Source: Botryllus schlosseri (Eukaryota). From it: 64,000 nucleotides of DNA. Where the stretch lies: the NCBI GenBank assembly GCA_051294905.1, contig CM119373.1:1800001-1864000 (forward strand), given 5' to 3'. Positions 1 through 64,000 of the stretch are shown piece by piece. The translations under genes were made by a program, and so were the position numbers. Each line of letters begins with the position of its first letter. The first letter of the stretch is position 1. The notes beneath the pieces are model-generated. The model saw only the letters and a program-made list of their open reading frames with translations, made no database searches and was not told the origin of the DNA.

Positions 1-549
1 GTGTCGCTATATATCTGGCCGCAAAACCATGTATTCCATGAAGCTCATTGTAAAATGACAGCATGTAACGAAGTTTATTTAAGCGCTGTTAACGAAACGA
101 CCGGCGGACGGTCATATTATCAGTATATATTATAGGATAATAGCCCACGTTAGAAATCTAACCACCAACGCCGACTGAGTAACGAAAATCAATTTAGTGT
201 TTGATGTTTGACTCAAATGCACTCGGGGGCCAATTTTCAAATTTTTGACTACCCTGCGGAACACGACGTCAATATGGGTATTCAATGTATGTTCAAGTAT
301 GTCGTATTTGACGAGGTGAAATTGTACTATTGGCCGGAATAGCAGATTGAGATTCCGCAAATATAGTGAACTTTGATTTACTACTTATTTTACCAATTTA
401 CGCGTGGCACCAATGAAAACCACATTCACAAATATTTGACTAAAATTGTCGTTCTACTAGGCAGGGAGTACGCATCATTTGTCGCAATTATGAGAAATAG
501 GCACCATGGCCGAATCTAGGTTTTGGGTGACATATTGATAAGTGTAGGC

Positions 550-2102
550 CCGGGGTAGGCAAACCCCGGCACGCGTGCCATTTGTGCCACGCGAAATGAT
601 TTTTCATGGCATGCCAAATGATTTCACGGAAACGACATATTCATACCATGTTTTTGCAAAAAGTGAAACAGAAGTTTTCAAAACGTGAAATGCTCGTAGG
701 CGATCCAAAATTATTATTATTATTTCACATTTTACAGTGGTGCTTCTCGCCTTTTTCAGGTATGTGCACCACGACACGAATATTTGCAATGTTCATAAGT
801 CTTTGTCTTTGTGTTAATCTTGGGGACGACTTCTTCATTCTTTCGCACATCCAGAGGTCAGTCTCTCTCGCACCAATGCGTCCCCGTCGAGGTCTTTGCT
901 GCCGACTTCTAGGACGGCTCACTTTCAATCTGGGCTTTTTAATGCACTGCAACTGCAGTGAGATCGGCAATGGGTAGCCCAGAGAAATCTCCGACACATA
1001 GAGCCTGATGTGTTAATTATGCTGTGGGAACCCCCAATAAATAGATAAATATATATGTTGTATTTATAAAATGTTTTAAAAATCTATGCATAGTGTACAA
1101 AAATGAGTCAACCGTATTAGCAGTTGTGAAAGAACATCAACCGAACATCGTTTGAAAACGTTTGGATTCTTTAGTCTAGGAGTGTTATTCACTGTGTAGC
1201 CTGCGGGAGTGCAACTACTGAACCGGCATTACGACGCTGGGCATCTTCACGCTATAGAATACATGACCTAGATATAGAGTTTCGGACAATATCCGACCAT
1301 GCGACTAACAGGCGGTCTATGCGTTGCCAAAGTGATTGGCGGCGATAAAACCTTGAAACAAAATAGCCGCTGCATCATGGACAAAACGTTAGACCTTGAT
1401 ATGTCCACTGGCAAGGCGCCGAAGTGACCAGCGCCGAATGACCAGCGCCCGCACCTGCAGCTTGAGCCGCACGTATCAAATGAGATCTGCCAAGGAAAAT
1501 AATCAGCCCCGTGTCCAAATGCGAATCGTGTTCGTCTCTCGGGCGTAGAGTCTGGTGTGCACGCGATTCAATATCTTGAGCAACGCCAATCCTTACCGCT
1601 TGACTGCGACCTTTGCCGACAAATATAGTGTCAGACCGACCTTAATGTGACGCCAAACCGATTTGAATGAGACTGTGGGGAGGGGGGAAACATTTTTCAT
1701 CATCATCAGACCATATCATCGTAGCTACACTGATTGGCCCGTCATTTATGATTTATTGGATACGGTAACCAACATAGTGGACTTGGAAACGATCCAATCA
1801 ACCACACAAGATCGATCATTGCCCAATGGCGCGACTGAAAATAAATTATGTAAATATCACGTGAGCCTACATATAAGCGATAGGTCGGGTACGGTAGTGT
1901 CCAAAATTCAATCCCTTCACGGCCAATCAAGAATTGCTGGCGTGACGAATGGCGTTGCCAGGCGTAGAAAAACGGTTGGTGGTGTTCCTTGCTGCTTGAA
2001 ACGTTAAATATTAATACATTAAATGTTTGGCACGCAAGCTGGTAAAAAATCGACATTTTTTGACATTTTGGCACGCTGCACATAAAAAGTTGCCGGCACC
2101 TA
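550..2102. mobile_element. Non-autonomous hAT element with nested inserts (duplicate at 22702-24255)
   Basis: Ends ccggggtaggcaaa...ttgccggcaccta, TSD gtgtaggc/gtataggc. Empty site gtataggc in the older paralog at 14490-14497. Confidence 0.8.
710..1000 (-). mobile_element. SINE-like family B with (AAT)n tail (also ~22862-23153 - and 62540-62818 +)
   Basis: Reverse complement aligns with 62540-62818. Both end in aataataat. Shares gaaagtgagccgt..a.aagtcggcag with SINE A. Confidence 0.75.
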
Positions 2103-3094
2103 GTATAGGCTATTGGTCATGTCATTGCCCAAGTCAAAATAGAACAGCGTTGGATTTTACTTCACTGGTGTCACAGCGGTGAGCGTGCCCTTGCGGCATT
2201 CGCCATCTTTAATCGGCCATAAAGCTACGGATGAAGGGATCAAAGATGCAACTGGCTGCACATTAAGGGGGCAACAGAATGCTAGATGCTGTTATAACAA
2301 CTTGCGTCGATAGCAAAATACCATGTCACGAGCTTATCGTCTATTACGATCCCCTGTTCACGCGAATAATAATTTTTGCCTCCATGGTTATAAACATGTC
2401 ACGACACTCCGAGTTACTCGGAGTCGACTCGAATCATTTTCATCTTGTCACCGAGTCATTCCGATTAATTCAGCGTAAGGTCGCCTCCAACTCCAAGTCA
2501 CAGATTTCAGTCTCGAATCATATGCGGTTCATGTTTCATCATCAAGATTAGGCTATTCTATGTAGGCCTAATAGAAGATCTTCCACCGCATAGTAGCGTT
2601 TGAATGTGATGCCATATAGCTAACTTGGATCAGTCGTTTGATGTTTTTTGGTAAATTTAAAGGGAATGATAACTTTTCTAATCTGACAAAAAGAAATTTT
2701 GCATTGAGCTGCTTCCAAGTATCGCCTCCTTGGAAATCCAAAATTTTGACTTAGCCGAGCAAAATGTTCTCGTGGATCGCGTGTTCGGGACCCAGGCTTA
2801 TATCATTCGGGTTACCGCTATCAAAAATACTGCTGGTGTAAATAGAGAAAACAATGACGTTACTGGATTATTGCAAATTAATCGCCTACGAGCAAATTTG
2901 CGTGCTTTTTGTGCTATCAAGAAACATCAAGTCGATCCCAAAAAACTCCCAAAACCCAGCCTATACTAACCGAACCCAAGTCAAACTAATCTCCATGCTA
3001 ATATGCTTTCATCATTTCTGGCCTTATTCACGACACATCGCAGCGTAGATATCTTGACGATTGCGTTCTGCAACAAATTATACCACTGGTCAAC

Positions 3095-3410
3095 AAAATA
3101 AAATAAAAATAATTCGGCAGAAAATCTAGGTGCTGTTATAGGGTTTTCAAGGTTGCCGATGACGAATACTACTTTTGTTTTGCCAGATTGACATGCCCAC
3201 CAGACTTGAGTCTTTTTTCCGTGTCATTTGCTGTCATCATTCTGGAGTTCGGCTCTCTCTTCGCCTGAGCTTTTCAATACGCTGTATTTACAGCGGATCG
3301 GAGTTGAGGAGCCCAGATAGACCACATATAAACATGGCAGAGCCGATACTTGAACCACCAACCATTGGTGTCGTGACTGCAGTGTTTAACCAACTGCGCC
3401 ACTCGCTTCC
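3095..3410 (-). mobile_element. tRNA-derived SINE family C (duplicate at ~25108-25423)
   Basis: A box tggcgcagttgg, B box ggttcaagt, body tctatctgggctcctc...aaaagctcag...gagagccg, T-rich (tttta)n tail. Confidence 0.7.
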
Positions 3411-3951
3411 ACGTGACATGAATATATCCTTATTGTTATGACGCGGTCACATGTTAACGTAGCTTATATAGCGTTACAACTATAGGGTTCGCTCGCATGA
3501 TTCTAACAATAATGAAGACGTCATAGTTCAGCCGTAACAAATGATACATGGTGTTCTCTATTCTAACTCTAATCCTTTTAATGATGTCTGTTGATCCATG
3601 CGTAACCTGAATAATTCCGACTTTCAGCTGCATCGTATTATTCGCACGTTTCCATACCGCTGTTTCACACCTACAGAATAGTCTGCCGTTCACTGTCGCA
3701 ACAAGAACCACAATTATACACATTTATACATTCATTGCATTTATTACTCTGAAATAAAACTATTCACAAAAACACGTACAATCGTATCAATAATCACCAG
3801 AATAATTCAGGTATTCATTGGTTGAAAATCCTTGCGCTCTTTTTGTCAAGAATGCCATAGTAGGATCTTCGCCCACATCTGATGTTTTACACTGTAACTG
3901 TTTCCCAGTCACGGAAAATTCATCCGGTTCCATGAATTCGATTATCTAAGG

Positions 3952-5277
3952 CAGTGGTTCTCAACCTTTTTTGACACGCGCCCCCCCTTGGAGATGGTCA
4001 AAAAAATCGCGCCCCCTGACCCCCCTTGCATTTATCGTCATGTCAAAAAGAGCACATCATCTAATACAGAGGTGGGCAACGTTTTTGATAATCATGACTG
4101 CATTTAGATTGCTTATGTAGCGTAAGGCCGCATTCCAGGGCATAGCCGCAATGAACGATCTGGACGCAAAATTCCTATGGTAAACTGTCCATATCCATTC
4201 CCGGTGAACTCCGGACTATTCTACTTTTCACAATGGCCTATTGTATGCGCCGAAATCGCGAGTGGCAATGTTATGAATAATTGCCGGGAGGCGCATATTG
4301 TCGCGCGGAGCGCGAAAATTTTTCAGGGCCGCGAACGAATTGTTATTTCTTGCCATTTCCCATTCCGGCTCAGATTAAGAAGGGCGCTACTGCAATAAAA
4401 TCGAAAAATGAAGTCGTGTTGAATTGCACGGAGGGCGAAGAAAATTTCAAAAATTGCGGAAAATGCGGGAGTGAATTCGTAATTGCAATTTTCATGTCTA
4501 CGGCCGCCAACACATCCTAATTGATCGAATGAGGCGTCGACGGCCGCTCGAATTCCCTTCTAGGACCGCAGGCTGCCCACCCCTGATCTAATAGTATACA
4601 TAAGGTATATCTTACGTCAATTTTGAATCTGCATTCCAGTTGTTGAGTCTTTTACATTGCTGACAAATTTCTCCAAACTTGTTTGAAAATAACAATAAAA
4701 CGTTGAACAAGACATCCATTAATTAATTTCAAGGTAGGTCACCCTGAGACTAATCCTGATGCTGGTAGTGAGTACAGAGAGCAAGGCGTCGTTCTGTCCT
4801 GCCAGGCTAAATTTGATCAGTTTTGGAAATTAATAAAATTGTGTTGATTTATAGCCTAATCGAGGGCGAAACCGTGCAACCTATGTTGCATCTAAGTCTG
4901 CCTTAGGCAGTGCAGTTCACAAGCTACTAACAACAGCTGCCCAGCGCGACAAGCTTTAGGCTACTGTCAAAGCTATGAATCAATGAATGACTTACACGTG
5001 GGAATTGCTCTCTATATCTCCAAAGAATATCAAAAATTTGCTCAAATGAAGTTGAAATCAGACTATACTCCGTTGAGCGCGGTTGCTAGAGTTTGTATTT
5101 TGCAAGCTTTCCTGAATATGGAATAATTTTCATCTCCATCAATCGTCTTCTCATAATGGATGTGAAACACATGTTCAGACATGTACAATTTATACTGACC
5201 TTGTCAATTTCTCGCGCCCCCCCCCCCCCTATACTGACTTCGTCAATTTCTCGCGCCCCCCAGGTTGAGAACCTCTG
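3952..5277. mobile_element. Non-autonomous hAT element (duplicate at 25967-27291)
   Basis: TIRs cagtggttctcaacc / ggttgagaacctctg, perfect 8-bp TSD atctaagg. Confidence 0.92.
4067..4585. mobile_element. hAT MITE nested in 3952-5277 (duplicate at 26082-26600)
   Basis: TIRs cagaggtgggca / tgcccacccctg, perfect TSD atctaata. Confidence 0.92.
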
Positions 5278-5635
5278 ATCTAAGGTTTTAGTGGTCCGAA
5301 ACCTAGTGAATCATGAAAATAAGTCTGGTGCCCCCCTATTTTAAGGGTGTAGTAAAAACCCAATGTGTAAGTGGTCGAAGTCTGCCTTCCGGTTAGGAAT
5401 TCACTATTAGACCACTCGACTGATCAAGGGTATAATTTTTTTTGCTGTTTTCGGGATCAAATCCAGGTTGTTATAACAACCATCGGGTAAAAACTACGGG
5501 CTCATAGCATTTGGTTCGAGATCGATGGACACATCTCGAATTCTCCTCTACGATTGCCAATACGGTGAATAAAGTTGTATTCGTTTCGTTTTATTGCTTT
5601 GTGTGACCACTTAATCAACTGAGAATGTTGTAGAG

Positions 5636-6978
5636 CAGGGGTGGGCAATTATTTTCCTCCGCGGGCCAAATGAGGAAAATAAATACGTTGGCGGGCCGAG
5701 TGAAAAATTTTGGCTATATTCTCCAGCGTATTTTAATTTTATTTCTAAATCACATTGTTAATAAATGCTGCTCCTTGAATGTGTTGATATTAGAGAATGA
5801 GAAAGTGACGGTTAATTAAAAAATATCTATTTGCTGTCATGATTCGAAACAATGTTAAACATGATACATTGATACATTTTAGCTCTCTTCAAACCCCTAT
5901 TCACGTTCTTCTATTAAGACTCTAAAGCAGTGGTTCTCAAATTTTTTTAGGCACGTCTCCCTTTATGATGATGAACAATTTTGAGCCCCCTTATCATGAT
6001 ATCACAAAATGCAACCAGAATGCTAGTAATCCCAACGGATAGTTTGATGGCATTGGGTATTATGGCTGTTGATGAGCGAATTATGAAATATCAAACTCGA
6101 ACAATACACAGAGCAACAGCTATAAGCTGTAGTATATCGCGCGAAGCGCGAAGATTTTTTTCGATAAAATTGGGCTTCGTGCCACCCTTCTGATGCTTTC
6201 ATGTCTCCCAGTTCGAGAACCACTGCACTGAAATGAATATGCAATAGTACAAAGCTTATATTTTCTTGGTCGCTGCCATCCGAGCAGTGTACAGCTTGAA
6301 TAGCTTTTATGTTGAGAGAAGCTTGCAGTTTTTCTGAACTTCGCCCTCTCTTGACCGAGTGTTTCCGTGTTTTTTTGTCATAAGAACGACTTTAATTAAA
6401 ATTCCTAATCTCGGCGACCTGCCCGGTAAAAACGGAAAGGATGGGTTTACCCCTGACTCCAGTATGCGAATATTTAGTGCTCTAAATTCTAAACCTTTGA
6501 ATTTCAGTTTTCGGCTTTCTTTTTTGACATGCTCGTTGATCTTTCATGTGTGATAGATATGGCAGAGTCATGGTAATCACGAGCACTGATCGACTTGTCT
6601 TACGAAAATTCGTAACAAATTGAAACACATACCGTATAACGCGTAATGTGACAATGGCAACGAGCAAGGTTTGAAGCTTGAACTAAACTATATGGAAAGA
6701 GTAATTTTTTTTTGACTTCAATTGCTACTCATACGTTGCCACATTGCCTTTAATTTGAATATGGATTACGCATGGCAGGTACGTAGGCAGCGTAATCGTG
6801 GCATCGTAATGAACAGGCTTCAAAGTAAACGAATTTCCTGTTCATTTGATACAGCCTATGATTTTCGTCATTCAAAAAGCAAGTTTTATGTTTTGAATTC
6901 GAAAAAACCTTTCGCGGGCCACACCGAATAGCTTCGCGGGCCGCATTTGGCCCGCGGGCCGCACTTTGCCCAGGTCTG
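5636..6978. mobile_element. Young non-autonomous hAT insertion present only in duplication copy 1
   Basis: Ends caggggtgggcaa / ttgcccaggtctg, subterminal gcgggcc motifs, perfect TSD ttgtagag. Clean empty site at 27642-27649. Confidence 0.95.
5928..6225. mobile_element. Old hAT MITE nested within 5636-6978
   Basis: TIRs cagtggttctc / gagaaccactg, eroded TSD ctctaaag/cactgaaa. Confidence 0.75.
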
Positions 6979-9397
6979 TTGTAGAGACTTGCTCACGTTA
7001 CATTTAGCGCTGCTATTAAATTCAACATGAATGCGGGTAACAACACTCAGCAGTATCATCCTTTATGATACGATTACGAAATATTCTGACGACATAATTT
7101 TGTAGCTCTCAAATACAAGTATATTTAGTTACTCGTTTTTGCCAGAAAGCTGCAAAACACCTTTAATGTACAAATGACATCACTCTCGAAAGTTGATCAG
7201 TAGCCTTTAGCGCCTTTGCGATTTAGGCACGCAGTGCGCATCAGGATAAAATACCTAGTCAAAAATATTTTATGTAAAACAACCCGAGCTATCAGTATAA
7301 GTATCAATTTATTAATATTTTCATCATTTCAAAACACCACAAAACTTCGATACCATGAAAGGATAGGAAGATGTCAAAACTACTTGGAGTATAGCTAGCG
7401 TGACGGGGTTGTTATGAAGGGGAATAAGCAATCCAAAAGTACCCCAAATTCATTTTACATGATTTAAAATAAACCACTGCATTCATGGAATCATGAGTCG
7501 GTGGATATTTCGCGATGAGCGCGACTAAAAACGTTGTGATTTAACAGATTTTGTCGAATGTTAGTTTGCAATGAGAAACCAGGAATAATCATATGTCCTT
7601 ACTACACCATCTGCTGCGAGACCATTTTCTTCAGCGCCTCAACCGCGTCCAGAGCCAAGTGCCCTCTATTTCGCCCCCTGAGCGTTTCCGCCCCTTCAAA
7701 ATCCAAGTAGCTCCCTGGGAGGCGCTGGAGACAAGGTTAAGAACCACTGATCTAAATCATCACGAACTATATTGGTAAAATTACGTCTCCTCCAGCTTCA
7801 TAAACTGCTCATCTTCGACAGTACAATGCTCCCGGACGCATAGAAGAGTAGCGTACGACCAGTGTTGCTGATTATAAATTCTGTAGACGGAATTGGGCTC
7901 TGAGCTGTCGTAAGAAGTCGTCAGAAACAACATATACAAATGCGCGTGGTCGTGTTCGTGTAGTTTTTGCGCTATCACGAAGCAACTAACGATCCAGATT
8001 ACACGTTTAAATTCTAATCTTTTCCAAGTCTATATCATGGTATCATGCTCAATCTTCTAGAATGATAGATACTTTTGTACTCAGCGCTTCTTTGGAAATT
8101 GTGTCAATCATCACACCCATCTCTGATCTGAACATATAAAGTGTCATCACCATGTTTTCATCTGCTATCACACTAATCGAATTTTTGAATTGTTCTTATG
8201 CTCTAATTTTAATTCTAATCTAATTCATGAATTGTTCTTATGCTCTAATTCTAATCTAATTTATTGTTTTCCTGAAAATGCCTATTTGACCGCGGCATGT
8301 TGCAGCGAGTCCATCTCGCAAAGGGATATCCAGAGTCAAGCCGCAATTGCATTACTTACACCGTACAGAAATAGTAGTTGTTGTGCGACGAATAATAGCC
8401 ATACTGGAACAATTGTGACCCTTATCGCCGAATCATGTTATTTGTGCCATGAAAATGAATGTTGCAATCTTCCTTGATCTTTGCCTTTGGAACTCTTTTT
8501 GGACTACTTCCAGTCACGTATCTATTCATCATATATCTATCTCGTTTGCATACGACCTCTTCAGTGTCTTTTGCTGACGATTTTCGAAGCTCGAGTTCAA
8601 TTATTTAAACTGGGCTTTTCGTACGGCACTGCATACGCAGTGAGTTCAGCTACTAACGATTCGATATTAGGGCTATCCAGACATGTTGCTAGGTGAAAGA
8701 CTATCTCATCCTAAAGATTGGCTTTGGGGACGCCCTATAGCCCTAGTTTTCCAAGCGCCTCGGTGTCGAGTGCACTGTACGTCATGGCAATATCCCTATT
8801 CATGCCAGCTGACTCTCCATCGATGGAATGCTGTTGCCTTCGTTGAAGCTATTTCCGCTATAGCGAGGAATAGTGTTGTTGAGGACAGACGAATAGGTTT
8901 ATTTAATACAACAACAATAATTATTTGAAACTGAAATCAATTTTCGCATTTCAAAATGCTTTATTCGCGTTCTTCCAAATTCATAGATCAGATCGCCAGC
9001 CGCAAAATACGACTTCGCGGGCCGCCTATTGATGACCCGGGTATAGTGCAAAACGAGCGAAGCTTGATATACAGACGTTAACCAATCTCTTTGTTATGAG
9101 ACTCCACTGTGGTTTGATATGAACTGAACTTTTTGCTGTATTTATTTCTCATTCAGAATTTCATTCGATTTCCAAGTAGTTTTTCCGAATTCAGTAGCCA
9201 AATTCTAATTGTAAGTATAATCTAATTTGAAAATAACTGTGTTAATCTAATTCTAATTGTGATCTAATTTGAAAAAAATTGTATAGCTCTAATTATAATT
9301 CTAATCTAATTCGGAAATGCTAAAAATTTTCTAGTTGTCCTAGTCTGCCGCGTAAGTGGCGTCTTATAAAAGCTTATGAGTGGGCCGTGCTGCAGGT

Positions 9398-9595
9398 ATT
9401 GTTTGTTTGTTTTGGGGTATTCATGGTGTTTGTCGACTACGATGGTCATTTACACCAGGCCGAAATTCTTTTTATTTTCCGTAACTGCCGCCTTATAGCA
9501 CGGCTCACCTCTAGGCTTTTGTAAGACACCGCTGACGCGGATGAGGTGGCGAGGAGGAGCCTAGGTAAACCTCCAACACTTGGGTATCGAGATTC
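9398..9595 (-). mobile_element. 5'-truncated SINE A inserted antisense into another SINE A copy (duplicate at 30067-30264)
   Basis: (AAAC)n tail, 13-bp TSD ccgtgctgcaggt at 9385-9397 and 9596-9608. Uninterrupted paralog at 18738-18873. Confidence 0.88.
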
Positions 9596-10047
9596 CCGTG
9601 CTGCAGGTCAGCAGCTACGAAATTTAAATGAAGCACATTGGCCTGGTGTAAATGACCATAGTAGTCGACAAACCCCATGAATACCTCAAATCAAACAAAC
9701 AAGCGACTAGAAAGGGAGCATAGAAATACGTCAACTGATATCGTCGTTAGTGCCACTGATTTAGCGCTCTATAACTGTACTCAACAGGCAAATCATCACA
9801 ATTTTGCCAATTCCATTGTTCGCGAATAAATTCGTTGCTAGAATATAAACCCTATGATCCGTGATATGATTTAATGTACTATTATGTATATATGATTGAT
9901 AATAAAGTATTCAAGTGAAAATACGGACATGTGGCAAAACTTTGAAACGAGTTGACAGATGGTCGGGCCCGTGAGAAATTTGAAGATTTTAATCCTACCC
10001 GAGTAGCCATTTGAGTTTGACAACCGTTCTCTAAGCTTAATTGCGAT

Positions 10048-10235
10048 GACGAGATAGCATAATGGTATGATCCACGGCTGCAACACCAATTGGTTGCGGG
10101 TTCGAGTCTGACCGAGGTCGCCTCCAGAATTCCCAGCCAAGTGTTAGAGGTTTATATAGGGCTAGGCTCCTCTTCATTCACCAGATCGGCGCTAGCGATT
10201 TCTTAAAAAAGGCTAGAAGTGGATTTTGCTATGAG
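10048..10235 (+). mobile_element. tRNA-derived SINE family A, 5' part (also 11563-11723, 19225-19412, 30717-30904, 35773-35912)
   Basis: A box tagcataatgg, B box ggttcgagtc, ctgca at the anticodon-like position (tRNA-Cys-like by eye). Continues into the shared body ccaagtgtt.gaggttta...ggctcctc. Confidence 0.8.
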
Positions 10236-10528
10236 TGCTCTCAATATTGCAGGCCCTGAGTATTTTTCTGCACAGCGATCAATGTATATTTTTAAAGTTA
10301 GATGCCTCTTGGCTCTGCATTCAGAACAAGTCGTTTTACATGCAATCTAAATTCAAATCATTGGTAAAACGGAGTATATATTGCACGACATTAAAAGCTG
10401 GCGATTTCGTCTATTATAACATTTGAGATCGACCGAGACCGAGTGTCTCATTTCGATTTCCCAGAAGTGTCTATGAATACGGGCTGGGCACCGTTTAAAC
10501 CCTAATATTGTCGTTATCGAGTGATCAC

Positions 10529-11378
10529 ATATTAAAATGGCTATCCGGACCACATATTAAAATGCTCCATCTCTAGGGTATTGAAAAAATCGGATACAGG
10601 TCCAAAATATGGCCCAGAAAAATGCCCGCCATTTTTGCCCCTACCTTGGCTAGGTAACGTGTCTAGCCGTTTTGAAAAGCTTATTAAATCGGCTGTTCAC
10701 CGTTGCTATTACAGCGTTAACACGCATGTAGTGTACACGACGAAACCCTTGTTACCCAACTCTCGAAAAGATGTACTTCCTGCCTTTGATGCAAGTAATG
10801 TTGTTTACCAATACAAGTACCACTGTGATAGTAGGTATGTAGGATGTACATCTCAAAGATTGTTTGAACGTATTAAGCAGCATATCCCAAAATTGTTTCG
10901 GTCAAAAACTTGCGCAAATGATCGCACGGAGCTCGCACGTCAGTGCAAATTGGCTGCAAAAACAGACTGCTATGATGATTACCAAGCATATGTTTCGTCA
11001 ATTGGTCAGCATAGGAGTGAAAACCTTGCCTGTGCACAGCACTATGATGACAATATGTTCACTGTCATTGCGCGTGGTAGGTCTGTGTTTCATTTAAAAG
11101 TGTTGGAGTCTACTATTATTCAGTTGAGCAAACCTATTTTATGATAACCTACAAATTTCTCATTAGTGCGTGTTGTTCCGTGCGTGTAATTGTTTATTTA
11201 CAAATTGTGCTGCTACTATAGTACCGTATGTCCGTATACTTCATAGTTTGTTATTGTTGCCATTGGTACAATGCGAATTTCATGGTTTGTGATTTTGATT
11301 GTTGCGTCATACTTTGCCTTTTTGGTTTTGATTTTAAATCTGTTTAAATCCCTTTAGTGTGCCGATAACTCTTGAAAA
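10529..11378 (+). mobile_element. 5'-truncated Penelope-like retroelement (linker + GIY-YIG endonuclease, ORF 10581-11144)
   Basis: YGPEKCPPFLPLPWLG...KDVLP...SNVVYQYKYHCDSRYVGCTSQRLFERIKQH...SSIGQH...HLKVLESTII. No RT domain. Host paralogous sequence resumes at 11379. Confidence 0.88.
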
Positions 11379-12551
11379 TATGATTTAATGTACTATTGTG
11401 TATATATGATTGATAATGGAGTATTCAAGTGAAAATTAAGGACAGGTGGCAAAATTTTTAACCGAGTTAGCTGATAGTCCGGCCAATGACAGATTTGGAG
11501 GTTTGAATCCGACCCGCGTTGCCATTTGAGTTTGACAACCCTGCTCTAAGCTGGGTCGCCATGGCGAGATAGCATAATGGTATGATCCACGGCTGCAACA
11601 CCAATTGGTTGCGGATTCGAGTCTGACCGAGGTCGACTCCAGACTTCCCAGCCAAATTTTAGCGGTGCTAGGCTCCCTTCTTGCGGTTTCTTAAAAAAAG
11701 CCTAGAAGTGGACGTGCTATGAGTGCTCTCAATATTGCAGGCCCCGGGTATTTTCTGCACAGCGATAAATGCATATTTTTAAAATCAAATGCCTCGTGGC
11801 ATTGAATTCAGGACAGTTTGTTTTACATGCAATCGAAATTCAAATCATTGGTAAAACAAAGTATATATTGCAAGACATTAAAAGCCGGTGATTTTGTCTA
11901 TTATAACATTTGAGATTCTATATAGTTGCTAAGATGTAAAGACCGAGTGTCTCATTTCGATTTCCCAAAACCGTTTATGAATACTGACTGAGTGCCGTAC
12001 AAACCTTAATACTGTCGTTATCGAGTGATCACTAGTAAATTATGAAAACTACATAAAGGTAAGCTTTAAAGCTGCCAAACACAGTAGACCTGCCGTCTCC
12101 GTGGATTCAGTCGGACGGATTTACATGCCGATGTATTACTGGCGACAACTTTTTGAAAGATGCAGAGATTGCTATCATCCCATTGTACAGAATTCTACGT
12201 CGAAATCGGCCCCATATATTTGTTACTCAGAAAACAGAGTTTCCAAATAATGTCAGGGAACTAGCTCATAGGTAATTTTACAAATTTCTATTGTGTTTGA
12301 GTGTATTCGATCAAATGAAATCTAGAAGCTTCTACTCGACTCGAGGATCAATTCTCGAATCGGAATCGTATCTCCTGAGCCCTCGATGTCGCTCAGTCAC
12401 CATTGCAATATTATGTTACTTGAAATGATGGCAAAGCAATCGTAGCACAGTAATGTGATACAAATAGTATTTAACCATTTAATGACAGAAGTTACAATTT
12501 CATTTTCGAAGGCTAATGAAAGTAATGTTATACGATATTTTATCATTTTAG

Positions 12552-12719
12552 TTGCAAATGCTCGTTATCATGGACAATTCAATGAATGAAGATGGATATG
12601 AAATACTCGTTCACATTCTGAAGCGGTCAGATTGCAAGGAATTGCAACTCCAATATTGTTGTCTCACCAAGACTAAGTTGCAAGGAGTATTGAACGGATG
12701 TCGGGATCAAAATATCCAG
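12552..12719 (+). CDS. Internal LRR exon A (168 nt, phase 0-0, two ~28-aa RI/NLR-like repeats): LQMLVIMDNSMNEDGYEILVHILKRSDCKELQLQYCCLTKTKLQGVLNGCRDQNIQ
   Basis: Acceptor atcattttag, donor cag|gtgcgt, open frame of 56 codons, LxxLxIxxN and CxxLxLxxCxL motifs. Confidence 0.85.
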
Positions 12720-13473
12720 GTGCGTCATCATGAAAAATCAGTAATATACAAGAAGACATGTCCCTAACGATTCAAAATTGTTCGTCATCCTACATCGCCT
12801 CAAAAAGTATGCAGCATAAAATCGTTCACCGTTTATCCTGGCGTTTACCAATACTCGTCTGAGATTCGAATACCGCAGGCGTTTCGTATTTTGCAACACA
12901 GAGAAGCTTGTACATTTTTGAAATAGTCAACGACGCGACAGGGTGGATATTATCAATATTGGAATATTCTTGACACAAATCTAACTGGTGAGGCCGCTTT
13001 AGTGTTAGATGATGCGGTTCCATGCACCTGTTGTCGTGGCATGGAATTTGGGAATTCTAGACAAACTGTTGCTGATGGAAATGCGGACAATAATTTGCGG
13101 CTTTGGTAAGGCGTCCCTGATCTACAGTGAAGTAATCGGCAGAAAAGGGCCAATGTTAAATTTAGGATTTCAGGCCGCAAATTGGACACAATTTCATACT
13201 TTTAAGTTGCTTATAAATTTGGGTGGAGATAGTCAATCACTGATTGTCCAATTGGGAGGTCAAGAAATAACAGCATGCAATAAAAGTGACTAATAACAAT
13301 TGGCCCACAGCATGATGCATCATTATATATAACTTGCCCCCCCCCCCCGGTTCGAAGATACCCCTCGATCAACTCTACTGGTGAATGGGATCACATGGGC
13401 TGAGAAAGGATTCATGCTTAATAGGAATATGTGAAACTGTTAACATTAATGACGAAATTCATTAGTGAATCTG

Positions 13474-13649
13474 AACAGCTTCTTGGAGCTACATAACTTC
13501 AATATCCGATTGAATAGTATATTCATACTGAAATGAACCCGAATATTTTCGGCTGACACTCGTTAGGGGTAATCGTCAGCAACTAGTGGAGAATTCAAAA
13601 GAACAGCGTATATCAACAATCATAACACAAAATATGACGTCACCAGCAG
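13474..13649 (-). mobile_element. 176-bp solo PLE terminal fragment with a mutated hammerhead (13537-13570, CTAACGA) and a 14-bp TSD
   Basis: Homologous to 49080-49222. Flanked by cattagtgaatctg at 13460-13473 and 13650-13663. Empty site in the paralog at 21648-21661. Confidence 0.85.
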
Positions 13650-16449
13650 CATTAGTGAATCTGGAAGTTTTTCGTTCCCATAACGTGACCACTCGCAATT
13701 TGGGTGCGTGTAGTAAGCGGATATGAAATAATATAGATAAGTCCGGAGCTCATCGGAAATGGACATGGATCCCTCAATATTGGTAGTTGGCGTCCAGCTA
13801 GTTCATCGCGACTAAGCCCTGGAATGCTGCCGTAGGCTACATGATTAATCGATATGCAGCCGTGAATAGTAAAAAGGTTGGCGACCCCTTGGAAATGAAT
13901 TCCAGCTAAGCTTTTCATTTAAGAGAGCTCGTTTCTCATGCACTTGAAATTCAAATCATTCAAACTTTTTTTTATAATGGTGTCGAAGCATATACACTTA
14001 TACAATCTTCCAGCGATTTCAATACCAATTGACAATATATATCAGTATTTTAATAATCTGTAATATGTATTGTGCTGCATCCGGAATATTTCGCGATCGG
14101 TATTTTTCGTTACATGTCGCTACATCTCTAATCGCAAAACCATGTATTCCAAGGCGCCCATTGTAAAATGCCAACATGAAACAAGGTTTTTGTTATCGCT
14201 GGCCACAGCGTCAATATGGGTATGCAATGTATTTTTAAGTATGTCGTATTTGACGAGGTGAAATTGTTCGATTGAAGGTTAACCGAAATAGCAGACTGAG
14301 ATTCCACAAATATCGTGACATTGTGATTTTCTATTTTTTAGCAATTTATGCGTTGCACGAATAAAAACCACATTCATGAATATTTGACTAGAACTGTCAT
14401 TGTACTTGACAGGGAGTACGCGTCATTTGTCAAAATTATGAGAAATAGGCAACATAGCCTAATCTAGTTTTAAGATATCATATTGATAAGTATAGGCTAT
14501 TGATTATGTCATTGCCCAAGTCAAAATAAAACAGCGTTGGATTTAACTTCACTGGTGTTACAGCGGTGGAGCGTAGCACTACGGTATTCACCCTCTTATA
14601 TCGGCGATAAAGATATGGATAAAGGGGACAAAGATGAAACTGACTACACATTCAGGGTGCAATAGAATGATCACTGTTGTTATAACAACTTGCGTCGATA
14701 GCGAAATACCGTGTCACGAGCTCAATTCCAATCAGTCGAAGCGGAGTTATTGCCGTCGCAAAATTTTGGATTTGAATAAAATAGTATTTACGGTGACCGA
14801 TTCTTTAATCATTTATTACAATTGTGCCCACCGTAAATACTATTTTATGCAAATCCAAATTTGTCGACATCAATCACTACGCTACGGCTGGTTTGAATGG
14901 AGCCAAATTTGGTGGACATCGTTTCTATCGACAACCTTACAATTTCATGGGTGAACAGAAAATTTTGAATTTTTTTTTATCAATTCTTATATAATAAATA
15001 AAAAAACTTTCTTCTCCTGTAGCAATGCGGCTACTGGTTGGAATTGAACCAAATTTGGTGTGTAGGCTTCAATTCGGTAATCTAACAATTTTATCAAGTA
15101 GCCAGTAGAATTTGAAAGAAAAAGTCATTTTTGAACACCCCTACTGTACAGTGTACAGACATTTGCTATTCCCATGCGCATAAGATGAACTATGATTTGA
15201 TATTAACGGGTGTGAGTATACACCATGGCACAAGAGACCTGAACGTACCTCATACTTATACCGCGGTATAAATTGAGTGCAATATTTTAATCCAAATTTT
15301 GCATGCACGTAGGATATATGACCTCGATCTCATTATGACTCATGTTTTGTTTTCATGTACCACCCTTTTCGGCCCCTTAGGTGCAAATACACACTATTTT
15401 CGCTAAAAGTGCACTCGAATAAAATATGCATGTTACGCATAAAACGCGTAGTATATTATGTCCATTAGAAATCGGTGTCTACTCTACCAGTTGTAAACCC
15501 AAATGTACGAACGGGCAGTGCATTCATCGATTCGGTATCTCTAAAATTCCATTGTGAGTCAACAAACCTGACTGAAATACGAGGTCACTGCAAATTGGTC
15601 GATTGTCGCTTCATTGCGAAACATTCATTATTTTCAATGAAACATTCTTTCTTTGACGATATAATCAGTGTTTTTCCAAATCGTAACGACCGTAAAAGCA
15701 TTTCAGCACTATTACACGCGGCATTTTTCATTTCATCGCCGATATCCACTAATTGCATATTAATATGAAATTCGCTAAAATATTCATTTATGCGAATGAG
15801 AATCTAGAGTTAGTGATCATTATGCAAAGGTGAATTGCAAGATATGGTCGGAAGTTTCATCGCCCTTATTCTTAAATAGGCAACACAACTGTGAGAAGTC
15901 CATCCGTCTGAAGTATAATTATGCGGTCGTTTTCACAATAAAATATTTTAAATTGATAATAATACAAACATCAAGTCAAGTGTTTAGATGTGCAAATCTG
16001 AATTTATTAGCTATGAAAATTCTGTAACCGAAAATATATAAAAAGGAACGATATTTATCATGTTCCCAGCTATATTCGGATGAACTCTCGCAACTTTCGT
16101 ATCTGATATCTTAAATTGGCTCATTAAACAAACGCTCTGTACGAATTCACATTCATATGACGATAATCAACATATGCGACTCGTAGCTTACATTGTCGTA
16201 AACTTGCTTACCTCAACCAGCCCTCTTGTATATAATTTAAACCAAACGAATATCGTTCATACGTTTATAATTGTATATCGTTGATAAGTAGGTGGGTAGG
16301 GTATTGAACTATATCAATTTTAAACATTCTGAGGTTTCGTATGTTGTCCTCTATTTTGGCTGATATTTAAAGACTGGCTACATCGCCATACTTGCGTAGT
16401 TGAGCAGTTCTGCGTATGCGTGAGCGATACAGCGCCTCTTCATTCCATT

Positions 16450-16613
16450 ACTCCTCGCCACTTAATCCGCGTAAGCCGTGACTTGCGCAAAGTCTAGAAG
16501 TGGGCCGTGCTATAAGTCGGCAGTTGACGAATAAATATGAAGAATATTGGCCTGGTGTGAATGGCCGTAGTAGTTGACAAACACCATGAATATCTCAAAA
16601 CAAACAAACAAAC
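16450..16613 (+). mobile_element. 3' half of SINE A with (AAAC)n tail, inside a GACTT-type hAT remnant (duplicate at 34447-34610)
   Basis: ctcctcgcca...agaagtgggccgtgctataagtcggcag...ggcctggtgtgaatggcc...aaacaaacaaac. Confidence 0.85.
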
Positions 16614-16717
16614 TATTTATTCGTTCGTCGATTCCGAATAAATGGGTACTTCATCTGTATTTAAAACAGTTAGCAAAATGTAATGACTTTGAATCATGTC
16701 CAGTACGTTGAAATTTC

Positions 16718-16865
16718 AACTTGACTTGACTACTGACTTGACTAGTGACTTGACTAGTGACTTGACTAGTGACTTGACTCGTGACTTGACTTGACTTGAC
16801 TTGACTTGACTTGACTTGACTTGACTTGACTTGACTTGACTTGACTTGACTTGACTTGACTTGAC
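16718..16865. repeat. (GACTT)n microsatellite plus 12-bp gacttgactagt units (shorter copy at 34715-34820)
   Basis: Direct reading. Expanded subterminal motif of the 53835-55206 family. Confidence 0.95.
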
Positions 16866-17974
16866 CCGAGTCACCTTTGAAAATCAAGTGACTTGACTTG
16901 ACTCGAGTCAAAATGAATTGGCAACAAAACGTTTCCATGAATCTCGACGAAGTCACAAAATCAATGTAGATACAGGCCAATGGCACACAAAGGCAGACAA
17001 ACGTTTACAGGGGATCCAAATATAAATAAGCAGTGGGACAGTATTGAATGCTTACACATCGGAATTGAATACTATATTGTTCCACATAATTCCATCGTTA
17101 ATAATTCAACGGTATGAAGTGTATGCTCGAGCAGTATAGCTAACCCGTCGCTTCCACAATTGCATGTCTTAAATTGATATTTATCCAAACTTCAAGTCAA
17201 AAATATGGATGTGCGAACCTGAATCTAGTAGCTGTGAAATTCTAAATCCGATATTGATCGAATGAACCCTGCAAGATTGATATCTGAAATCGGTTCATCA
17301 AACAAACGGTATGTGCGAATTCACAATCGTAATATCGAGAATCAACATCTGTGACTTTTCAGTGTCTTCTGATGGGAGTGCAATTCTTCAAAAAATATCA
17401 CAAACCATAACGTATTCTTTATTGTAGTCTTACCATAGCGGTACCCTATATAAAAAGATTGATGTGGCAATTATACAATTCATTTTTTATGTCGAAACAA
17501 TAATACACCGTGTCGACCGGCACTGATATCTTAAGCGTTTCGGCGTCGCGTGCATTCTACGTCATGGCAATCTGCCTATTCATACCAGCTGACTTTCCGT
17601 CGATGGAATGCTGATGCCTCCGTTGAAGCTATTTTCGCTATAGCGAGGAATAGTGTTGTTCAGGACAGACGAATAAGTTTATTTAAAACTACAACAATAA
17701 TAATTTGAAACTGAAATCATTTTCGCATTTCAAAATGCTTTATTCGCGTTCTTCCAAATTCACAGATCAGATCGCCGGCCGCAAAATACAACCTCGCGGG
17801 CCGCCTGTTGATGACCCCTGGTGTTGTGCAAAACGAGCAAAGCTTGATATACAGGCGTTAACCAATCTCTTTGTTATGAGACTCCATTGTGATTTGATAT
17901 GAACTGAACTTTTTGCTGCATTTATTTCTCATTCAAATTTTCATTCGATTTCCAAGTTTTTCCGAATTCAAATT

Positions 17975-18715
17975 CTGATGCTAATTATAATCTAATTTGG
18001 AAAAAAGCTGTGTAGCTTTAATTCTAATTCTAATCTAATTTGGAAAAATTGTATAGCTCTAATTCTAATTCTAATCTAATTTGGAAAAAGCTGTGTAGAT
18101 GTAATTCTAATTCTATTATAATCTGGAAAAAAGCTGTGTAGATTTAATTCTAATTTTAATTTAATTTGGAAAATATGCATAGCTCTAATTATAATTCTAA
18201 TATAATATGGAAAAAGCTGTGTGGATCTAATTCTAATTCTAATCTAATTTGGAAAAAGCTGTGTAGATTTAATTCTAATTTCAATCTAATTTGGAAAAAT
18301 TGTATAGCTCTAATTATAATTATAATCTAATTTGGAAAAAGCTGTGTAGATCTAATTCTAATTCTAATCTAATTTGGAAATAACTGTGTTGATCTAATTC
18401 TAATTCTATTCTAATCTGAAAAAAAGCTGTGTAGCTTTATTTCTAATTTGAATCTAATTTGGAAAAAGCTGTGTAGATCTAATTCTAATCTAATTCGGAA
18501 ATAACTGTGTTGATCTAATTCTAATTCTATTCTAATCTGAAAAAAAGCTGTGTAGCTTTATTTCTAATTTGAATCTAATTTGGAAAAATTGTATAGCTCT
18601 AATTATAATTCGAATCTAATTTGGAAAAAGCTGTGTAGATCTAATTCTAATTCTAATCTAATTTGGAAATAACTGTATAGCTCTAATTCTAATTCTAATA
18701 TAATTTGTAAAAGCT
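17975..18715. repeat. ~42-bp minisatellite (~18 units; consensus tctaattctaattctaatctaatttggaaaaagctgtgtaga)
   Basis: Counted directly. Lies just inside a MITE end (tagttgtccaagt). Paralogs at 9200-9320 and 29870-29990 have about 3 units. Confidence 0.95.
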
Positions 18716-20250
18716 TAAAAATTCTTAGTTGTCCAAGTAAGCGGTGTCATATAAAAGCATGAGTGGGCCTTGCAGCAAGTCAGCAGCTACGGATTTTAAA
18801 TGAAGCACATTGGCCCGGTGTAAATGACCATAGTATTCGACAAATCCCAAGATTACCTCAAAACAAACAAACAAGCGACTAAAAAGGGAGCATAAAAATA
18901 CTCCAACTTCTATCGTCGTTACTGCCACTGATTTAGCGATCCATAACTGTACTCAACAGGCAAATCATCGCATTTTTGCCAATTTCATTGTTCGCGAATA
19001 AAGTCGTTGCTAGAATATAAACCCTATGGTCCGTGATATGTTCTAATGTACTATTATGTATCTATATAATGATAGATAATAAAGTATTCAAGTGAAAATA
19101 CGGACATGTGACAAAATCTTGAAATGAGTTGACTGATGGTCCGGCCTGTGAGAGATTTGAAGGTTTGAATCCGACCCGCGTCGCCTTTTCAGATTCACAA
19201 TCCTGCTCTAAGCTGAATCGCCATGACGAGATAGCATAATGGTATGATCCACGGCTGTAACACCAATTGGTTGCGGGTTCGATGCTGACCGAGGTCGAAT
19301 CCAGAATTCCCAGCCAAGTGTTACAGATTTATCTAGGGCTATGCTCCTCTTAATTCGCCAGATCATCGGTAGTGGTTTCTTAAAAAAGCCTAGAAGTGGA
19401 TCGTGCTATGAGTGCTCTCAATATTGCAGGCCCTGAGTATCTTCTGCACAGCGATCAATGTATATTTTTATAATTGAATGCCTCTTGGCTTTGCATTCAG
19501 GACAGTTTGTTTTACATGCAATCGAAATTTAAATCATTGGTAAAACAGAGTATATATTGCACGACATTAATATTGCACACATTGTCTATTATAATATTTG
19601 GGATTCTATATAGTTGCTGAGTGACGTAAAGACCGAGTGAGTGTCTCACTTCGATTTCCCAAAAGTGTTTATGAATACTGGCTGAGTGCCGTAGAAACCC
19701 TATAGTACTGTCTTTATTGAGTGATCATTAGTAAATTAGTAATCATAAAAACTGCATAACGGTATGCTTTAAAGCTGCCAAAAACTGTAGACCCGTCTCC
19801 GTGGATTCACTCGGACAGATTTACATGCCGATATCCTAATGGCGACAACATTTTGAAAGAGGCAGAGATTGCTATCATTCCAGTCATCAGAATTCTACGT
19901 CGAAATCGGCCCCACATATTTGTTCCTCAGAAGGCCGAGTTTCAAATATTGCCAGGGAACTAGCTCGTAGGTAATTTTACAAATCAATATTGTGTTTGAT
20001 TGTACTCGATCAAATGAAATCTAAAACATTCTATTCGACTCGAGGATCAATTCTCGATTCGGAATCGTATCTTCCTAGCCCTGGATGTCGCCCGGCCACG
20101 ATTGCAATATTATTTTACTTGAAATGATGGCGAAGCAATTGTAGCAGAGTAATGTGATACTAATAGTATTTTACAGTTTATTGACAGGAATTTCAATTTC
20201 ATTTTCGAAGGCTAATGAAAGTAATGTTATACGATATTTTATCATTTTAG

Positions 20251-20418
20251 TTGCAAAGGCTCCTTATCATCGACAATTCAATGACTGAAGATGGATATGA
20301 AATACTCGTTCACATTCTGAAGCTGTCAGATTGCAAGGAATTGGTGCTCGAAAATTGTTGTCTCACCAAGACTAAGTTGCAAGGAGTGTTGAACGGATGT
20401 CGGGATCAAAATATCCAG
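20251..20418 (+). CDS. Internal LRR exon B (168 nt, phase 0-0), paralog of exon A: LQRLLIIDNSMTEDGYEILVHILKLSDCKELVLENCCLTKTKLQGVLNGCRDQNIQ
   Basis: Same splice sites as exon A. 11 nucleotide differences from exon A, no stops or indels. Confidence 0.85.
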
Positions 20419-22151
20419 GTGCGTCATCATGAACAATCCGTAATATCCAAGAAGACATGTCATCTTACGATTCGAAATTGTTCGTCATCCTACTTCGCCT
20501 CAAAGTCATGCAGCACAAAATCGTTCATCATTTATTCTATCGTTTACCAATACTCGGCGGAGGTAATTCGAATACCGCAGGGGTTTAGTATTTTGCAACA
20601 CAGATTACTTTGGACATTTTTAAAATTGTTGACGACGCGACAGCGTAGATATCATCAATATAGGAATATTCATGACATAAATCTAGCCGAAAAGGCCGAA
20701 AGAGTGATTTATCTAGGGCTAGGCTCCTCTTCATGCACCAGATCGGTGGGAGCGGTTTCTTAGAAAAAGCCTAGAAGTGGACCGTGCTATGAGTGCTCTC
20801 AATATTGCAGGCCCTGAGCATTTTCTGCACATCGATCAATATATATTTTTAAAATTAAATGGCTCTTGGCTTTGCATTCAGGACATTTGTTTTACATGAA
20901 ATCGAAGTTTGAATCATTGGTAACTCAGAGTATATATTGCACGACATTAAAAGCTGGTGATTTTGTCTATTATAACATTTGAGATTCTATATAGTTTCTG
21001 AGTGACGTAAAAACCGAGTGAGTGTTTGACTTCGATTTCCCAAAAGTGTTTATGAATACTGGCTGAGTGCCGTACAAACCCTAATACTGTCGTTATTGAG
21101 TGATCACTAGTAAATTAGTAATCCTAAAACCACATATAGATATGCTTTAAAGCTGCCAAACACAGCAGACCTGCCGTCTCCTTGGATTCAATCGGACAGA
21201 TTACATGCCGATATCCTAATGGCGACAACATTTTGTAAGAGGCAAAGATTGCTATCATTCCAGTCAACAGAATTCTACGTCGAAATCGGCCCCACACACG
21301 CGTCCTTGATCTACCATGAGGTAATATGCAGAAACGAGCCGATGTTGCATTTAGGATTTCGGGCCGAAAATTGGGCACACTTTCATACTTTTACGTTGCC
21401 TATAAATTAGGGTGGATAGAGCTATGTCGATCAATGATTGTCAACTTGGGAGGTCAAGAAATAACAGCATGCAACAAAGTGACTGATAAAAATTGGCCAT
21501 CAGCATGATGCACCATTATGCAAAACTTGCCCTCAGTTTTTGAAGACACCCCTTGATCAACTCTACCGGTGAATGCGATCACGGGGGCTGAAAAAGAATT
21601 AATGTTTGATAGGAATATGTGAAACTATCAACAATAATGACGAAATTCATTAGTGAATCTGAAAGTTTTTCGCACTTCGCGCGATCATAACCGTTCCCGT
21701 AACATGACCAATTGACCACTCACGATTTCGGTGCCGGTGCGTGTAGTAAGCGAATATGAACTAATAGATAAGTCTGGAGCTCACCGGAAATGAAGATGAA
21801 TCTCTTAACATCGGTATTTTGCATCCTGATAGTTCATCGCGACTATCCCATGGAATGTGGCCGCAGGCTACATGATTAATCGTAATGCAGCCGTGAATAG
21901 GAAAAAGGTTTGCAACCACTGATTAACCCCTTGGAAATGAATTCCAGCTAAGCTTTTCATTCAAGAGAGCTTGATTCTCATGCACTCAAAATTCGAATCA
22001 TTCAATTTTTTTTCATCCCGGTGTTGAAGCATTTACAATTTGCCAGCGACGTCTAAACTAGTTGACAATACGCAACAGTATTTTAATAATCTGTAATATG
22101 TAGGCTATTGTGCTGCATCCGGAAAATTTCGCGAGCCTTATCTTTCATTAC

Positions 22152-25100
22152 GTGTCGCTATATATCTGGCCGCAAAACCATGTATTCCATGAAGCTCATT
22201 GTAAAATGACAGCATGTAACGAAGTCTATTTAAGCGCTGTTAACGAAACGACCGGCGGACGGTCATATTATCAGTATATATTATAGGATAATAGCCCACG
22301 TTAGAAATCTAACCACCAACGCCGACTGAGTAACGAAAATCAATTTAGTGTTTGATGTTTGACTCAAATGCACTCGGGGGCCAATTTCCAAATTTTTGAC
22401 TACCCTGCGGAACACGACGTCAATATGGGTATTCAATGTATGTTCAAGTATGTCGTATTTGACGAGGTGAAATTGTACTATTGGCCGGAATAGCAGATTG
22501 AGATTCCGCAAATATAGTGAACTTATGATTTACTACTTATTTTACCAATTTACGCGTGGCACCAATGAAAACCACATTCACAAATATTTGACTAAAATTG
22601 TCGTTCTACTAGGCAGGGAGTACGCATCATTTGTCGCAATTATGAGAAATAGGCACCATAACCGAATCTAGGTTTGGGGTCCCATATTGATAAGTGTAGG
22701 CCCGGGGTAGGCAAACCCCGGCACGCGTGCCATTTGTGCCACGCGAAATGATTTTTCATGGCATACCAAATGATTTCACGGAAACGACATATTCATACCA
22801 TGTTTTTGCAAAAAGTGAAACAGAAGTTTTCAAAACGTGAAATGCTCGTAGGCGATCCAAAATTATTATTATTATTTCACATTTTACAGTGGTGCTTCTC
22901 GCCTTTTTCAGGCTATGTGCACCACGACACGAATATTTGTAATGTTCATAAGTCTTTGTCTTTGTGTTAATCTTGGGGACGACTTCTTCATTCTTTCGCA
23001 CATCCAGAGGTCAGTCTCTCTCGCACCAATGCGTCCCCGTCGAGGTCTTTGCTGCCGACTTCTAGGACGGCTCACTTTCAATCTGAGCTTTTTAATGCAC
23101 TGCAACTGCAGTGAGATCGGCAATGGGTAGCCCAGAGAAATCTCCGACGCATAGAGCCTGATGTGTTAATTATGCTGTGGGAACCCCCAATAAATAGATA
23201 AATATATATGTTGTATTTATAAAATGTTTTAAAAATCTATGCATAGTGTACAAAAATGAGTCAACCGTATTAGCAGTTGTGAAAGAACATCAACCGAACA
23301 TCGTTTGAAAACGTTTGGATTCTTTAGTCTAGGAGTGTTATTCACTGTGTAGCCTGCGGGAGTGCAACTACTGAACCGGCATTACGACGCTGGGCATCTT
23401 CACGCTATAGAATACATGACCTAGATATAGAGTTTCGGACAATATCCGACCATGCGACTAACAGGCGGTCTATGCGTTGCCAAAGTGATTGGCGGCGATA
23501 AAACCTTGAAACAAAATAGCCGCTGCATCATGGACAAAACGTTAGACATTGATATGTCCACTGGCAAGGCGCCGAAGTGACCAGCGCCGAATGACCAGCG
23601 CCCGCACCTGCAGCTTGAGTCGCACGTATCAAATGAGATCTGTCAAGGAAAATAATCAGCCCCGTGTCCAAATGCGAATCGTGTTCGTCTCTCGGAAGTA
23701 GAGTCTGGTGTGCACGCGATTCAATATCTCGAGCAACGCCAATCCTTACCGCTTGACTGCGACCTTTGCCGACAAATATAGTGTCAGACCGACCTTAATG
23801 TGACGCCAAACCGATTTGAATGAGACTGTGGGGAGGGGGGAAACATTTTTCATCATCATCAGACCATATCATCGTAGCTACACTGATTGGCCCGTCATTT
23901 ATGATTTATTGGATACGGTTACCAACATAGTGGACTTGGAAACGATCCAATCAACCACACAAGATCGATCATTGCCCAATGGCGCGACTGAAAATAAATT
24001 ATGTAAATATCACGTGAGCCTACATAGAAGCGATAGGTCGGGTACGGTAGTGTCCAAAATTCAATCCCTTCACGGCCAATCAAGAATTGCTGGCGTGACG
24101 AATGGCGTTGCCAGGCGTAGAAAAACGGTTGGTGGTGTTCCTTGCTGCTTGAAACGTTAAATATTAATACATTAAATGTTTGGCACGCAAGCTGGTAAAA
24201 AATCGACATTTTTTGACATTTTGGCACGCTGCACATAAAAGGTTGCCGGCACCTAGTATAGGCTATTGGCCATGTCATTGCCCAAGTCAAAATAGAACAG
24301 CGTTGGATTTTACTTCACTGGTGTCACAGCGGTGGAGCGTGCCATTGCGGCATTCGCCATCTTTAATCGGCCATAAAGCTACGGATGAAGGGATCAAAGA
24401 TGCAACTGGCTGCACATTAAGGGGGCAACAGAATGCTAGATGTTGTTATAACAACTTGCGTCGATAGCAAAATACCATGTCACGAGCTTATCGTCTATTA
24501 CGATCCCCTGGTCACGCGAATAATAATTTTTGCCTCCATGGTTATAAACATGTCACGACACTCCGAGTTACTCGGAGTCGACTCGAATCATTTTCATCTT
24601 GTCACCGAGTCATTCCGATTAATTCAGCGTAAGGTCGCCTCCAACTCCAAGTCACAGATTTCAGTCTCGAATCATATGCGGTTCATGTTTCATCATCAAG
24701 ATTAGGCTATTCTATGTAGGCCTAATAGAAGATCTTCCACCGCATAGTAGCGTTTGAATGTGATGCCATATAGCTAATGTTCTCGTGGATCGCGTGTTCG
24801 AGACCCAGGCTTATATCATTCGGGTTACCGCTATCAAAAATACTGCTGGTGTAAATAGAGAAAACAATGACGTTACTGGATTATTGCAAATTAATCGCCT
24901 ACGAGCAAATTTGCGTGCTTTTTGTGCTATCAAGAAACATCAAGTCGATCCCAAAAAACTCCTAAAACCCAGCCGATACTAACCGAACCCAAGTCACACT
25001 AATCTCCATGCTAATATGCTTTCATCATTTCTGGCCTTATTCACGACACATCGCAGCGTAGATATCTTGACGATTGCGTTCTGCAACAAATTATACCACT

Positions 25101-28100
25101 GGTCAACAAAATAAAATAAAAATAATTCGGCAGAAAATCTAGGTGCTGTTATAGGGTTTTCAAGGTTGCCAATGACGAATACTACTTTTGTTTTGCCAGA
25201 TTGACTTGCCCACCAGACTTGAGTCTTTTTTCCGTGTCATTTGCTGTCATCATTCTGGAGTTCGGCTCTCTCTTCGCCTGAACTTTTCAATACGCTGTAT
25301 TTACAGCGGATCGGAGTTGAGGAGCCCAGATAGACCACATATAAACATGGCAGAGCCGATACTTGAACCACCAACCATTGGTGTCGTGACTGCAGTGTTT
25401 AACCAACTGCGCCACTCGCTTCCACGTGACATGAATATATATCCTTATTGTTATGACGCGGCCACATGTTAACGTAGCTTATATAGCGTTACAACTATAG
25501 GGTTCGCTCGCATGATTCTAACAATAATGAAGACGTCATAGTTCAGTCGTAACAAATGATACATGGTGTTCTCTATTCTAACTCTAATCCTTTTAATGCT
25601 GTCTGTTGATCCATGCGTAACCTGAATAATTCCGACTTTCAGCTGCATCGTATTATTTGCACGTTTCCATACCGCTGTTTCACACCTACAGAATAGTCTG
25701 CCGTTCACTGTCGCAACAAGAACCACAATTATACACATTTATACATTCATTGCATTTATTACTCTGAAATAAAACTATTCACAAAAACACGTACAATCGT
25801 ATCAATAATCACCAGAATAATTCAGGTATTCATTGGTTGAAAATCCTTGCGCTCTTTTTGTCAAGAATGCCATAGTAGTATCTTCGCCCACATCTGATGT
25901 TTTACACTGTAACTGTTTCCCAGTCACGGAAAATTCATCCGGTTCCATGAATTCGATTATCTAAGGCAGTGGTTCTCAACCTTTTTTGACACGCGCCCCC
26001 CCTTGGAGATGGTCAAAAAAATCGCGCCCCCTGACCCCCCTTGCATTTATCGTCATGTCAAAAAGAGCACATCATCTAATACAGAGGTGGGCAACGTTTT
26101 TGATAATCATGACTGCATTTAGATTGCTTATGTAGCGTAAGGCCGCATTCCAGGGCATAGCCGCAATGAACGATCTGGACGCAAAATTCCTATGGTAAAC
26201 TGTCCATATCCATCTCCGGTGAACTCCGGACTATTCTACTTTTCACAATGGCCTATTGTATGCGCCGAAATCGCGAGTGGCAATGTTATGAATGATTGCC
26301 GGGAGGCGCATATTGTCGCGCGGAGCGCGAAAATCTTTCAGGGCCGCGAACGAATTGTTATTTCTTGCCATTTCCCATTCCGGCTCAGATTAAGAAGGGC
26401 GCTACTGCAATAAAATCGAAAAATGAAGTCGTGTTGAATTGCACGGAGGGCGAAGAAAATTTCAAAAATTGCGGAAAATGCGGGAGTGAATTCGTAATTG
26501 CAATTTTCATGTCTACGGCCGCCAACACATCCTAATTGATCGAATGAGGCGTCGACGGCCGCTCGAATTCCCTTCTAGGACCGCAGGCTGCCCATTCCTG
26601 ATCTAATAGTATACATAAGGTATATCTTACGTCAATTTTGAATCTGCATTCCAGTTGTTGAGTCTTTTACATTGCTGACAAATTTCTCCAAACTTGTTTG
26701 AAAATAACAATAAAACATTGAACAAGACATCCATTAATTAATTTCAAGGTAGGTCACCCTGAGACTAATCCTGATGCTGGTAGTGAGTACAGAGAGCAAG
26801 GCGTCGTTCTGTCCTGCCAGGCTAAATTTGATCAGTTTTGGAAATTAATAAAATTGTGTTGATTTATAGCCTAATCGAGGGCGAAACCGTGCAACCTATG
26901 TTGCATCTAAGTCTGCCTTAGGCATTGCAGTTCACAAGCTACTAACAACAGCTGCCCAGCGCGACAAGCTTTAGGCTACTGTCAAAGCTATGAATCAATG
27001 AATGACTTACACGTGGGAATTGCTCTCTATATCTCCAAAGAATATCAAAAATTTGCTCAAATGAAGTTGAAATCAGACTATACTCCGTTGAGCGCGGTTG
27101 CTAGAGTTTGTATTTTGCAAGCTTTCCTGAATATGGAATAATTTTCATCTCCATCAATCGTCTTCTCATAATGGATGTGAAACACATGTTCAGATATGTA
27201 CAATTTATACTGACCTTGTCAATTTCTCGCGCCCCCCCCCCCCTATACTGACTTCGTCAATTTCTCGCGCCCCCCAGGTTGAGAACCTCTGATCTAAGGT
27301 TTTAGTGGTCCGAAACCTAGTGAATCATGAAAATAAGTCTGGTGCCCCCCTATTTTAAGGGTGTAGTAAAAACCCAATGTGTAAGTGGTCGAAGTCTGCC
27401 TTCCGGTTAGGAATTCACTATTAGACCACTCGACTGATCAAGGGTATAATTTTTTTTGCTGTTTTCGGGATCAAATCCAGGTTGTTATAACAACCATCGG
27501 GTAAAAACTACGGGCTCATAGCATTTGGTTCGAGATCGATGGACACATCTCGAATTCTCCTCTACGATTGCCAATACGGTGAATAAAGTTGTATTCGTTT
27601 CGTTTTATTGCTTTGTGTGACCACTTAATCAACTGAGAATGTTGTAGAGACTTGCTCACGTTACATTTAGCGCTGCTATTAAGTTCAACATGAATGCGGG
27701 AAACAACACTCAGCAGTATCATCCTTTATGATACGATTACGAAATATTCTGACGACATAATTTTGTAGCTCTCAAATACAAGTATATTTAGTTACTCGTT
27801 TTTGCCAGAAAGCTGCAAAACACCTTTAATGTACAAATGACATCACTCTCGAAAATTGATCAGTAGCCTTTAGCGCCTTTGCGATTTAGGCATGCAGTGC
27901 GCATCAGGATAAAATACCTAGTCAAAAATATTTTATGTAAAACAACCCGAGCTATCAGTATAAGTATCAATTTAATAATATTTTCATCATTTCAAAACAC
28001 CACAAAACTTCGATACCATGAAAGGATAGGAAGATGTCAAAACTACTTGGAGTATAGCTAGCGTGACGGGGTTGTTATGAAGGGGAATAAGCAATCCAAA

Positions 28101-31100
28101 AGTACCCCAAATTCATTTTACATGATTTAAAATAAACCACTACATTCATGGAATCATGAGTCGGTGGATATTTCGCGATGAGCGCGACTAAAAACGTTGT
28201 GATTTAACAGATTTTGTCGAATGTTAGTTTGCAATGAGAAACCAGGAATAATCATATGTCCTTACTACACCATCTGCTGCGAGACCATTTTCTTCAGCGC
28301 CTCAACCGCGTCCAGAGCCAAGTGCCCTCTATTTCGCCCCCTGAGCGTTTCCGCCCCTTCAAAATCCAAGTAGCTCCCTGGGAGGCGATGGAGACAAGGT
28401 TAAGAACCACTGATCTAAATCATCACGAACTATATTGGTAAAATTACGTCTCCTCCAGCTTCATAAACTGCTCATCTTCGACAGTACAATGCTCCCGGAC
28501 GCATAGAAGAGTAGCGTACGACCAGTGTTGCTGATTATAAATTCTGTAGACGGAATTGGGCTCTGAGCTGTCGTAAGAAGTCGTCAGAAACAACATATAC
28601 AAATGCGCGTGGTCGTGTTCGTGTAGTTTTTGCGCTATCACGAAGCAACTAACGATCCAGATTAAACGTTTAAATTCTAATCTTTTCCAAGTCTATATCA
28701 TGGTATCATGCTCAATCTTCTAGAATGATAGATACTTTTGTACTCAGCGCTTCTTTGGAAATTGTGTCAATCATCACACCCATCTCTGATCTGAACATAT
28801 AAAGTGTCATCACCATGTTTTCATCTGCTATCACACTAATCGAATTTTTGAATTGTTCTTATGCTCTAATTTTAATTTTAATTCCAATCTAATTCATGAA
28901 TTGTTCTTATGCTCTAATTCTAATCTAATTTATTGTTTTCCTGAAAATGCCTATTTGACCGCGGCATGTTGCAGCGAGTCCATCTCGCAAAGGGATATCC
29001 AGAGTCAAGCCGCAATTGCATTACTTACACCGTACAGAAATAGTAGTTGTTGTGCGACGAATAATAGCCATACTGGAACAATTGTGACGCTTATCGCCGA
29101 ATCATGTTATTTGTGCCATGAAAATGAATGTTGCAATGTTCATTGATCTTTGCCTTTGGAACTCTTTTTGGACTACTTCCAGTCACGTATCTATTCATCA
29201 TATATCTATCTCGTTTGCATACGACCTCTTCAGTGTCTTTTGCTGACGATTTTCGAAGCTCGAGTTCAATTATTTAAACTGGGCTTTTCGTACGGCACTG
29301 CATACGCAGTGAGTTCAGCTACTAACGATTCGATATTAGGGCTATCCAGACATGTTGCTAGGTGAAAGACTATCTCATCCTAAAGATTGGCTTTGGGGAC
29401 GCCCTATAGCCCTAGTTTTCCAAGCGCCTCGGTGTCGAGTGCACTGTACGTCATGGCAATATCCCTATTCATGCCAGCTGACTCTCCATCGATGGAATGC
29501 TGTTGCCTTCGTTGAAGCTATTTCCGCTATAGCGAGGAATAGTGTTGTTGAGGACAGACGAATAGGTTTATTTAATACAACAACAATAATTATTTGAAAC
29601 TGAAATCAATTTTCGCATTTCAAAATGCTTTATTCGCGTTCTTCCAAATTCATAGATAAGATCGCCAGCCGCAAAATACGACTTCGCGGGCCGCCTATTG
29701 ATGACCCGGGTATAGTGCAAAACGAGCGAAGCTTGATATACAGACGTTAACCAATCTCTTTGTTATGAGACTCCACTGTGGTTTGATATGAATTGAACTT
29801 TTTGCTGTATTTATTTCTCATTCAGAATTTCATTCGATTTCCAAGTAGTTTTTCCGAATTCAGTAGCCAAATTCTAATTGTAAGTATAATCTAATTTGAA
29901 AATGACTGTGTTAATCTAATTCTAATTGTGATCTAATTTGAAAAAAATTGTATAGCTCAAATTATAATTCTAATCTAATTCGGAAATGCTAAAAATTTTC
30001 TAGTTGTCCTAGTCTGCCGCGTAAGTGGCGTCTTATAAAAGCTTATGAGTGGGCCGTGCTGCAGGTATTGTTTGTTTGTTTTGGGGTATTCATGGTGTTT
30101 GTCGACTACGATGGTCATTTACACCAGGCCGACATTCTTTTTATTTTCCGTAACTGCCGACTTATAGCACGGCTCACCTCTAGGCTTTTGTAAGACACCG
30201 CTGACGCGGATGAGGTGGCGAGGAGGAGCCTAGGTAAACCTCCAACACTTGGGTATCGAGATTCCCGTGCTGCAGGTCAGCAGCTACGAAATTTAAATGA
30301 AGCACATTGGCCTGGTGTAAATGACCATAGTAGTCGACAAACCCCATGAATACCTCAAATCAAACAAACAAGCGACTAGAAAGGGAGCATAGAAATACGT
30401 CAACTGATATCGTCGTTAGTGCCACTGATTTAGCGCTCCATAACTGTACTCAACAGGCAAATCATCACAATTTTGCCAATTCCATTGTTCGCGAATAAAT
30501 TCGTTGCTAGAATATAAACCCTATGATCCGTGATATGATTTAATGTACTATTATGTATATATGATTGATAATAAAGTATTCAAGTGAAAATACGGACATG
30601 TGGCAAAACTTTGAAACGAGTTGACAGATGGTCGGGCCCGTGAGAAATTTGAAGATTTTAATCCTACCCGAGTAGCCATTTGAGTTTGACAACCGTTCTC
30701 TAAGCTTAATTGCGATGACGAGATAGCATAATGGTATGATCCACGGCTGCAACACCAATTGGTTGCGGGTTCGAGTCTGACCGAGGTCGCCTCCAGAATT
30801 CCCAGCCAAGTGTTAGAGGTTTATATAGGGCTAGGCTCCACTTCATTCACCAGATCGGCGCTAGCGATTTCTTAAAAAAGGCTAGAAGTGGATTTTGCTA
30901 TGAGTGCTCTCAATATTGCAGGCCCTGAGTATTTTTCTGCACAGCGATCAATGTATATTTTTAAAGTTAGATGCCTCTTGGCTCTGCATTCAGAACAAGT
31001 CGTTTTACATGCAATCTAAATTCAAATCATTGGTAAAACGGAGTATATATTGCACGACATTAAAAGCTGGCGATTTCGTCTATTATAACATTTGAGATCG

Positions 31101-34100
31101 ACCGAGACCGAGTGTCTCATTTCGATTTCCCAGAAGTGTTTATGAATACGGGCTGGGCACCGTTTAAACCCTAATATTGTCGTTATCGAGTGATCACATA
31201 TTAAAATGGCTATCCGGACCACATATTAAAATGCTCCATCTCTAGGGTATTGAAAAAATCGGATACAGGTCCAAAATATGGCCCAGAAAAATGCCCGCCA
31301 TTTTTGCCCCTACCTTGGCTAGGTAACGTGTCTAGCCGTTTTGAAAAGCTTATTAAATCGGCTGTTCACCGTTGCTATTACAGCGTTAACACGCATGTAG
31401 TGTGCACGACGAAACCCTTGTTACCCAACTCTCGAAAAGATGTACTTCCTGCCTTTGATGCAAGTAATGTTGTTTACCAATACAAGTACCACTGTGATAG
31501 TAGGTATGTAGGATGTACGACCACTCGCAATTTGGGTGCGTGTAGTAAGCGGATATGAAATAATATAGATAAGTCCGGAGCTCATCGGAAATGGACATGG
31601 ATCTCTCAATATTGGTAGTTGGCGTCCAGCTATAGTTCATCGCGACTAAGCTCTGGAATGCTGCCGTAGGCGACATGATTAATCGATATGCAGCCGTGAA
31701 TAGTAAAAAGGTTGGCGACCCCTTGGAAATGAATTCCAGCTAAGCTTTTCATTTAAGAGAGCTCGTTTCTCATGCACTTGAAATTAACATCATTCAAACT
31801 TTTTTTTATAATGGTGTCGAAGCATATACACTTATACAATCTTCCAGCGATTTCAATACCAATTGACAATATATACCAGTATTTTAATAATCTGTAATAT
31901 GTATTGTGCTGCATCCGGAATATTTCGCGATCGGTATTTTTCGTTACATGTCGCTACATCTCTAATCACAAAACCATGTATTCCAAGGCGCCCATTGTAA
32001 AATGCCAACATGTAACAAGGTTTTTGTTATCGCTGGTAACGAAACGACCGGCGAACGGTCATATTATCAATATCTATTATAGGATAATAACTCATGGTAT
32101 AAATCTAGCCGACTTAGTGAAGAAAATCGATTTAGTGTTTGATGCTTGACTCATATGTACTCGGGATCCAATTTCCTAGTTTTTGATCACCCCGCTGGCC
32201 ACAGCGTCAATATGGGTATGCAATGTATTTTTAAGTATGTCGTATTTGACGAGGTGAAATTGTTCGATTGAAGGTTAACCGAAATAGCAGACTGAGATTC
32301 CACAAATATCGTGACATTGTGATTTACTATTTTTTAGCAATTTATGCGTTGCACGAATAAAAACCACATTCATAAATATTTGACTAGAACTGTCATTGTA
32401 CTTGACAGGGAGTACGCATCATTTGTCAAAATTATGAGAAATAGGCAACATAGCCGAATCTAGTTTTAAGATATCATATTGATAAGTATAGGCTATTGAT
32501 TATGTCATTGCCCAAGTCAAAATAAAACAGCGTTGGATTTAACTTCACTGGTGTTACAGCGGTGGAGAGGTAGCACTACGGTATTCACCCTCTTAAATCG
32601 GCGATAAAGATATGGATAAAGGGGTCAAAGATGAAACTGACTACACATTCAGGGTGCAATAGAATGCTCACTGTTGTTATAATAACTTGCGTCGATAGCG
32701 AAATACCGTGTCACGAGCTCAATTCCAATCAGTCGAAGCGGAGTTATTGCCGTCGTAAAATTTTGGATTTGAATAAAATAGTATTTACGGTGACCGATTC
32801 TTTAATCATTTATTACAATTGTGCCCACCGTAAATACTATTTTATGCAAATCCAAATTTGTCGACATCAATCACTACGCTACGGATGGTTTGAATGGAGC
32901 CAAATTTGGTGGACATCGTTTCTATCGACAACCTTACAATTTCATGGTTGAACAGAAAATTTTGAATTTTTTTTTATTAATTCTTATATAATAAATAAAA
33001 AAACTTTCTTCTCCTGTAGCAATGCGGCTACTGGTTGGAATTGAACCAAATTTGGTGTGTAGGCTTCAATTCGGTAATCTAACAATTTTATCAAGTAGCC
33101 AGTAGAATTTGAAAGAAAAAGTCATTTTTGAACACCCCTACTGTACAGTGTACAGACATTTGCTATTCCCATGCGCATAAGATGAACTATGATTTGATAT
33201 TAACGGGTGTGAGTATACACCATGGCACAAGAGACCTGAACGTACCTCATACTTATACCGCGGTATAAATCGAGTGCAATATTTTAATCCAAATTTTGCA
33301 TGCACGTAGGATATATGACCTCGATCTCATTATGACTCAGGTTTTGTTTTCATGTACCACCCTTTTCGGCCCCTTAGGTGCAAATACACACTATTTTCGC
33401 TAAAAGTGCACTCGAATAAAATATGCATGTTACGCATAAAACGCGTAGTATATTATGTCCATTAGAAATCGGTGTCTACTCTACAAGTTGTAAACCCAAA
33501 TGTACGAACGGGCAGTGCATTCATCGATTCGATATCTCTAAAATTCCATTGTGAGTCAACAAACCTGACTAAAATACGAGGTCACTGCAAATTGGTCGAT
33601 TGTCGCTTCATTGCGAAACATTCATTATTTTCAATGAAACATTCTTTCTTTGACGATATAATCAGTGTTTTTCCAAATCGTAACGACCGTAAAAGCATTT
33701 CAGCACTATTACACGCGGCATTTTTCATTTCATCGCCGATATCCACTAATTGCATATTAATATGAAATTCGCTAAAATATTCATTTATGCGAATGAGAAT
33801 CTAGAGTTGGTGATCATTATGCAAAGGTGAATTGCAAAATATGGTCGGAAGTTTCATCGCCCTTATTCTTGAATAGGCAACACAACTGTGAGAAGTCCAT
33901 CCGTCTGAAGTATAATTATGCGGTCGTTTTCACAATAAAATATTTTAAATTGATAATAATACAAACATCAAGTCAAGTGTTTAGATGTGCAAATCTGAAT
34001 TTATTAGCTATGAAAATTCTGTAACCGAAAATATATAAAAAGGAACGATATTTATCATGTTCCCAGCTATATTCGGATGAACTCTCGCAACTTTCGTATC

Positions 34101-35511
34101 TGATATCTTAAATTGGCTCATTAAACAAACGCTCTGTACGAATTCACATTCATATGACGATAATCAACATATGCGACTCGTAGCTTACATTGTCGTAAAC
34201 TTGCTTACCTCAACCAGTCCTCTTGTATATAATTTAAATCAAACGAATATCGTTCATACGTTTATAATTGTATATCGTTGATAAGTAGGTGGGTAGGGTA
34301 TTGAACTATATCAATTTTAAACATTCTGAGGTTTCGTATGTTGTCCTCTATTTTGGCCGATATTTAAAGACTGGCTACATCGCCATACTTGCGTAGTTGA
34401 GCAGTTCTGCGTATGCGTGAGCGATACAGCGCCTCTTCATTCCATTACTCCTCGCCACTTAATCCGCGTAAGCCGTGACTTGCGCAAAGTCTAGAAGTGG
34501 GCCGTGCTATAAGTCGGCAGTTGACGAATAAATATGAAGAATATTGGCCTGGTGTGAATGGCCGTAGTAGTTGACAAACACCATGAATATCTCAAAACAA
34601 ACAAACAAACTATTTATTCGTTCGTCGATTCCGAATAAATGGGTACTTCATCTGTATTTAAAACAGTTAGCAAAATGTAATGACTTTGAATCATGTCCAG
34701 TACGTTGAAATTTCAACTTGACTTGACTAGTGACTTGACTAGTGACTTGACTCGTGACTTGACTCGTGACTTGACTTGACTTGACTTGACTTGACTTGAC
34801 TTGACTTGACTTGACTTGACTTGACTTGACTTGACTTGACCCGAGTCACCTTTGAAAATCAAGTGACTTGACTTGACTTGACTCGAGTCAAAATGAATTG
34901 GCAACAAAACGTTTCTATGAATATCGACGAAGTCACAAAATCAATGTAAATACAGGCCAATGGCACACAAAGGCAGACAAACGTTTACAGGGGATCCAAA
35001 TATAAATAAGCAGTGGGACAGTATTGAATGCTTACACATCGGAATTGTATACTATATTGTTCCACATAATTCCATCGTTAATAATTCAACGGTATGAAGT
35101 GTATGCTCGAGCAGTATAGCTAACCCGTCGCTTCCACAATTGCATGTCTTAAATTGATATTTATCCAAACTTCAAGTCAAAAATATGGATGTGCGAACCT
35201 GAATCTAGTAGCTTTGAAATTCTAAATCCGATATTGATCGAATGAACCCTGCAAGATTGATATCTGAAATCGGTTCATCAAACAAACGGTATGTGCGAAT
35301 TCACAATCGTAATATCGAGAATCAACATCTGTGACTTTTCAGTGTCTTCTGATGGGAGTGCAATTCTTCAAAAAATATCACAAACCATAACGTATTCTTT
35401 ATTGCAGTCTTACCATAGCGGTACCCTATATAAAAAGATTGATGTGGCAATTATACAATTCATTTTTTATGTCGAAACAATAATACACCGTGTCGACCGG
35501 CACTGATATCT
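22152..35511 (+). repeat. Segmental duplication, copy 2
   Basis: Matches 1-17531. Lacks 2624-2764, the 5636-6978 insertion and 10850-13686. Retains 32037-32198, which copy 1 lacks. Confidence 0.97.
31198..31518 (+). mobile_element. Duplicated copy of the Penelope-like fragment, cut within the GIY-YIG domain by a 2837-bp deletion
   Basis: Near-identical to 10529-10849, then jumps to the equivalent of 13687. Confidence 0.88.
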
Positions 35512-37266
35512 AAATGTCTAATATAATGAAAATCGAAACCACTAAGAATAATATTGTTAAAATTTCGTCTCCACCAGCTTCAGAAACTGCCCATCTTCGA
35601 CAGTACACTACTCCCGGGTTCTTATTATGGCGTGGCGGAAATTGCAAAAGCCACCAAATGCGCCGAAGTGTGTGTACCGAACCCAATTCCAACGTCCACG
35701 TTTACGGTTTAATCTCTTGTATTCTTACCAACGCACACTCGGGGTCAACATCCAGTTACGACTAAAAAGAGTGGTGGGATAGCGTAGTGGTGTAATCCAC
35801 TGCTGCAACACCTATGGGTTACTGGTGCGAGTGCGACCAATTTCGACACTAGAATTCCTAATTAAGTGTTGGAGGTTTAGCTAGGCTCCTCCTCGCCATC
35901 TCATACGCGTAACAGACTTGGACAACTAGATAATTCCTCCAAGCACCTTAAAACATCATAGTACATTGATTCTGAGCATCTAGGAAGCCATTGGAAGCTG
36001 TAAAAACAGTTGCAAAAGTTGCAAAAACTTGCCCTAATAATAACATATTATCTACATATCAAGGTGAACGGCGAGATTTGTGGAATTAAATTAAATGTAG
36101 AATAGTAACAGGATCCAATCTGATAACCCAATCCATAAACTATATTTACAGAGTTACGATAGGACATCGTGATCCGGATCGAGCATGATATATTGAGGTG
36201 CCGTTAGATGTTTGTTAGGAATATGCACAAGGAAAATAAAGGAAGTATACCACATTTACAAAGATATATAGATAAAAGGGGTAAGAAAAGAGATACAGAT
36301 AAAAGGTGTTATCAGATTAGATGTTATATAATATCAATTGGTCTTGTAACTTAACCAAGTTAAGAATTGTACAGGCAAATTGAGATCCAGAAGCGTGACC
36401 CGGGGTGATATTCTCATCGATATAATATTAGGAATGCATTTAGTTTTTATCGATAAAAGTATAGTAATTTACGGAATAGTATGTCACAGAACGGCATTGA
36501 TATCACAAATGGAGCGAGATTACTGGAAATATTGCGCTTCTGTTAGCGTCACCCAGCACATGACAGCAATTTAGCTAATAAATTGTGTCGTATTAGATTT
36601 CAGAGGACAGAAATCAGGATACTCTGGGCAGAGAGTAGGCAGGTTTCGCCGTTCGCAGGATCGATTCAGTTTCTAAATCTCATGACGGATCACTACAGTG
36701 TAATTAGGATGATAAATAAATGCGTAAAATCCACAGTCATAAATAGTTTTCGCTTCATTCAAGTGGTCGGATAAATGGAGATTTTAGATAGGTAAAGCAA
36801 TATGATATGCAACAAATGAAACAAGCATCAAGTTATTTACGACACGCATAAGACACATGAATTGTATATCACCCTACGTAACAAAATTTCTGTTTGGCCA
36901 CCTTTTTGATGCCACTAGATATATATGTTTTATGATAGTGCTAAGTTCGAAAATTCAAGTATTTTTTCGTATAATCGATACTTTCCTATACTTAACACCG
37001 TACTTGTTTTTTCTGACTTATTTATAAAAATACCTAGTTTCAAAAGAGTTAGTGTAGTACAATTTGGACCAATTGAGAATTAAATATTATTGACAAATAA
37101 CTGTTTATGGTTTTATGTCAATTTCACCATTAATATATACTAATACTTTGGGTCCCACAATACATTATACGATAAGTCTTCTTTTAGGCATCAGTTCAAA
37201 TTGCCAAAGAGTTTCCTTGTGGCAATTGATATCAACTAATTGTGTTTGATAAGCGTTCCTTTAAGC

Positions 37267-38700
37267 CAGTGGTTCCCAACCGGGGAGGAATTCCCCCCTT
37301 GGGGGGAATTTTGCAATTTTTAGGGAGGAATTCCACTTTATAATTGTAACGGATTTCCCAAATTGTTCATGTCCGAACTGTCATGTAGTCAACCAGTTAT
37401 ATCCGAATGTATGCTCCTCATGGCTGTTTTTTGTTTGCTGAAAGTATGTTCAAATGCTATTTGAAATCTCTTTTTCACATACAAATCCCCCCCCCCTTTT
37501 TTCAAACTAGTTCAGATATGCTGCAGTTGGCAAGACAATTTTGTAGGCCAGCGACGGCCTCTCAATCAAATATATCCTAAGCGAGCAAATGTTGTGCCGA
37601 ATCTATCATAACAAGGCCTCTAGTGAAAGTATTTATCTTATATTTTCAAGTCAACATTTTCAGACAGTGACAAAATATTCCAACGTCATCGATTCAAGTC
37701 AAAGAACAGCCACCCGATCGAAAAGAGACATATTAAACTTGGTGCAATGTTGCCGAAACGTAATGGGTGTCCTAAATTTCAATGAGCTCCAGCAGGGAAT
37801 CTGATCACGTGTATGTTATATATCAGGGCTCTAACTAAATCACGAGGCTCCGAGTCACAAGTCAATCTCACTTTCATAGTTTTGACTCGAGTCAAGTCTA
37901 GTCATTTTCAATTCACCATTGAGTCAAGTCTGAGTCCAAGTCACCGAGCTGAGTGTCGAGTCCGAGTCATGATATTATGACTCGAGTCCAAGTCACACCC
38001 CAGTCCACACTGTTTGGTGATATTGAATGATGATTTGGATTTATCATATACTAATTTTCCTCACTTGGAGCAGTTTCTTGTCGCATTGTCAATTACCAGG
38101 ATCAATAGACGAAATTCCAATAGGGTGGTCGCTTTACTGTTCTTCGAAATTACAAAGAAATGTCGGTCTTGGCCGTCTCATAGTCTCGAGTCATATGGTT
38201 TGGTTCGAGTCATGCACAATGACTCGAGTCCAAGTCGAGTCAATACCCAGATTGTCTCGAGTCGTTTCCGTAATTTGAGAAAATGACTCGAGTCTGGTCA
38301 ACCCTCCTATATATGAAAGCGCCAATATTATTGGCCAAATGCATTGGCCAACTTGAAAAAAAATCGCGAGACCAGCAAATTTATGCATACTGACTTTTCA
38401 CAACAGTTATATTAGCGATTGGTGCATGGTAAGCCGAAAACACAAATGGAAGTGTGGGGGTTTGTTGAGTCAAGCGTTCCAAAATTTGGGACCAAGACCA
38501 TTGTTTTTGACGGTCTTCAAAGTGTTATTACAGCGCTGCTAGAAACAAACACTCGGTACCGCCCGTCTTTTTCTCTCAAAGGGTGTTAGCGCGGTAAAAA
38601 TGACCTTTTTTAATCATCGGCCAGATTTATCCTAAGGGGGGAATTTTGGCTTAAATTTCGGCCAAGGGAGGCACGAGATGAAGAAGGTTGGGAACCACTG
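37267..38700. mobile_element. Non-autonomous hAT element just upstream of LRR exon C
   Basis: Perfect 15-bp TIR cagtggttcccaacc, perfect TSD ctttaagc. Confidence 0.93.
37824..38306. mobile_element. GACTCGAGTC-rich hAT-like MITE nested in 37267-38700
   Basis: Ends caggg...accctc, TSD ttatatat/ctatatat. Inverted homolog of 47548-48001. Confidence 0.8.
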
Positions 38701-38858
38701 CTTTAAGCTTTTCCCTCTCACGTTTCGGTATGCCACATGTTGAATATCGTACATTTGTTTTGCCGCGAACATATTCAGGTACCTAACCACGTATGCATAA
38801 CCTATTATGCAATATGATTTGCGAAGTACAATGCAAGATTTGTGCATGTTGGTTTCAG

Positions 38859-39029
38859 ATTCCGGAACTTACGATTGATTGGTCCCATTCGATTGCAACT
38901 GAAGATGATATATCAGCACTGTGCGACATGATGATGTTTGCTGTACAAGAAATGACTCTATGGAATTGGAACATTGATGCTAAAGGCAAGCAGAGACTAC
39001 TGGATACACTTCAGCTCGAAAATTCAAAG
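38859..39029 (+). CDS. LRR-like exon C (171 nt, phase 0-0): IPELTIDWSHSIATEDDISALCDMMMFAVQEMTLWNWNIDAKGKQRLLDTLQLENSK
   Basis: Acceptor ggtttcag, donor aag|gtcgga, 57 open codons, IxxLxI and VxxMxLxxWxI repeats. Same phase and similar size as exons A and B. Confidence 0.75.
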
Positions 39030-39512
39030 GTCGGATTTGGCATTCGAAACTCGATATAATAGTTTCTTACTGCTACTACTTGTTATTTATTGCTGCTGTT
39101 TAGTTACCATGTATCTCCAATCTACAGCTGCTGGCCCATGGGTCCCATCTGGATTGCCAGGTATCTCGCTTGGTTCTGAGGCGCTAATCTGTTACTGCAC
39201 GCATCATTAAAATATCGTTTTTGAAAGCACATGTGCACTGTGCAGCGCTGCATTCCTAACGTACTATAGGAACAATAAATATGTCACACAAGGTAACTGT
39301 GTCTTCCTCATTTGTCGACTTGTAAAATTCGTGGCGCTGGGTATTCCTCACATCACACTGGATCTGGGAGGTATGAACTTTTGGCGGAAAACGTTCTCAC
39401 TCTCCAATTGTAATCACGGCTTTACTTATGAAAGTGTATTTGAGATGGTCTGGGTTTTGACATATTTATCGCCGTAGTAGAATTCCCACATCCATTGCAG
39501 ATATAAAATGAA

Positions 39513-39547
39513 ACCCAAAGCTTTTCGAGCTGACTCTCTTCAAGGGC
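39513..39547 (-). ncRNA. Variant minimal hammerhead motif (second subfamily)
   Basis: Reverse complement reads gccc-TTGAAGA-gag(tcag)ctc-GAAA-agct-TT-gggt. 3-bp helix II, palindrome AAGCTT. C3U and U17 may impair cleavage. Confidence 0.65.
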
Positions 39548-42380
39548 AATCGTCAGCAAATGGAGAATTTCAAAATCATGCATCTAGCTACATGCAACCA
39601 ATTATGACGTGTTAGAAACAAATAACATGAAATACAGGCAAACCGCGAGCGCAACTAGTGGCAAATTTTCAGATTGACTAGAAATTCCTTCTACTGACAC
39701 AAGCGCGGTCGGTGGATTTTAATATAAATCGATTCCAGTGCAGACAGATGGAAATGAGAGCGTGTGAGTGAATAGATTAATAAAATATTTATTAAAGTTC
39801 TGTACCTCAAAGAGTCTCTTTAATTTCCATATCGATATACAGTACTGGGACTGACACGATGATCAGAAGGTCGGCGATTCCGCTTATTGTTCATACACCA
39901 TGCAAATGACTTTTGCGTATACGCTTACTCGCCTTGTATTGTAACTGCCAGGGATGATCCCGAATTCTAACCGGTACACGTACGATCACGAAAGATGTCA
40001 CTTGGCGTCGTCATGATGATTTTTATAAAAATGTGAATAACTAAAAGGAAATGATGTCATCCACAAACACCATATACATACATGATGGCATTGAAAATAT
40101 GGTTTTAAAAAAAAAAACTTTCAAAATAATTGTTTTTGATTCTGAACATTTTAACTTCGCGGGCCGGTGAACCCTCAAAAATCTGGATTAATCGTTAATC
40201 TATAATTACAACATATGTATGCAACCAAAATGTAGTATGGGATATTTATAGGTGGTTCTATTGGACTTTCTGCAAGACGAAACTCACGATTGTGGCTGTT
40301 TAGGATTTATGATAGAAACGCGTCTCTGCTGTTTGCTATAACCTCTAATATTCTGCCAGAGGTCGAGATCTAGCGAATCTGTAATATGTATGTGTCATTA
40401 ATTTTGTAAGTTAAGGCGTGGATCGAAATGCGATTTACGGTAACATTTGAGTTGATATCTTATTCTTGAAGGTGACGAAGAAACATTCTTCATTGGCTTG
40501 CTCTAGCTTAGATTATAGTGCAAAACAAAACAAAATGACAAATTCGAGTTTTTGAGCGTATGTCTCATAGGTGGCTTGGTCATGTGACTTCGGACCCACC
40601 GGGTGGGGACCGATGATACGTTCGAGCAACAAATTTTGAACGTTAATAAATAGTTTTTGAAAAGGCGGATATTCATGTAAATGCCCACGATAGCTAGAGC
40701 TTTGGATCAAAGTGTTGATCAAGCAGAAGACCTGCTATTTTCGGCTGAAGATTTGAGGACCAGAGATAATTTTAAATTTTTGATCCATCGGTACCACATC
40801 GCCCCTACATGCTGGACGTTTAGCAGTCAACATTGTTATATCCAAAATCATGGAATTCAATCTATGATGGTATGATTTTATACCAAGTGCACATCCCTGC
40901 CGTCTGATAGGGACATTGCTCGTGGATCGGGCGTCGGCGAAGTGCTAAAATAATCCGACAATACCAAGTATGGGCATTATGATGTTGACCTCGGCCGTAC
41001 TTCAAACGGCAACTCACTAGTTTTACATCGTAAGGGAAAACCACGGAGTTAATCCTGATCCTATACAGTTGATGCCTATGTGATATGCGGTGTAGGAATA
41101 TAAATGTTTTAGGTTTATATTGCCTTTTTATTATTTGATTGATGCTTATTTTTCGCATTGTCTTGATTACTGATTTATTCTTCATTATACATACTGGGAA
41201 TTTCTTTCGCGCGAGCAGTCATTTTTTCTTCATAGGTTATTCGTCTCCAGCTTCCGAGTGGAGACGCCTACACCAAAAACCGACCGGTAATGGAACCAAG
41301 GGGACAAGCGTCTATTACAATAACACCAAATCAAGAAAATCCATAAAACGATGCAATGCAACAAAATCAGCAGCGTGGCGAACGCCAACGTAATCATAAA
41401 GAACGTTGCCTGTTGCAGTAAAAATCAATGCGCTACAGTAAATAATATTGCTGTACCAACATTTCACTACATCTCAAACTGCACCAACTTACTCATTACA
41501 TGTGTATTGATTTTCTTGTATGGAGCGATCGTTTCTCACAACCAATTATTCGCATGTGGTTATAACCGTATCATAAGAGTAGAGTCATGACTGTGAAAAA
41601 TGAATCATTTATTCATAATTTTTAAATTGAATAGTCGGCGGCATTCTTGCGGCAGAGCAGGAGTCATCAATTCGCCGCATGTGACCATAGTCATGTTATA
41701 TTCTGCGGCCGCGTTTGTTTTAGCCGTTAAAAACACGAGAACAAAGCATATTTAAATGCTGAGAATCATTGCATTTTTGTAACCGTGATAAAAATCACAA
41801 TATTATCATCTCATACGCTCATCTCCATAAGCAGTCTTCCCAATATTAACATGTCGGTAACAGCAGCGTGCTCTACATGGCAAATGTCTGATAGTAATAA
41901 GTTAGCGACGGTTTCACGTGACAACGGACCAGAAGCAAACAATGACCGAGCCACCAGCAACGTTGCCCGTGTACTTTTCTCTCATTGGGTGCTTCGTAGT
42001 GCATGAGTAATCCGAATCAAGTGTTAGACATCGAGTCGAGTGTCGGTCATCTCTGATTGGGACATCGAAACAGTGTCGATGACCTGGGAAGTTTGAATAT
42101 GTACTTTTTATGCGACTACAAAAATAATGCAAGGTATACATTACATTGAAGATAATTTCGCATTCGACCAGATCGATTTAATGGCGCTTCGAAACTATAA
42201 TTTCAATACACGGAAATATCGGTTTTTACTGCCTGACTCGAATCATGACTAGTGATACTTGATTCGGATTTGGGTAAACTCCAACAATTGTGCCCAACTC
42301 TAGTACTAGGTACTACTGAAGCTATTGCGTTTCTCTGTAAGACCCGTGTAGGCTAGTCCTCAATATGCTAAGTTCATTTA

Positions 42381-42575
42381 TTATTGTATACAAGAAGAGC
42401 GTGTTGGCATACGAATGGTAGTTATTTTAGGAATGTTTGAGTTTCTGTTTGCATTACGAGTGGTATGTCTATTCTCAGTGCTGATACATGTACAGTTTGT
42501 GGTTATAGTGTTAAGTTTGTGGATTTTATAGACACTTATAATTTCACCCATGTACCCAAGAAGTATTTTTGACAA
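42381..42575 (-). mobile_element. Decayed LINE ORF2 C-terminal fragment
   Basis: VYKIHKLN...RHTTRNANRNSNIPKITT resembles the HxYxTR...IPK motif of CR1/L2 ORF2 tails. Confidence 0.4.
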
Positions 42576-42613
42576 CGTATCATCATTTTTACCAAATCAA
42601 GCCATCGATATAC

Positions 42614-43619
42614 CAGGGGTGGGCAGCCCAAATCTCGCCTTCATCGACTTCTAAAAACGCGGCGCAATCATTGGTGCATCGCATGCTTTTTAGCCCGTAT
42701 CGTGGTCTCTGACACGGTGTTACTCCCCATTACATGTTGCAACACATTGGAAAATACAATAGGTCAGTTGTGAAAAAATTGGTTGAAAATCAGCTCACAA
42801 TTGACAATCATCAAGTTTTGCATCCTACTTTAATATAGTAAATCTCTTTGTTGTACATTCGTTCGGAGCTCATTCTGGTAGCGATTTGATGACAGGTTAA
42901 TAAACTGAAACCAGTGACAACTCCCAACCTACCAACGATCCTGCAGTATCGATACATGCATACCATAAATGTTTTAGCAATGGTAATTATCGACACGAGC
43001 TTCTTGACACAATGCACAGCAGAAGATCTGAGCATTCGGAATCAATTACAAAATTTTTCGCTGCACGAATATTTCCGGAAGTCACTCAATAATGCCCGGG
43101 CTTTTTGAACCTTGTCCGACTTCATGAGGAGAAATGTCCATTTTCGGAAAACAAATTCTAACTCTAAAAACTTCACCCATTTGTTCAAAAGTAGTTAATG
43201 AATTCAAATCAGAACGTAATCTATTACGCTCTCGCCAAAAGTTACGAATAAATCCTGTACATTGCTCATCTTCTTATGCCATGCGAAGTACAGTATTGTA
43301 GTATTTTCAAAGGAGATCTTTTCCCATGTCAACTTATATTTTAGTCGTGCACTTTAAAACCGCGGTAACAGTTTATTTCGCACCATTCGTAGCTGTGTGA
43401 CAATAGTGAGCGAAACGGTACACCAAGTAGGCATTTACATTGCTTTAGTTTAGGACAGTAGCATGAAGGCGTCTGAATATCGCCAATGTCATTATTTCCA
43501 GGGACATGTAAAATAATTCATTTCGATCAAATTATTTTATGCCTAAGAAATAATTTTGCCACGGAAACCAGTTTGATCAACTGGGAATGATACCTCGAAT
43601 GACGTGTTGCCCACCCCTG
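42614..43619. mobile_element. Old non-autonomous hAT element
   Basis: TIRs caggggtgggca / tgcccacccctg, TSD eroded (cgatatac/cgtcaaac). Confidence 0.65.
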
Positions 43620-44339
43620 CGTCAAACTAAAGGTGATCTCAACCCCGGCTGAATGAAAAATGTCTATTTTATTGTTTAGTTGTATGCGTATATTGATTGT
43701 AGATACCCTTAACCCCGTAGTAGTTGGACTTTATTTTGTTTCATGTAGAGCTGGGTGGAATCTTTTGTTGTCACCATTGATGGATAATTGGTTATATAAA
43801 TGTACAAGTGACAACTCTAGCCCCATGCCATTACTAAAGGTAGTTTCATGAACTAATCTGGGATCGAGTTTCAATCGTAGAATGGATAATACGCTCGATG
43901 TTAAGTAAGAGCATAAATCAAGACCTTGGCTTAGTTTGAACCAGAGAAGCGACAAAAATCACTTATTCTCGTTCTGTTGTCAAGTCCTTCAACATGCGTC
44001 ACGACCCTATTGTTCCGAAAGACGCCACTAACACTATTACTATATGTCCACGAAAGTGCGTTCGCACCAACTTTTATGACTTGACCGCAATTAATAGATT
44101 GGTTATTGTATTAGTCCTTTACGACATTGAATTTCCCAAATTTGTTTTATAGCGATACCCAGCTCTGCAGCTTTACTAATTTGTGTGTATTGGAAAATAA
44201 AGTGATACTAATTACCTTGCGACTTTCACATTTTGTCTTGCGTGTTTGAGAAGACTAGAATACCTAGAGATGATTAGAAATTTGGTTGCAAAAAATATCC
44301 ATGGTGAATAGTTTATCAATAATCCACGCCACTTTCTAT

Positions 44340-44420
44340 TATTTGGTGTGGCGACTCTGGCCAGGCCGGGAATTAAACCCACGACCGATCAATAGGGTTG
44401 GTCTACCATTACGCCATCTC
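44340..44420 (-). mobile_element. Isolated tRNA-like SINE head
   Basis: Reverse complement gagatggcgtaatggtag...gggtttaattcccggcc...cacaccaaa has A- and B-box-like motifs and no full cloverleaf. Confidence 0.5.
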
Positions 44421-44878
44421 GTGGATATCGTAGTACAAATCTCGATTAATTATTCATATTTCATTCATCGAAAAGACACATCCTGCAATTTCGATAGCAT
44501 CGCCCTCTGTGAAACTTCAAATTAACCCGAAAATAAATGTCACTCTTCTTGAATACTTTTCAAACCTTTTATTATCTACTTTCACTTGAAGGTTAAATTA
44601 GTAGAATTCTCACGAAAATCCCCCTCATACTTGAGTAGCAACTTAGACTACTTTGATTAAATCCAAATGTTAATTCTACACTTCAGCAATCTTTTGATGT
44701 CAAATTACTAATTTTGTCTTCGTAATATTGCCAAAGGAAAAGTGGTTATGGGATGAACTTCAACAACGTGTGGGAATGTCGAGAACATTGAAGTTGAAAG
44801 TTGAATTGGTGTGATAAAATAAAATTTCCCAATTTTATCTGATTTGAGTGCTTTCGTGGGCTTGGATACCCCAGTCAA

Positions 44879-45330
44879 GAGTGATGAGCATGGGACGGAC
44901 TCTAATAGGGTGCGGACCGGATTTTACACAGTTTTGAGATAGTCGGATCGGATTCAGTTTCTATTGGGGATTTTGTTTCGTATATTTTCGGATAGCTGTA
45001 ACTTGTGCTTCGGATAGTTTTGGGTAGTTCTGACGTGACTTCTGATTTCAAGTAAAAAAAAAATAACTCGTCTGATCGACAACCGACACTAAACACGTTA
45101 CGATAGGGCATGTAGCACTCTAAAGCTGTTCTGCCAACGGCCTATGCAAATACAAATCGGCTAACCCTAACCTTAGCCTTTGCAAAGACTACTCTGTTCA
45201 GATCTACATTTGAGATTTTTCGCAAAAGTAATTTGATTCGGATTATTCGGATTCTGGACGGATAGTCCGTCCGAGACTCGAGCAGTCGGACGGATTCGGA
45301 GTCTCTAAAATCAATATCCGTTGATCACTG
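44879..45330. mobile_element. Old hAT-like MITE with TCGGAT subterminal motifs
   Basis: Ends gagtgatgagc / gttgatcactg, many tcgga(t) repeats, eroded TSD ccagtcaa/tcgggcaa. Confidence 0.55.
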
Positions 45331-47547
45331 TCGGGCAATGAGCCTCTATTCTATTAACTTCCATCGACTACAAATTGAAGTTATGCCCACTTTCAAGCTC
45401 CTCCTTGGTTTATTCGTACCTGCTTCTGATTAAAATCGTCGCCCGAAGAGAGATATCGGCTGCTTTTCGAAAAACTGGTCCGGGGGTTAGTACCGGTGGG
45501 TGTGGGACGAGACTATCCGACATTTCCGCTCGGTGCCGACATTTCCGCTCGGTCGAACATACTATGTGTAGGCCAACATGCGATTGTGCAAAGTTTGCTG
45601 CCAAAGATAATGTCGCGGCGATAAAACCTTTCGAGGTAATTAAGTAGAAGTATATTAGAAGCAAGTTACAGATAACTAAACACAACAGTATTCCAGGCCT
45701 GGTTTTGCCTACACAACTAAAACCACCTAATAGAAGTAGTTTAAAATCAAAACCACTTGAGGGAGTACGTCGTTCCTGACCACCTCTGAAAACCTTGGCC
45801 GAAAATGACCGGAATATTCGATGTCGGTGTCCAGAGACGCCGCGATGGTCAAATTCGAACTGTCATGTCTTCGCCATCTGAGCCCAGCGGTATATATTCG
45901 ACCTGCAGAGAAAAATACCGCGCTCAGTGAAGAATGTAAATTTGGAGTGGCGTGTCGGATTTTAGATCGGTCGAGTACGTGTTAGCGATCACAATATTTT
46001 CCGCGAAACAACAACCTTCTTGTATAGTAACAAAGTAATTAATAACCACGAACCCTCCAAAAGCCCACGCGTTAGAACCTCATAAATAAATAATCCCAAC
46101 CGTGTGGCTCAGCTCCTCTCGCCATATGACTCAGGATAACAAATTTCTAGCAACATTTGAAAGTACCAACTTATGTGACTAATTTCAGTCGATTCCATTT
46201 AAAATTCCGCGACTTGAGCAGCTATAAAAGAAATGCTTGCTGATTTTTATAATATATTATAATATATATACAGAAGTATTTCGTTCGCCTACAGACCTTA
46301 TATACCATCTCGTTATTGAATCGTGGGATGACGCATTTGATTCGATAGTGGCGAAAGTATTATATGAACAAAAAAATGGCCACGGAAACATGACGGCAAA
46401 TTCTATACATTAGTGAGAAGAGACTTGGAAATATTTGACAAGTAATTTCCAGGAAAGTTAATAATAAACCAACGGACGTCTAACTGCCTGTGTCTTTTAG
46501 TGCCTTAAAACGGACTAAAATTCAGCAATACTTGATTGCTAATGAACAGTTTTGTTTAAAATATTAAATGCTTCAAAACTATTTCATCAAAACTGTCACT
46601 GTGTCAGGGAGAGAAATATAATGAGGATATATTGTAAGCCTGTCACATACGTTGGCCTATATATAGATTGTCCGATCAATGAATAACCCGAAAAGTCTCA
46701 TATTCGAAAAAAATGCCGAAGAAGCCGCATTCAAGTCACAGTCCAGCGGATATGAGCATGAATTGATTGGATTTGATCGTTTCGGTCGGATTTTGATAGG
46801 ATTTGCGATCATATTATAGCTGGAAGTTTCTTATACTTCTGAATGTTCATAGAACGTCAGAATAAATTTCTACCATCATTTTATTTGTACGTAGGGAATG
46901 ATTGGAATTGAGTGGGGATTTGGAATTCAATCTAAAAACCGAAGCAGGAAGTAGATTTAAAAAGAATAAATCTTCTGATCTCTGTTGTCCAAAGATAGCT
47001 TCAACTGACAAAGTAGTACATACGACTGAATTTTCAAAATTAACAGATAGAATTAGAACAACACTTACATTTGAAAAGTCGCTACTGCAATTAGATGTAC
47101 CGACCTTTAATAATCCGGCACTGAAACTCAACGAACTATAGATTCAATTACGAAGCAATTTATGAATTTGTATTATATCGGAATCTGATCGGGTTCTCTA
47201 CATCAATATCACCACAAACTTGAAATGTGATGGTCTTCCACAACCAAGATCCATGCCTAGCTACGCCATTGTTATAGATGATGACTCTGAGCTAGCAATG
47301 GCTACAGGACCATCACACATCAGAAGACTGCTATCACGATCCATACCAAACGATTGCAAGTATCCTCTATAGTTTTACTACAGAGGCACTAAACCTGTGA
47401 CATGTGAGTGAAGTGGTTTTTAGTGGCTGACGCGGGATTAATCGAAACATCCTATATTACCAAGAAATTAAAGGCCGACATAATATATCGGGAACAATCG
47501 GGTGCAATTTAGTAGCCCGGACAGGGACCAGGCTGTCTATTTACGGC

Positions 47548-48001
47548 CACAGTTGTAATGTCTCGACGCGAGTCACGATTTTCGGATGACTCGAGTCATT
47601 TTCTCAAAATACAGAAAAGACTCGACTCGAGTCAATTTGTATAATAACTCGACGCATTGCGCATGACTCGAATGATATTTCATTGCAATTTTGCAGAATA
47701 GTATAGTGACCATTGGGACTCTATCTATTGGTGCCGGTACTTGCAAATGCGACTAGAAATTGCTAAAAGCAGGGGAAATTAGTATATAATAAATGCGAAC
47801 CATTCGATATGACCAATGAGGTTATAGATGTGGGTCAAACAGGAATTCAACCGGGAACTGGACAGTTAACACAATGACTTGGACTCGAGTCATAATATCA
47901 TGACTCGGACTTGACTCGGTGTTCAATTGAAAATGACTCGACTTGACTCGAGAGTCAAAACTACAGAAGTGAGAGTGACGTGTGACTTGATTACAACTCT
48001 G
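47548..48001. mobile_element. GACTCGAGTC-rich hAT-like MITE
   Basis: TIRs cacagttgtaat / attacaactctg, perfect TSD tttacggc. Confidence 0.9.
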
Positions 48002-49079
48002 TTTACGGCGATCACGAAGCTCAGAAAGACAGACATCCTGGAATGCAAAGATAAACTCAAAAAAAATAGTCCGTATCCTGAAAAGACCTTCATTCAATCA
48101 TGTTTTTGTTACGAGCAATATAGTTTCGTTTTTCTACAAAGATATACATCGCGTTCCAACAAGATGTGCCAATAATACGATGGCAATATAGCGATGATAA
48201 GAAAAAACAGTAAAACGCATTTGATTTGCTCGACGAGCCTAAGTCAGAAACCTCTTTTCGATCAAAGTATTCTTTGTCAGATTATGCCGCGACAAATTGC
48301 TTCGTCTGAGCAACTAAAAATAATATATCAACCGCTAATTATTTCGAAATAAATTATAAGAAAATAACAGACGTGGACACAACGACTAGGTTTGGGTATA
48401 GACTAGATACCAATCGCAATTGGATATTTGAGCCGATACCGATAAAACCGACAACTAGCACCGTCAGCGAAAACCGCGATATATTGAGAAATACAAATTT
48501 CAAAAACTTGAGAGCTTATCTGAAACAGCTTTACAGCCAGCGCTATGATTAGATATCAAATAAACTAGAAATGCACATCTGAACACATGCAAGTCACGAG
48601 AAATAGATCAATATTACCAGTCTAGCAGATTAGAATGAACTGATTTCCTACTACCATTCTTTGATGTCACGAAAATGGCCGCCATTTTTTACTTTTAATG
48701 GCCCACACCTGTATATTGTGTTGTATCGACACGATATTATTGGCACAGGGCCAAGATGAAATGTCGGTAGAGCAGGCTTGGTTCGTTTCGCACGACACAC
48801 TTCTCCTGTAGCATTTTCGGGTCTAAAAGAAATTTGATTTGAAGTGAAATTAGAGTATAAAATAATTTCTAAAATAAGATTAGAATTAGATTACCGGAGT
48901 CTAGCAATATCAGTTAATTCTAGTTGTCAAAATCTGATCGCTCCATACGAAATCGCGAAAAGCTACGCACTTTACTACAGATGGCTAGTTTTCATGCCAA
49001 TTTTTACTGCAACTCTGATCAAAGGAGTTATTTAAAAAACATGCCATAAACTCAAATGATTTAATATTCTCTTTGATTT

Positions 49080-49715
49080 ACAATTGAACAGTATATTCAT
49101 ATTGAAATGAACCCGAATATTTTCGGCTGACACTCGTCAGGGGTAATCGTCAGAAACTAGTAGAGAATTGGAAATAGAATTGTATATCAACAATCGTATC
49201 ACAAAATATGACGTCACCAGCATGAAATTTCGTGAATGAGAGAGCGTTCAATGTACTATTTTTAGGTGGTACACGAACTCCTTTTGTTGACAGAGTTTTG
49301 GTTGGTGTATTTTGATAAAAGTCGACTCCAAGGCACACAAATGGAATTGTGAACGACCTCGCCCAACGATTCGAAATCGGTCGTCTCGATAATTATTCGC
49401 GCACATCGGATTATCTAACAAATGTTTGCCGACGGCAGAATTAATGGCCATTGATCGATCAGCATCAATCTTAAGCGGATGAGTTAAGGGTGAGCTTTTC
49501 ACTGAGCGTGATGCACGTGTTCTGGTGAATCTGGGGACATGTTGGTTTATGCGTTCCTGCAGACGTTTTGACGGTCTTCCTACGTAGCCACAATCACAGT
49601 GACACTTATATTCGTACACTACATTACTTTGTTGAAGTGCAGGGAGAACGTCTTTGCGTGTTGAAGGGAGCAGTTGTGTTGTTGTTAAAATCACATTGGT
49701 TTTGACTGTGGGTTT
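49080..49715 (-). mobile_element. 5'-truncated Penelope-like element (GIY-YIG with CxC insert, Naiad-like) with 3' pLTR-like segment
   Basis: ORF 49248-49742: KDVLPALQQSNVVYEYKCHCDCGYVGRPSKRLQERINQH...SAVGKHLLDNPMCA...HLCALESTFIKIHQPKLCQQKEF. Followed about 100 nt later by a hammerhead motif. Confidence 0.9.
49111..49144 (-). ncRNA. Minimal type I hammerhead ribozyme, intact core
   Basis: Reverse complement reads accc-CTGACGA-gtgtcagcc-GAAA-atat-TC-gggt. Helix I accc/gggt, palindromic helix III AATATT, cleavage triplet UUC. Confidence 0.8.
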
Positions 49716-52494
49716 GCTGCATCTCACTGTTATCTGTGACACAATGGCTTGTAAGCTCGAAGTTTAACTGACCCTGCCAAGCAGGACTGTGCCCGAAAAA
49801 CATGTAATTAGAGCTCTTTGTTAATTCTGTCTGTTAAATTAGAGACAGTTTCCCATTTCACGAACGACCGGGCAAGACCGCCGCAAATTACATTTCCACT
49901 TGGTCACATTTTACGGACTATTCATTATGTTAAATTCGCCAAGAGTGAGTTTTCCTGTAATGCCTTGGATCAAGCTCGCAGACCTAGGGGATTCGGCGTT
50001 TGATATTTGGCTTGTTTTAGGGGAAGGGGAGTGCTGGGATATCGCTATGATGTTTAACTTTTTGGGGAAAACTATTTCAAAATTGCGTCATTTTATTGCT
50101 GCGTACCGGGATAGAAATGTAATTTGAGGCGGTCCCGCCAGACCGGCCGTGAAATGGGAAAGTAACAAATTTGAAATATCTGCAACAAATGTCAGCGAAT
50201 TTCTGTCCGGTAGGATTCAAACCTAAAGAGCATAAAACTATATGCATGATCGTGAACGACTAAATAGCGAGAAAAGAAACGGAATAATTGTTATGTTCTT
50301 GATCTTGTTCGAACAATAACTCATACGACGAGATTGCAATATGAAATCACTATATTAACAGCAGAATAACTTTAAGACAGGCGAAACGATCCAGGGTTCA
50401 GTTAAACGAAGGACCAGTAAAATGACAGAAGACAGGGTATAAATACAACGCAAGACACACGAGGAAATAATGATTGACGCTAAATACTAGTCCTATACAA
50501 ATTAGAGTGAGCGATACCAACGTAAATACACGAACATAACATCAATCATACAACCTGCAAATCTTAAACTGTCAGGTATTGCAAGGGGACCTTCCGAGTA
50601 TCTCATACCCTAAAAATTTACCAAAAATTATGAATGCAACTTTTTATTACAACTTTTTGTAAAATTAGGTGTAACTATCTTTCGATTTTAGTGAATTTTC
50701 TGTGAAGTTGTGATCAAGCCATAGCACTGTCACAGAGTGCAATGAAATAGGCATGGCCGGAAAAATACAACTTTATTTTTATCATGATGTGGAACGCATA
50801 AAAAAATCATATTCGAACCTTCGACATCAACCGTATTGGTATAAAGTCATAATGAGTGATACTTGAATACCAAGCGTCGTTCCCGAGTCAGAATCGAATC
50901 ACTCGAGTCCTCGATTTTGACCAGCCTACTTACATATAGCGAATGATTTGAATAGACTGTGGGGGGAACACAACTTTACTACACAATTGAATAATATATT
51001 GATATTGAAATATACCCTAATATTTTCGGATGTCACGAGGTATTCCTATAAAGCAACTGCTAGCGAATTGGGCGGAACATTGTATATCAAGAATTGACTG
51101 ACTTCAAATCTACTCAGGTAAGTAAGTAATTTTGAAAACAGTCTTAATTCGTTCGCATGGACTGTCAAAAGTTGCAAATTGAGATATGCGAAAGGTGCAG
51201 AGAGCTTGATTCGTATTGATACATCCCAGGAGGTATCTATTTTCGACACAATAGGCATTCTTTCGCATCAGGGGATGCAAATTATAGTATTGATATGAAA
51301 ATGCGATACTAACCCTTTTTGTACTACAAAACCCCGTTTTAGAGAATATCATGGCATGGCGCCCTACCCCATATTATAAGGCTCCAAGTTTAGGCGAAGA
51401 GCATTACGGAGAAGCTGTATCGGATACGGTTTCAACACTTCGCGTGATTAGTATACGTTAATAACAAATATTGTGGATCGTAAAAGTTATATTTAAGTGT
51501 AGCTTTATTTTCGGAAAATAGAGGCATTACTACACTTATTTTTATGTTTCGACGTGTATGCTTTGCATACAAAAAAAAAACTGAAAGGAATTAGAACTCA
51601 AAGTATGATACTCGAACTTGAAAGTGAAATACAGATACAACTTCTAAAAAGCGAAATATATATGGTATGCCTTTTGTCTATACAGCTTTAAAGCTGACCT
51701 GCTAAAAGATGTGTAACGGTAAAAAAGCGGGATTTCCCAGATTAGCTGGGCACGTAATGGGCTGCTAGATTACAAAATGATAGGTAATTGCTAGATTGCA
51801 AAACGGTAGTTTCAAACGTTATGGTGGGCCAAATTTACCGTGATGAAATATTTGATAGGGGTGACAAGGCGGTGTGAGCGGAACCAAGCAATCCGGTACC
51901 TAAAATATATTCATTGATACTTTCGTGAAAACATATTTTTCACTACATAACTAACTACTGTGGTCGACACACAATAAAATTTCTGGGCTTTTACGTGACT
52001 TTTATAAATATTAAATGTTGGTACTCTGTGAAAACTGTCCCGAAATTACTCAGGCTATATTTCGTATTGGGGGACCAAGCTACTTCTATTTGACAAACAG
52101 AAAATAGCGAAAAGTAAGTAAGTAGATCACATAATAGTACGAAGTAGAAGTAGAGAAAATCAGATCTACTTGAGTAAGTATTACAAGTAAAGGATAACTA
52201 CTTTAGTACTTCTAAAAAGTAGAAGTACTTCGTTACTGACAACCTCTGATATCAACCATCGTATATCACCAATCTTACCACTCTAACAAGATAAGTTAAA
52301 ACAGCTGCCAGCAGGAAATTTTCAGAACCGTAATCGACGAACGAGAATAGCAACGACGAACGAATAGGATTACAGCAGACTCATTTGACATAGAAGAGGA
52401 TATCGGCAAAGGAATTTTCGTCTACTGCGTGAAACATCACAAATTTAACATGACTCTAATCAGACTTGTACAAACTACGGGATTTTCGAATTAA

Positions 52495-52965
52495 ACAACT
52501 ACAACTAGAACTATTCGTCTTATTTAAAACTTGCAACTAAAACTAGATCTGCTAACTTTCTAAAATGGGAAACTAGAACTAGTCACTTTTCAAGACTCTT
52601 AACTAGTCATGTTTTAAAACTAGGAACTAGAACCGGATCTACTCTCAATATGAAATTAGCAACTAGAACTAGAACTCTCGCTTCTTAAAATTCGCATCTA
52701 GAACTGGAACTATTAACTTTTTTGAACCAGCAACTAAACCTAAAATTGTTCTCTTTCCAAAACTCCTAACTAGAACTAGTCATGTTTTACAACTCTCATC
52801 TAGAACTAGAGCTACTCACTTTTTAAAACTTGCTGCTTGAACTAGAATTTCTCACTTTTCAAAACTCGCAACTAGAACAAAAACTACCCACTTTTACAAA
52901 TGCGCAACTAGAACTAAGAATACTAATTTTTTGAAACTTGCTACCAGAACTACATCCAGAATTAC
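52495..52965. repeat. Degenerate tandem array (units ~30-36 bp) built on ACTAGA (inverted relative at ~59365-59595)
   Basis: Recurring aactagaact...cacttttcaaaactcgc units. Confidence 0.8.
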
Positions 52966-53005
52966 TCGAAAAGCCAGTGGTTTAATGAACGCCAACTAAC
53001 TAGAT

Positions 53006-53671
53006 CAGGGGTGGCCAACCTTTTCCGCCAAAGGGCCACATTTCATTGACGAACAATTTCGCGAGTCAGTAGCCGCACGAATCGGGAACATTTATCGAAG
53101 TCTACAGGTCAATTATATTTTAGGTCTGCTGTATATAGCTGGGTACAGTTCGCAAGGACTGGACTATTCGGCGCCTGGACATATCGATATCGAAAGCTTT
53201 AACCAGCATGCGTCAATCATTTTGTGACTAGGTTTCATCGACGACGGTCTTTTTGCGAGCGCCAACGCAGGGCCGCATGATGGACGACACTTTCTGTCGA
53301 AATTGCGAATATATTTCGACTGACTTCTGGTACATCAGGCGTTCTTTCATTTTCAGGAAGGGGTAACAGTGACTACCCATTGCGGGAAGCGGGAAGAAAA
53401 TTTTTACTATGGATAAATCTACCGAAGAATAATCTGCTTGTAATGTAAGAAGATCGATCAAAAATGTGACTGGCTCATGGATCTGTCAATGCGTCGGAAC
53501 TGATATTTTTAGTCGGTACATCGCAAGTGTTGCGGATAGACCAATCAACTTTTTGGTTGGCCTTGCTAGTTCACAATCCGGGCAATCTATTTTTGATAAT
53601 ATTATTAATTTCGGAAATTACCTCACGCGCCGCTCGAAACCTTCTCGCGGGCCACGGGTTGGCCACCCCTG
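53006..53671. mobile_element. hAT MITE
   Basis: Perfect 15-bp TIR caggggtggccaacc, perfect TSD aactagat. Confidence 0.93.
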
Positions 53672-53834
53672 AACTAGATTGATAGTTTGTACGAATCTAG
53701 ATCGAATAATCAGACGAATATCTTACTGACGGCGATAAACACCTCTTCTGTAGAGTCTTGAAATTCAATTACCAGGATATTTTCCAGAAAGAGTTTTCTC
53801 CGACTCGATGGTCCAAATATTTAAGCCCCTGAAC

Positions 53835-55206
53835 CAGTGTTGGGATGACTCGAGTCATGACTTGACTCGAGTCGGACTCGAGTCACCTTTTTCGCATGAC
53901 TTCACTTGACTCGAGTCACTTTGCAAAAATGACTTGACTTGACTTGACTCGACGCTTCAGAAATGCAGATTAACTCGTGACTCGAAGCAAAATTTACGAG
54001 TCAATTTCAAGTCATCAAGTAATCGATGTCGACTAAATCGCCGTATCTTGTATAAGTTTGGATTTTTATCCGATCAATGATTGTGCCTTTTACCGAGCCT
54101 CCATTGTTACATCACTAATGAATTGATCGTTAACACAGTGATCGGAGCGTATAGCTTACGTTGTCGTAAATATGCTCACCTCAACCAACCCTCTTGTGTG
54201 CTTTAAATCGAACGGATATCGTCCATACGTTTGTAATGGTATGCCATAAATATATATGTGGGTAGGGTACTATTACTCCATATCATTTTTTGAACTTTCT
54301 GATGTTTCATATGTTATCCTATATTTTGGCCGATAATTATAGATCAGCGGTGGGCAGACCGGCTTCACGTGCGAGTCGCATATCAAAAATCGCTGCCTTA
54401 AAAGAGTCACAACCCAAAAATTGATATATACTAATTTATTCCGTCACAAGGAAATGCAGGGTATCGAATGAAGTATATTATTGAGTGGTATAATACGATG
54501 CGTCTCCGCCTTGGTGGAAGGTGTTTGAAATCGGGCTGATAAGACGTCTAACAGTCCGGAGCTCGGTAATCATAATACTTCGTAAATATGTCTTTATAGG
54601 GTAACTCGTGGCAATTAGGGTTTCGGTGTTTGGTTTCATAATGCCGTTTCAATTCTAGTTATGTGATCATTGGGCGATATTGACGGAAAATGCATAGTGG
54701 CTTACGTTCATTATCACCGAATGCACATTGCACACTCGTTGAACAGCCGCAATCAAAGGCTCGAAGAGTAGCATGCGGCTCGCGAGTCGCAGTTTCCCAC
54801 CCCTGTTATAGAACGAGTCTATACTGCTATACTTGCGTAGTTTGACAGTTCTACGTATGCATGAGCGATAAGCGCCTTCTTGCGTGTACATTGTACAATC
54901 AACTCTTGATTCGTTCTTCAATTCAGAATAAATGGGGATTCCATCTGTATTTAAAACAGTTAGCATGATGCAATGACTTTGAATCATGTCTTGTACTTTG
55001 AAAATTCAACTTGACTCGAATTGTGACTTGACTCGTGACTTGACTTGACTTGACTCGACTTGACTCGAGTCATCTCCAAAAATCAAGTGACTTGACTTGA
55101 CTCGAGTCACCTTTGAAAATCGAGTGACTTGACTTGACTCGAGTCAAAATCTGCAATGACTCGAGATGACTCGTGACTCGAAGGTAGTGACTTGATCCCA
55201 ACACTG
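53835..55206. mobile_element. Non-autonomous hAT element with GACTT/GACTCGAGTC subterminal arrays
   Basis: TIR cagtgttgggat / atcccaacactg, perfect TSD ccctgaac. Partial relatives at ~16170-16913 and ~34167-34893. Confidence 0.93.
54345..54805. mobile_element. hAT MITE nested in 53835-55206
   Basis: cagcggtgggca / ttcccacccctg, TSD ttatagat/ttatagaa. Absent from the related copy near 16365. Confidence 0.85.
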
Positions 55207-55465
55207 CCCTGAACACGAATTGAGGTAAAATCACCGTAACGTCATATCCGAAACGTGAATTTGGATCATTTTTATACTCTCGGCCCAAATTCCTAAATTT
55301 GAGAAGCTGATTCCTGAAAATATGGTCAGCAACGACGCCTAAACCTAGTCACGGCCTATGTATAGAACTGACGACTATGTGAGCAGTAGTTGCAAACATG
55401 TTACCACGCTGTTAAAACAAACGATCATTTATGCAATTCATAAACAAGGCAGCATCAGTGAAATG

Positions 55466-55874
55466 TAGGGTTGCATTTAAACAAACGTGTTTTAAACCGT
55501 GTTTTAAAATAGACTTTTACAAAAATTCTGTTTTTTTCAAGTTGTGAAATTATGCCAGAATTGCGTAAATACTTTCCAAAAAACGCGCTGTATGAGCCTA
55601 TGGTCAATTACCACCCGATATATAGCCGACGTATATCGATATGGGTAGGTTGGAACCCTAAAAATAGTCGGTTCAACATTAATAGTACATATATTTCGTC
55701 AGAGGAGCTATATTTTACCCTGTATTGTCAATTGTCAATGTGATTCCACTATGACGTCACAATTGAATATTCGTGACGTCATGGCTTAAAAAATAATAAA
55801 GAACATGTTTTAAATTAGGGCCTTGTTTTGAACATGATTGTTTTAATTTAATTTTTGTTTTAAATGCAACCCTA
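55466..55874. mobile_element. TAGGG-type hAT MITE
   Basis: TIR tagggttgcatttaaa at both ends, TSD gtgaaatg/ttgagatg, internal aaaac/gtttt motifs. Confidence 0.85.
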
Positions 55875-57006
55875 TTGAGATGGCTGGTGTTGCATCATGG
55901 CGACAAGCTCGTCTTCGCGTGGAGCTACAGTTGGCAGAGTTTGATTGGATAGCACTCGTCAACACCCACCTATCAAGACTATAATAATGTTTTGAAGTCT
56001 ATTGGATAGATTTCTATCCCTATCCATTCAAAGTAGTGCTTATAGAAATGCTACGTTGCGCGAAAGCCAGCTAACGACCTATAAGTTATTCGATCACTCC
56101 GAGCATCTATGTAGGGTGTATACTGTTTATAAAATGAATCGATCGAAACAGAATAAAATAAAATACTAAATCTCTCTCATGAACCAGGAACAAAGTTGGA
56201 ACTTTCTTCATGACGTCGTAAGCCCTCATTTGGTCATTCATATTATTCATGTCTCTTCCCATGCCACCTGTGACAATGTATCAGCATCTTTATGGCACTT
56301 GCGGCGAATGAGGTGTCTATTTTAAAAAATAGAATCCTGAACCTGATGATAACCAATTGCGCTTACAAATAAGGATGGCAGAATGATTCGAGTAATAATT
56401 GTAACACTGAGACTAAAGCAGTGAGAGATGTTTTTTTTCTAGTACTGAAATCACACTCTCCTTGCCACTAAAAGGTAATTCCTCGGCATAAATTGTAGTT
56501 CTGGCACTATTTCCCACTGTGGAAGCATCGAAACCTCAATTAGTCGTTTCTCAGCATACGTAACATGTAGTACAAAGCTACACACGTTACTGGAAATGAC
56601 AAATTGATGATGATCAATCCCCAACATTATCACGAAGTCAAATATATAGGTGCGGTCGAAAAATTGCAAAATTATATTTAATGTGACGCAGAACCGGCGT
56701 GATATTTTTTTGTGCTCACAAAGTTACATATTTGCATTGTACACTTCTTGCATGTTGTTATGAAGTTATCATGAGCGGCACTCAAATACTGGCATTGAGG
56801 CTCACTACTCGACTCACATTCGAATGACTCAGGTACTCGATTTTTCTCAGCCATACTTACCACTTACACTTCATCGAAAATAACTTTTTACTGCCCGACC
56901 TTGACCTATGATCATGATCATGATCGAGTATCGATAACAGAAATGTCGATTTGATGAATATTCGTCGTCTAAAGCTACATATTTTGTATGCAATGATATG
57001 CCCAAT

Positions 57007-57662
57007 GAGAGAGAGAGAGAGAGAGAATCTTTATTCGTATTCATTACATATCAACATTACACTACAAAAATGTAACAGTGAAATGCGACAAGCCAGGTAG
57101 ATGGGAGGCTCGATATGACAAAGTCTTCAGAACCGAGTAACCCAGGACAGGAGCAAAATTCTGTCGATGATAAATAAAAAATAAAAAAAGGAACGAAAAG
57201 AAAAACAAAACACAGTATCATGCAAAAATTCTAAATTCAATGCAAATACAGTTTAGCGGTAGTTAGAGATAAGAGAGCGAAAACATTGTTTTTTAAATGC
57301 ACAAAAGTCAAAATTTCGGAGATTAGGGGGCAGCTTATTCCAAACATTGACGCCAATAAAACTGATTGAATTTTGCACTAGACTGGTAGACTGGTGTTGC
57401 ACAGACGGAGATAAGTTAGAAAAAAAATCTGGTATGTTGTTGGTGGGTATCTGAAGGTATATTGAGCGGATTATCAAATATGGTGGCAGTTCAACCTGAT
57501 GATAGCTATGCATAAATTTCATTGCCTCAAATTGGAAAATGTCTTCCACTTTCAATATTCCAACGCTTCGATACATCCTATTACAATTTTCATATCTAGA
57601 TTTTGGACATAAAATTCGTATGACTCGGTTTTGCAAGATTTGCAATTTCTGCAGATGTTTTT
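57007..57662 (-). mobile_element. 3' fragment of a CR1/L2-group LINE (ORF2 C-terminus, 3' UTR, AATAAA, (TC)n tail)
   Basis: LQKLQILQNRVIRIL...LKVEDIFQF...SISFIGVNVWNKLP...FKKQ. Poly-A signal near 57030 followed by a (GA)n run on the + strand. Confidence 0.85.
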
Positions 57663-57788
57663 TTCGCAACAATGTACAAGGCTACCACAGTTGGAGGAAA
57701 GAAAGAACGGGAATACCCATCGTTGCTTTGAAGCTGATAACATATCTGGAAATGCAATGACATTTATTAATTTACTAATTAATATCTT

Positions 57789-57930
57789 CAATTGAATAAC
57801 ATACCGATATCGAAATAAACCCGAATATTACCGGCTGACACTCATCCGGGGTAATCGTCAGCAGCTAGTAGATAATTCAAGAGAAATGTACGTATGATAA
57901 ATCGTATCAGCTAACATGAAGTTAACTGTA
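57789..57930 (-). mobile_element. Solo PLE terminal fragment with a degenerate hammerhead (57819-57852)
   Basis: Homologous to 49080-49220. Core boxes mutated (CGGATGA / GGTA). Confidence 0.7.
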
Positions 57931-58175
57931 TGACTTCTCAAATAACATCTTAAAATTCGTAAAACACAGTGTGAGTGCTAAAAAACCAAAACGGTTTTTA
58001 TCTGGAAGCAAACGCAGCGTACAATGGCACCAGGATAACGCGGCTAACCTATAACGTAATTTTTGGTGATCTTTGCAGCACTGTTATGAATAAATGTGTC
58101 ATAAAACGGTAGTGTGAAAGAATTGATGATATAGATTATAGACCAAACACAAAAATCATCAAGAAAAGAACTTAC

Positions 58176-58265
58176 CTGCTGCTGCAAAGGCTTATAGATT
58201 TTGCCATACTGTGTTCTCATATTTTATGGGATGAGCAATTCAAAGACATGCTTTTCAGAGTCGGT
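58176..58265 (-). pseudogene. TMEM67: TMEM67-like exon 18 remnant (SEKHVFELLIP*...AFA)
   Basis: cctag acceptor and cag|gtaagt donor. Resembles AQKSVSVLLP...AFALK, with a stop and a frameshift. Confidence 0.55.
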
Positions 58266-58922
58266 CTAGGCACCAGATCTTCCTGGTGACGGAAAATAGT
58301 CAGAAAAAGTCTCGTTGTTATTCAAAATGAACATCTTTATATCAGTGGCTCCCATTCAGACTGCGACAACTAGATAACATTCAGCTTTTTCAAATTATAT
58401 TAATATTTGAACTACCGGTAATAAATTTGTAAAAAATTGAAATTGAATTAGATTCCGAATATGAACGAACTACAATCAAAATCAAGTTCACTTCTGACCA
58501 CATCAAAGTTGATTCTCATAATTACACACCTCAGCTTGACTCATCTTGCTTCATACAGTTATAATATAGCATTTTCAGGAAACCATGAGCAACATTACCA
58601 TTAAATTACCGGCATTACTCTTAAATTCGTCTAGTTGAAGGACTAGAATGATCTAGTTGTACAATTCTGTACACACCCTGTGGTCCTGGAGGTTTTCTCG
58701 GGGATCATGAACAATCACAAAAAGAGATCATCACTCAGTAACTACTATAGAACTCGATTATTTTTAGTGAAGGTACAAAAGCATATACTGTATAATGTTG
58801 TGTGTTACGGTTATTCAAATGCAATACAGAACAATTATATGCGAAATCGGGTGACGTCATATTCAATGATGCGAGTGTTGATATACATTGCTCTGTTCTA
58901 TCTCTACTATTTGCTGACAACT

Positions 58923-58956
58923 ACCCCTGACGAGTGACGGCCGAAAATATTCTGGC
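58923..58956 (+). ncRNA. Minimal hammerhead motif in a solo PLE terminal fragment (~58800-58986)
   Basis: accc-CTGACGA-gtgacggcc-GAAA-atat-TC-tggc. Core intact, helix I weakened. Confidence 0.65.
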
Positions 58957-59063
58957 TGATTTCGATATCAATATCTTATTCAGTTGTATGCTGCAATTCT
59001 CAACTTCCCACTTACAGTCATGTGTTTGGTAGCAGACAACGGCCAAAATAGAAAACTACTAAG

Positions 59064-59162
59064 AGTGTATTCATGGAAGGACAGCCCCTGCTTTCTACGC
59101 CTTCCGACAGCTTTCACGACAGCATACAGGACAGCCAGCACGCCGAAGATTGACATACTTAT
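59064..59162 (-). pseudogene. TMEM67: TMEM67-like exon 16 remnant (first TM helix): ISMSIFGVLAVLYAVVKAVGRRRKQGLSFHEYT
   Basis: 99 nt. Aligns with [33 protein letters not shown]. Acceptor AA and donor CT are both mutated. Confidence 0.85.
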
Positions 59163-59224
59163 TTGAAATACGCACAGACTTTTAAAACGAGATCGAGCGG
59201 TAAAATTTTAGCTCCCAGTCGCAT

Positions 59225-59281
59225 CTTCAACCCTTGTCTTTGGTCGACCGTACTGTTGTTATAGTGCACGTTGAAGTTGCC
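59225..59281 (-). pseudogene. TMEM67: TMEM67-like exon 15 remnant: GNFNVHYNNSTVDQRQGLK
   Basis: 57 nt, FxVxY motif, expected position in the series. Both splice sites mutated (TG acceptor, AT donor). Confidence 0.65.
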
Positions 59282-59998
59282 CAGAACGTGGAGAAATTTG
59301 TAAGCAGTCCTGTACAGATTACCTATCTAGTTAGTTTACAGTCAAACAACGACTGTTTTTCTGAGTAGTTCTAGTTCTAGTGGCAAGATTTGAAATGTGA
59401 CACTTTTAGTGCTAGTTGCGAGTTTTGAAAACTGAGTTTTAATTCTAGATATTGATTATAAAAAGTGAGTAGTTTTAGTTCCAGTTGCGAGTAGTTTTAT
59501 TCCTAGTTCTGGTTGTAAATAACACGAAACTGAGTAACTTTGGTTCTGGTAGAAAGTTTTGAATAGTGAGTAGATCGAATTCTAGGTCTAGTTGCTGGAA
59601 ATGACATGTATATGAAGTCGTGATCATGAAGTGGAAAGCTACGTTAATGGAAATGACATGTATATGAAGTCGTGATCAACCTACAGCATTATCACAAAGC
59701 TCAATGAAATAAGCATGGTCGACTATATACATAATTATCTTTCATGCGATGGAAGACTGGTATGGCATCATGTATGGTCGCATGAAAGGGACATTTTATT
59801 AACTTTTCACATCATACATATTGATCCGAGATTATAACGAGTGATACTCGAAAACTCAACTCTTGATATTCGAATCAGAATCAAATCACTCTGGGACTCG
59901 ATATTGCCCAGATCCAATATTTAGTAATTAGTAAGATGGTTAAAATATCAAGAAATGAAATGCGTATTCACAAGTTATCCAATACAAATCTTCAATAC

Positions 59999-60099
59999 TT
60001 CAACCGTGGGTCCGCCGTCAGTGGAAGCAGTCTGGTAAGTGATATGCCTCAAAGGCAGGTGGATTACTGCCTGTTGAAGTGGCTGGTGTCAATTCGATG
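59999..60099 (-). pseudogene. TMEM67: TMEM67-like exon 14 remnant: IELTPATSTGS(+1)IHLPLRHITYQTASTDGGPTVE
   Basis: ctctag acceptor and GT donor, one frameshift. Resembles [21 protein letters not shown]...VK. Confidence 0.78.
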
Positions 60100-60165
60100 C
60101 TAGAGGGAAGAGTACAATTTTGAGAGTCAATACATTGTGTATCGTATACGTGGCAGTCAACTTAC

Positions 60166-60277
60166 TCCAGCTGGGTGTAATTTGCATATTGTATATCTCA
60201 TACGCTGTTCAGATTGAGGGTATCGATATCGACGAGAAAGAACATGGGCATCAATTGCCGTTCAGAAATGTCGCTCT
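60166..60277 (-). pseudogene. TMEM67: TMEM67-like exon 13 remnant: SDISERQLMPMFFLVDIDTLNLNSV*DIQYANYTQL
   Basis: Phase 1-2, gtaag donor, acceptor mutated to GG, TGA at 60198-60200. Resembles the WLLTRRIFLVD motif. Confidence 0.8.
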
Positions 60278-61212
60278 CCGAAACGAAATCACAACATATT
60301 AGGCAAAAGCCTGCCCATATTGCACGTTTAAAATTTATGGAAACTGTGCGTTATGCAGCACCTATTAATTACCGAATTCATGGAGTATTCCTGAAATTGA
60401 CTCAAGGCTTTACCGAACTACCAATCTAGTCGATTTGAGGTTAAATAACTGTAGCTTTTTATTGTTGCTGTTGTTGCTGATGCAGTAATTCTAGTTGCAT
60501 ACATTTTACACAATTCAGTTGACGAACAACTAAAAAACAGTATAGTCGTCGTTTGGCGTTAATCGTGACACTGGTGTTCTGGTTTGTTACATACTCTTGC
60601 GTCCATCGGAAACTCAGAGTCATCGCTACTAGCAGTGGTGTAGCCGGGAAGTGCAATATGTAGGATCAATATATTTATGAAAGCTAAGATACAGCTCAAA
60701 AGGCTCATCAATGACGATATCAACTGCAAAAAGTCATGCATATCGGCCAACACATATTTATAGGTAATGCTAAGGACAATAATCTGAGTACTCGAATCTG
60801 AATCGAGGATCAATTCTGATGATTTAAGTCGAGAGTGAGCAATGATTTTTGTAGCAGCCTACTGAAAATACACGCTTTTTGCCATCAACAGATAATTTAG
60901 GAACGAGAATGATAATTTCGAAACTATTTTCGTACGTGGAAGGCTTTAAACGTCGATTGATCATATCGCTGCATAAGAAACATGCAGTACAACGCGGCAC
61001 ACGTTACTGGAAATGACATAACTGTGAAGCCGTGAACAGCCCGCAGCATTGTCACAGAGTTCAAGTAGTTTCGTTAAAACATCACTTGAGTAGAAGCAGT
61101 CTACATACATAACTACTTGAGGACGCCGTACAAATATGCAAAATCTACTTGATTACTTGGAAAAAGTAGAAGTAATTTGTTATTGACCCTCACTGCATAT
61201 GTAGCGACTCAC

Positions 61213-61369
61213 GTTGATTGACGGTGCCCGTGTCATCCACTTAGTTTGACACAAGGACAGTCACAGGATGTAGAAGCGTTGATCCTGTCGTTGAAGTGGA
61301 TATCAGGTACAGCGAGCAATAAGTGTCGGCTACATCGCTCACCAATAAATTACTAACGGACATTGTACA
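61213..61369 (-). pseudogene. TMEM67: TMEM67-like exon 12 remnant: CTMSVSNLLVSDVADTYCSLYLISTSTTGSTLLHPVTVLVSN*VDDTGTVNQ
   Basis: 157 nt, phase 0-1, gtgagt donor. Acceptor mutated to AA, in-frame TAA at 61241-61243. Matches the C...FYDVYL...AVPVL..N...VNQ pattern. Confidence 0.85.
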
Positions 61370-61927
61370 TTGGAATAAACCATTAAAATGCGTATTTACA
61401 GCAGACTTGTACGAATTACTGGATTTTCAAAACGTGCAACTAGAACCAGAGCTAACGACATTTAAATATCGGCAACTTACTTGGTTCGATTCTGAAGCAA
61501 ATCATTCCCGTTTATTGTATCGGAACCGTATCAGTTTTCGACCTGAGCATCAGTACAAGTTGGAAATGGGTGGGTCTCGACCCCTCAAACCCTTTTCCTG
61601 ACTACGCCACTGTTAGTTGTGATGACTAGGAGCTAGAAATGGCTCCACGAACATCGCACAATAGAACACCGGTAGGCCTATATGACGATTTATGCTAAAC
61701 GACGACATGGGTTTCCATGCTGTTAAAATTTGTATTAAGAAATATGTCAAGGTCAACATAAAACGGATCATAAGGCGCCTTGCATGAGGTAATCTTTTGA
61801 GGTTTTTCAGTTCATATCTAATGCTAACGTGCTGGATGTACTCATCTGAGTTGGAATTACTAGTGGAAGCACGAATTTCAGAAATACATATATTATTAAT
61901 AAAGTATTGAGGACAAAACCAACTCAC

Positions 61928-61993
61928 GCTCGCCACGAATTCCGTCTCCAATTGATTACCTGCGTTCGGTGCAGTCGATTTCTTTTGACATAA
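61928..61993 (-). pseudogene. TMEM67: TMEM67-like exon 11 remnant: LCQKKSTAPNAGNQLETEFVAS
   Basis: tttcag acceptor and gtgagt donor, 66 nt, phase 0-0. Aligns with [22 protein letters not shown]. Confidence 0.82.
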
Positions 61994-62312
61994 CTGAAAC
62001 AAGCCACACATTTTTGTATTTTATCACGATTCCGTTCTCATGTTTGGATATTGTGCAGTATCGTCACAGGCCGTGTCAATACAAATTAGGAGACAATACC
62101 ACATGACCTGTCGTTAACATAGAAAATCGCAGTAATGTGGCTATTTTGTGAATAATTTCAACAAAATGAAAATTTTCAGGTGTTGGCAATGCTACATCGC
62201 ACTAGTTTATGTCCCTAACTAATATCAATTAATTCTTGATATCTTTATCAGGCTAACACAGTAACTATGTCAAAAAATTATATAATAAAGTAGATATATC
62301 CTCCATATTCAC

Positions 62313-62398
62313 CTGTATAGATCTTTCTGTACTCTTGCCATACCCATGAATGTTCCGTAAGCTCTGTATTGAGCCACTACTATGTCCAGCACATTGCC
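62313..62398 (-). pseudogene. TMEM67: TMEM67-like exon 10 remnant: GNVLDIVVAQYRAYGTFMGMARVQKDL(-1 nt)Q
   Basis: ttttcag acceptor and cag|gtgaat donor. 86 nt (87 expected). Resembles [29 protein letters not shown]. Confidence 0.8.
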
Positions 62399-62539
62399 CT
62401 GAAAATACAATACAACTAATCATATAAACCATGGTGCTGAAATTATAAACACAATTCTAATGTGAGTAGGATAACGGATCGAATCATTTTCAAGGTAACG
62501 TTGAGTACTGATCTATGAGCTTTTCCGCTCTGACCTTAG

Positions 62540-62818
62540 TCTGAACTTCGTATATCGACAATCACATCAGCCGTAAATATTTGGGAAAAGCCCAGACCGA
62601 AAGTGAGCCGTGCTACAAGTCGGCAGCTGAGATAACGCTGGGGGCGCGTGCTAGTGCGGTGACTGAAGATTGACTGGGAGAAGAGAATAAAAGCCGTCCC
62701 CAAGATTACGAAAGGCAAAGACACTATGAACATTATCACAATTCATGTCGTGGCAGCACATAGCTTGAAAAAGCGATAAGCGCCACTGTGTTGTACCAAT
62801 AATAATAATAATAATAAT
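62540..62818 (+). mobile_element. SINE-like family B copy in a TMEM67 pseudogene intron
   Basis: aaaagcccagaccgaaagtgagccgtgctacaagtcggcag...gtccccaagatta...(aat)7. Confidence 0.75.
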
Positions 62819-63461
62819 TTGGGTTTTCTTCAATATGAATATACTCTTCAATTTTATATTGAATTTCTGTATAGTCCTTGTTATTGACACATTCAGTCCT
62901 TCACAGAACTGTTACAACTCGACGGCGAGTTGGACTGGAGCAATCGCTGCGATTACTGACTGACTGAGTATAAATAACTGGCTAATAAGTCCGGACACAG
63001 TAAGTTTCCCCTTGTGTGTATTGTAGAATGTCGATCAAACAACCCACACTATATCATACCGTTAAAAAATACGCTGGTATATACTCTAAATGAGAAATTA
63101 CATTAATACCGGTTTAAACTAACAGCGTTGCAAAGCCCTGCTTACACTGCGGAGACTACGGAAAGACTGAGCATGTGCCAAGGCACTTGGCCTCATGATG
63201 CGAGGCAGTCATGTGTGACGATATCACAGATACAGGCGGAAAACAACCGTGACATGTATATTCAAAGATATATTGGCTGTTACTTACCAGTATGAAACTA
63301 TCAACTTCGGTAATAGTGTCATCCAACATAATGTCATCGTTCATCGCAATTTCATAGTATGACTTATTTACATGATGTTATTTCGTGACCTCCTGTCTGT
63401 TATATCAAAAAATATAGAACCGCCCAAACGTACTAAACTGAAAGATCATACGATTTCGGAT

Positions 63462-63630
63462 CAGACATGGGGTAATCGTGATTAGTAATCTTAATCGATT
63501 ACGACGATTACAGCATTTTCAAGTAATCGTAATCGCAATCGATTACATTCGAAAAAAATCCGAAGTAATCGTAATCGTAATCGACTATTTCACAAAACTA
63601 ATCGATTTCTTCGTGAAAGAACGATTACTT
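63462..63630. mobile_element. One end of a MITE-like element with (GTAATC)n / GATTAC arrays
   Basis: Starts cagacatggggtaatcg, with repeated gtaatc and gattac. No partner end seen. Confidence 0.5.
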
Positions 63631-64000
63631 TTTATTTGTAGAAGGACCATAACATAAACTGAACAGTGAACATTCTTGATCAATGAAGAGGGCGATAACC
63701 AGGTTATTGATGGCAGAAACGTCGGATTTTCAGATTCCACTGCCCATTATTGCATCACAAGTATTAGCTTTGCTCGTTATTGCGTAAAGAATTATTATCC
63801 ACACATAGTAAGTAGATATTCGATGTGCAGTAGTAGTAGCACAGTGGTAGATGTACAGTACAGTAGTAGTGTGATTGCCTTATCCGGTTATCAATACACT
63901 CTATTGTCCTGCCTAGTAACGTATGCATTGATGTTTGGTTAGTTTGACTGTTTCTGCTTGACTAGCAGCAGGCCTATTTACGTGCACGACACAAAAATTT

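Follow-up and report, generated by a model that had tools for sequence, protein, structure and literature searches.

Three exons, A, B and C, in the window (a stretch of 64,000 nucleotides of Botryllus schlosseri DNA; contig positions outside it carry the prefix C3) are probably the last LRR exons of a tunicate NACHT-LRR gene, whose repeats appear to be diversified at the DNA level by exon multiplication, reshuffling and diversifying selection. The LRR region is a row of phase 0-0 two-repeat exons in which a single type, the A-type, has been multiplied through unequal crossing-over of exon-plus-intron blocks, both within and between paralogues, and recombination or gene conversion in or near the exons reshuffles two variable patches. 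Mostly spliced in order, the exons would encode one long solenoid of about 20 repeats here and about 42 in the next gene. A concave face lined by the strands may bind a putative microbial or damage ligand; such binding would switch on the NACHT domain, and signalling would proceed via a short conserved N-terminal motif exon, given that the search upstream turned up no death fold. Receptor diversity would then be mainly germ-line, among paralogues and probably haplotypes, under diversifying selection.

Table 1. Features of the window (positions are those of the window)
Feature	Position	Strand	Description
Exon A	12552..12719	+	168 nt, phase 0-0; A-type two-LRR exon, number 6 of the gene's 7 A-type exons
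Exon B	20251..20418	+	168 nt, phase 0-0; number 7 of the gene's 7 A-type exons
Exon C	38859..39029	+	171 nt, phase 0-0; single-copy C-terminal two-repeat exon, conserved donor
Candidate last coding exon	39293..39325	+	10 codons and stop; three local paralogues only; tentative
Intron block	1..10849	+	duplicated at about 99% at 22152-31518, in three pieces
Intron block	13687..17534	+	duplicated at 98% at 31519-35514
Window part of 20.1-kb block C3:1798481-1818587, including exon A	1..18587	+	99.2% to C3:2042713-2062822, next NLR gene
13.1-kb block around exon C	38701..51731	+	97.3% to the 3' end of the next NLR gene
Y-type LRR exon relic	7796..7840	+	acceptor intact, stop after 15 codons; 7 copies in cluster
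Duplicate of 15-codon Y-type relic	28459..28503	+	copy of the 7796 relic
Longer Y-type relic	35578..35673	+	acceptor intact, homology over about 30 codons, stop in frame after codon 44; 8 copies in cluster

Exons A, B and C and their host gene

The original prediction of three same-strand, phase 0-0 exons was borne out: all three are free of stops, preceded by AG and followed by GT. A and B are 93.5% identical in nucleotide and 86% in protein sequence and have, as had been claimed, identical splice-site contexts (57 identical nucleotides upstream and 15 downstream). The description of all three as one cassette array holds for A and B, which are of the same type, but not for C, which is of a different type and no copy of either. 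Exon A shows no nucleotide difference to C3:2033580 in the next gene and a single one to C3:2056786. Exon B is a copy of the exon at C3:1798569, which lies a little upstream of the window, and two of the three nucleotide differences between them are non-synonymous, at strand positions 32 and 34.

Open frames bounded by AG and GT were counted as a control for chance. Among 13 such frames of 168 nt on the + strand only A and B passed a filter for strong splice sites, but two of six on the - strand also passed, and at 171 nt none of 17 did, C itself failing. Since frames on the - strand pass and C fails, the filter alone is unspecific, and the case for these being real exons rests on homology instead. 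All 14 homologues have the donor of C at the same codon, with GT in every one and G at +5 in 13; because donor position, GT and +5 G are kept across them, C is probably a true internal exon of 171 nt. A reading of C as a terminal exon running through to a stop at 39057-39059 was dropped, given read-through lengths of 58-103 residues and that same +5 G; it keeps one point, a pyrimidine at +3 in 11 of the 14 homologues. In 11 other homologues of C, the roughly 500 nt that follow contain no match to the candidate last exon. The window contains no tRNA.

That each exon encodes two LRRs, as first proposed, is supported by a profile match to an LRR protein and by a beta-alpha-beta-alpha model; single-exon Pfam searches gave no LRR match for A, B or C. 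The best PDB match of a 20-exon profile was the designed LRR protein 4r5d (E 3e-7), followed by weak matches to NLRP14, RanGAP, NLRP1 and ribonuclease inhibitor (E 0.12-1.4). The structure predicted for exon A (beta-alpha-beta-alpha, pLDDT 85.5) has predicted strands at residues 3-7 and 30-34, and its top fold match is the NLRP1 LRR (TM 0.73, at a non-significant E of 0.15). An Atlas search with a Styela repeat segment returned LRR-class leads only (0.87-0.90), and word-index protein searches with exon A and a NACHT exon, covering longer proteins only, gave no match.

The exons had been placed in the 3' part of an NLR-like gene whose NACHT exon would lie upstream, and such an exon was found at C3:1696729-1697861, about 115 kb upstream of A (PF05729, 51.9 bits, E 1e-13). 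There are three tandem NACHT-LRR genes, of which A, B and C end the middle one; each LRR array has a NACHT exon upstream on the same strand, and exon order is common to the three paralogues. The 15 exons up to C and the candidate last exon join into a continuous open frame of about 1,160 codons in a host gene of about 148 kb (paralogues 150-250 kb). The NACHT-LRR (NLR) label is supported for this gene, the linkage of NACHT to the repeat exons being drawn from DNA: strand, colinear exon order in the three paralogues and the open frame.

A NOD2_WH match (E 0.1 in the host gene, 4e-4 in the next) was under the cut-off in both, and the two exons that follow NACHT match Styela NLR residues. Upstream of NACHT only a 93-nt motif exon, in which Pfam gave no match and RHIM was not found, and a 72-nt linker exon were found. 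Comparison of upstream regions brought to light neither a first exon nor a start codon, and no exon for a death fold; nor was a pyrin-sized exon found upstream.

Duplication and variation of the repeat exons

The A-type exons number 27 in the cluster, with 5, 7 and 15 in the three paralogues, in agreement with the original proposal that LRR number and identity vary through duplication. Every one is open with AG and GT intact, one bearing an in-frame 6-nt deletion (162 nt), and 22 of 24 compared are distinct. The introns range from 0.7 to 26 kb, the shortest being 726 nt. These exons have spread, both inside single genes and from gene to gene, in blocks of 2-20 kb with 95-99% identity; 183 block pairs of at least 1.5 kb have at least 93% identity. 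The share of DNA in repeats (at least 1 kb, at least 95%) is 62% at C3:1750-1840 kb and 83% at C3:1940-2167 kb, compared with 0% at C3:1601-1750 kb. In the window itself, the earlier reading had overlooked three truncated LRR-exon relics (at 7796, 28459 and 35578) and about 13 kb of internal duplication at 98-99%; the copy at 31519-35514 lacks the intervening segment 10850-13686, which carries exon A.

The A-type exons also appear to be mosaics. In a four-gamete test 88 of 210 site pairs fail, and failures are less common between close sites (19% versus 42%, p 0.0004, a value made optimistic by recombination and shared ancestry). Thirty-one exon pairs have upstream flanks at least 95% alike, and in only 6 of them do the downstream flanks match too. 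Between the exons at 2042801 and 2103033, 17 of 168 nt are different, against 1.0% and 2.4% in their flanks. Judged by these comparisons, exon halves recombine.

Variation is concentrated at the predicted strands. With exposed positions chosen from the LRR register after the alignment had been viewed, pN/pS is 1.69 at the 10 exposed positions (alternate beta-strand residues) and 0.33 at the other 46. The extra amino-acid and synonymous alleles stand at 34:2 and 23:14 respectively (Fisher p 0.001, again optimistic given recombination and shared ancestry). These counts used 24 of the 27 A-type exons, leaving out two divergent copies of gene 1 and the 162-nt copy. Diversification of the LRRs at the DNA level is well supported by the sequence data, because block spread, recombination between exon halves and variation at strand residues all point to it.

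RNA and the rival explanations

Three bulk RNA runs (6-13% of each) and one contig set, 4 of the 24 runs listed, were mapped at 85% likeness to 20050-39900, a region outside which the A-B and A-C joins fall. Mean depth in the exon B bin was 0.27, 0.12 and 0.42 in the three bulk runs, compared with 0-0.5 in repeat-poor intron bins; exon B, which drew a few reads at most, thus stays at intron level although reads from sister exons could count. The tables were dominated by intronic repeats and listed 15 joints out of 146 and 24 loose ends out of 3417, none of them at an exon border. The contig run X1 covers 30 of 30 bins and behaves like DNA, and no RNA run was listed with a match to 12400-12900, the region of exon A. 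The word shares of other runs (0.09-0.51) were not counted as evidence of polymorphism.

It is conceivable, though rather doubtful, that ordinary alternative splicing skips exons in many combinations on top of the DNA variation, giving many LRR lengths and orders per gene. Skipping of any LRR exon would leave the frame intact, the splice sites are nearly identical, the introns have the sizes given above, and there are reported precedents in exon 5 of human NLRP3 and in the ROCO genes of algae (PMC6642158; PMC11378527). Moreover, the truncated Y-type relics have intact acceptors and could serve as early-stop exons. However, frame symmetry is no evidence for splicing, because duplication in DNA already requires it; the RNA joins listed include no exon junction; and one Styela relative has four RefSeq isoforms, set apart by single residues or a premature end, with no skipping of LRR units.

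Alternatively, the locus may be recombination-prone and barely expressed or decaying, its exons being passengers of duplicating blocks without selection for specificity. The very low RNA signal is consistent with this, as are the arrays, which are mostly duplicated intron DNA, and the 15 truncated Y-type relics in the cluster, multiplied as efficiently as intact exons. This is nonetheless improbable, given that none of the 27 A-type exons has lost its open frame or its splice dinucleotides and that pN/pS differs so between framework and strand positions.

Mutually exclusive splicing as in Dscam, with one or a fixed few A-type exons per transcript, is very unlikely. It would suit a homogeneous cluster of 7 or 15 variants that differ at the presumed binding face and lie between single-copy flanking exons, but neither reading frame nor intron length would enforce exclusion: there is no frame trap, and with introns of at least 726 nt none is too short to splice. 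Furthermore, Y-type exons are interspersed in the third gene's A-type array, and a predicted Styela model has about 29 units in one chain. Misplacement of haplotypes or collapsed repeats in tandem during assembly is hardly credible for all the allele-like identity of several blocks (about 99%), as blocks recur up to 7-8 times, their indels distinct and their borders mosaic, the 794 kb hold no N, the three NACHT exons are only 78-85% alike and so few of the compared exons coincide.

Related receptors and meaning

The best named matches of the NACHT exon are Styela clava XP_039248824.1 (2508 aa), XP_077976001.1, XP_077966284.1 and XP_077976309.1 (31-34% identity, E 3e-36 to 3e-52). These have NACHT and NOD2_WH followed by units of about 56 residues matched by the exon profile (29, 9 and 1 matches in three of the four). 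Three of them carry Pfam Death, whereas in Botryllus short motif exons precede NACHT.

Vertebrate NLRP genes likewise have NACHT followed by frame-preserving two-LRR exons, of 171 bp in NLRP3, where skipping has been demonstrated by RNA (Hoss et al. 2019, PMC6642158). The present genes share NACHT and frame-neutral two-LRR exons with NLRPs and the ribonuclease-inhibitor class, and skipping is possible in principle, though the RNA evidence for it belongs to NLRP3. In contrast, the array exon here is 168 nt and begins just before a strand, and its copies, which are of recent origin (86-100% identical), pass between paralogues and are hypervariable at the strands. From its sequence the layout is NLRP-like, but with 168-nt exons and no PYD or pyrin-sized exon found the gene is no member of the NLRP subfamily.

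Brown-algal ROCO LRR-GTPase and NB-ARC-TPR genes have one exon per repeat unit, with recombination that acts within and between genes but only in the repeat region, diversifying selection and dead exon relics in introns; 72-nt single-LRR exons, opposite-strand relics and ROCO splicing variants are also reported (Zambounis et al. 2012, PMC3341825; Teng et al. 2024, PMC11378527). The Botryllus repeat exons resemble them in recombining within and between paralogues, in apparent diversifying selection and in relics, but the nucleotide-binding domain is NACHT, the lineage is another, the exons are 168-nt two-LRR exons and the relics lie on the + strand. The array appears to work like these genes and, its domain being NACHT, is no member of them. 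Fungal NLRs whose internal repeats are highly conserved, such as the HET-E/NWD family, are also NACHT receptors; paralogues swap and homogenise their repeat units, which vary at exposed sites. Their WD40, TPR or ANK repeats lie inside one exon, in contrast to LRR exons separated by 1-26 kb introns here.

Modular LRR exons in NLRs are already known, and three such exons alone are ordinary. Less ordinary are the pace and manner of change, with near-identical cassettes moving in multi-kilobase blocks between paralogues of 150-250 kb while exon-limited conversion reshuffles the presumed ligand face. This mode is known from the brown-algal and fungal receptors; no description of it in a tunicate NLR was found among the titles and abstract openings listed by searches of open-access text.

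A more far-reaching account, which we consider improbable, is that the tunicate has a large NLR repertoire whose LRR sensors are continually rebuilt from pooled exon cassettes. Unequal crossing-over and exon-limited gene conversion would bring the two hypervariable patches of the strands into new combinations from one paralogue to another. Skipping of exons, the relics serving as early stops, would multiply the output per cell, and signalling would use a short RHIM-like amyloid motif in place of a death fold. If true, this would be an anticipatory, VLR-like LRR repertoire of an intracellular receptor in the vertebrates' sister group, possibly differing between cells of one animal. The locus offers a direct test of how receptor diversity is generated in an animal without adaptive immunity, since haplotype copy number, selection and isoforms are all measurable at this NLR locus.

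Array exons and the gene that carries them

The three small exons A, B and C lie where the original prediction, made from sequence alone, had placed them, on one strand and in the phase it described, each between AG and GT (see table). A and B also share the identical splice contexts claimed for them, with an exact match over the 57 nt that precede the exon and the 15 nt that follow it; the exons are 93.5% identical. Exon C belongs to a different exon type. It is taken as a real internal exon on the grounds of a constant donor position (after codon 57 in 14/14 genome homologues), a G at donor +5 in 13 of these 14, and read-through lengths that are unrelated.

A Pfam search of the exons gave no recognition. 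A 20-exon profile matched a designed LRR protein in the PDB (E 3e-7), and weaker matches among the 16 PDB sequences listed were NLRP14, RanGAP, NLRP1 and ribonuclease inhibitor. The predicted structure of A (pLDDT 85.5) alternates strands (residues 3-7, 30-34) with helices (13-25, 40-52), and its best fold match is the NLRP1 LRR (TM 0.73, E 0.15). Taken together, profile, model and fold match make the predicted two LRRs per exon well supported, with no single strong hit.

In the region C3:1400001-2194000 (C3 being the contig that carries the window, at 1800001-1864000), which contains no N, three NACHT exons lie in tandem on the + strand at 1422, 1697 and 1929 kb. Pfam recognises NACHT in the two exons scanned (1e-13 and 3e-13), the third having come from a genome search; the Pfam NACHT at 1697 kb is the upstream NACHT that had been expected in the window's own gene, the middle of the three. 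The genes have a common exon order: short N-terminal, NACHT, two helical-domain, two single-copy LRR, array and C. The first, middle and third arrays contain 5, 7 and 15 A-type exons (the recurrent 168-nt kind that includes A and B) and 2, 0 and 3 intact exons of a second LRR kind, the Y-type. The 16-exon model of the window's gene, about 148 kb from the first recognised exon, is open over about 1,160 codons; its start codon was not found. By its predicted NACHT and LRRs the locus is an NLR. NACHT matches genome-wide number at least 94, and remoter A-type/C-type exons show where other clusters of this NLR subfamily lie: at C3:25.4, 33.0-33.3 and 6.0-7.2 Mb, at C1:23.6-25.0 Mb and on contigs C7, C11 and C12.

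One or two phase 1-1 exons of ~31 codons with an N/V/G-rich motif precede each NACHT. The motif has 147 genome matches at E up to 1, and 45 of the 94 NACHT matches are preceded by it on their own strand within 25 kb; the corresponding counts are 3 for the downstream side and 0 for the opposite strand. Pfam gave no match to the motif, which we take to resemble RHIM; the exon is a candidate for a putative RHIM-like signalling end.

Coordinates of features in the window and elsewhere on contig C3
Feature	Location	Strand	Description
Exon A	window 12552-12719	+	168 nt, open in phase 0, AG/GT borders
Exon B	window 20251-20418	+	168 nt, open in phase 0, AG/GT borders
Exon C	window 38859-39029	+	171 nt, open in phase 0, AG/GT borders
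Candidate last exon	window 39293-39325		10 codons; recognised in the three local paralogues only
N/V/G-rich motif exon	C3:1691668-1691760		conserved, short
Duplicated block	window 1-10849 to 22152-31518		about 99% identical
Duplicated block	window 13687-17534 to 31519-35514		98% identical
Longer Y-type relic	window 35578-35667
42-bp minisatellite	window 17974-18712, 9204-9318, 29876-29980		up to 17.7 copies
(ACTTG)n tracts	window 16719-16865, 34716-34840
Open frame	window 10536-11141	+
Open frame	window 49251-49763	-
Open frame	window 57256-57681	-
Inverted duplication	C3:2134946-2144594		4.5 kb, 99.1%
Inverted repeats	C3:1437317-1450819, 1452203-1471342		6.3 kb at 99.6%, 4.1 kb at 98.4%
DDE_Tnp_4 frame	C3:2022887
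DUF4371 frame	C3:1704961

Duplication and exchange among the arrays

The segment with exon A is missing from the second copy of the window duplication. Exon B is a duplicate of the exon immediately upstream of the window, and two of the 3 differences between them replace strand residues 32 and 34. A 20.1-kb block including A is 99.2% identical to a stretch of the next (third) gene, and the 13.1 kb surrounding C are 97.3% identical to that gene's end, yet its NACHT exon is closer to that of the first gene (84.6%) than to that of the window's gene (78.3%); judged by sequence, the paralogues are mosaics.

Among 300 pairs of 25 exons, 31 are alike in their upstream flanks, and 6 of these downstream also, intron indels adding to the flank mismatch. 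Of the 210 pairs formed by 21 biallelic sites that lie within 24 exons or close to them, 88 show all four gametes, more rarely so within 30 nt (19% vs 42%, p 0.0004). Exons 2042801 and 2103033 differ at 17/168 nt, synonymous sites included, between flanks that differ by 1.0% and 2.4%, a pattern that suggests gene conversion confined to the exon.

Fifteen truncated Y-type relics with intact acceptors travel within duplicated blocks, three of them inside the window. In the longer relic, codon 30 is followed in frame by GTGTGT; speculatively, this could serve as donor for a 90-nt single-repeat phase 0-0 exon. The minisatellite and (ACTTG)n tracts also lie inside duplicated blocks, the former near some block borders. 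The inverted duplication, in an intron of the third gene, carries a 394-codon open frame twice, in opposite orientations, and the frame encodes three BIR domains (of the inhibitor-of-apoptosis type); the inverted repeats are in introns of the first gene, and one stops at an LRR exon acceptor. Transposon frames occur elsewhere in the cluster, and the three open frames of the window presumably resemble decayed retrotransposon endonuclease/reverse-transcriptase tails.

Variation at exposed positions and RNA evidence

Selection counts used 24 of the 27 A-type exons, excluding two divergent copies and a 162-nt copy. Residues 3, 5, 7, 30, 32, 34 and 35 each have 4-7 amino acids, and most framework columns are fixed. 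At ten exposed LRR-register positions pN/pS is 1.69, against 0.33 at the other 46. Extra amino-acid and synonymous alleles number 34:2 at exposed positions against 23:14 at the rest (p 0.001). None of 100,000 column sets drawn at random reached 34. The exposed set was picked after the alignment was inspected, and statistics of this kind are inflated by recombination. Independently, the structure model places six of the seven residues that vary most at alternate strand positions. In LRR proteins generally, alternate strand residues face the concave, ligand-binding side, so the variable residues would lie on the predicted ligand-binding surface.

No RNA data set was listed as containing window 12400-12900, the surroundings of exon A. 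Three bulk RNA runs (7-13 million reads) and one contig set were mapped to window 20050-39900. In the 662-nt bin of B, summed mean depth in the bulk runs was 0.27, 0.12 and 0.42, or one to two reads, and sister-exon reads could map to B at 85%. Repeat-poor intron bins had depths of 0-0.5 and the bin of C 1.2-2.7, which may include repeat-derived reads. Expression in the sampled RNA is at most very low. No joint at an exon border was found among 15 listed of 146 in this interval, nor any such loose end among 24 listed of 3417, and combinatorial splicing of the LRR cassettes is unsupported. Mutually exclusive splicing of array exons is not favoured by indirect signs: a frame trap is absent, array introns are at least 726 nt, Y exons are scattered among the third gene's array, the unit is matched 29 times in one chain of a Styela model, and LRR skipping is absent from four Styela isoforms. 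Intronic repeats at window 22698-23359 and 24684-26007 have hundreds-fold RNA depth, contributed by reads that originate at other genomic loci. Near 25374 the loose ends resemble a tRNA and may stem from a SINE; ARAGORN found no tRNA in the window.

Comparison with known repeat-receptor families

Of the named relatives of the NACHT exon, Styela clava models rank first (31-34% identity), and they have units of ~56 residues in common with the window's gene. GH6 matches in the genome likewise indicate a tunicate host, since tunicates carry a cellulose synthase with a GH6 domain. Two-LRR exon-modular tails are standard in vertebrate NLRPs, and skipping is demonstrated for NLRP3 (PMC6642158); the locus is not an NLRP. 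For brown-algal ROCO genes, PMC3341825 and PMC11378527 describe repeat exons shuffled within and between paralogues, relics and diversifying selection. The locus is not a ROCO member, but it diversifies in like manner. Among the papers listed by searches of open-access text, no title or abstract opening describes such diversification for tunicate NLRs. As read from its DNA, the feature is real: an NLR with LRR cassettes diversified in the DNA, and a variation on a known theme.

Follow-up and report, generated by a model that had tools for sequence, protein, structure and literature searches.

The diversity of the LRR face of NLRs is usually read as the outcome of pathogen-driven selection. VLRs are extracellular and somatically assembled, being either secreted or GPI-anchored, and Dscam contains mutually exclusive Ig exons. 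In Podospora, the NWD repeats of het-d and het-e were described as evolving in concert within and between loci and as varying in number, with a few residues of the interaction surface under positive selection (Paoletti et al., 2007, PMC1805685, in its accessible parts). The ROCO genes of brown algae carry one repeat per exon, with exon shuffling and dead intronic exon copies, and the available portions of the two papers report alternative splicing and positive selection at concave-face sites (PMC3341825; Teng et al., 2024, PMC11378527). The LRRs of vertebrate NLRP3 are encoded by frame-preserving two-repeat exons of 171 nt, for which skipping is possible, according to the accessible text of Hoss et al. 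(2019, PMC6642158), and ascidian NLRCs were reported without an N-terminal effector domain (PMC11508797, partial text).

The window analysed here, a stretch of 64,000 nucleotides from Botryllus schlosseri, contains two closely related exons:

12552..12719, + strand: exon A, variable two-repeat LRR exon (V), 168 nt, phase 0-0
20251..20418, + strand: exon B, variable two-repeat LRR exon (V), 168 nt, phase 0-0

A pyrimidine tract and AG precede each of them, and GT follows. As the first-pass annotation had stated, the exon-pair alignment contains 11 differences in 168 nt, which amount to eight replacements from A to B (M3R, V5L, M7I, N12T, R25L, Q32V, Q34E and Y35N, all three bases being changed in codon 32) and a sole purely silent change, at codon 46; six of the eight replacements fall in the ten exposed strand codons and two in the other 46 (Fisher p 1.6e-4), a concentration also observed against the 27 other non-scaffold codons (p 0.002). 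The pair by itself does not display an above-neutral rate (7 changes in ~26 non-synonymous sites versus 78 in 633 intron sites, p 0.065), and the case depends on further copies.

A DNA search of the 495-Mb genome assembly returned at least 40 V matches (40 of 41 candidates scored), at least 27 of them on the + strand of contig C3 between 1.49 and 2.15 Mb, with 25 at 90-100% identity. At least three NACHT exons were found in the V interval, on the same strand (C3 1422156, 1696722 and 1929385), and two upstream LRR exons (U1 and U2) and a downstream one (C) are present in three copies each in the cluster, which gives, among the matches listed, one NACHT, one U1, one U2 and one C exon per gene. 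By these positions, the cluster consists of three tandem NLR paralogues, with at least 5, 7 and 15 V copies in genes 1, 2 and 3, respectively. The window corresponds to the 3′ part of gene 2, the middle one, a gene of ~142 kb whose parts would be a NACHT exon, single LRR exons U1 and U2, at least seven V exons, separated by introns of 0.7-18 kb, and exon C; A and B are, in gene order, V copies 6 and 7. The gene map was built from match positions and small sequence stretches, the sequence of the HD2 exons being read in gene 3, and its counts are lower bounds, as the genome searches scored 40 of 41, 106 of 201, 150 of 314 and 150 of 337 candidates.

The gene 2 NACHT exon (C3:1696722) is open, with 51.9 bits to PF05729 (cut-off 26.7), and would be linked to the V exons by splicing; none of the 122 matches to the Death domain (PF00531) lies near the cluster. 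The presence of NACHT in the same gene upholds the first-pass annotation's reading of the exons as part of a receptor, for which we infer an immune function and ligand binding. We rejected the possibility that A and B are two separate one-exon genes. Assignment to a VLR was also rejected, since the cassettes are spliceable exons within a NACHT gene. The last gene 2 exon identified is also located in the window:

38859..39029, + strand: exon C, constant LRR exon, 171 nt, one per cluster gene

Its 3′ end may either splice on at a GT or read through to a stop nine codons on, and three pattern matches downstream are candidates for a terminal exon. All 30 fetched V copies, including the 27 of the cluster, are open and have AG/GT ends, with a single deletion (6 nt) among them and with near-identical splice sites across all copies. 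V is an intact, frame-symmetric two-repeat cassette.

Pfam recognised neither LRR nor any other family in A, B and C, and the LRR assignment of these exons relies on how their residues are spaced, on predicted structure and on homologues. Word-indexed protein searches returned no match for exon A (among longer proteins), for the gene 1 NACHT exon (also among longer proteins, E 1e-20) or for the V alignment (among proteins of 30-98 aa), and so yielded no protein of this organism that spans an exon junction. AlphaFold predicted for A two 28-residue strand-helix units (strands 3-6 and 30-33, helices 13-25 and 40-51), with a weak pLDDT of 63.7. P0014, a multi-unit natural homologue (Logan protein), folds with a pLDDT of 86, and its best fold matches are the NLRP1 LRR domain and ribonuclease inhibitor (E ~1e-4); from these models, the gene 2 protein is predicted to have C-terminal LRRs of the ribonuclease-inhibitor type. 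In LRRs, the LxxLxL alternation of the strand directs the x residues to the concave face. By this alternation, and not by coordinates, the variable V residues would be placed on the concave side.

Selection was analysed in 25 close V copies (23 distinct after collapsing identical ones; the diverged copies L026-L030 were excluded). Codons 3, 5, 7, 30, 32, 34 and 35 have four to seven residues each among the 25 copies, most scaffold sites being invariant, and the seven residues constitute 22 distinct surface signatures. In 300 pairwise comparisons, the ten exposed strand codons have a pN of 0.256 and the other 46 one of 0.028, with a pS of 0.096; divergence of the flanking introns is 0.105 in 290 alignable pairs and 0.116 in 192. 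Divergence on the strands exceeds both neutral yardsticks, introns and silent sites, and that of the scaffold is far below them. The comparison with introns had been proposed in the first-pass annotation, together with a test of site models M7 versus M8: strand pN is more than twice the intron divergence and pN elsewhere about a quarter of it, and M7 versus M8 yielded a 2dlnL of 44.6 in our own codon-model fit, which is not codeml, keeps the nucleotide tree fixed and calls sites from naive posteriors. In the same fit, M1a/M2a and M8a/M8 gave 2dlnL of 43.0 and 42.8, omega was 6.0-6.3 at 15% of V sites, and the posteriors were above 0.99 for codons 3, 5, 30, 32 and 34 and 0.84-0.89 for codons 7 and 35.

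Selection remained significant when the two exon halves were fitted on separate trees, when codons 5 and 32 were removed, and when gene 2 (7 copies, p 2.8e-4) or gene 3 was analysed by itself. Because V copies recombine, a null was simulated without selection on four reshuffled trees (46 runs). Its maximum 2dlnL was 16.5, no run reached 43, and nine of the 46 passed the nominal 5% line; recombination thus raises false positives, which places the subset values (2dlnL 15.7-17.2, per half and per gene) at the edge of the null and leaves the full-set value alone clearly beyond it. In the 19 copies that remain after removal of A, B and four near-twins, the concentration persists (mean of 4.1 versus 1.5 amino-acid states per site, permutation p 4.5e-5), so the choice of sites is not circular. 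Purifying selection acts on the scaffold and diversifying selection on some seven exposed strand residues (3, 5, 7, 30, 32, 34 and 35); the diversification earlier proposed from A and B is supported for the strand positions by codon models, by introns and by recombination controls.

We noticed that A and B belong to larger blocks, delimited in the window as follows:

11378..12996, + strand: duplication unit around A, sharing 85% identity with the B unit
19036..20698, + strand: duplication unit around B
19570..35514, + strand: recent tandem duplicate, 97-99% identity
10850..13686, + strand: segment holding A, 2.8 kb, missing from the duplicate (junction 31518/31519)
19894..20504, + strand: conversion-like tract around B, 2 mismatches in 611 nt to its gene 3 counterpart (L008)

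The unit around A comprises ~1.1 kb of upstream intron, the exon and ~0.3 kb downstream. The source block of the recent duplicate begins at V copy 5, which sits outside the window next to its left edge, and runs through 17534, and its duplication to 19570-35514 gave rise to exon B; B and V copy 5 (L010) are 3 nt apart in the exon, two of the three differences altering codons 32 and 34, and 12 nt apart in 1139 nt overall. The absence of 10850-13686 was interpreted as a loss from the duplicate because an ORF crossing 10849 is cut at the junction. Both exons have an identical twin in gene 3, that of A (L001) being embedded in 98% identity across 3.2 kb and that of B being L008. At the edges of the tract around B, divergence is 8-9% (27 mismatches in ~343 nt upstream and 19 in ~204 nt downstream), and the 611-nt tract has the shape expected of gene conversion.

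The mean distance between V copies is 13.1 nt within gene 2, 13.1 nt within gene 3 and 12.8 nt between them; the U1 and U2 exons of these two genes have only 34 of 56 and 30 of 56 residues in common. Linkage within the exon falls with distance (rho -0.24, p 0.01), and one strand-1 allele is paired with differing strand-2 alleles among the V copies. These patterns show that V exons have been exchanged within and between the three genes, and that they have been gained and lost along with intron blocks. The number of V exons differs among paralogues within one assembly, with one recent gain and one loss visible.

A second LRR exon type, X, is present intact, once or several times, both in genes 1 and 3 and in many paralogues, its copies being interspersed with V exons. 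In gene 2, at least six X remnants were found and all five that were read are stopped, frameshifted or truncated, two of them (L046 and L047) being frameshifted and the following three lying in the window:

7796..7843, + strand: X remnant, acceptor retained, stop at codon 16
28459..28506, + strand: X remnant, duplicate copy, stop at codon 16
35578..35670, + strand: X remnant, cut after 31 codons, second repeat absent

The last one has 55% identity to an intact X of gene 3 and a candidate GT after codon 30, and gene 2 has no intact X ahead of C, where genes 1 and 3 have one. The decay of X beside intact V is an internal control, in that array exons that are not needed do decay. Ancestrally, X and V probably formed one paired unit.

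The reading frame is kept when V is joined to U2, V or C, so chaining, skipping and exclusive choice are all allowed by the sequence. RNA was aligned to 20000-39400 at 86% likeness (two raw runs and two contig sets). The alignment was repeat-swamped: mean coverage by the two raw runs, of which 6 and 13 in 100 reads were used, came to 0.27 and 0.42 for the bin holding B and to 0 and 0.06 for that holding C. Among the 15 joints listed out of 251, there is no contact with B or C, and no matching RNA set was listed for the C-exon region. A search for docking/selector complementarity with two target introns found best stretches of 11-12 nt in 18-22 of 25 flanks, and reversed targets gave 11-13 nt in 17-18 of 25, so that the real flanks are not above the control. 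In P0014, successive units are followed by a C-like unit. Chaining is favoured because of the interleaving of X and V, the alternating units of Styela models, P0014 and this lack of complementarity above the control, bearing in mind that the Styela chains are automatic gene models, in which in-frame alternative exons would be chained too. If chained, the gene 2 protein would have ~20 repeats.

We consider it probable that gene 2 encodes an NLR whose solenoid is made of exchangeable LRR exons that are shuffled in the germline, with selection favouring variety at the concave face. Spliced in succession, perhaps with some skipping, the V exons would yield a ribonuclease-inhibitor-type solenoid with some 20 repeats; its variable residues would line the concave side and determine what is bound, be it a protein or another ligand, and ligand binding would relieve autoinhibition of the NACHT module. 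Diversity would be generated by unequal crossing-over and gene conversion in the germline and retained by selection, with pathogens or non-self cells as its most likely source.

The main competing explanation concerns splicing: V exons may be alternative cassettes, chosen exclusively as in Dscam or skipped in many combinations, so that the binding surface would differ by transcript or cell. Arrays of near-identical phase-0 exons flanked by single constant exons, 22 distinct seven-residue signatures in 25 copies and introns of 0.7-18 kb in gene 2 would suit such a choice, and LRR exon skipping is described, in the accessible parts of the respective papers, for human NLRP3 (PMC6642158) and brown-algal ROCO genes (PMC11378527). 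Nevertheless, complementarity to the two target introns does not rise above the control, splice sites are near-identical throughout, and the interleaving of X and V and the strict alternation in Styela fit a chained repeat better, which makes alternative cassettes unlikely. Equally doubtful is the broader possibility of a repertoire within the individual, in which regulated or stochastic choice of LRR exons, or somatic recombination, would give NLR faces that differ between cells; if true, a cytosolic receptor would be diversified in a Dscam- or VLR-like manner in the sister group of vertebrates. The driver of diversification may also be other than pathogens, namely self/non-self recognition or conflict with selfish elements, which is compatible with the same chained-exon architecture. 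The fungal allorecognition genes het-d and het-e bear the same signature (PMC1805685, in its accessible parts), but the usual reading for NLR LRR faces is selection by pathogens, and we regard such a driver as rather improbable.

Blocks of 97-99.9% identity occur inside the window and also connect genes 2 and 3. They raise the question of whether part of the copy number stems from assembly error, or whether the two genes represent alleles placed in tandem. This is very unlikely, as U1 and U2 differ strongly between the two genes, identical exons sit in diverged flanks with sharp tract edges, the duplicate bears its own deletion, and selection is also detected in gene 2 alone. An even poorer candidate, to which we give hardly any weight, is that the V copies are decaying, unspliced duplicates whose pattern arose by chance or gene conversion. 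The repeat-swamped RNA alignment, in which no transcript was seen, the dead X exons in the array and the loss of the intact X before C would agree with decay; against it, all 27 cluster V exons are intact beside decayed X, and pN is more than twice the intron divergence on the strands but about a quarter of it elsewhere. Neutral decay was rejected on these grounds: V is intact, strand pN exceeds introns and scaffold pN is well below them.

The best V profile matches are in Styela clava: XP_039248824.1 (LOC120326569; E 3e-54), XP_077976009.1 (LOC120336047; E 1e-34) and XP_039262562.1 (E 2e-27). XP_039248824.1 resembles gene 2 in having NACHT and repeats in 2508 aa, together with NOD2_WH, and the Styela models contain long runs of 56-aa two-repeat units, which alternate in XP_077976009.1 and vary at the same strand positions as V; they are, however, sequence-distant, uncharacterised automatic models. 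Our literature search, with subscription journals largely outside its coverage, did not find such a scheme described for a tunicate NLR, and the accessible parts of PMC11192531 and PMC9505182 contain nothing on such exon arrays.

The V gene shares with vertebrate NLRP3 and other genes with ribonuclease-inhibitor-type LRRs the NACHT-LRR layout and the two-LRR exons (168 nt here), whereas the accessible parts of PMC6642158 describe modularity and skipping and not a pool of exchanged, near-identical exons with a selected face. Agnathan VLRs and arthropod Dscam1 resemble the V array in their banks of variable cassettes and diversified binding face. The array records how an animal NLR alters its binding face, with gains, losses, conversion tracts and selected residues resolved to the base, and the decayed partner exon X supplies a built-in neutral control. 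It also opens two questions, namely whether cytosolic receptors are diversified by splicing in invertebrate chordates and how array haplotypes relate to pathogens or allorecognition.

As far as the available portions of the cited papers describe them, the brown-algal genes differ from the V gene in encoding ROC-COR GTPases or NB-ARC-TPR proteins, in belonging to an unrelated lineage and in their 72-nt, phase-2, single-repeat exons. There is also a likeness to Podospora het-d and het-e, which, from the accessible text, are also NACHT receptors with repeats exchanged within and between loci and a few surface residues under selection; the repeats are LRRs here and WD40 in the fungus, and the units here are exons that moved with kilobases of intron. 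The V gene works like an NWD gene but is not one: the scheme is already published for fungi and brown algae, and here it is found in an animal NLR.

At the 3' end of gene 2, the stretch around the constant LRR exon C (window 35925-40579) matches its gene-3 counterpart at 97-99% identity, through the introns as well. The 5' exons, by contrast, are strongly diverged between genes 2 and 3, a pattern that points to recent exchange between the two genes at their 3' ends. No intact copy of the partner exon X precedes exon C in gene 2. A candidate last exon follows, which opens with an LRR-like strand pattern, as judged by pattern matching:
41236-41346, acceptor, then 36 codons, then stop

In gene 2, the starts of two copies of the variable LRR exon V are separated by just 894 nt, the outcome of a short duplication in tandem of the unit that carries the exon:
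C3:1797675, V copy 4 (L024)
C3:1798569, V copy 5 (L010)

The window also holds tandem arrays and three ORF fragments. The fragments look like pieces of retroelement endonuclease or reverse transcriptase, although a Pfam search of the three gave no match. The deletion junction in the recent tandem duplicate truncates a copy of the first fragment.
16719-16865 and 34716-34840, tandem arrays, period 5 nt
17974-18712, tandem array, period 42 nt, between exons A and B
52768-52952, tandem array, period 36 nt
10536-11141, + strand, ORF fragment
49251-49763, - strand, ORF fragment
57256-57681, - strand, ORF fragment

Short repeats at 25236-25423 and 22588-23234 collect RNA reads by the hundreds to thousands, and these reads have loose ends; the repeats are probably SINE-type and expressed from other loci, and one of the two looks tRNA-like.

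Many of the 122 Death-domain matches found genome-wide are short ORFs with nearly equal scores, and these form inverted pairs on many contigs, with ~5-24 kb between partners, some within NLR clusters. The pairs look like a mobile element carrying a Death domain within long terminal inverted repeats. Examples are:
C4:20656892(+)/20667428(-)
C3:12480720(+)/12490834(-)
C12:17220158(-)/17243607(+)

NACHT matches number at least 94 across the genome (94 of 224 candidates scored), and genome searches revealed arrays of differing LRR exon types in further NLR paralogues, with two types alternating in pairs, ~580 nt between them, in the C7 array:
C7:28.47-28.66 Mb, LRR exon array
C12:17.13-17.39 Mb, LRR exon array
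C1:23.4-24.96 Mb, LRR exon array
C9:3.9-4.3 Mb, LRR exon array
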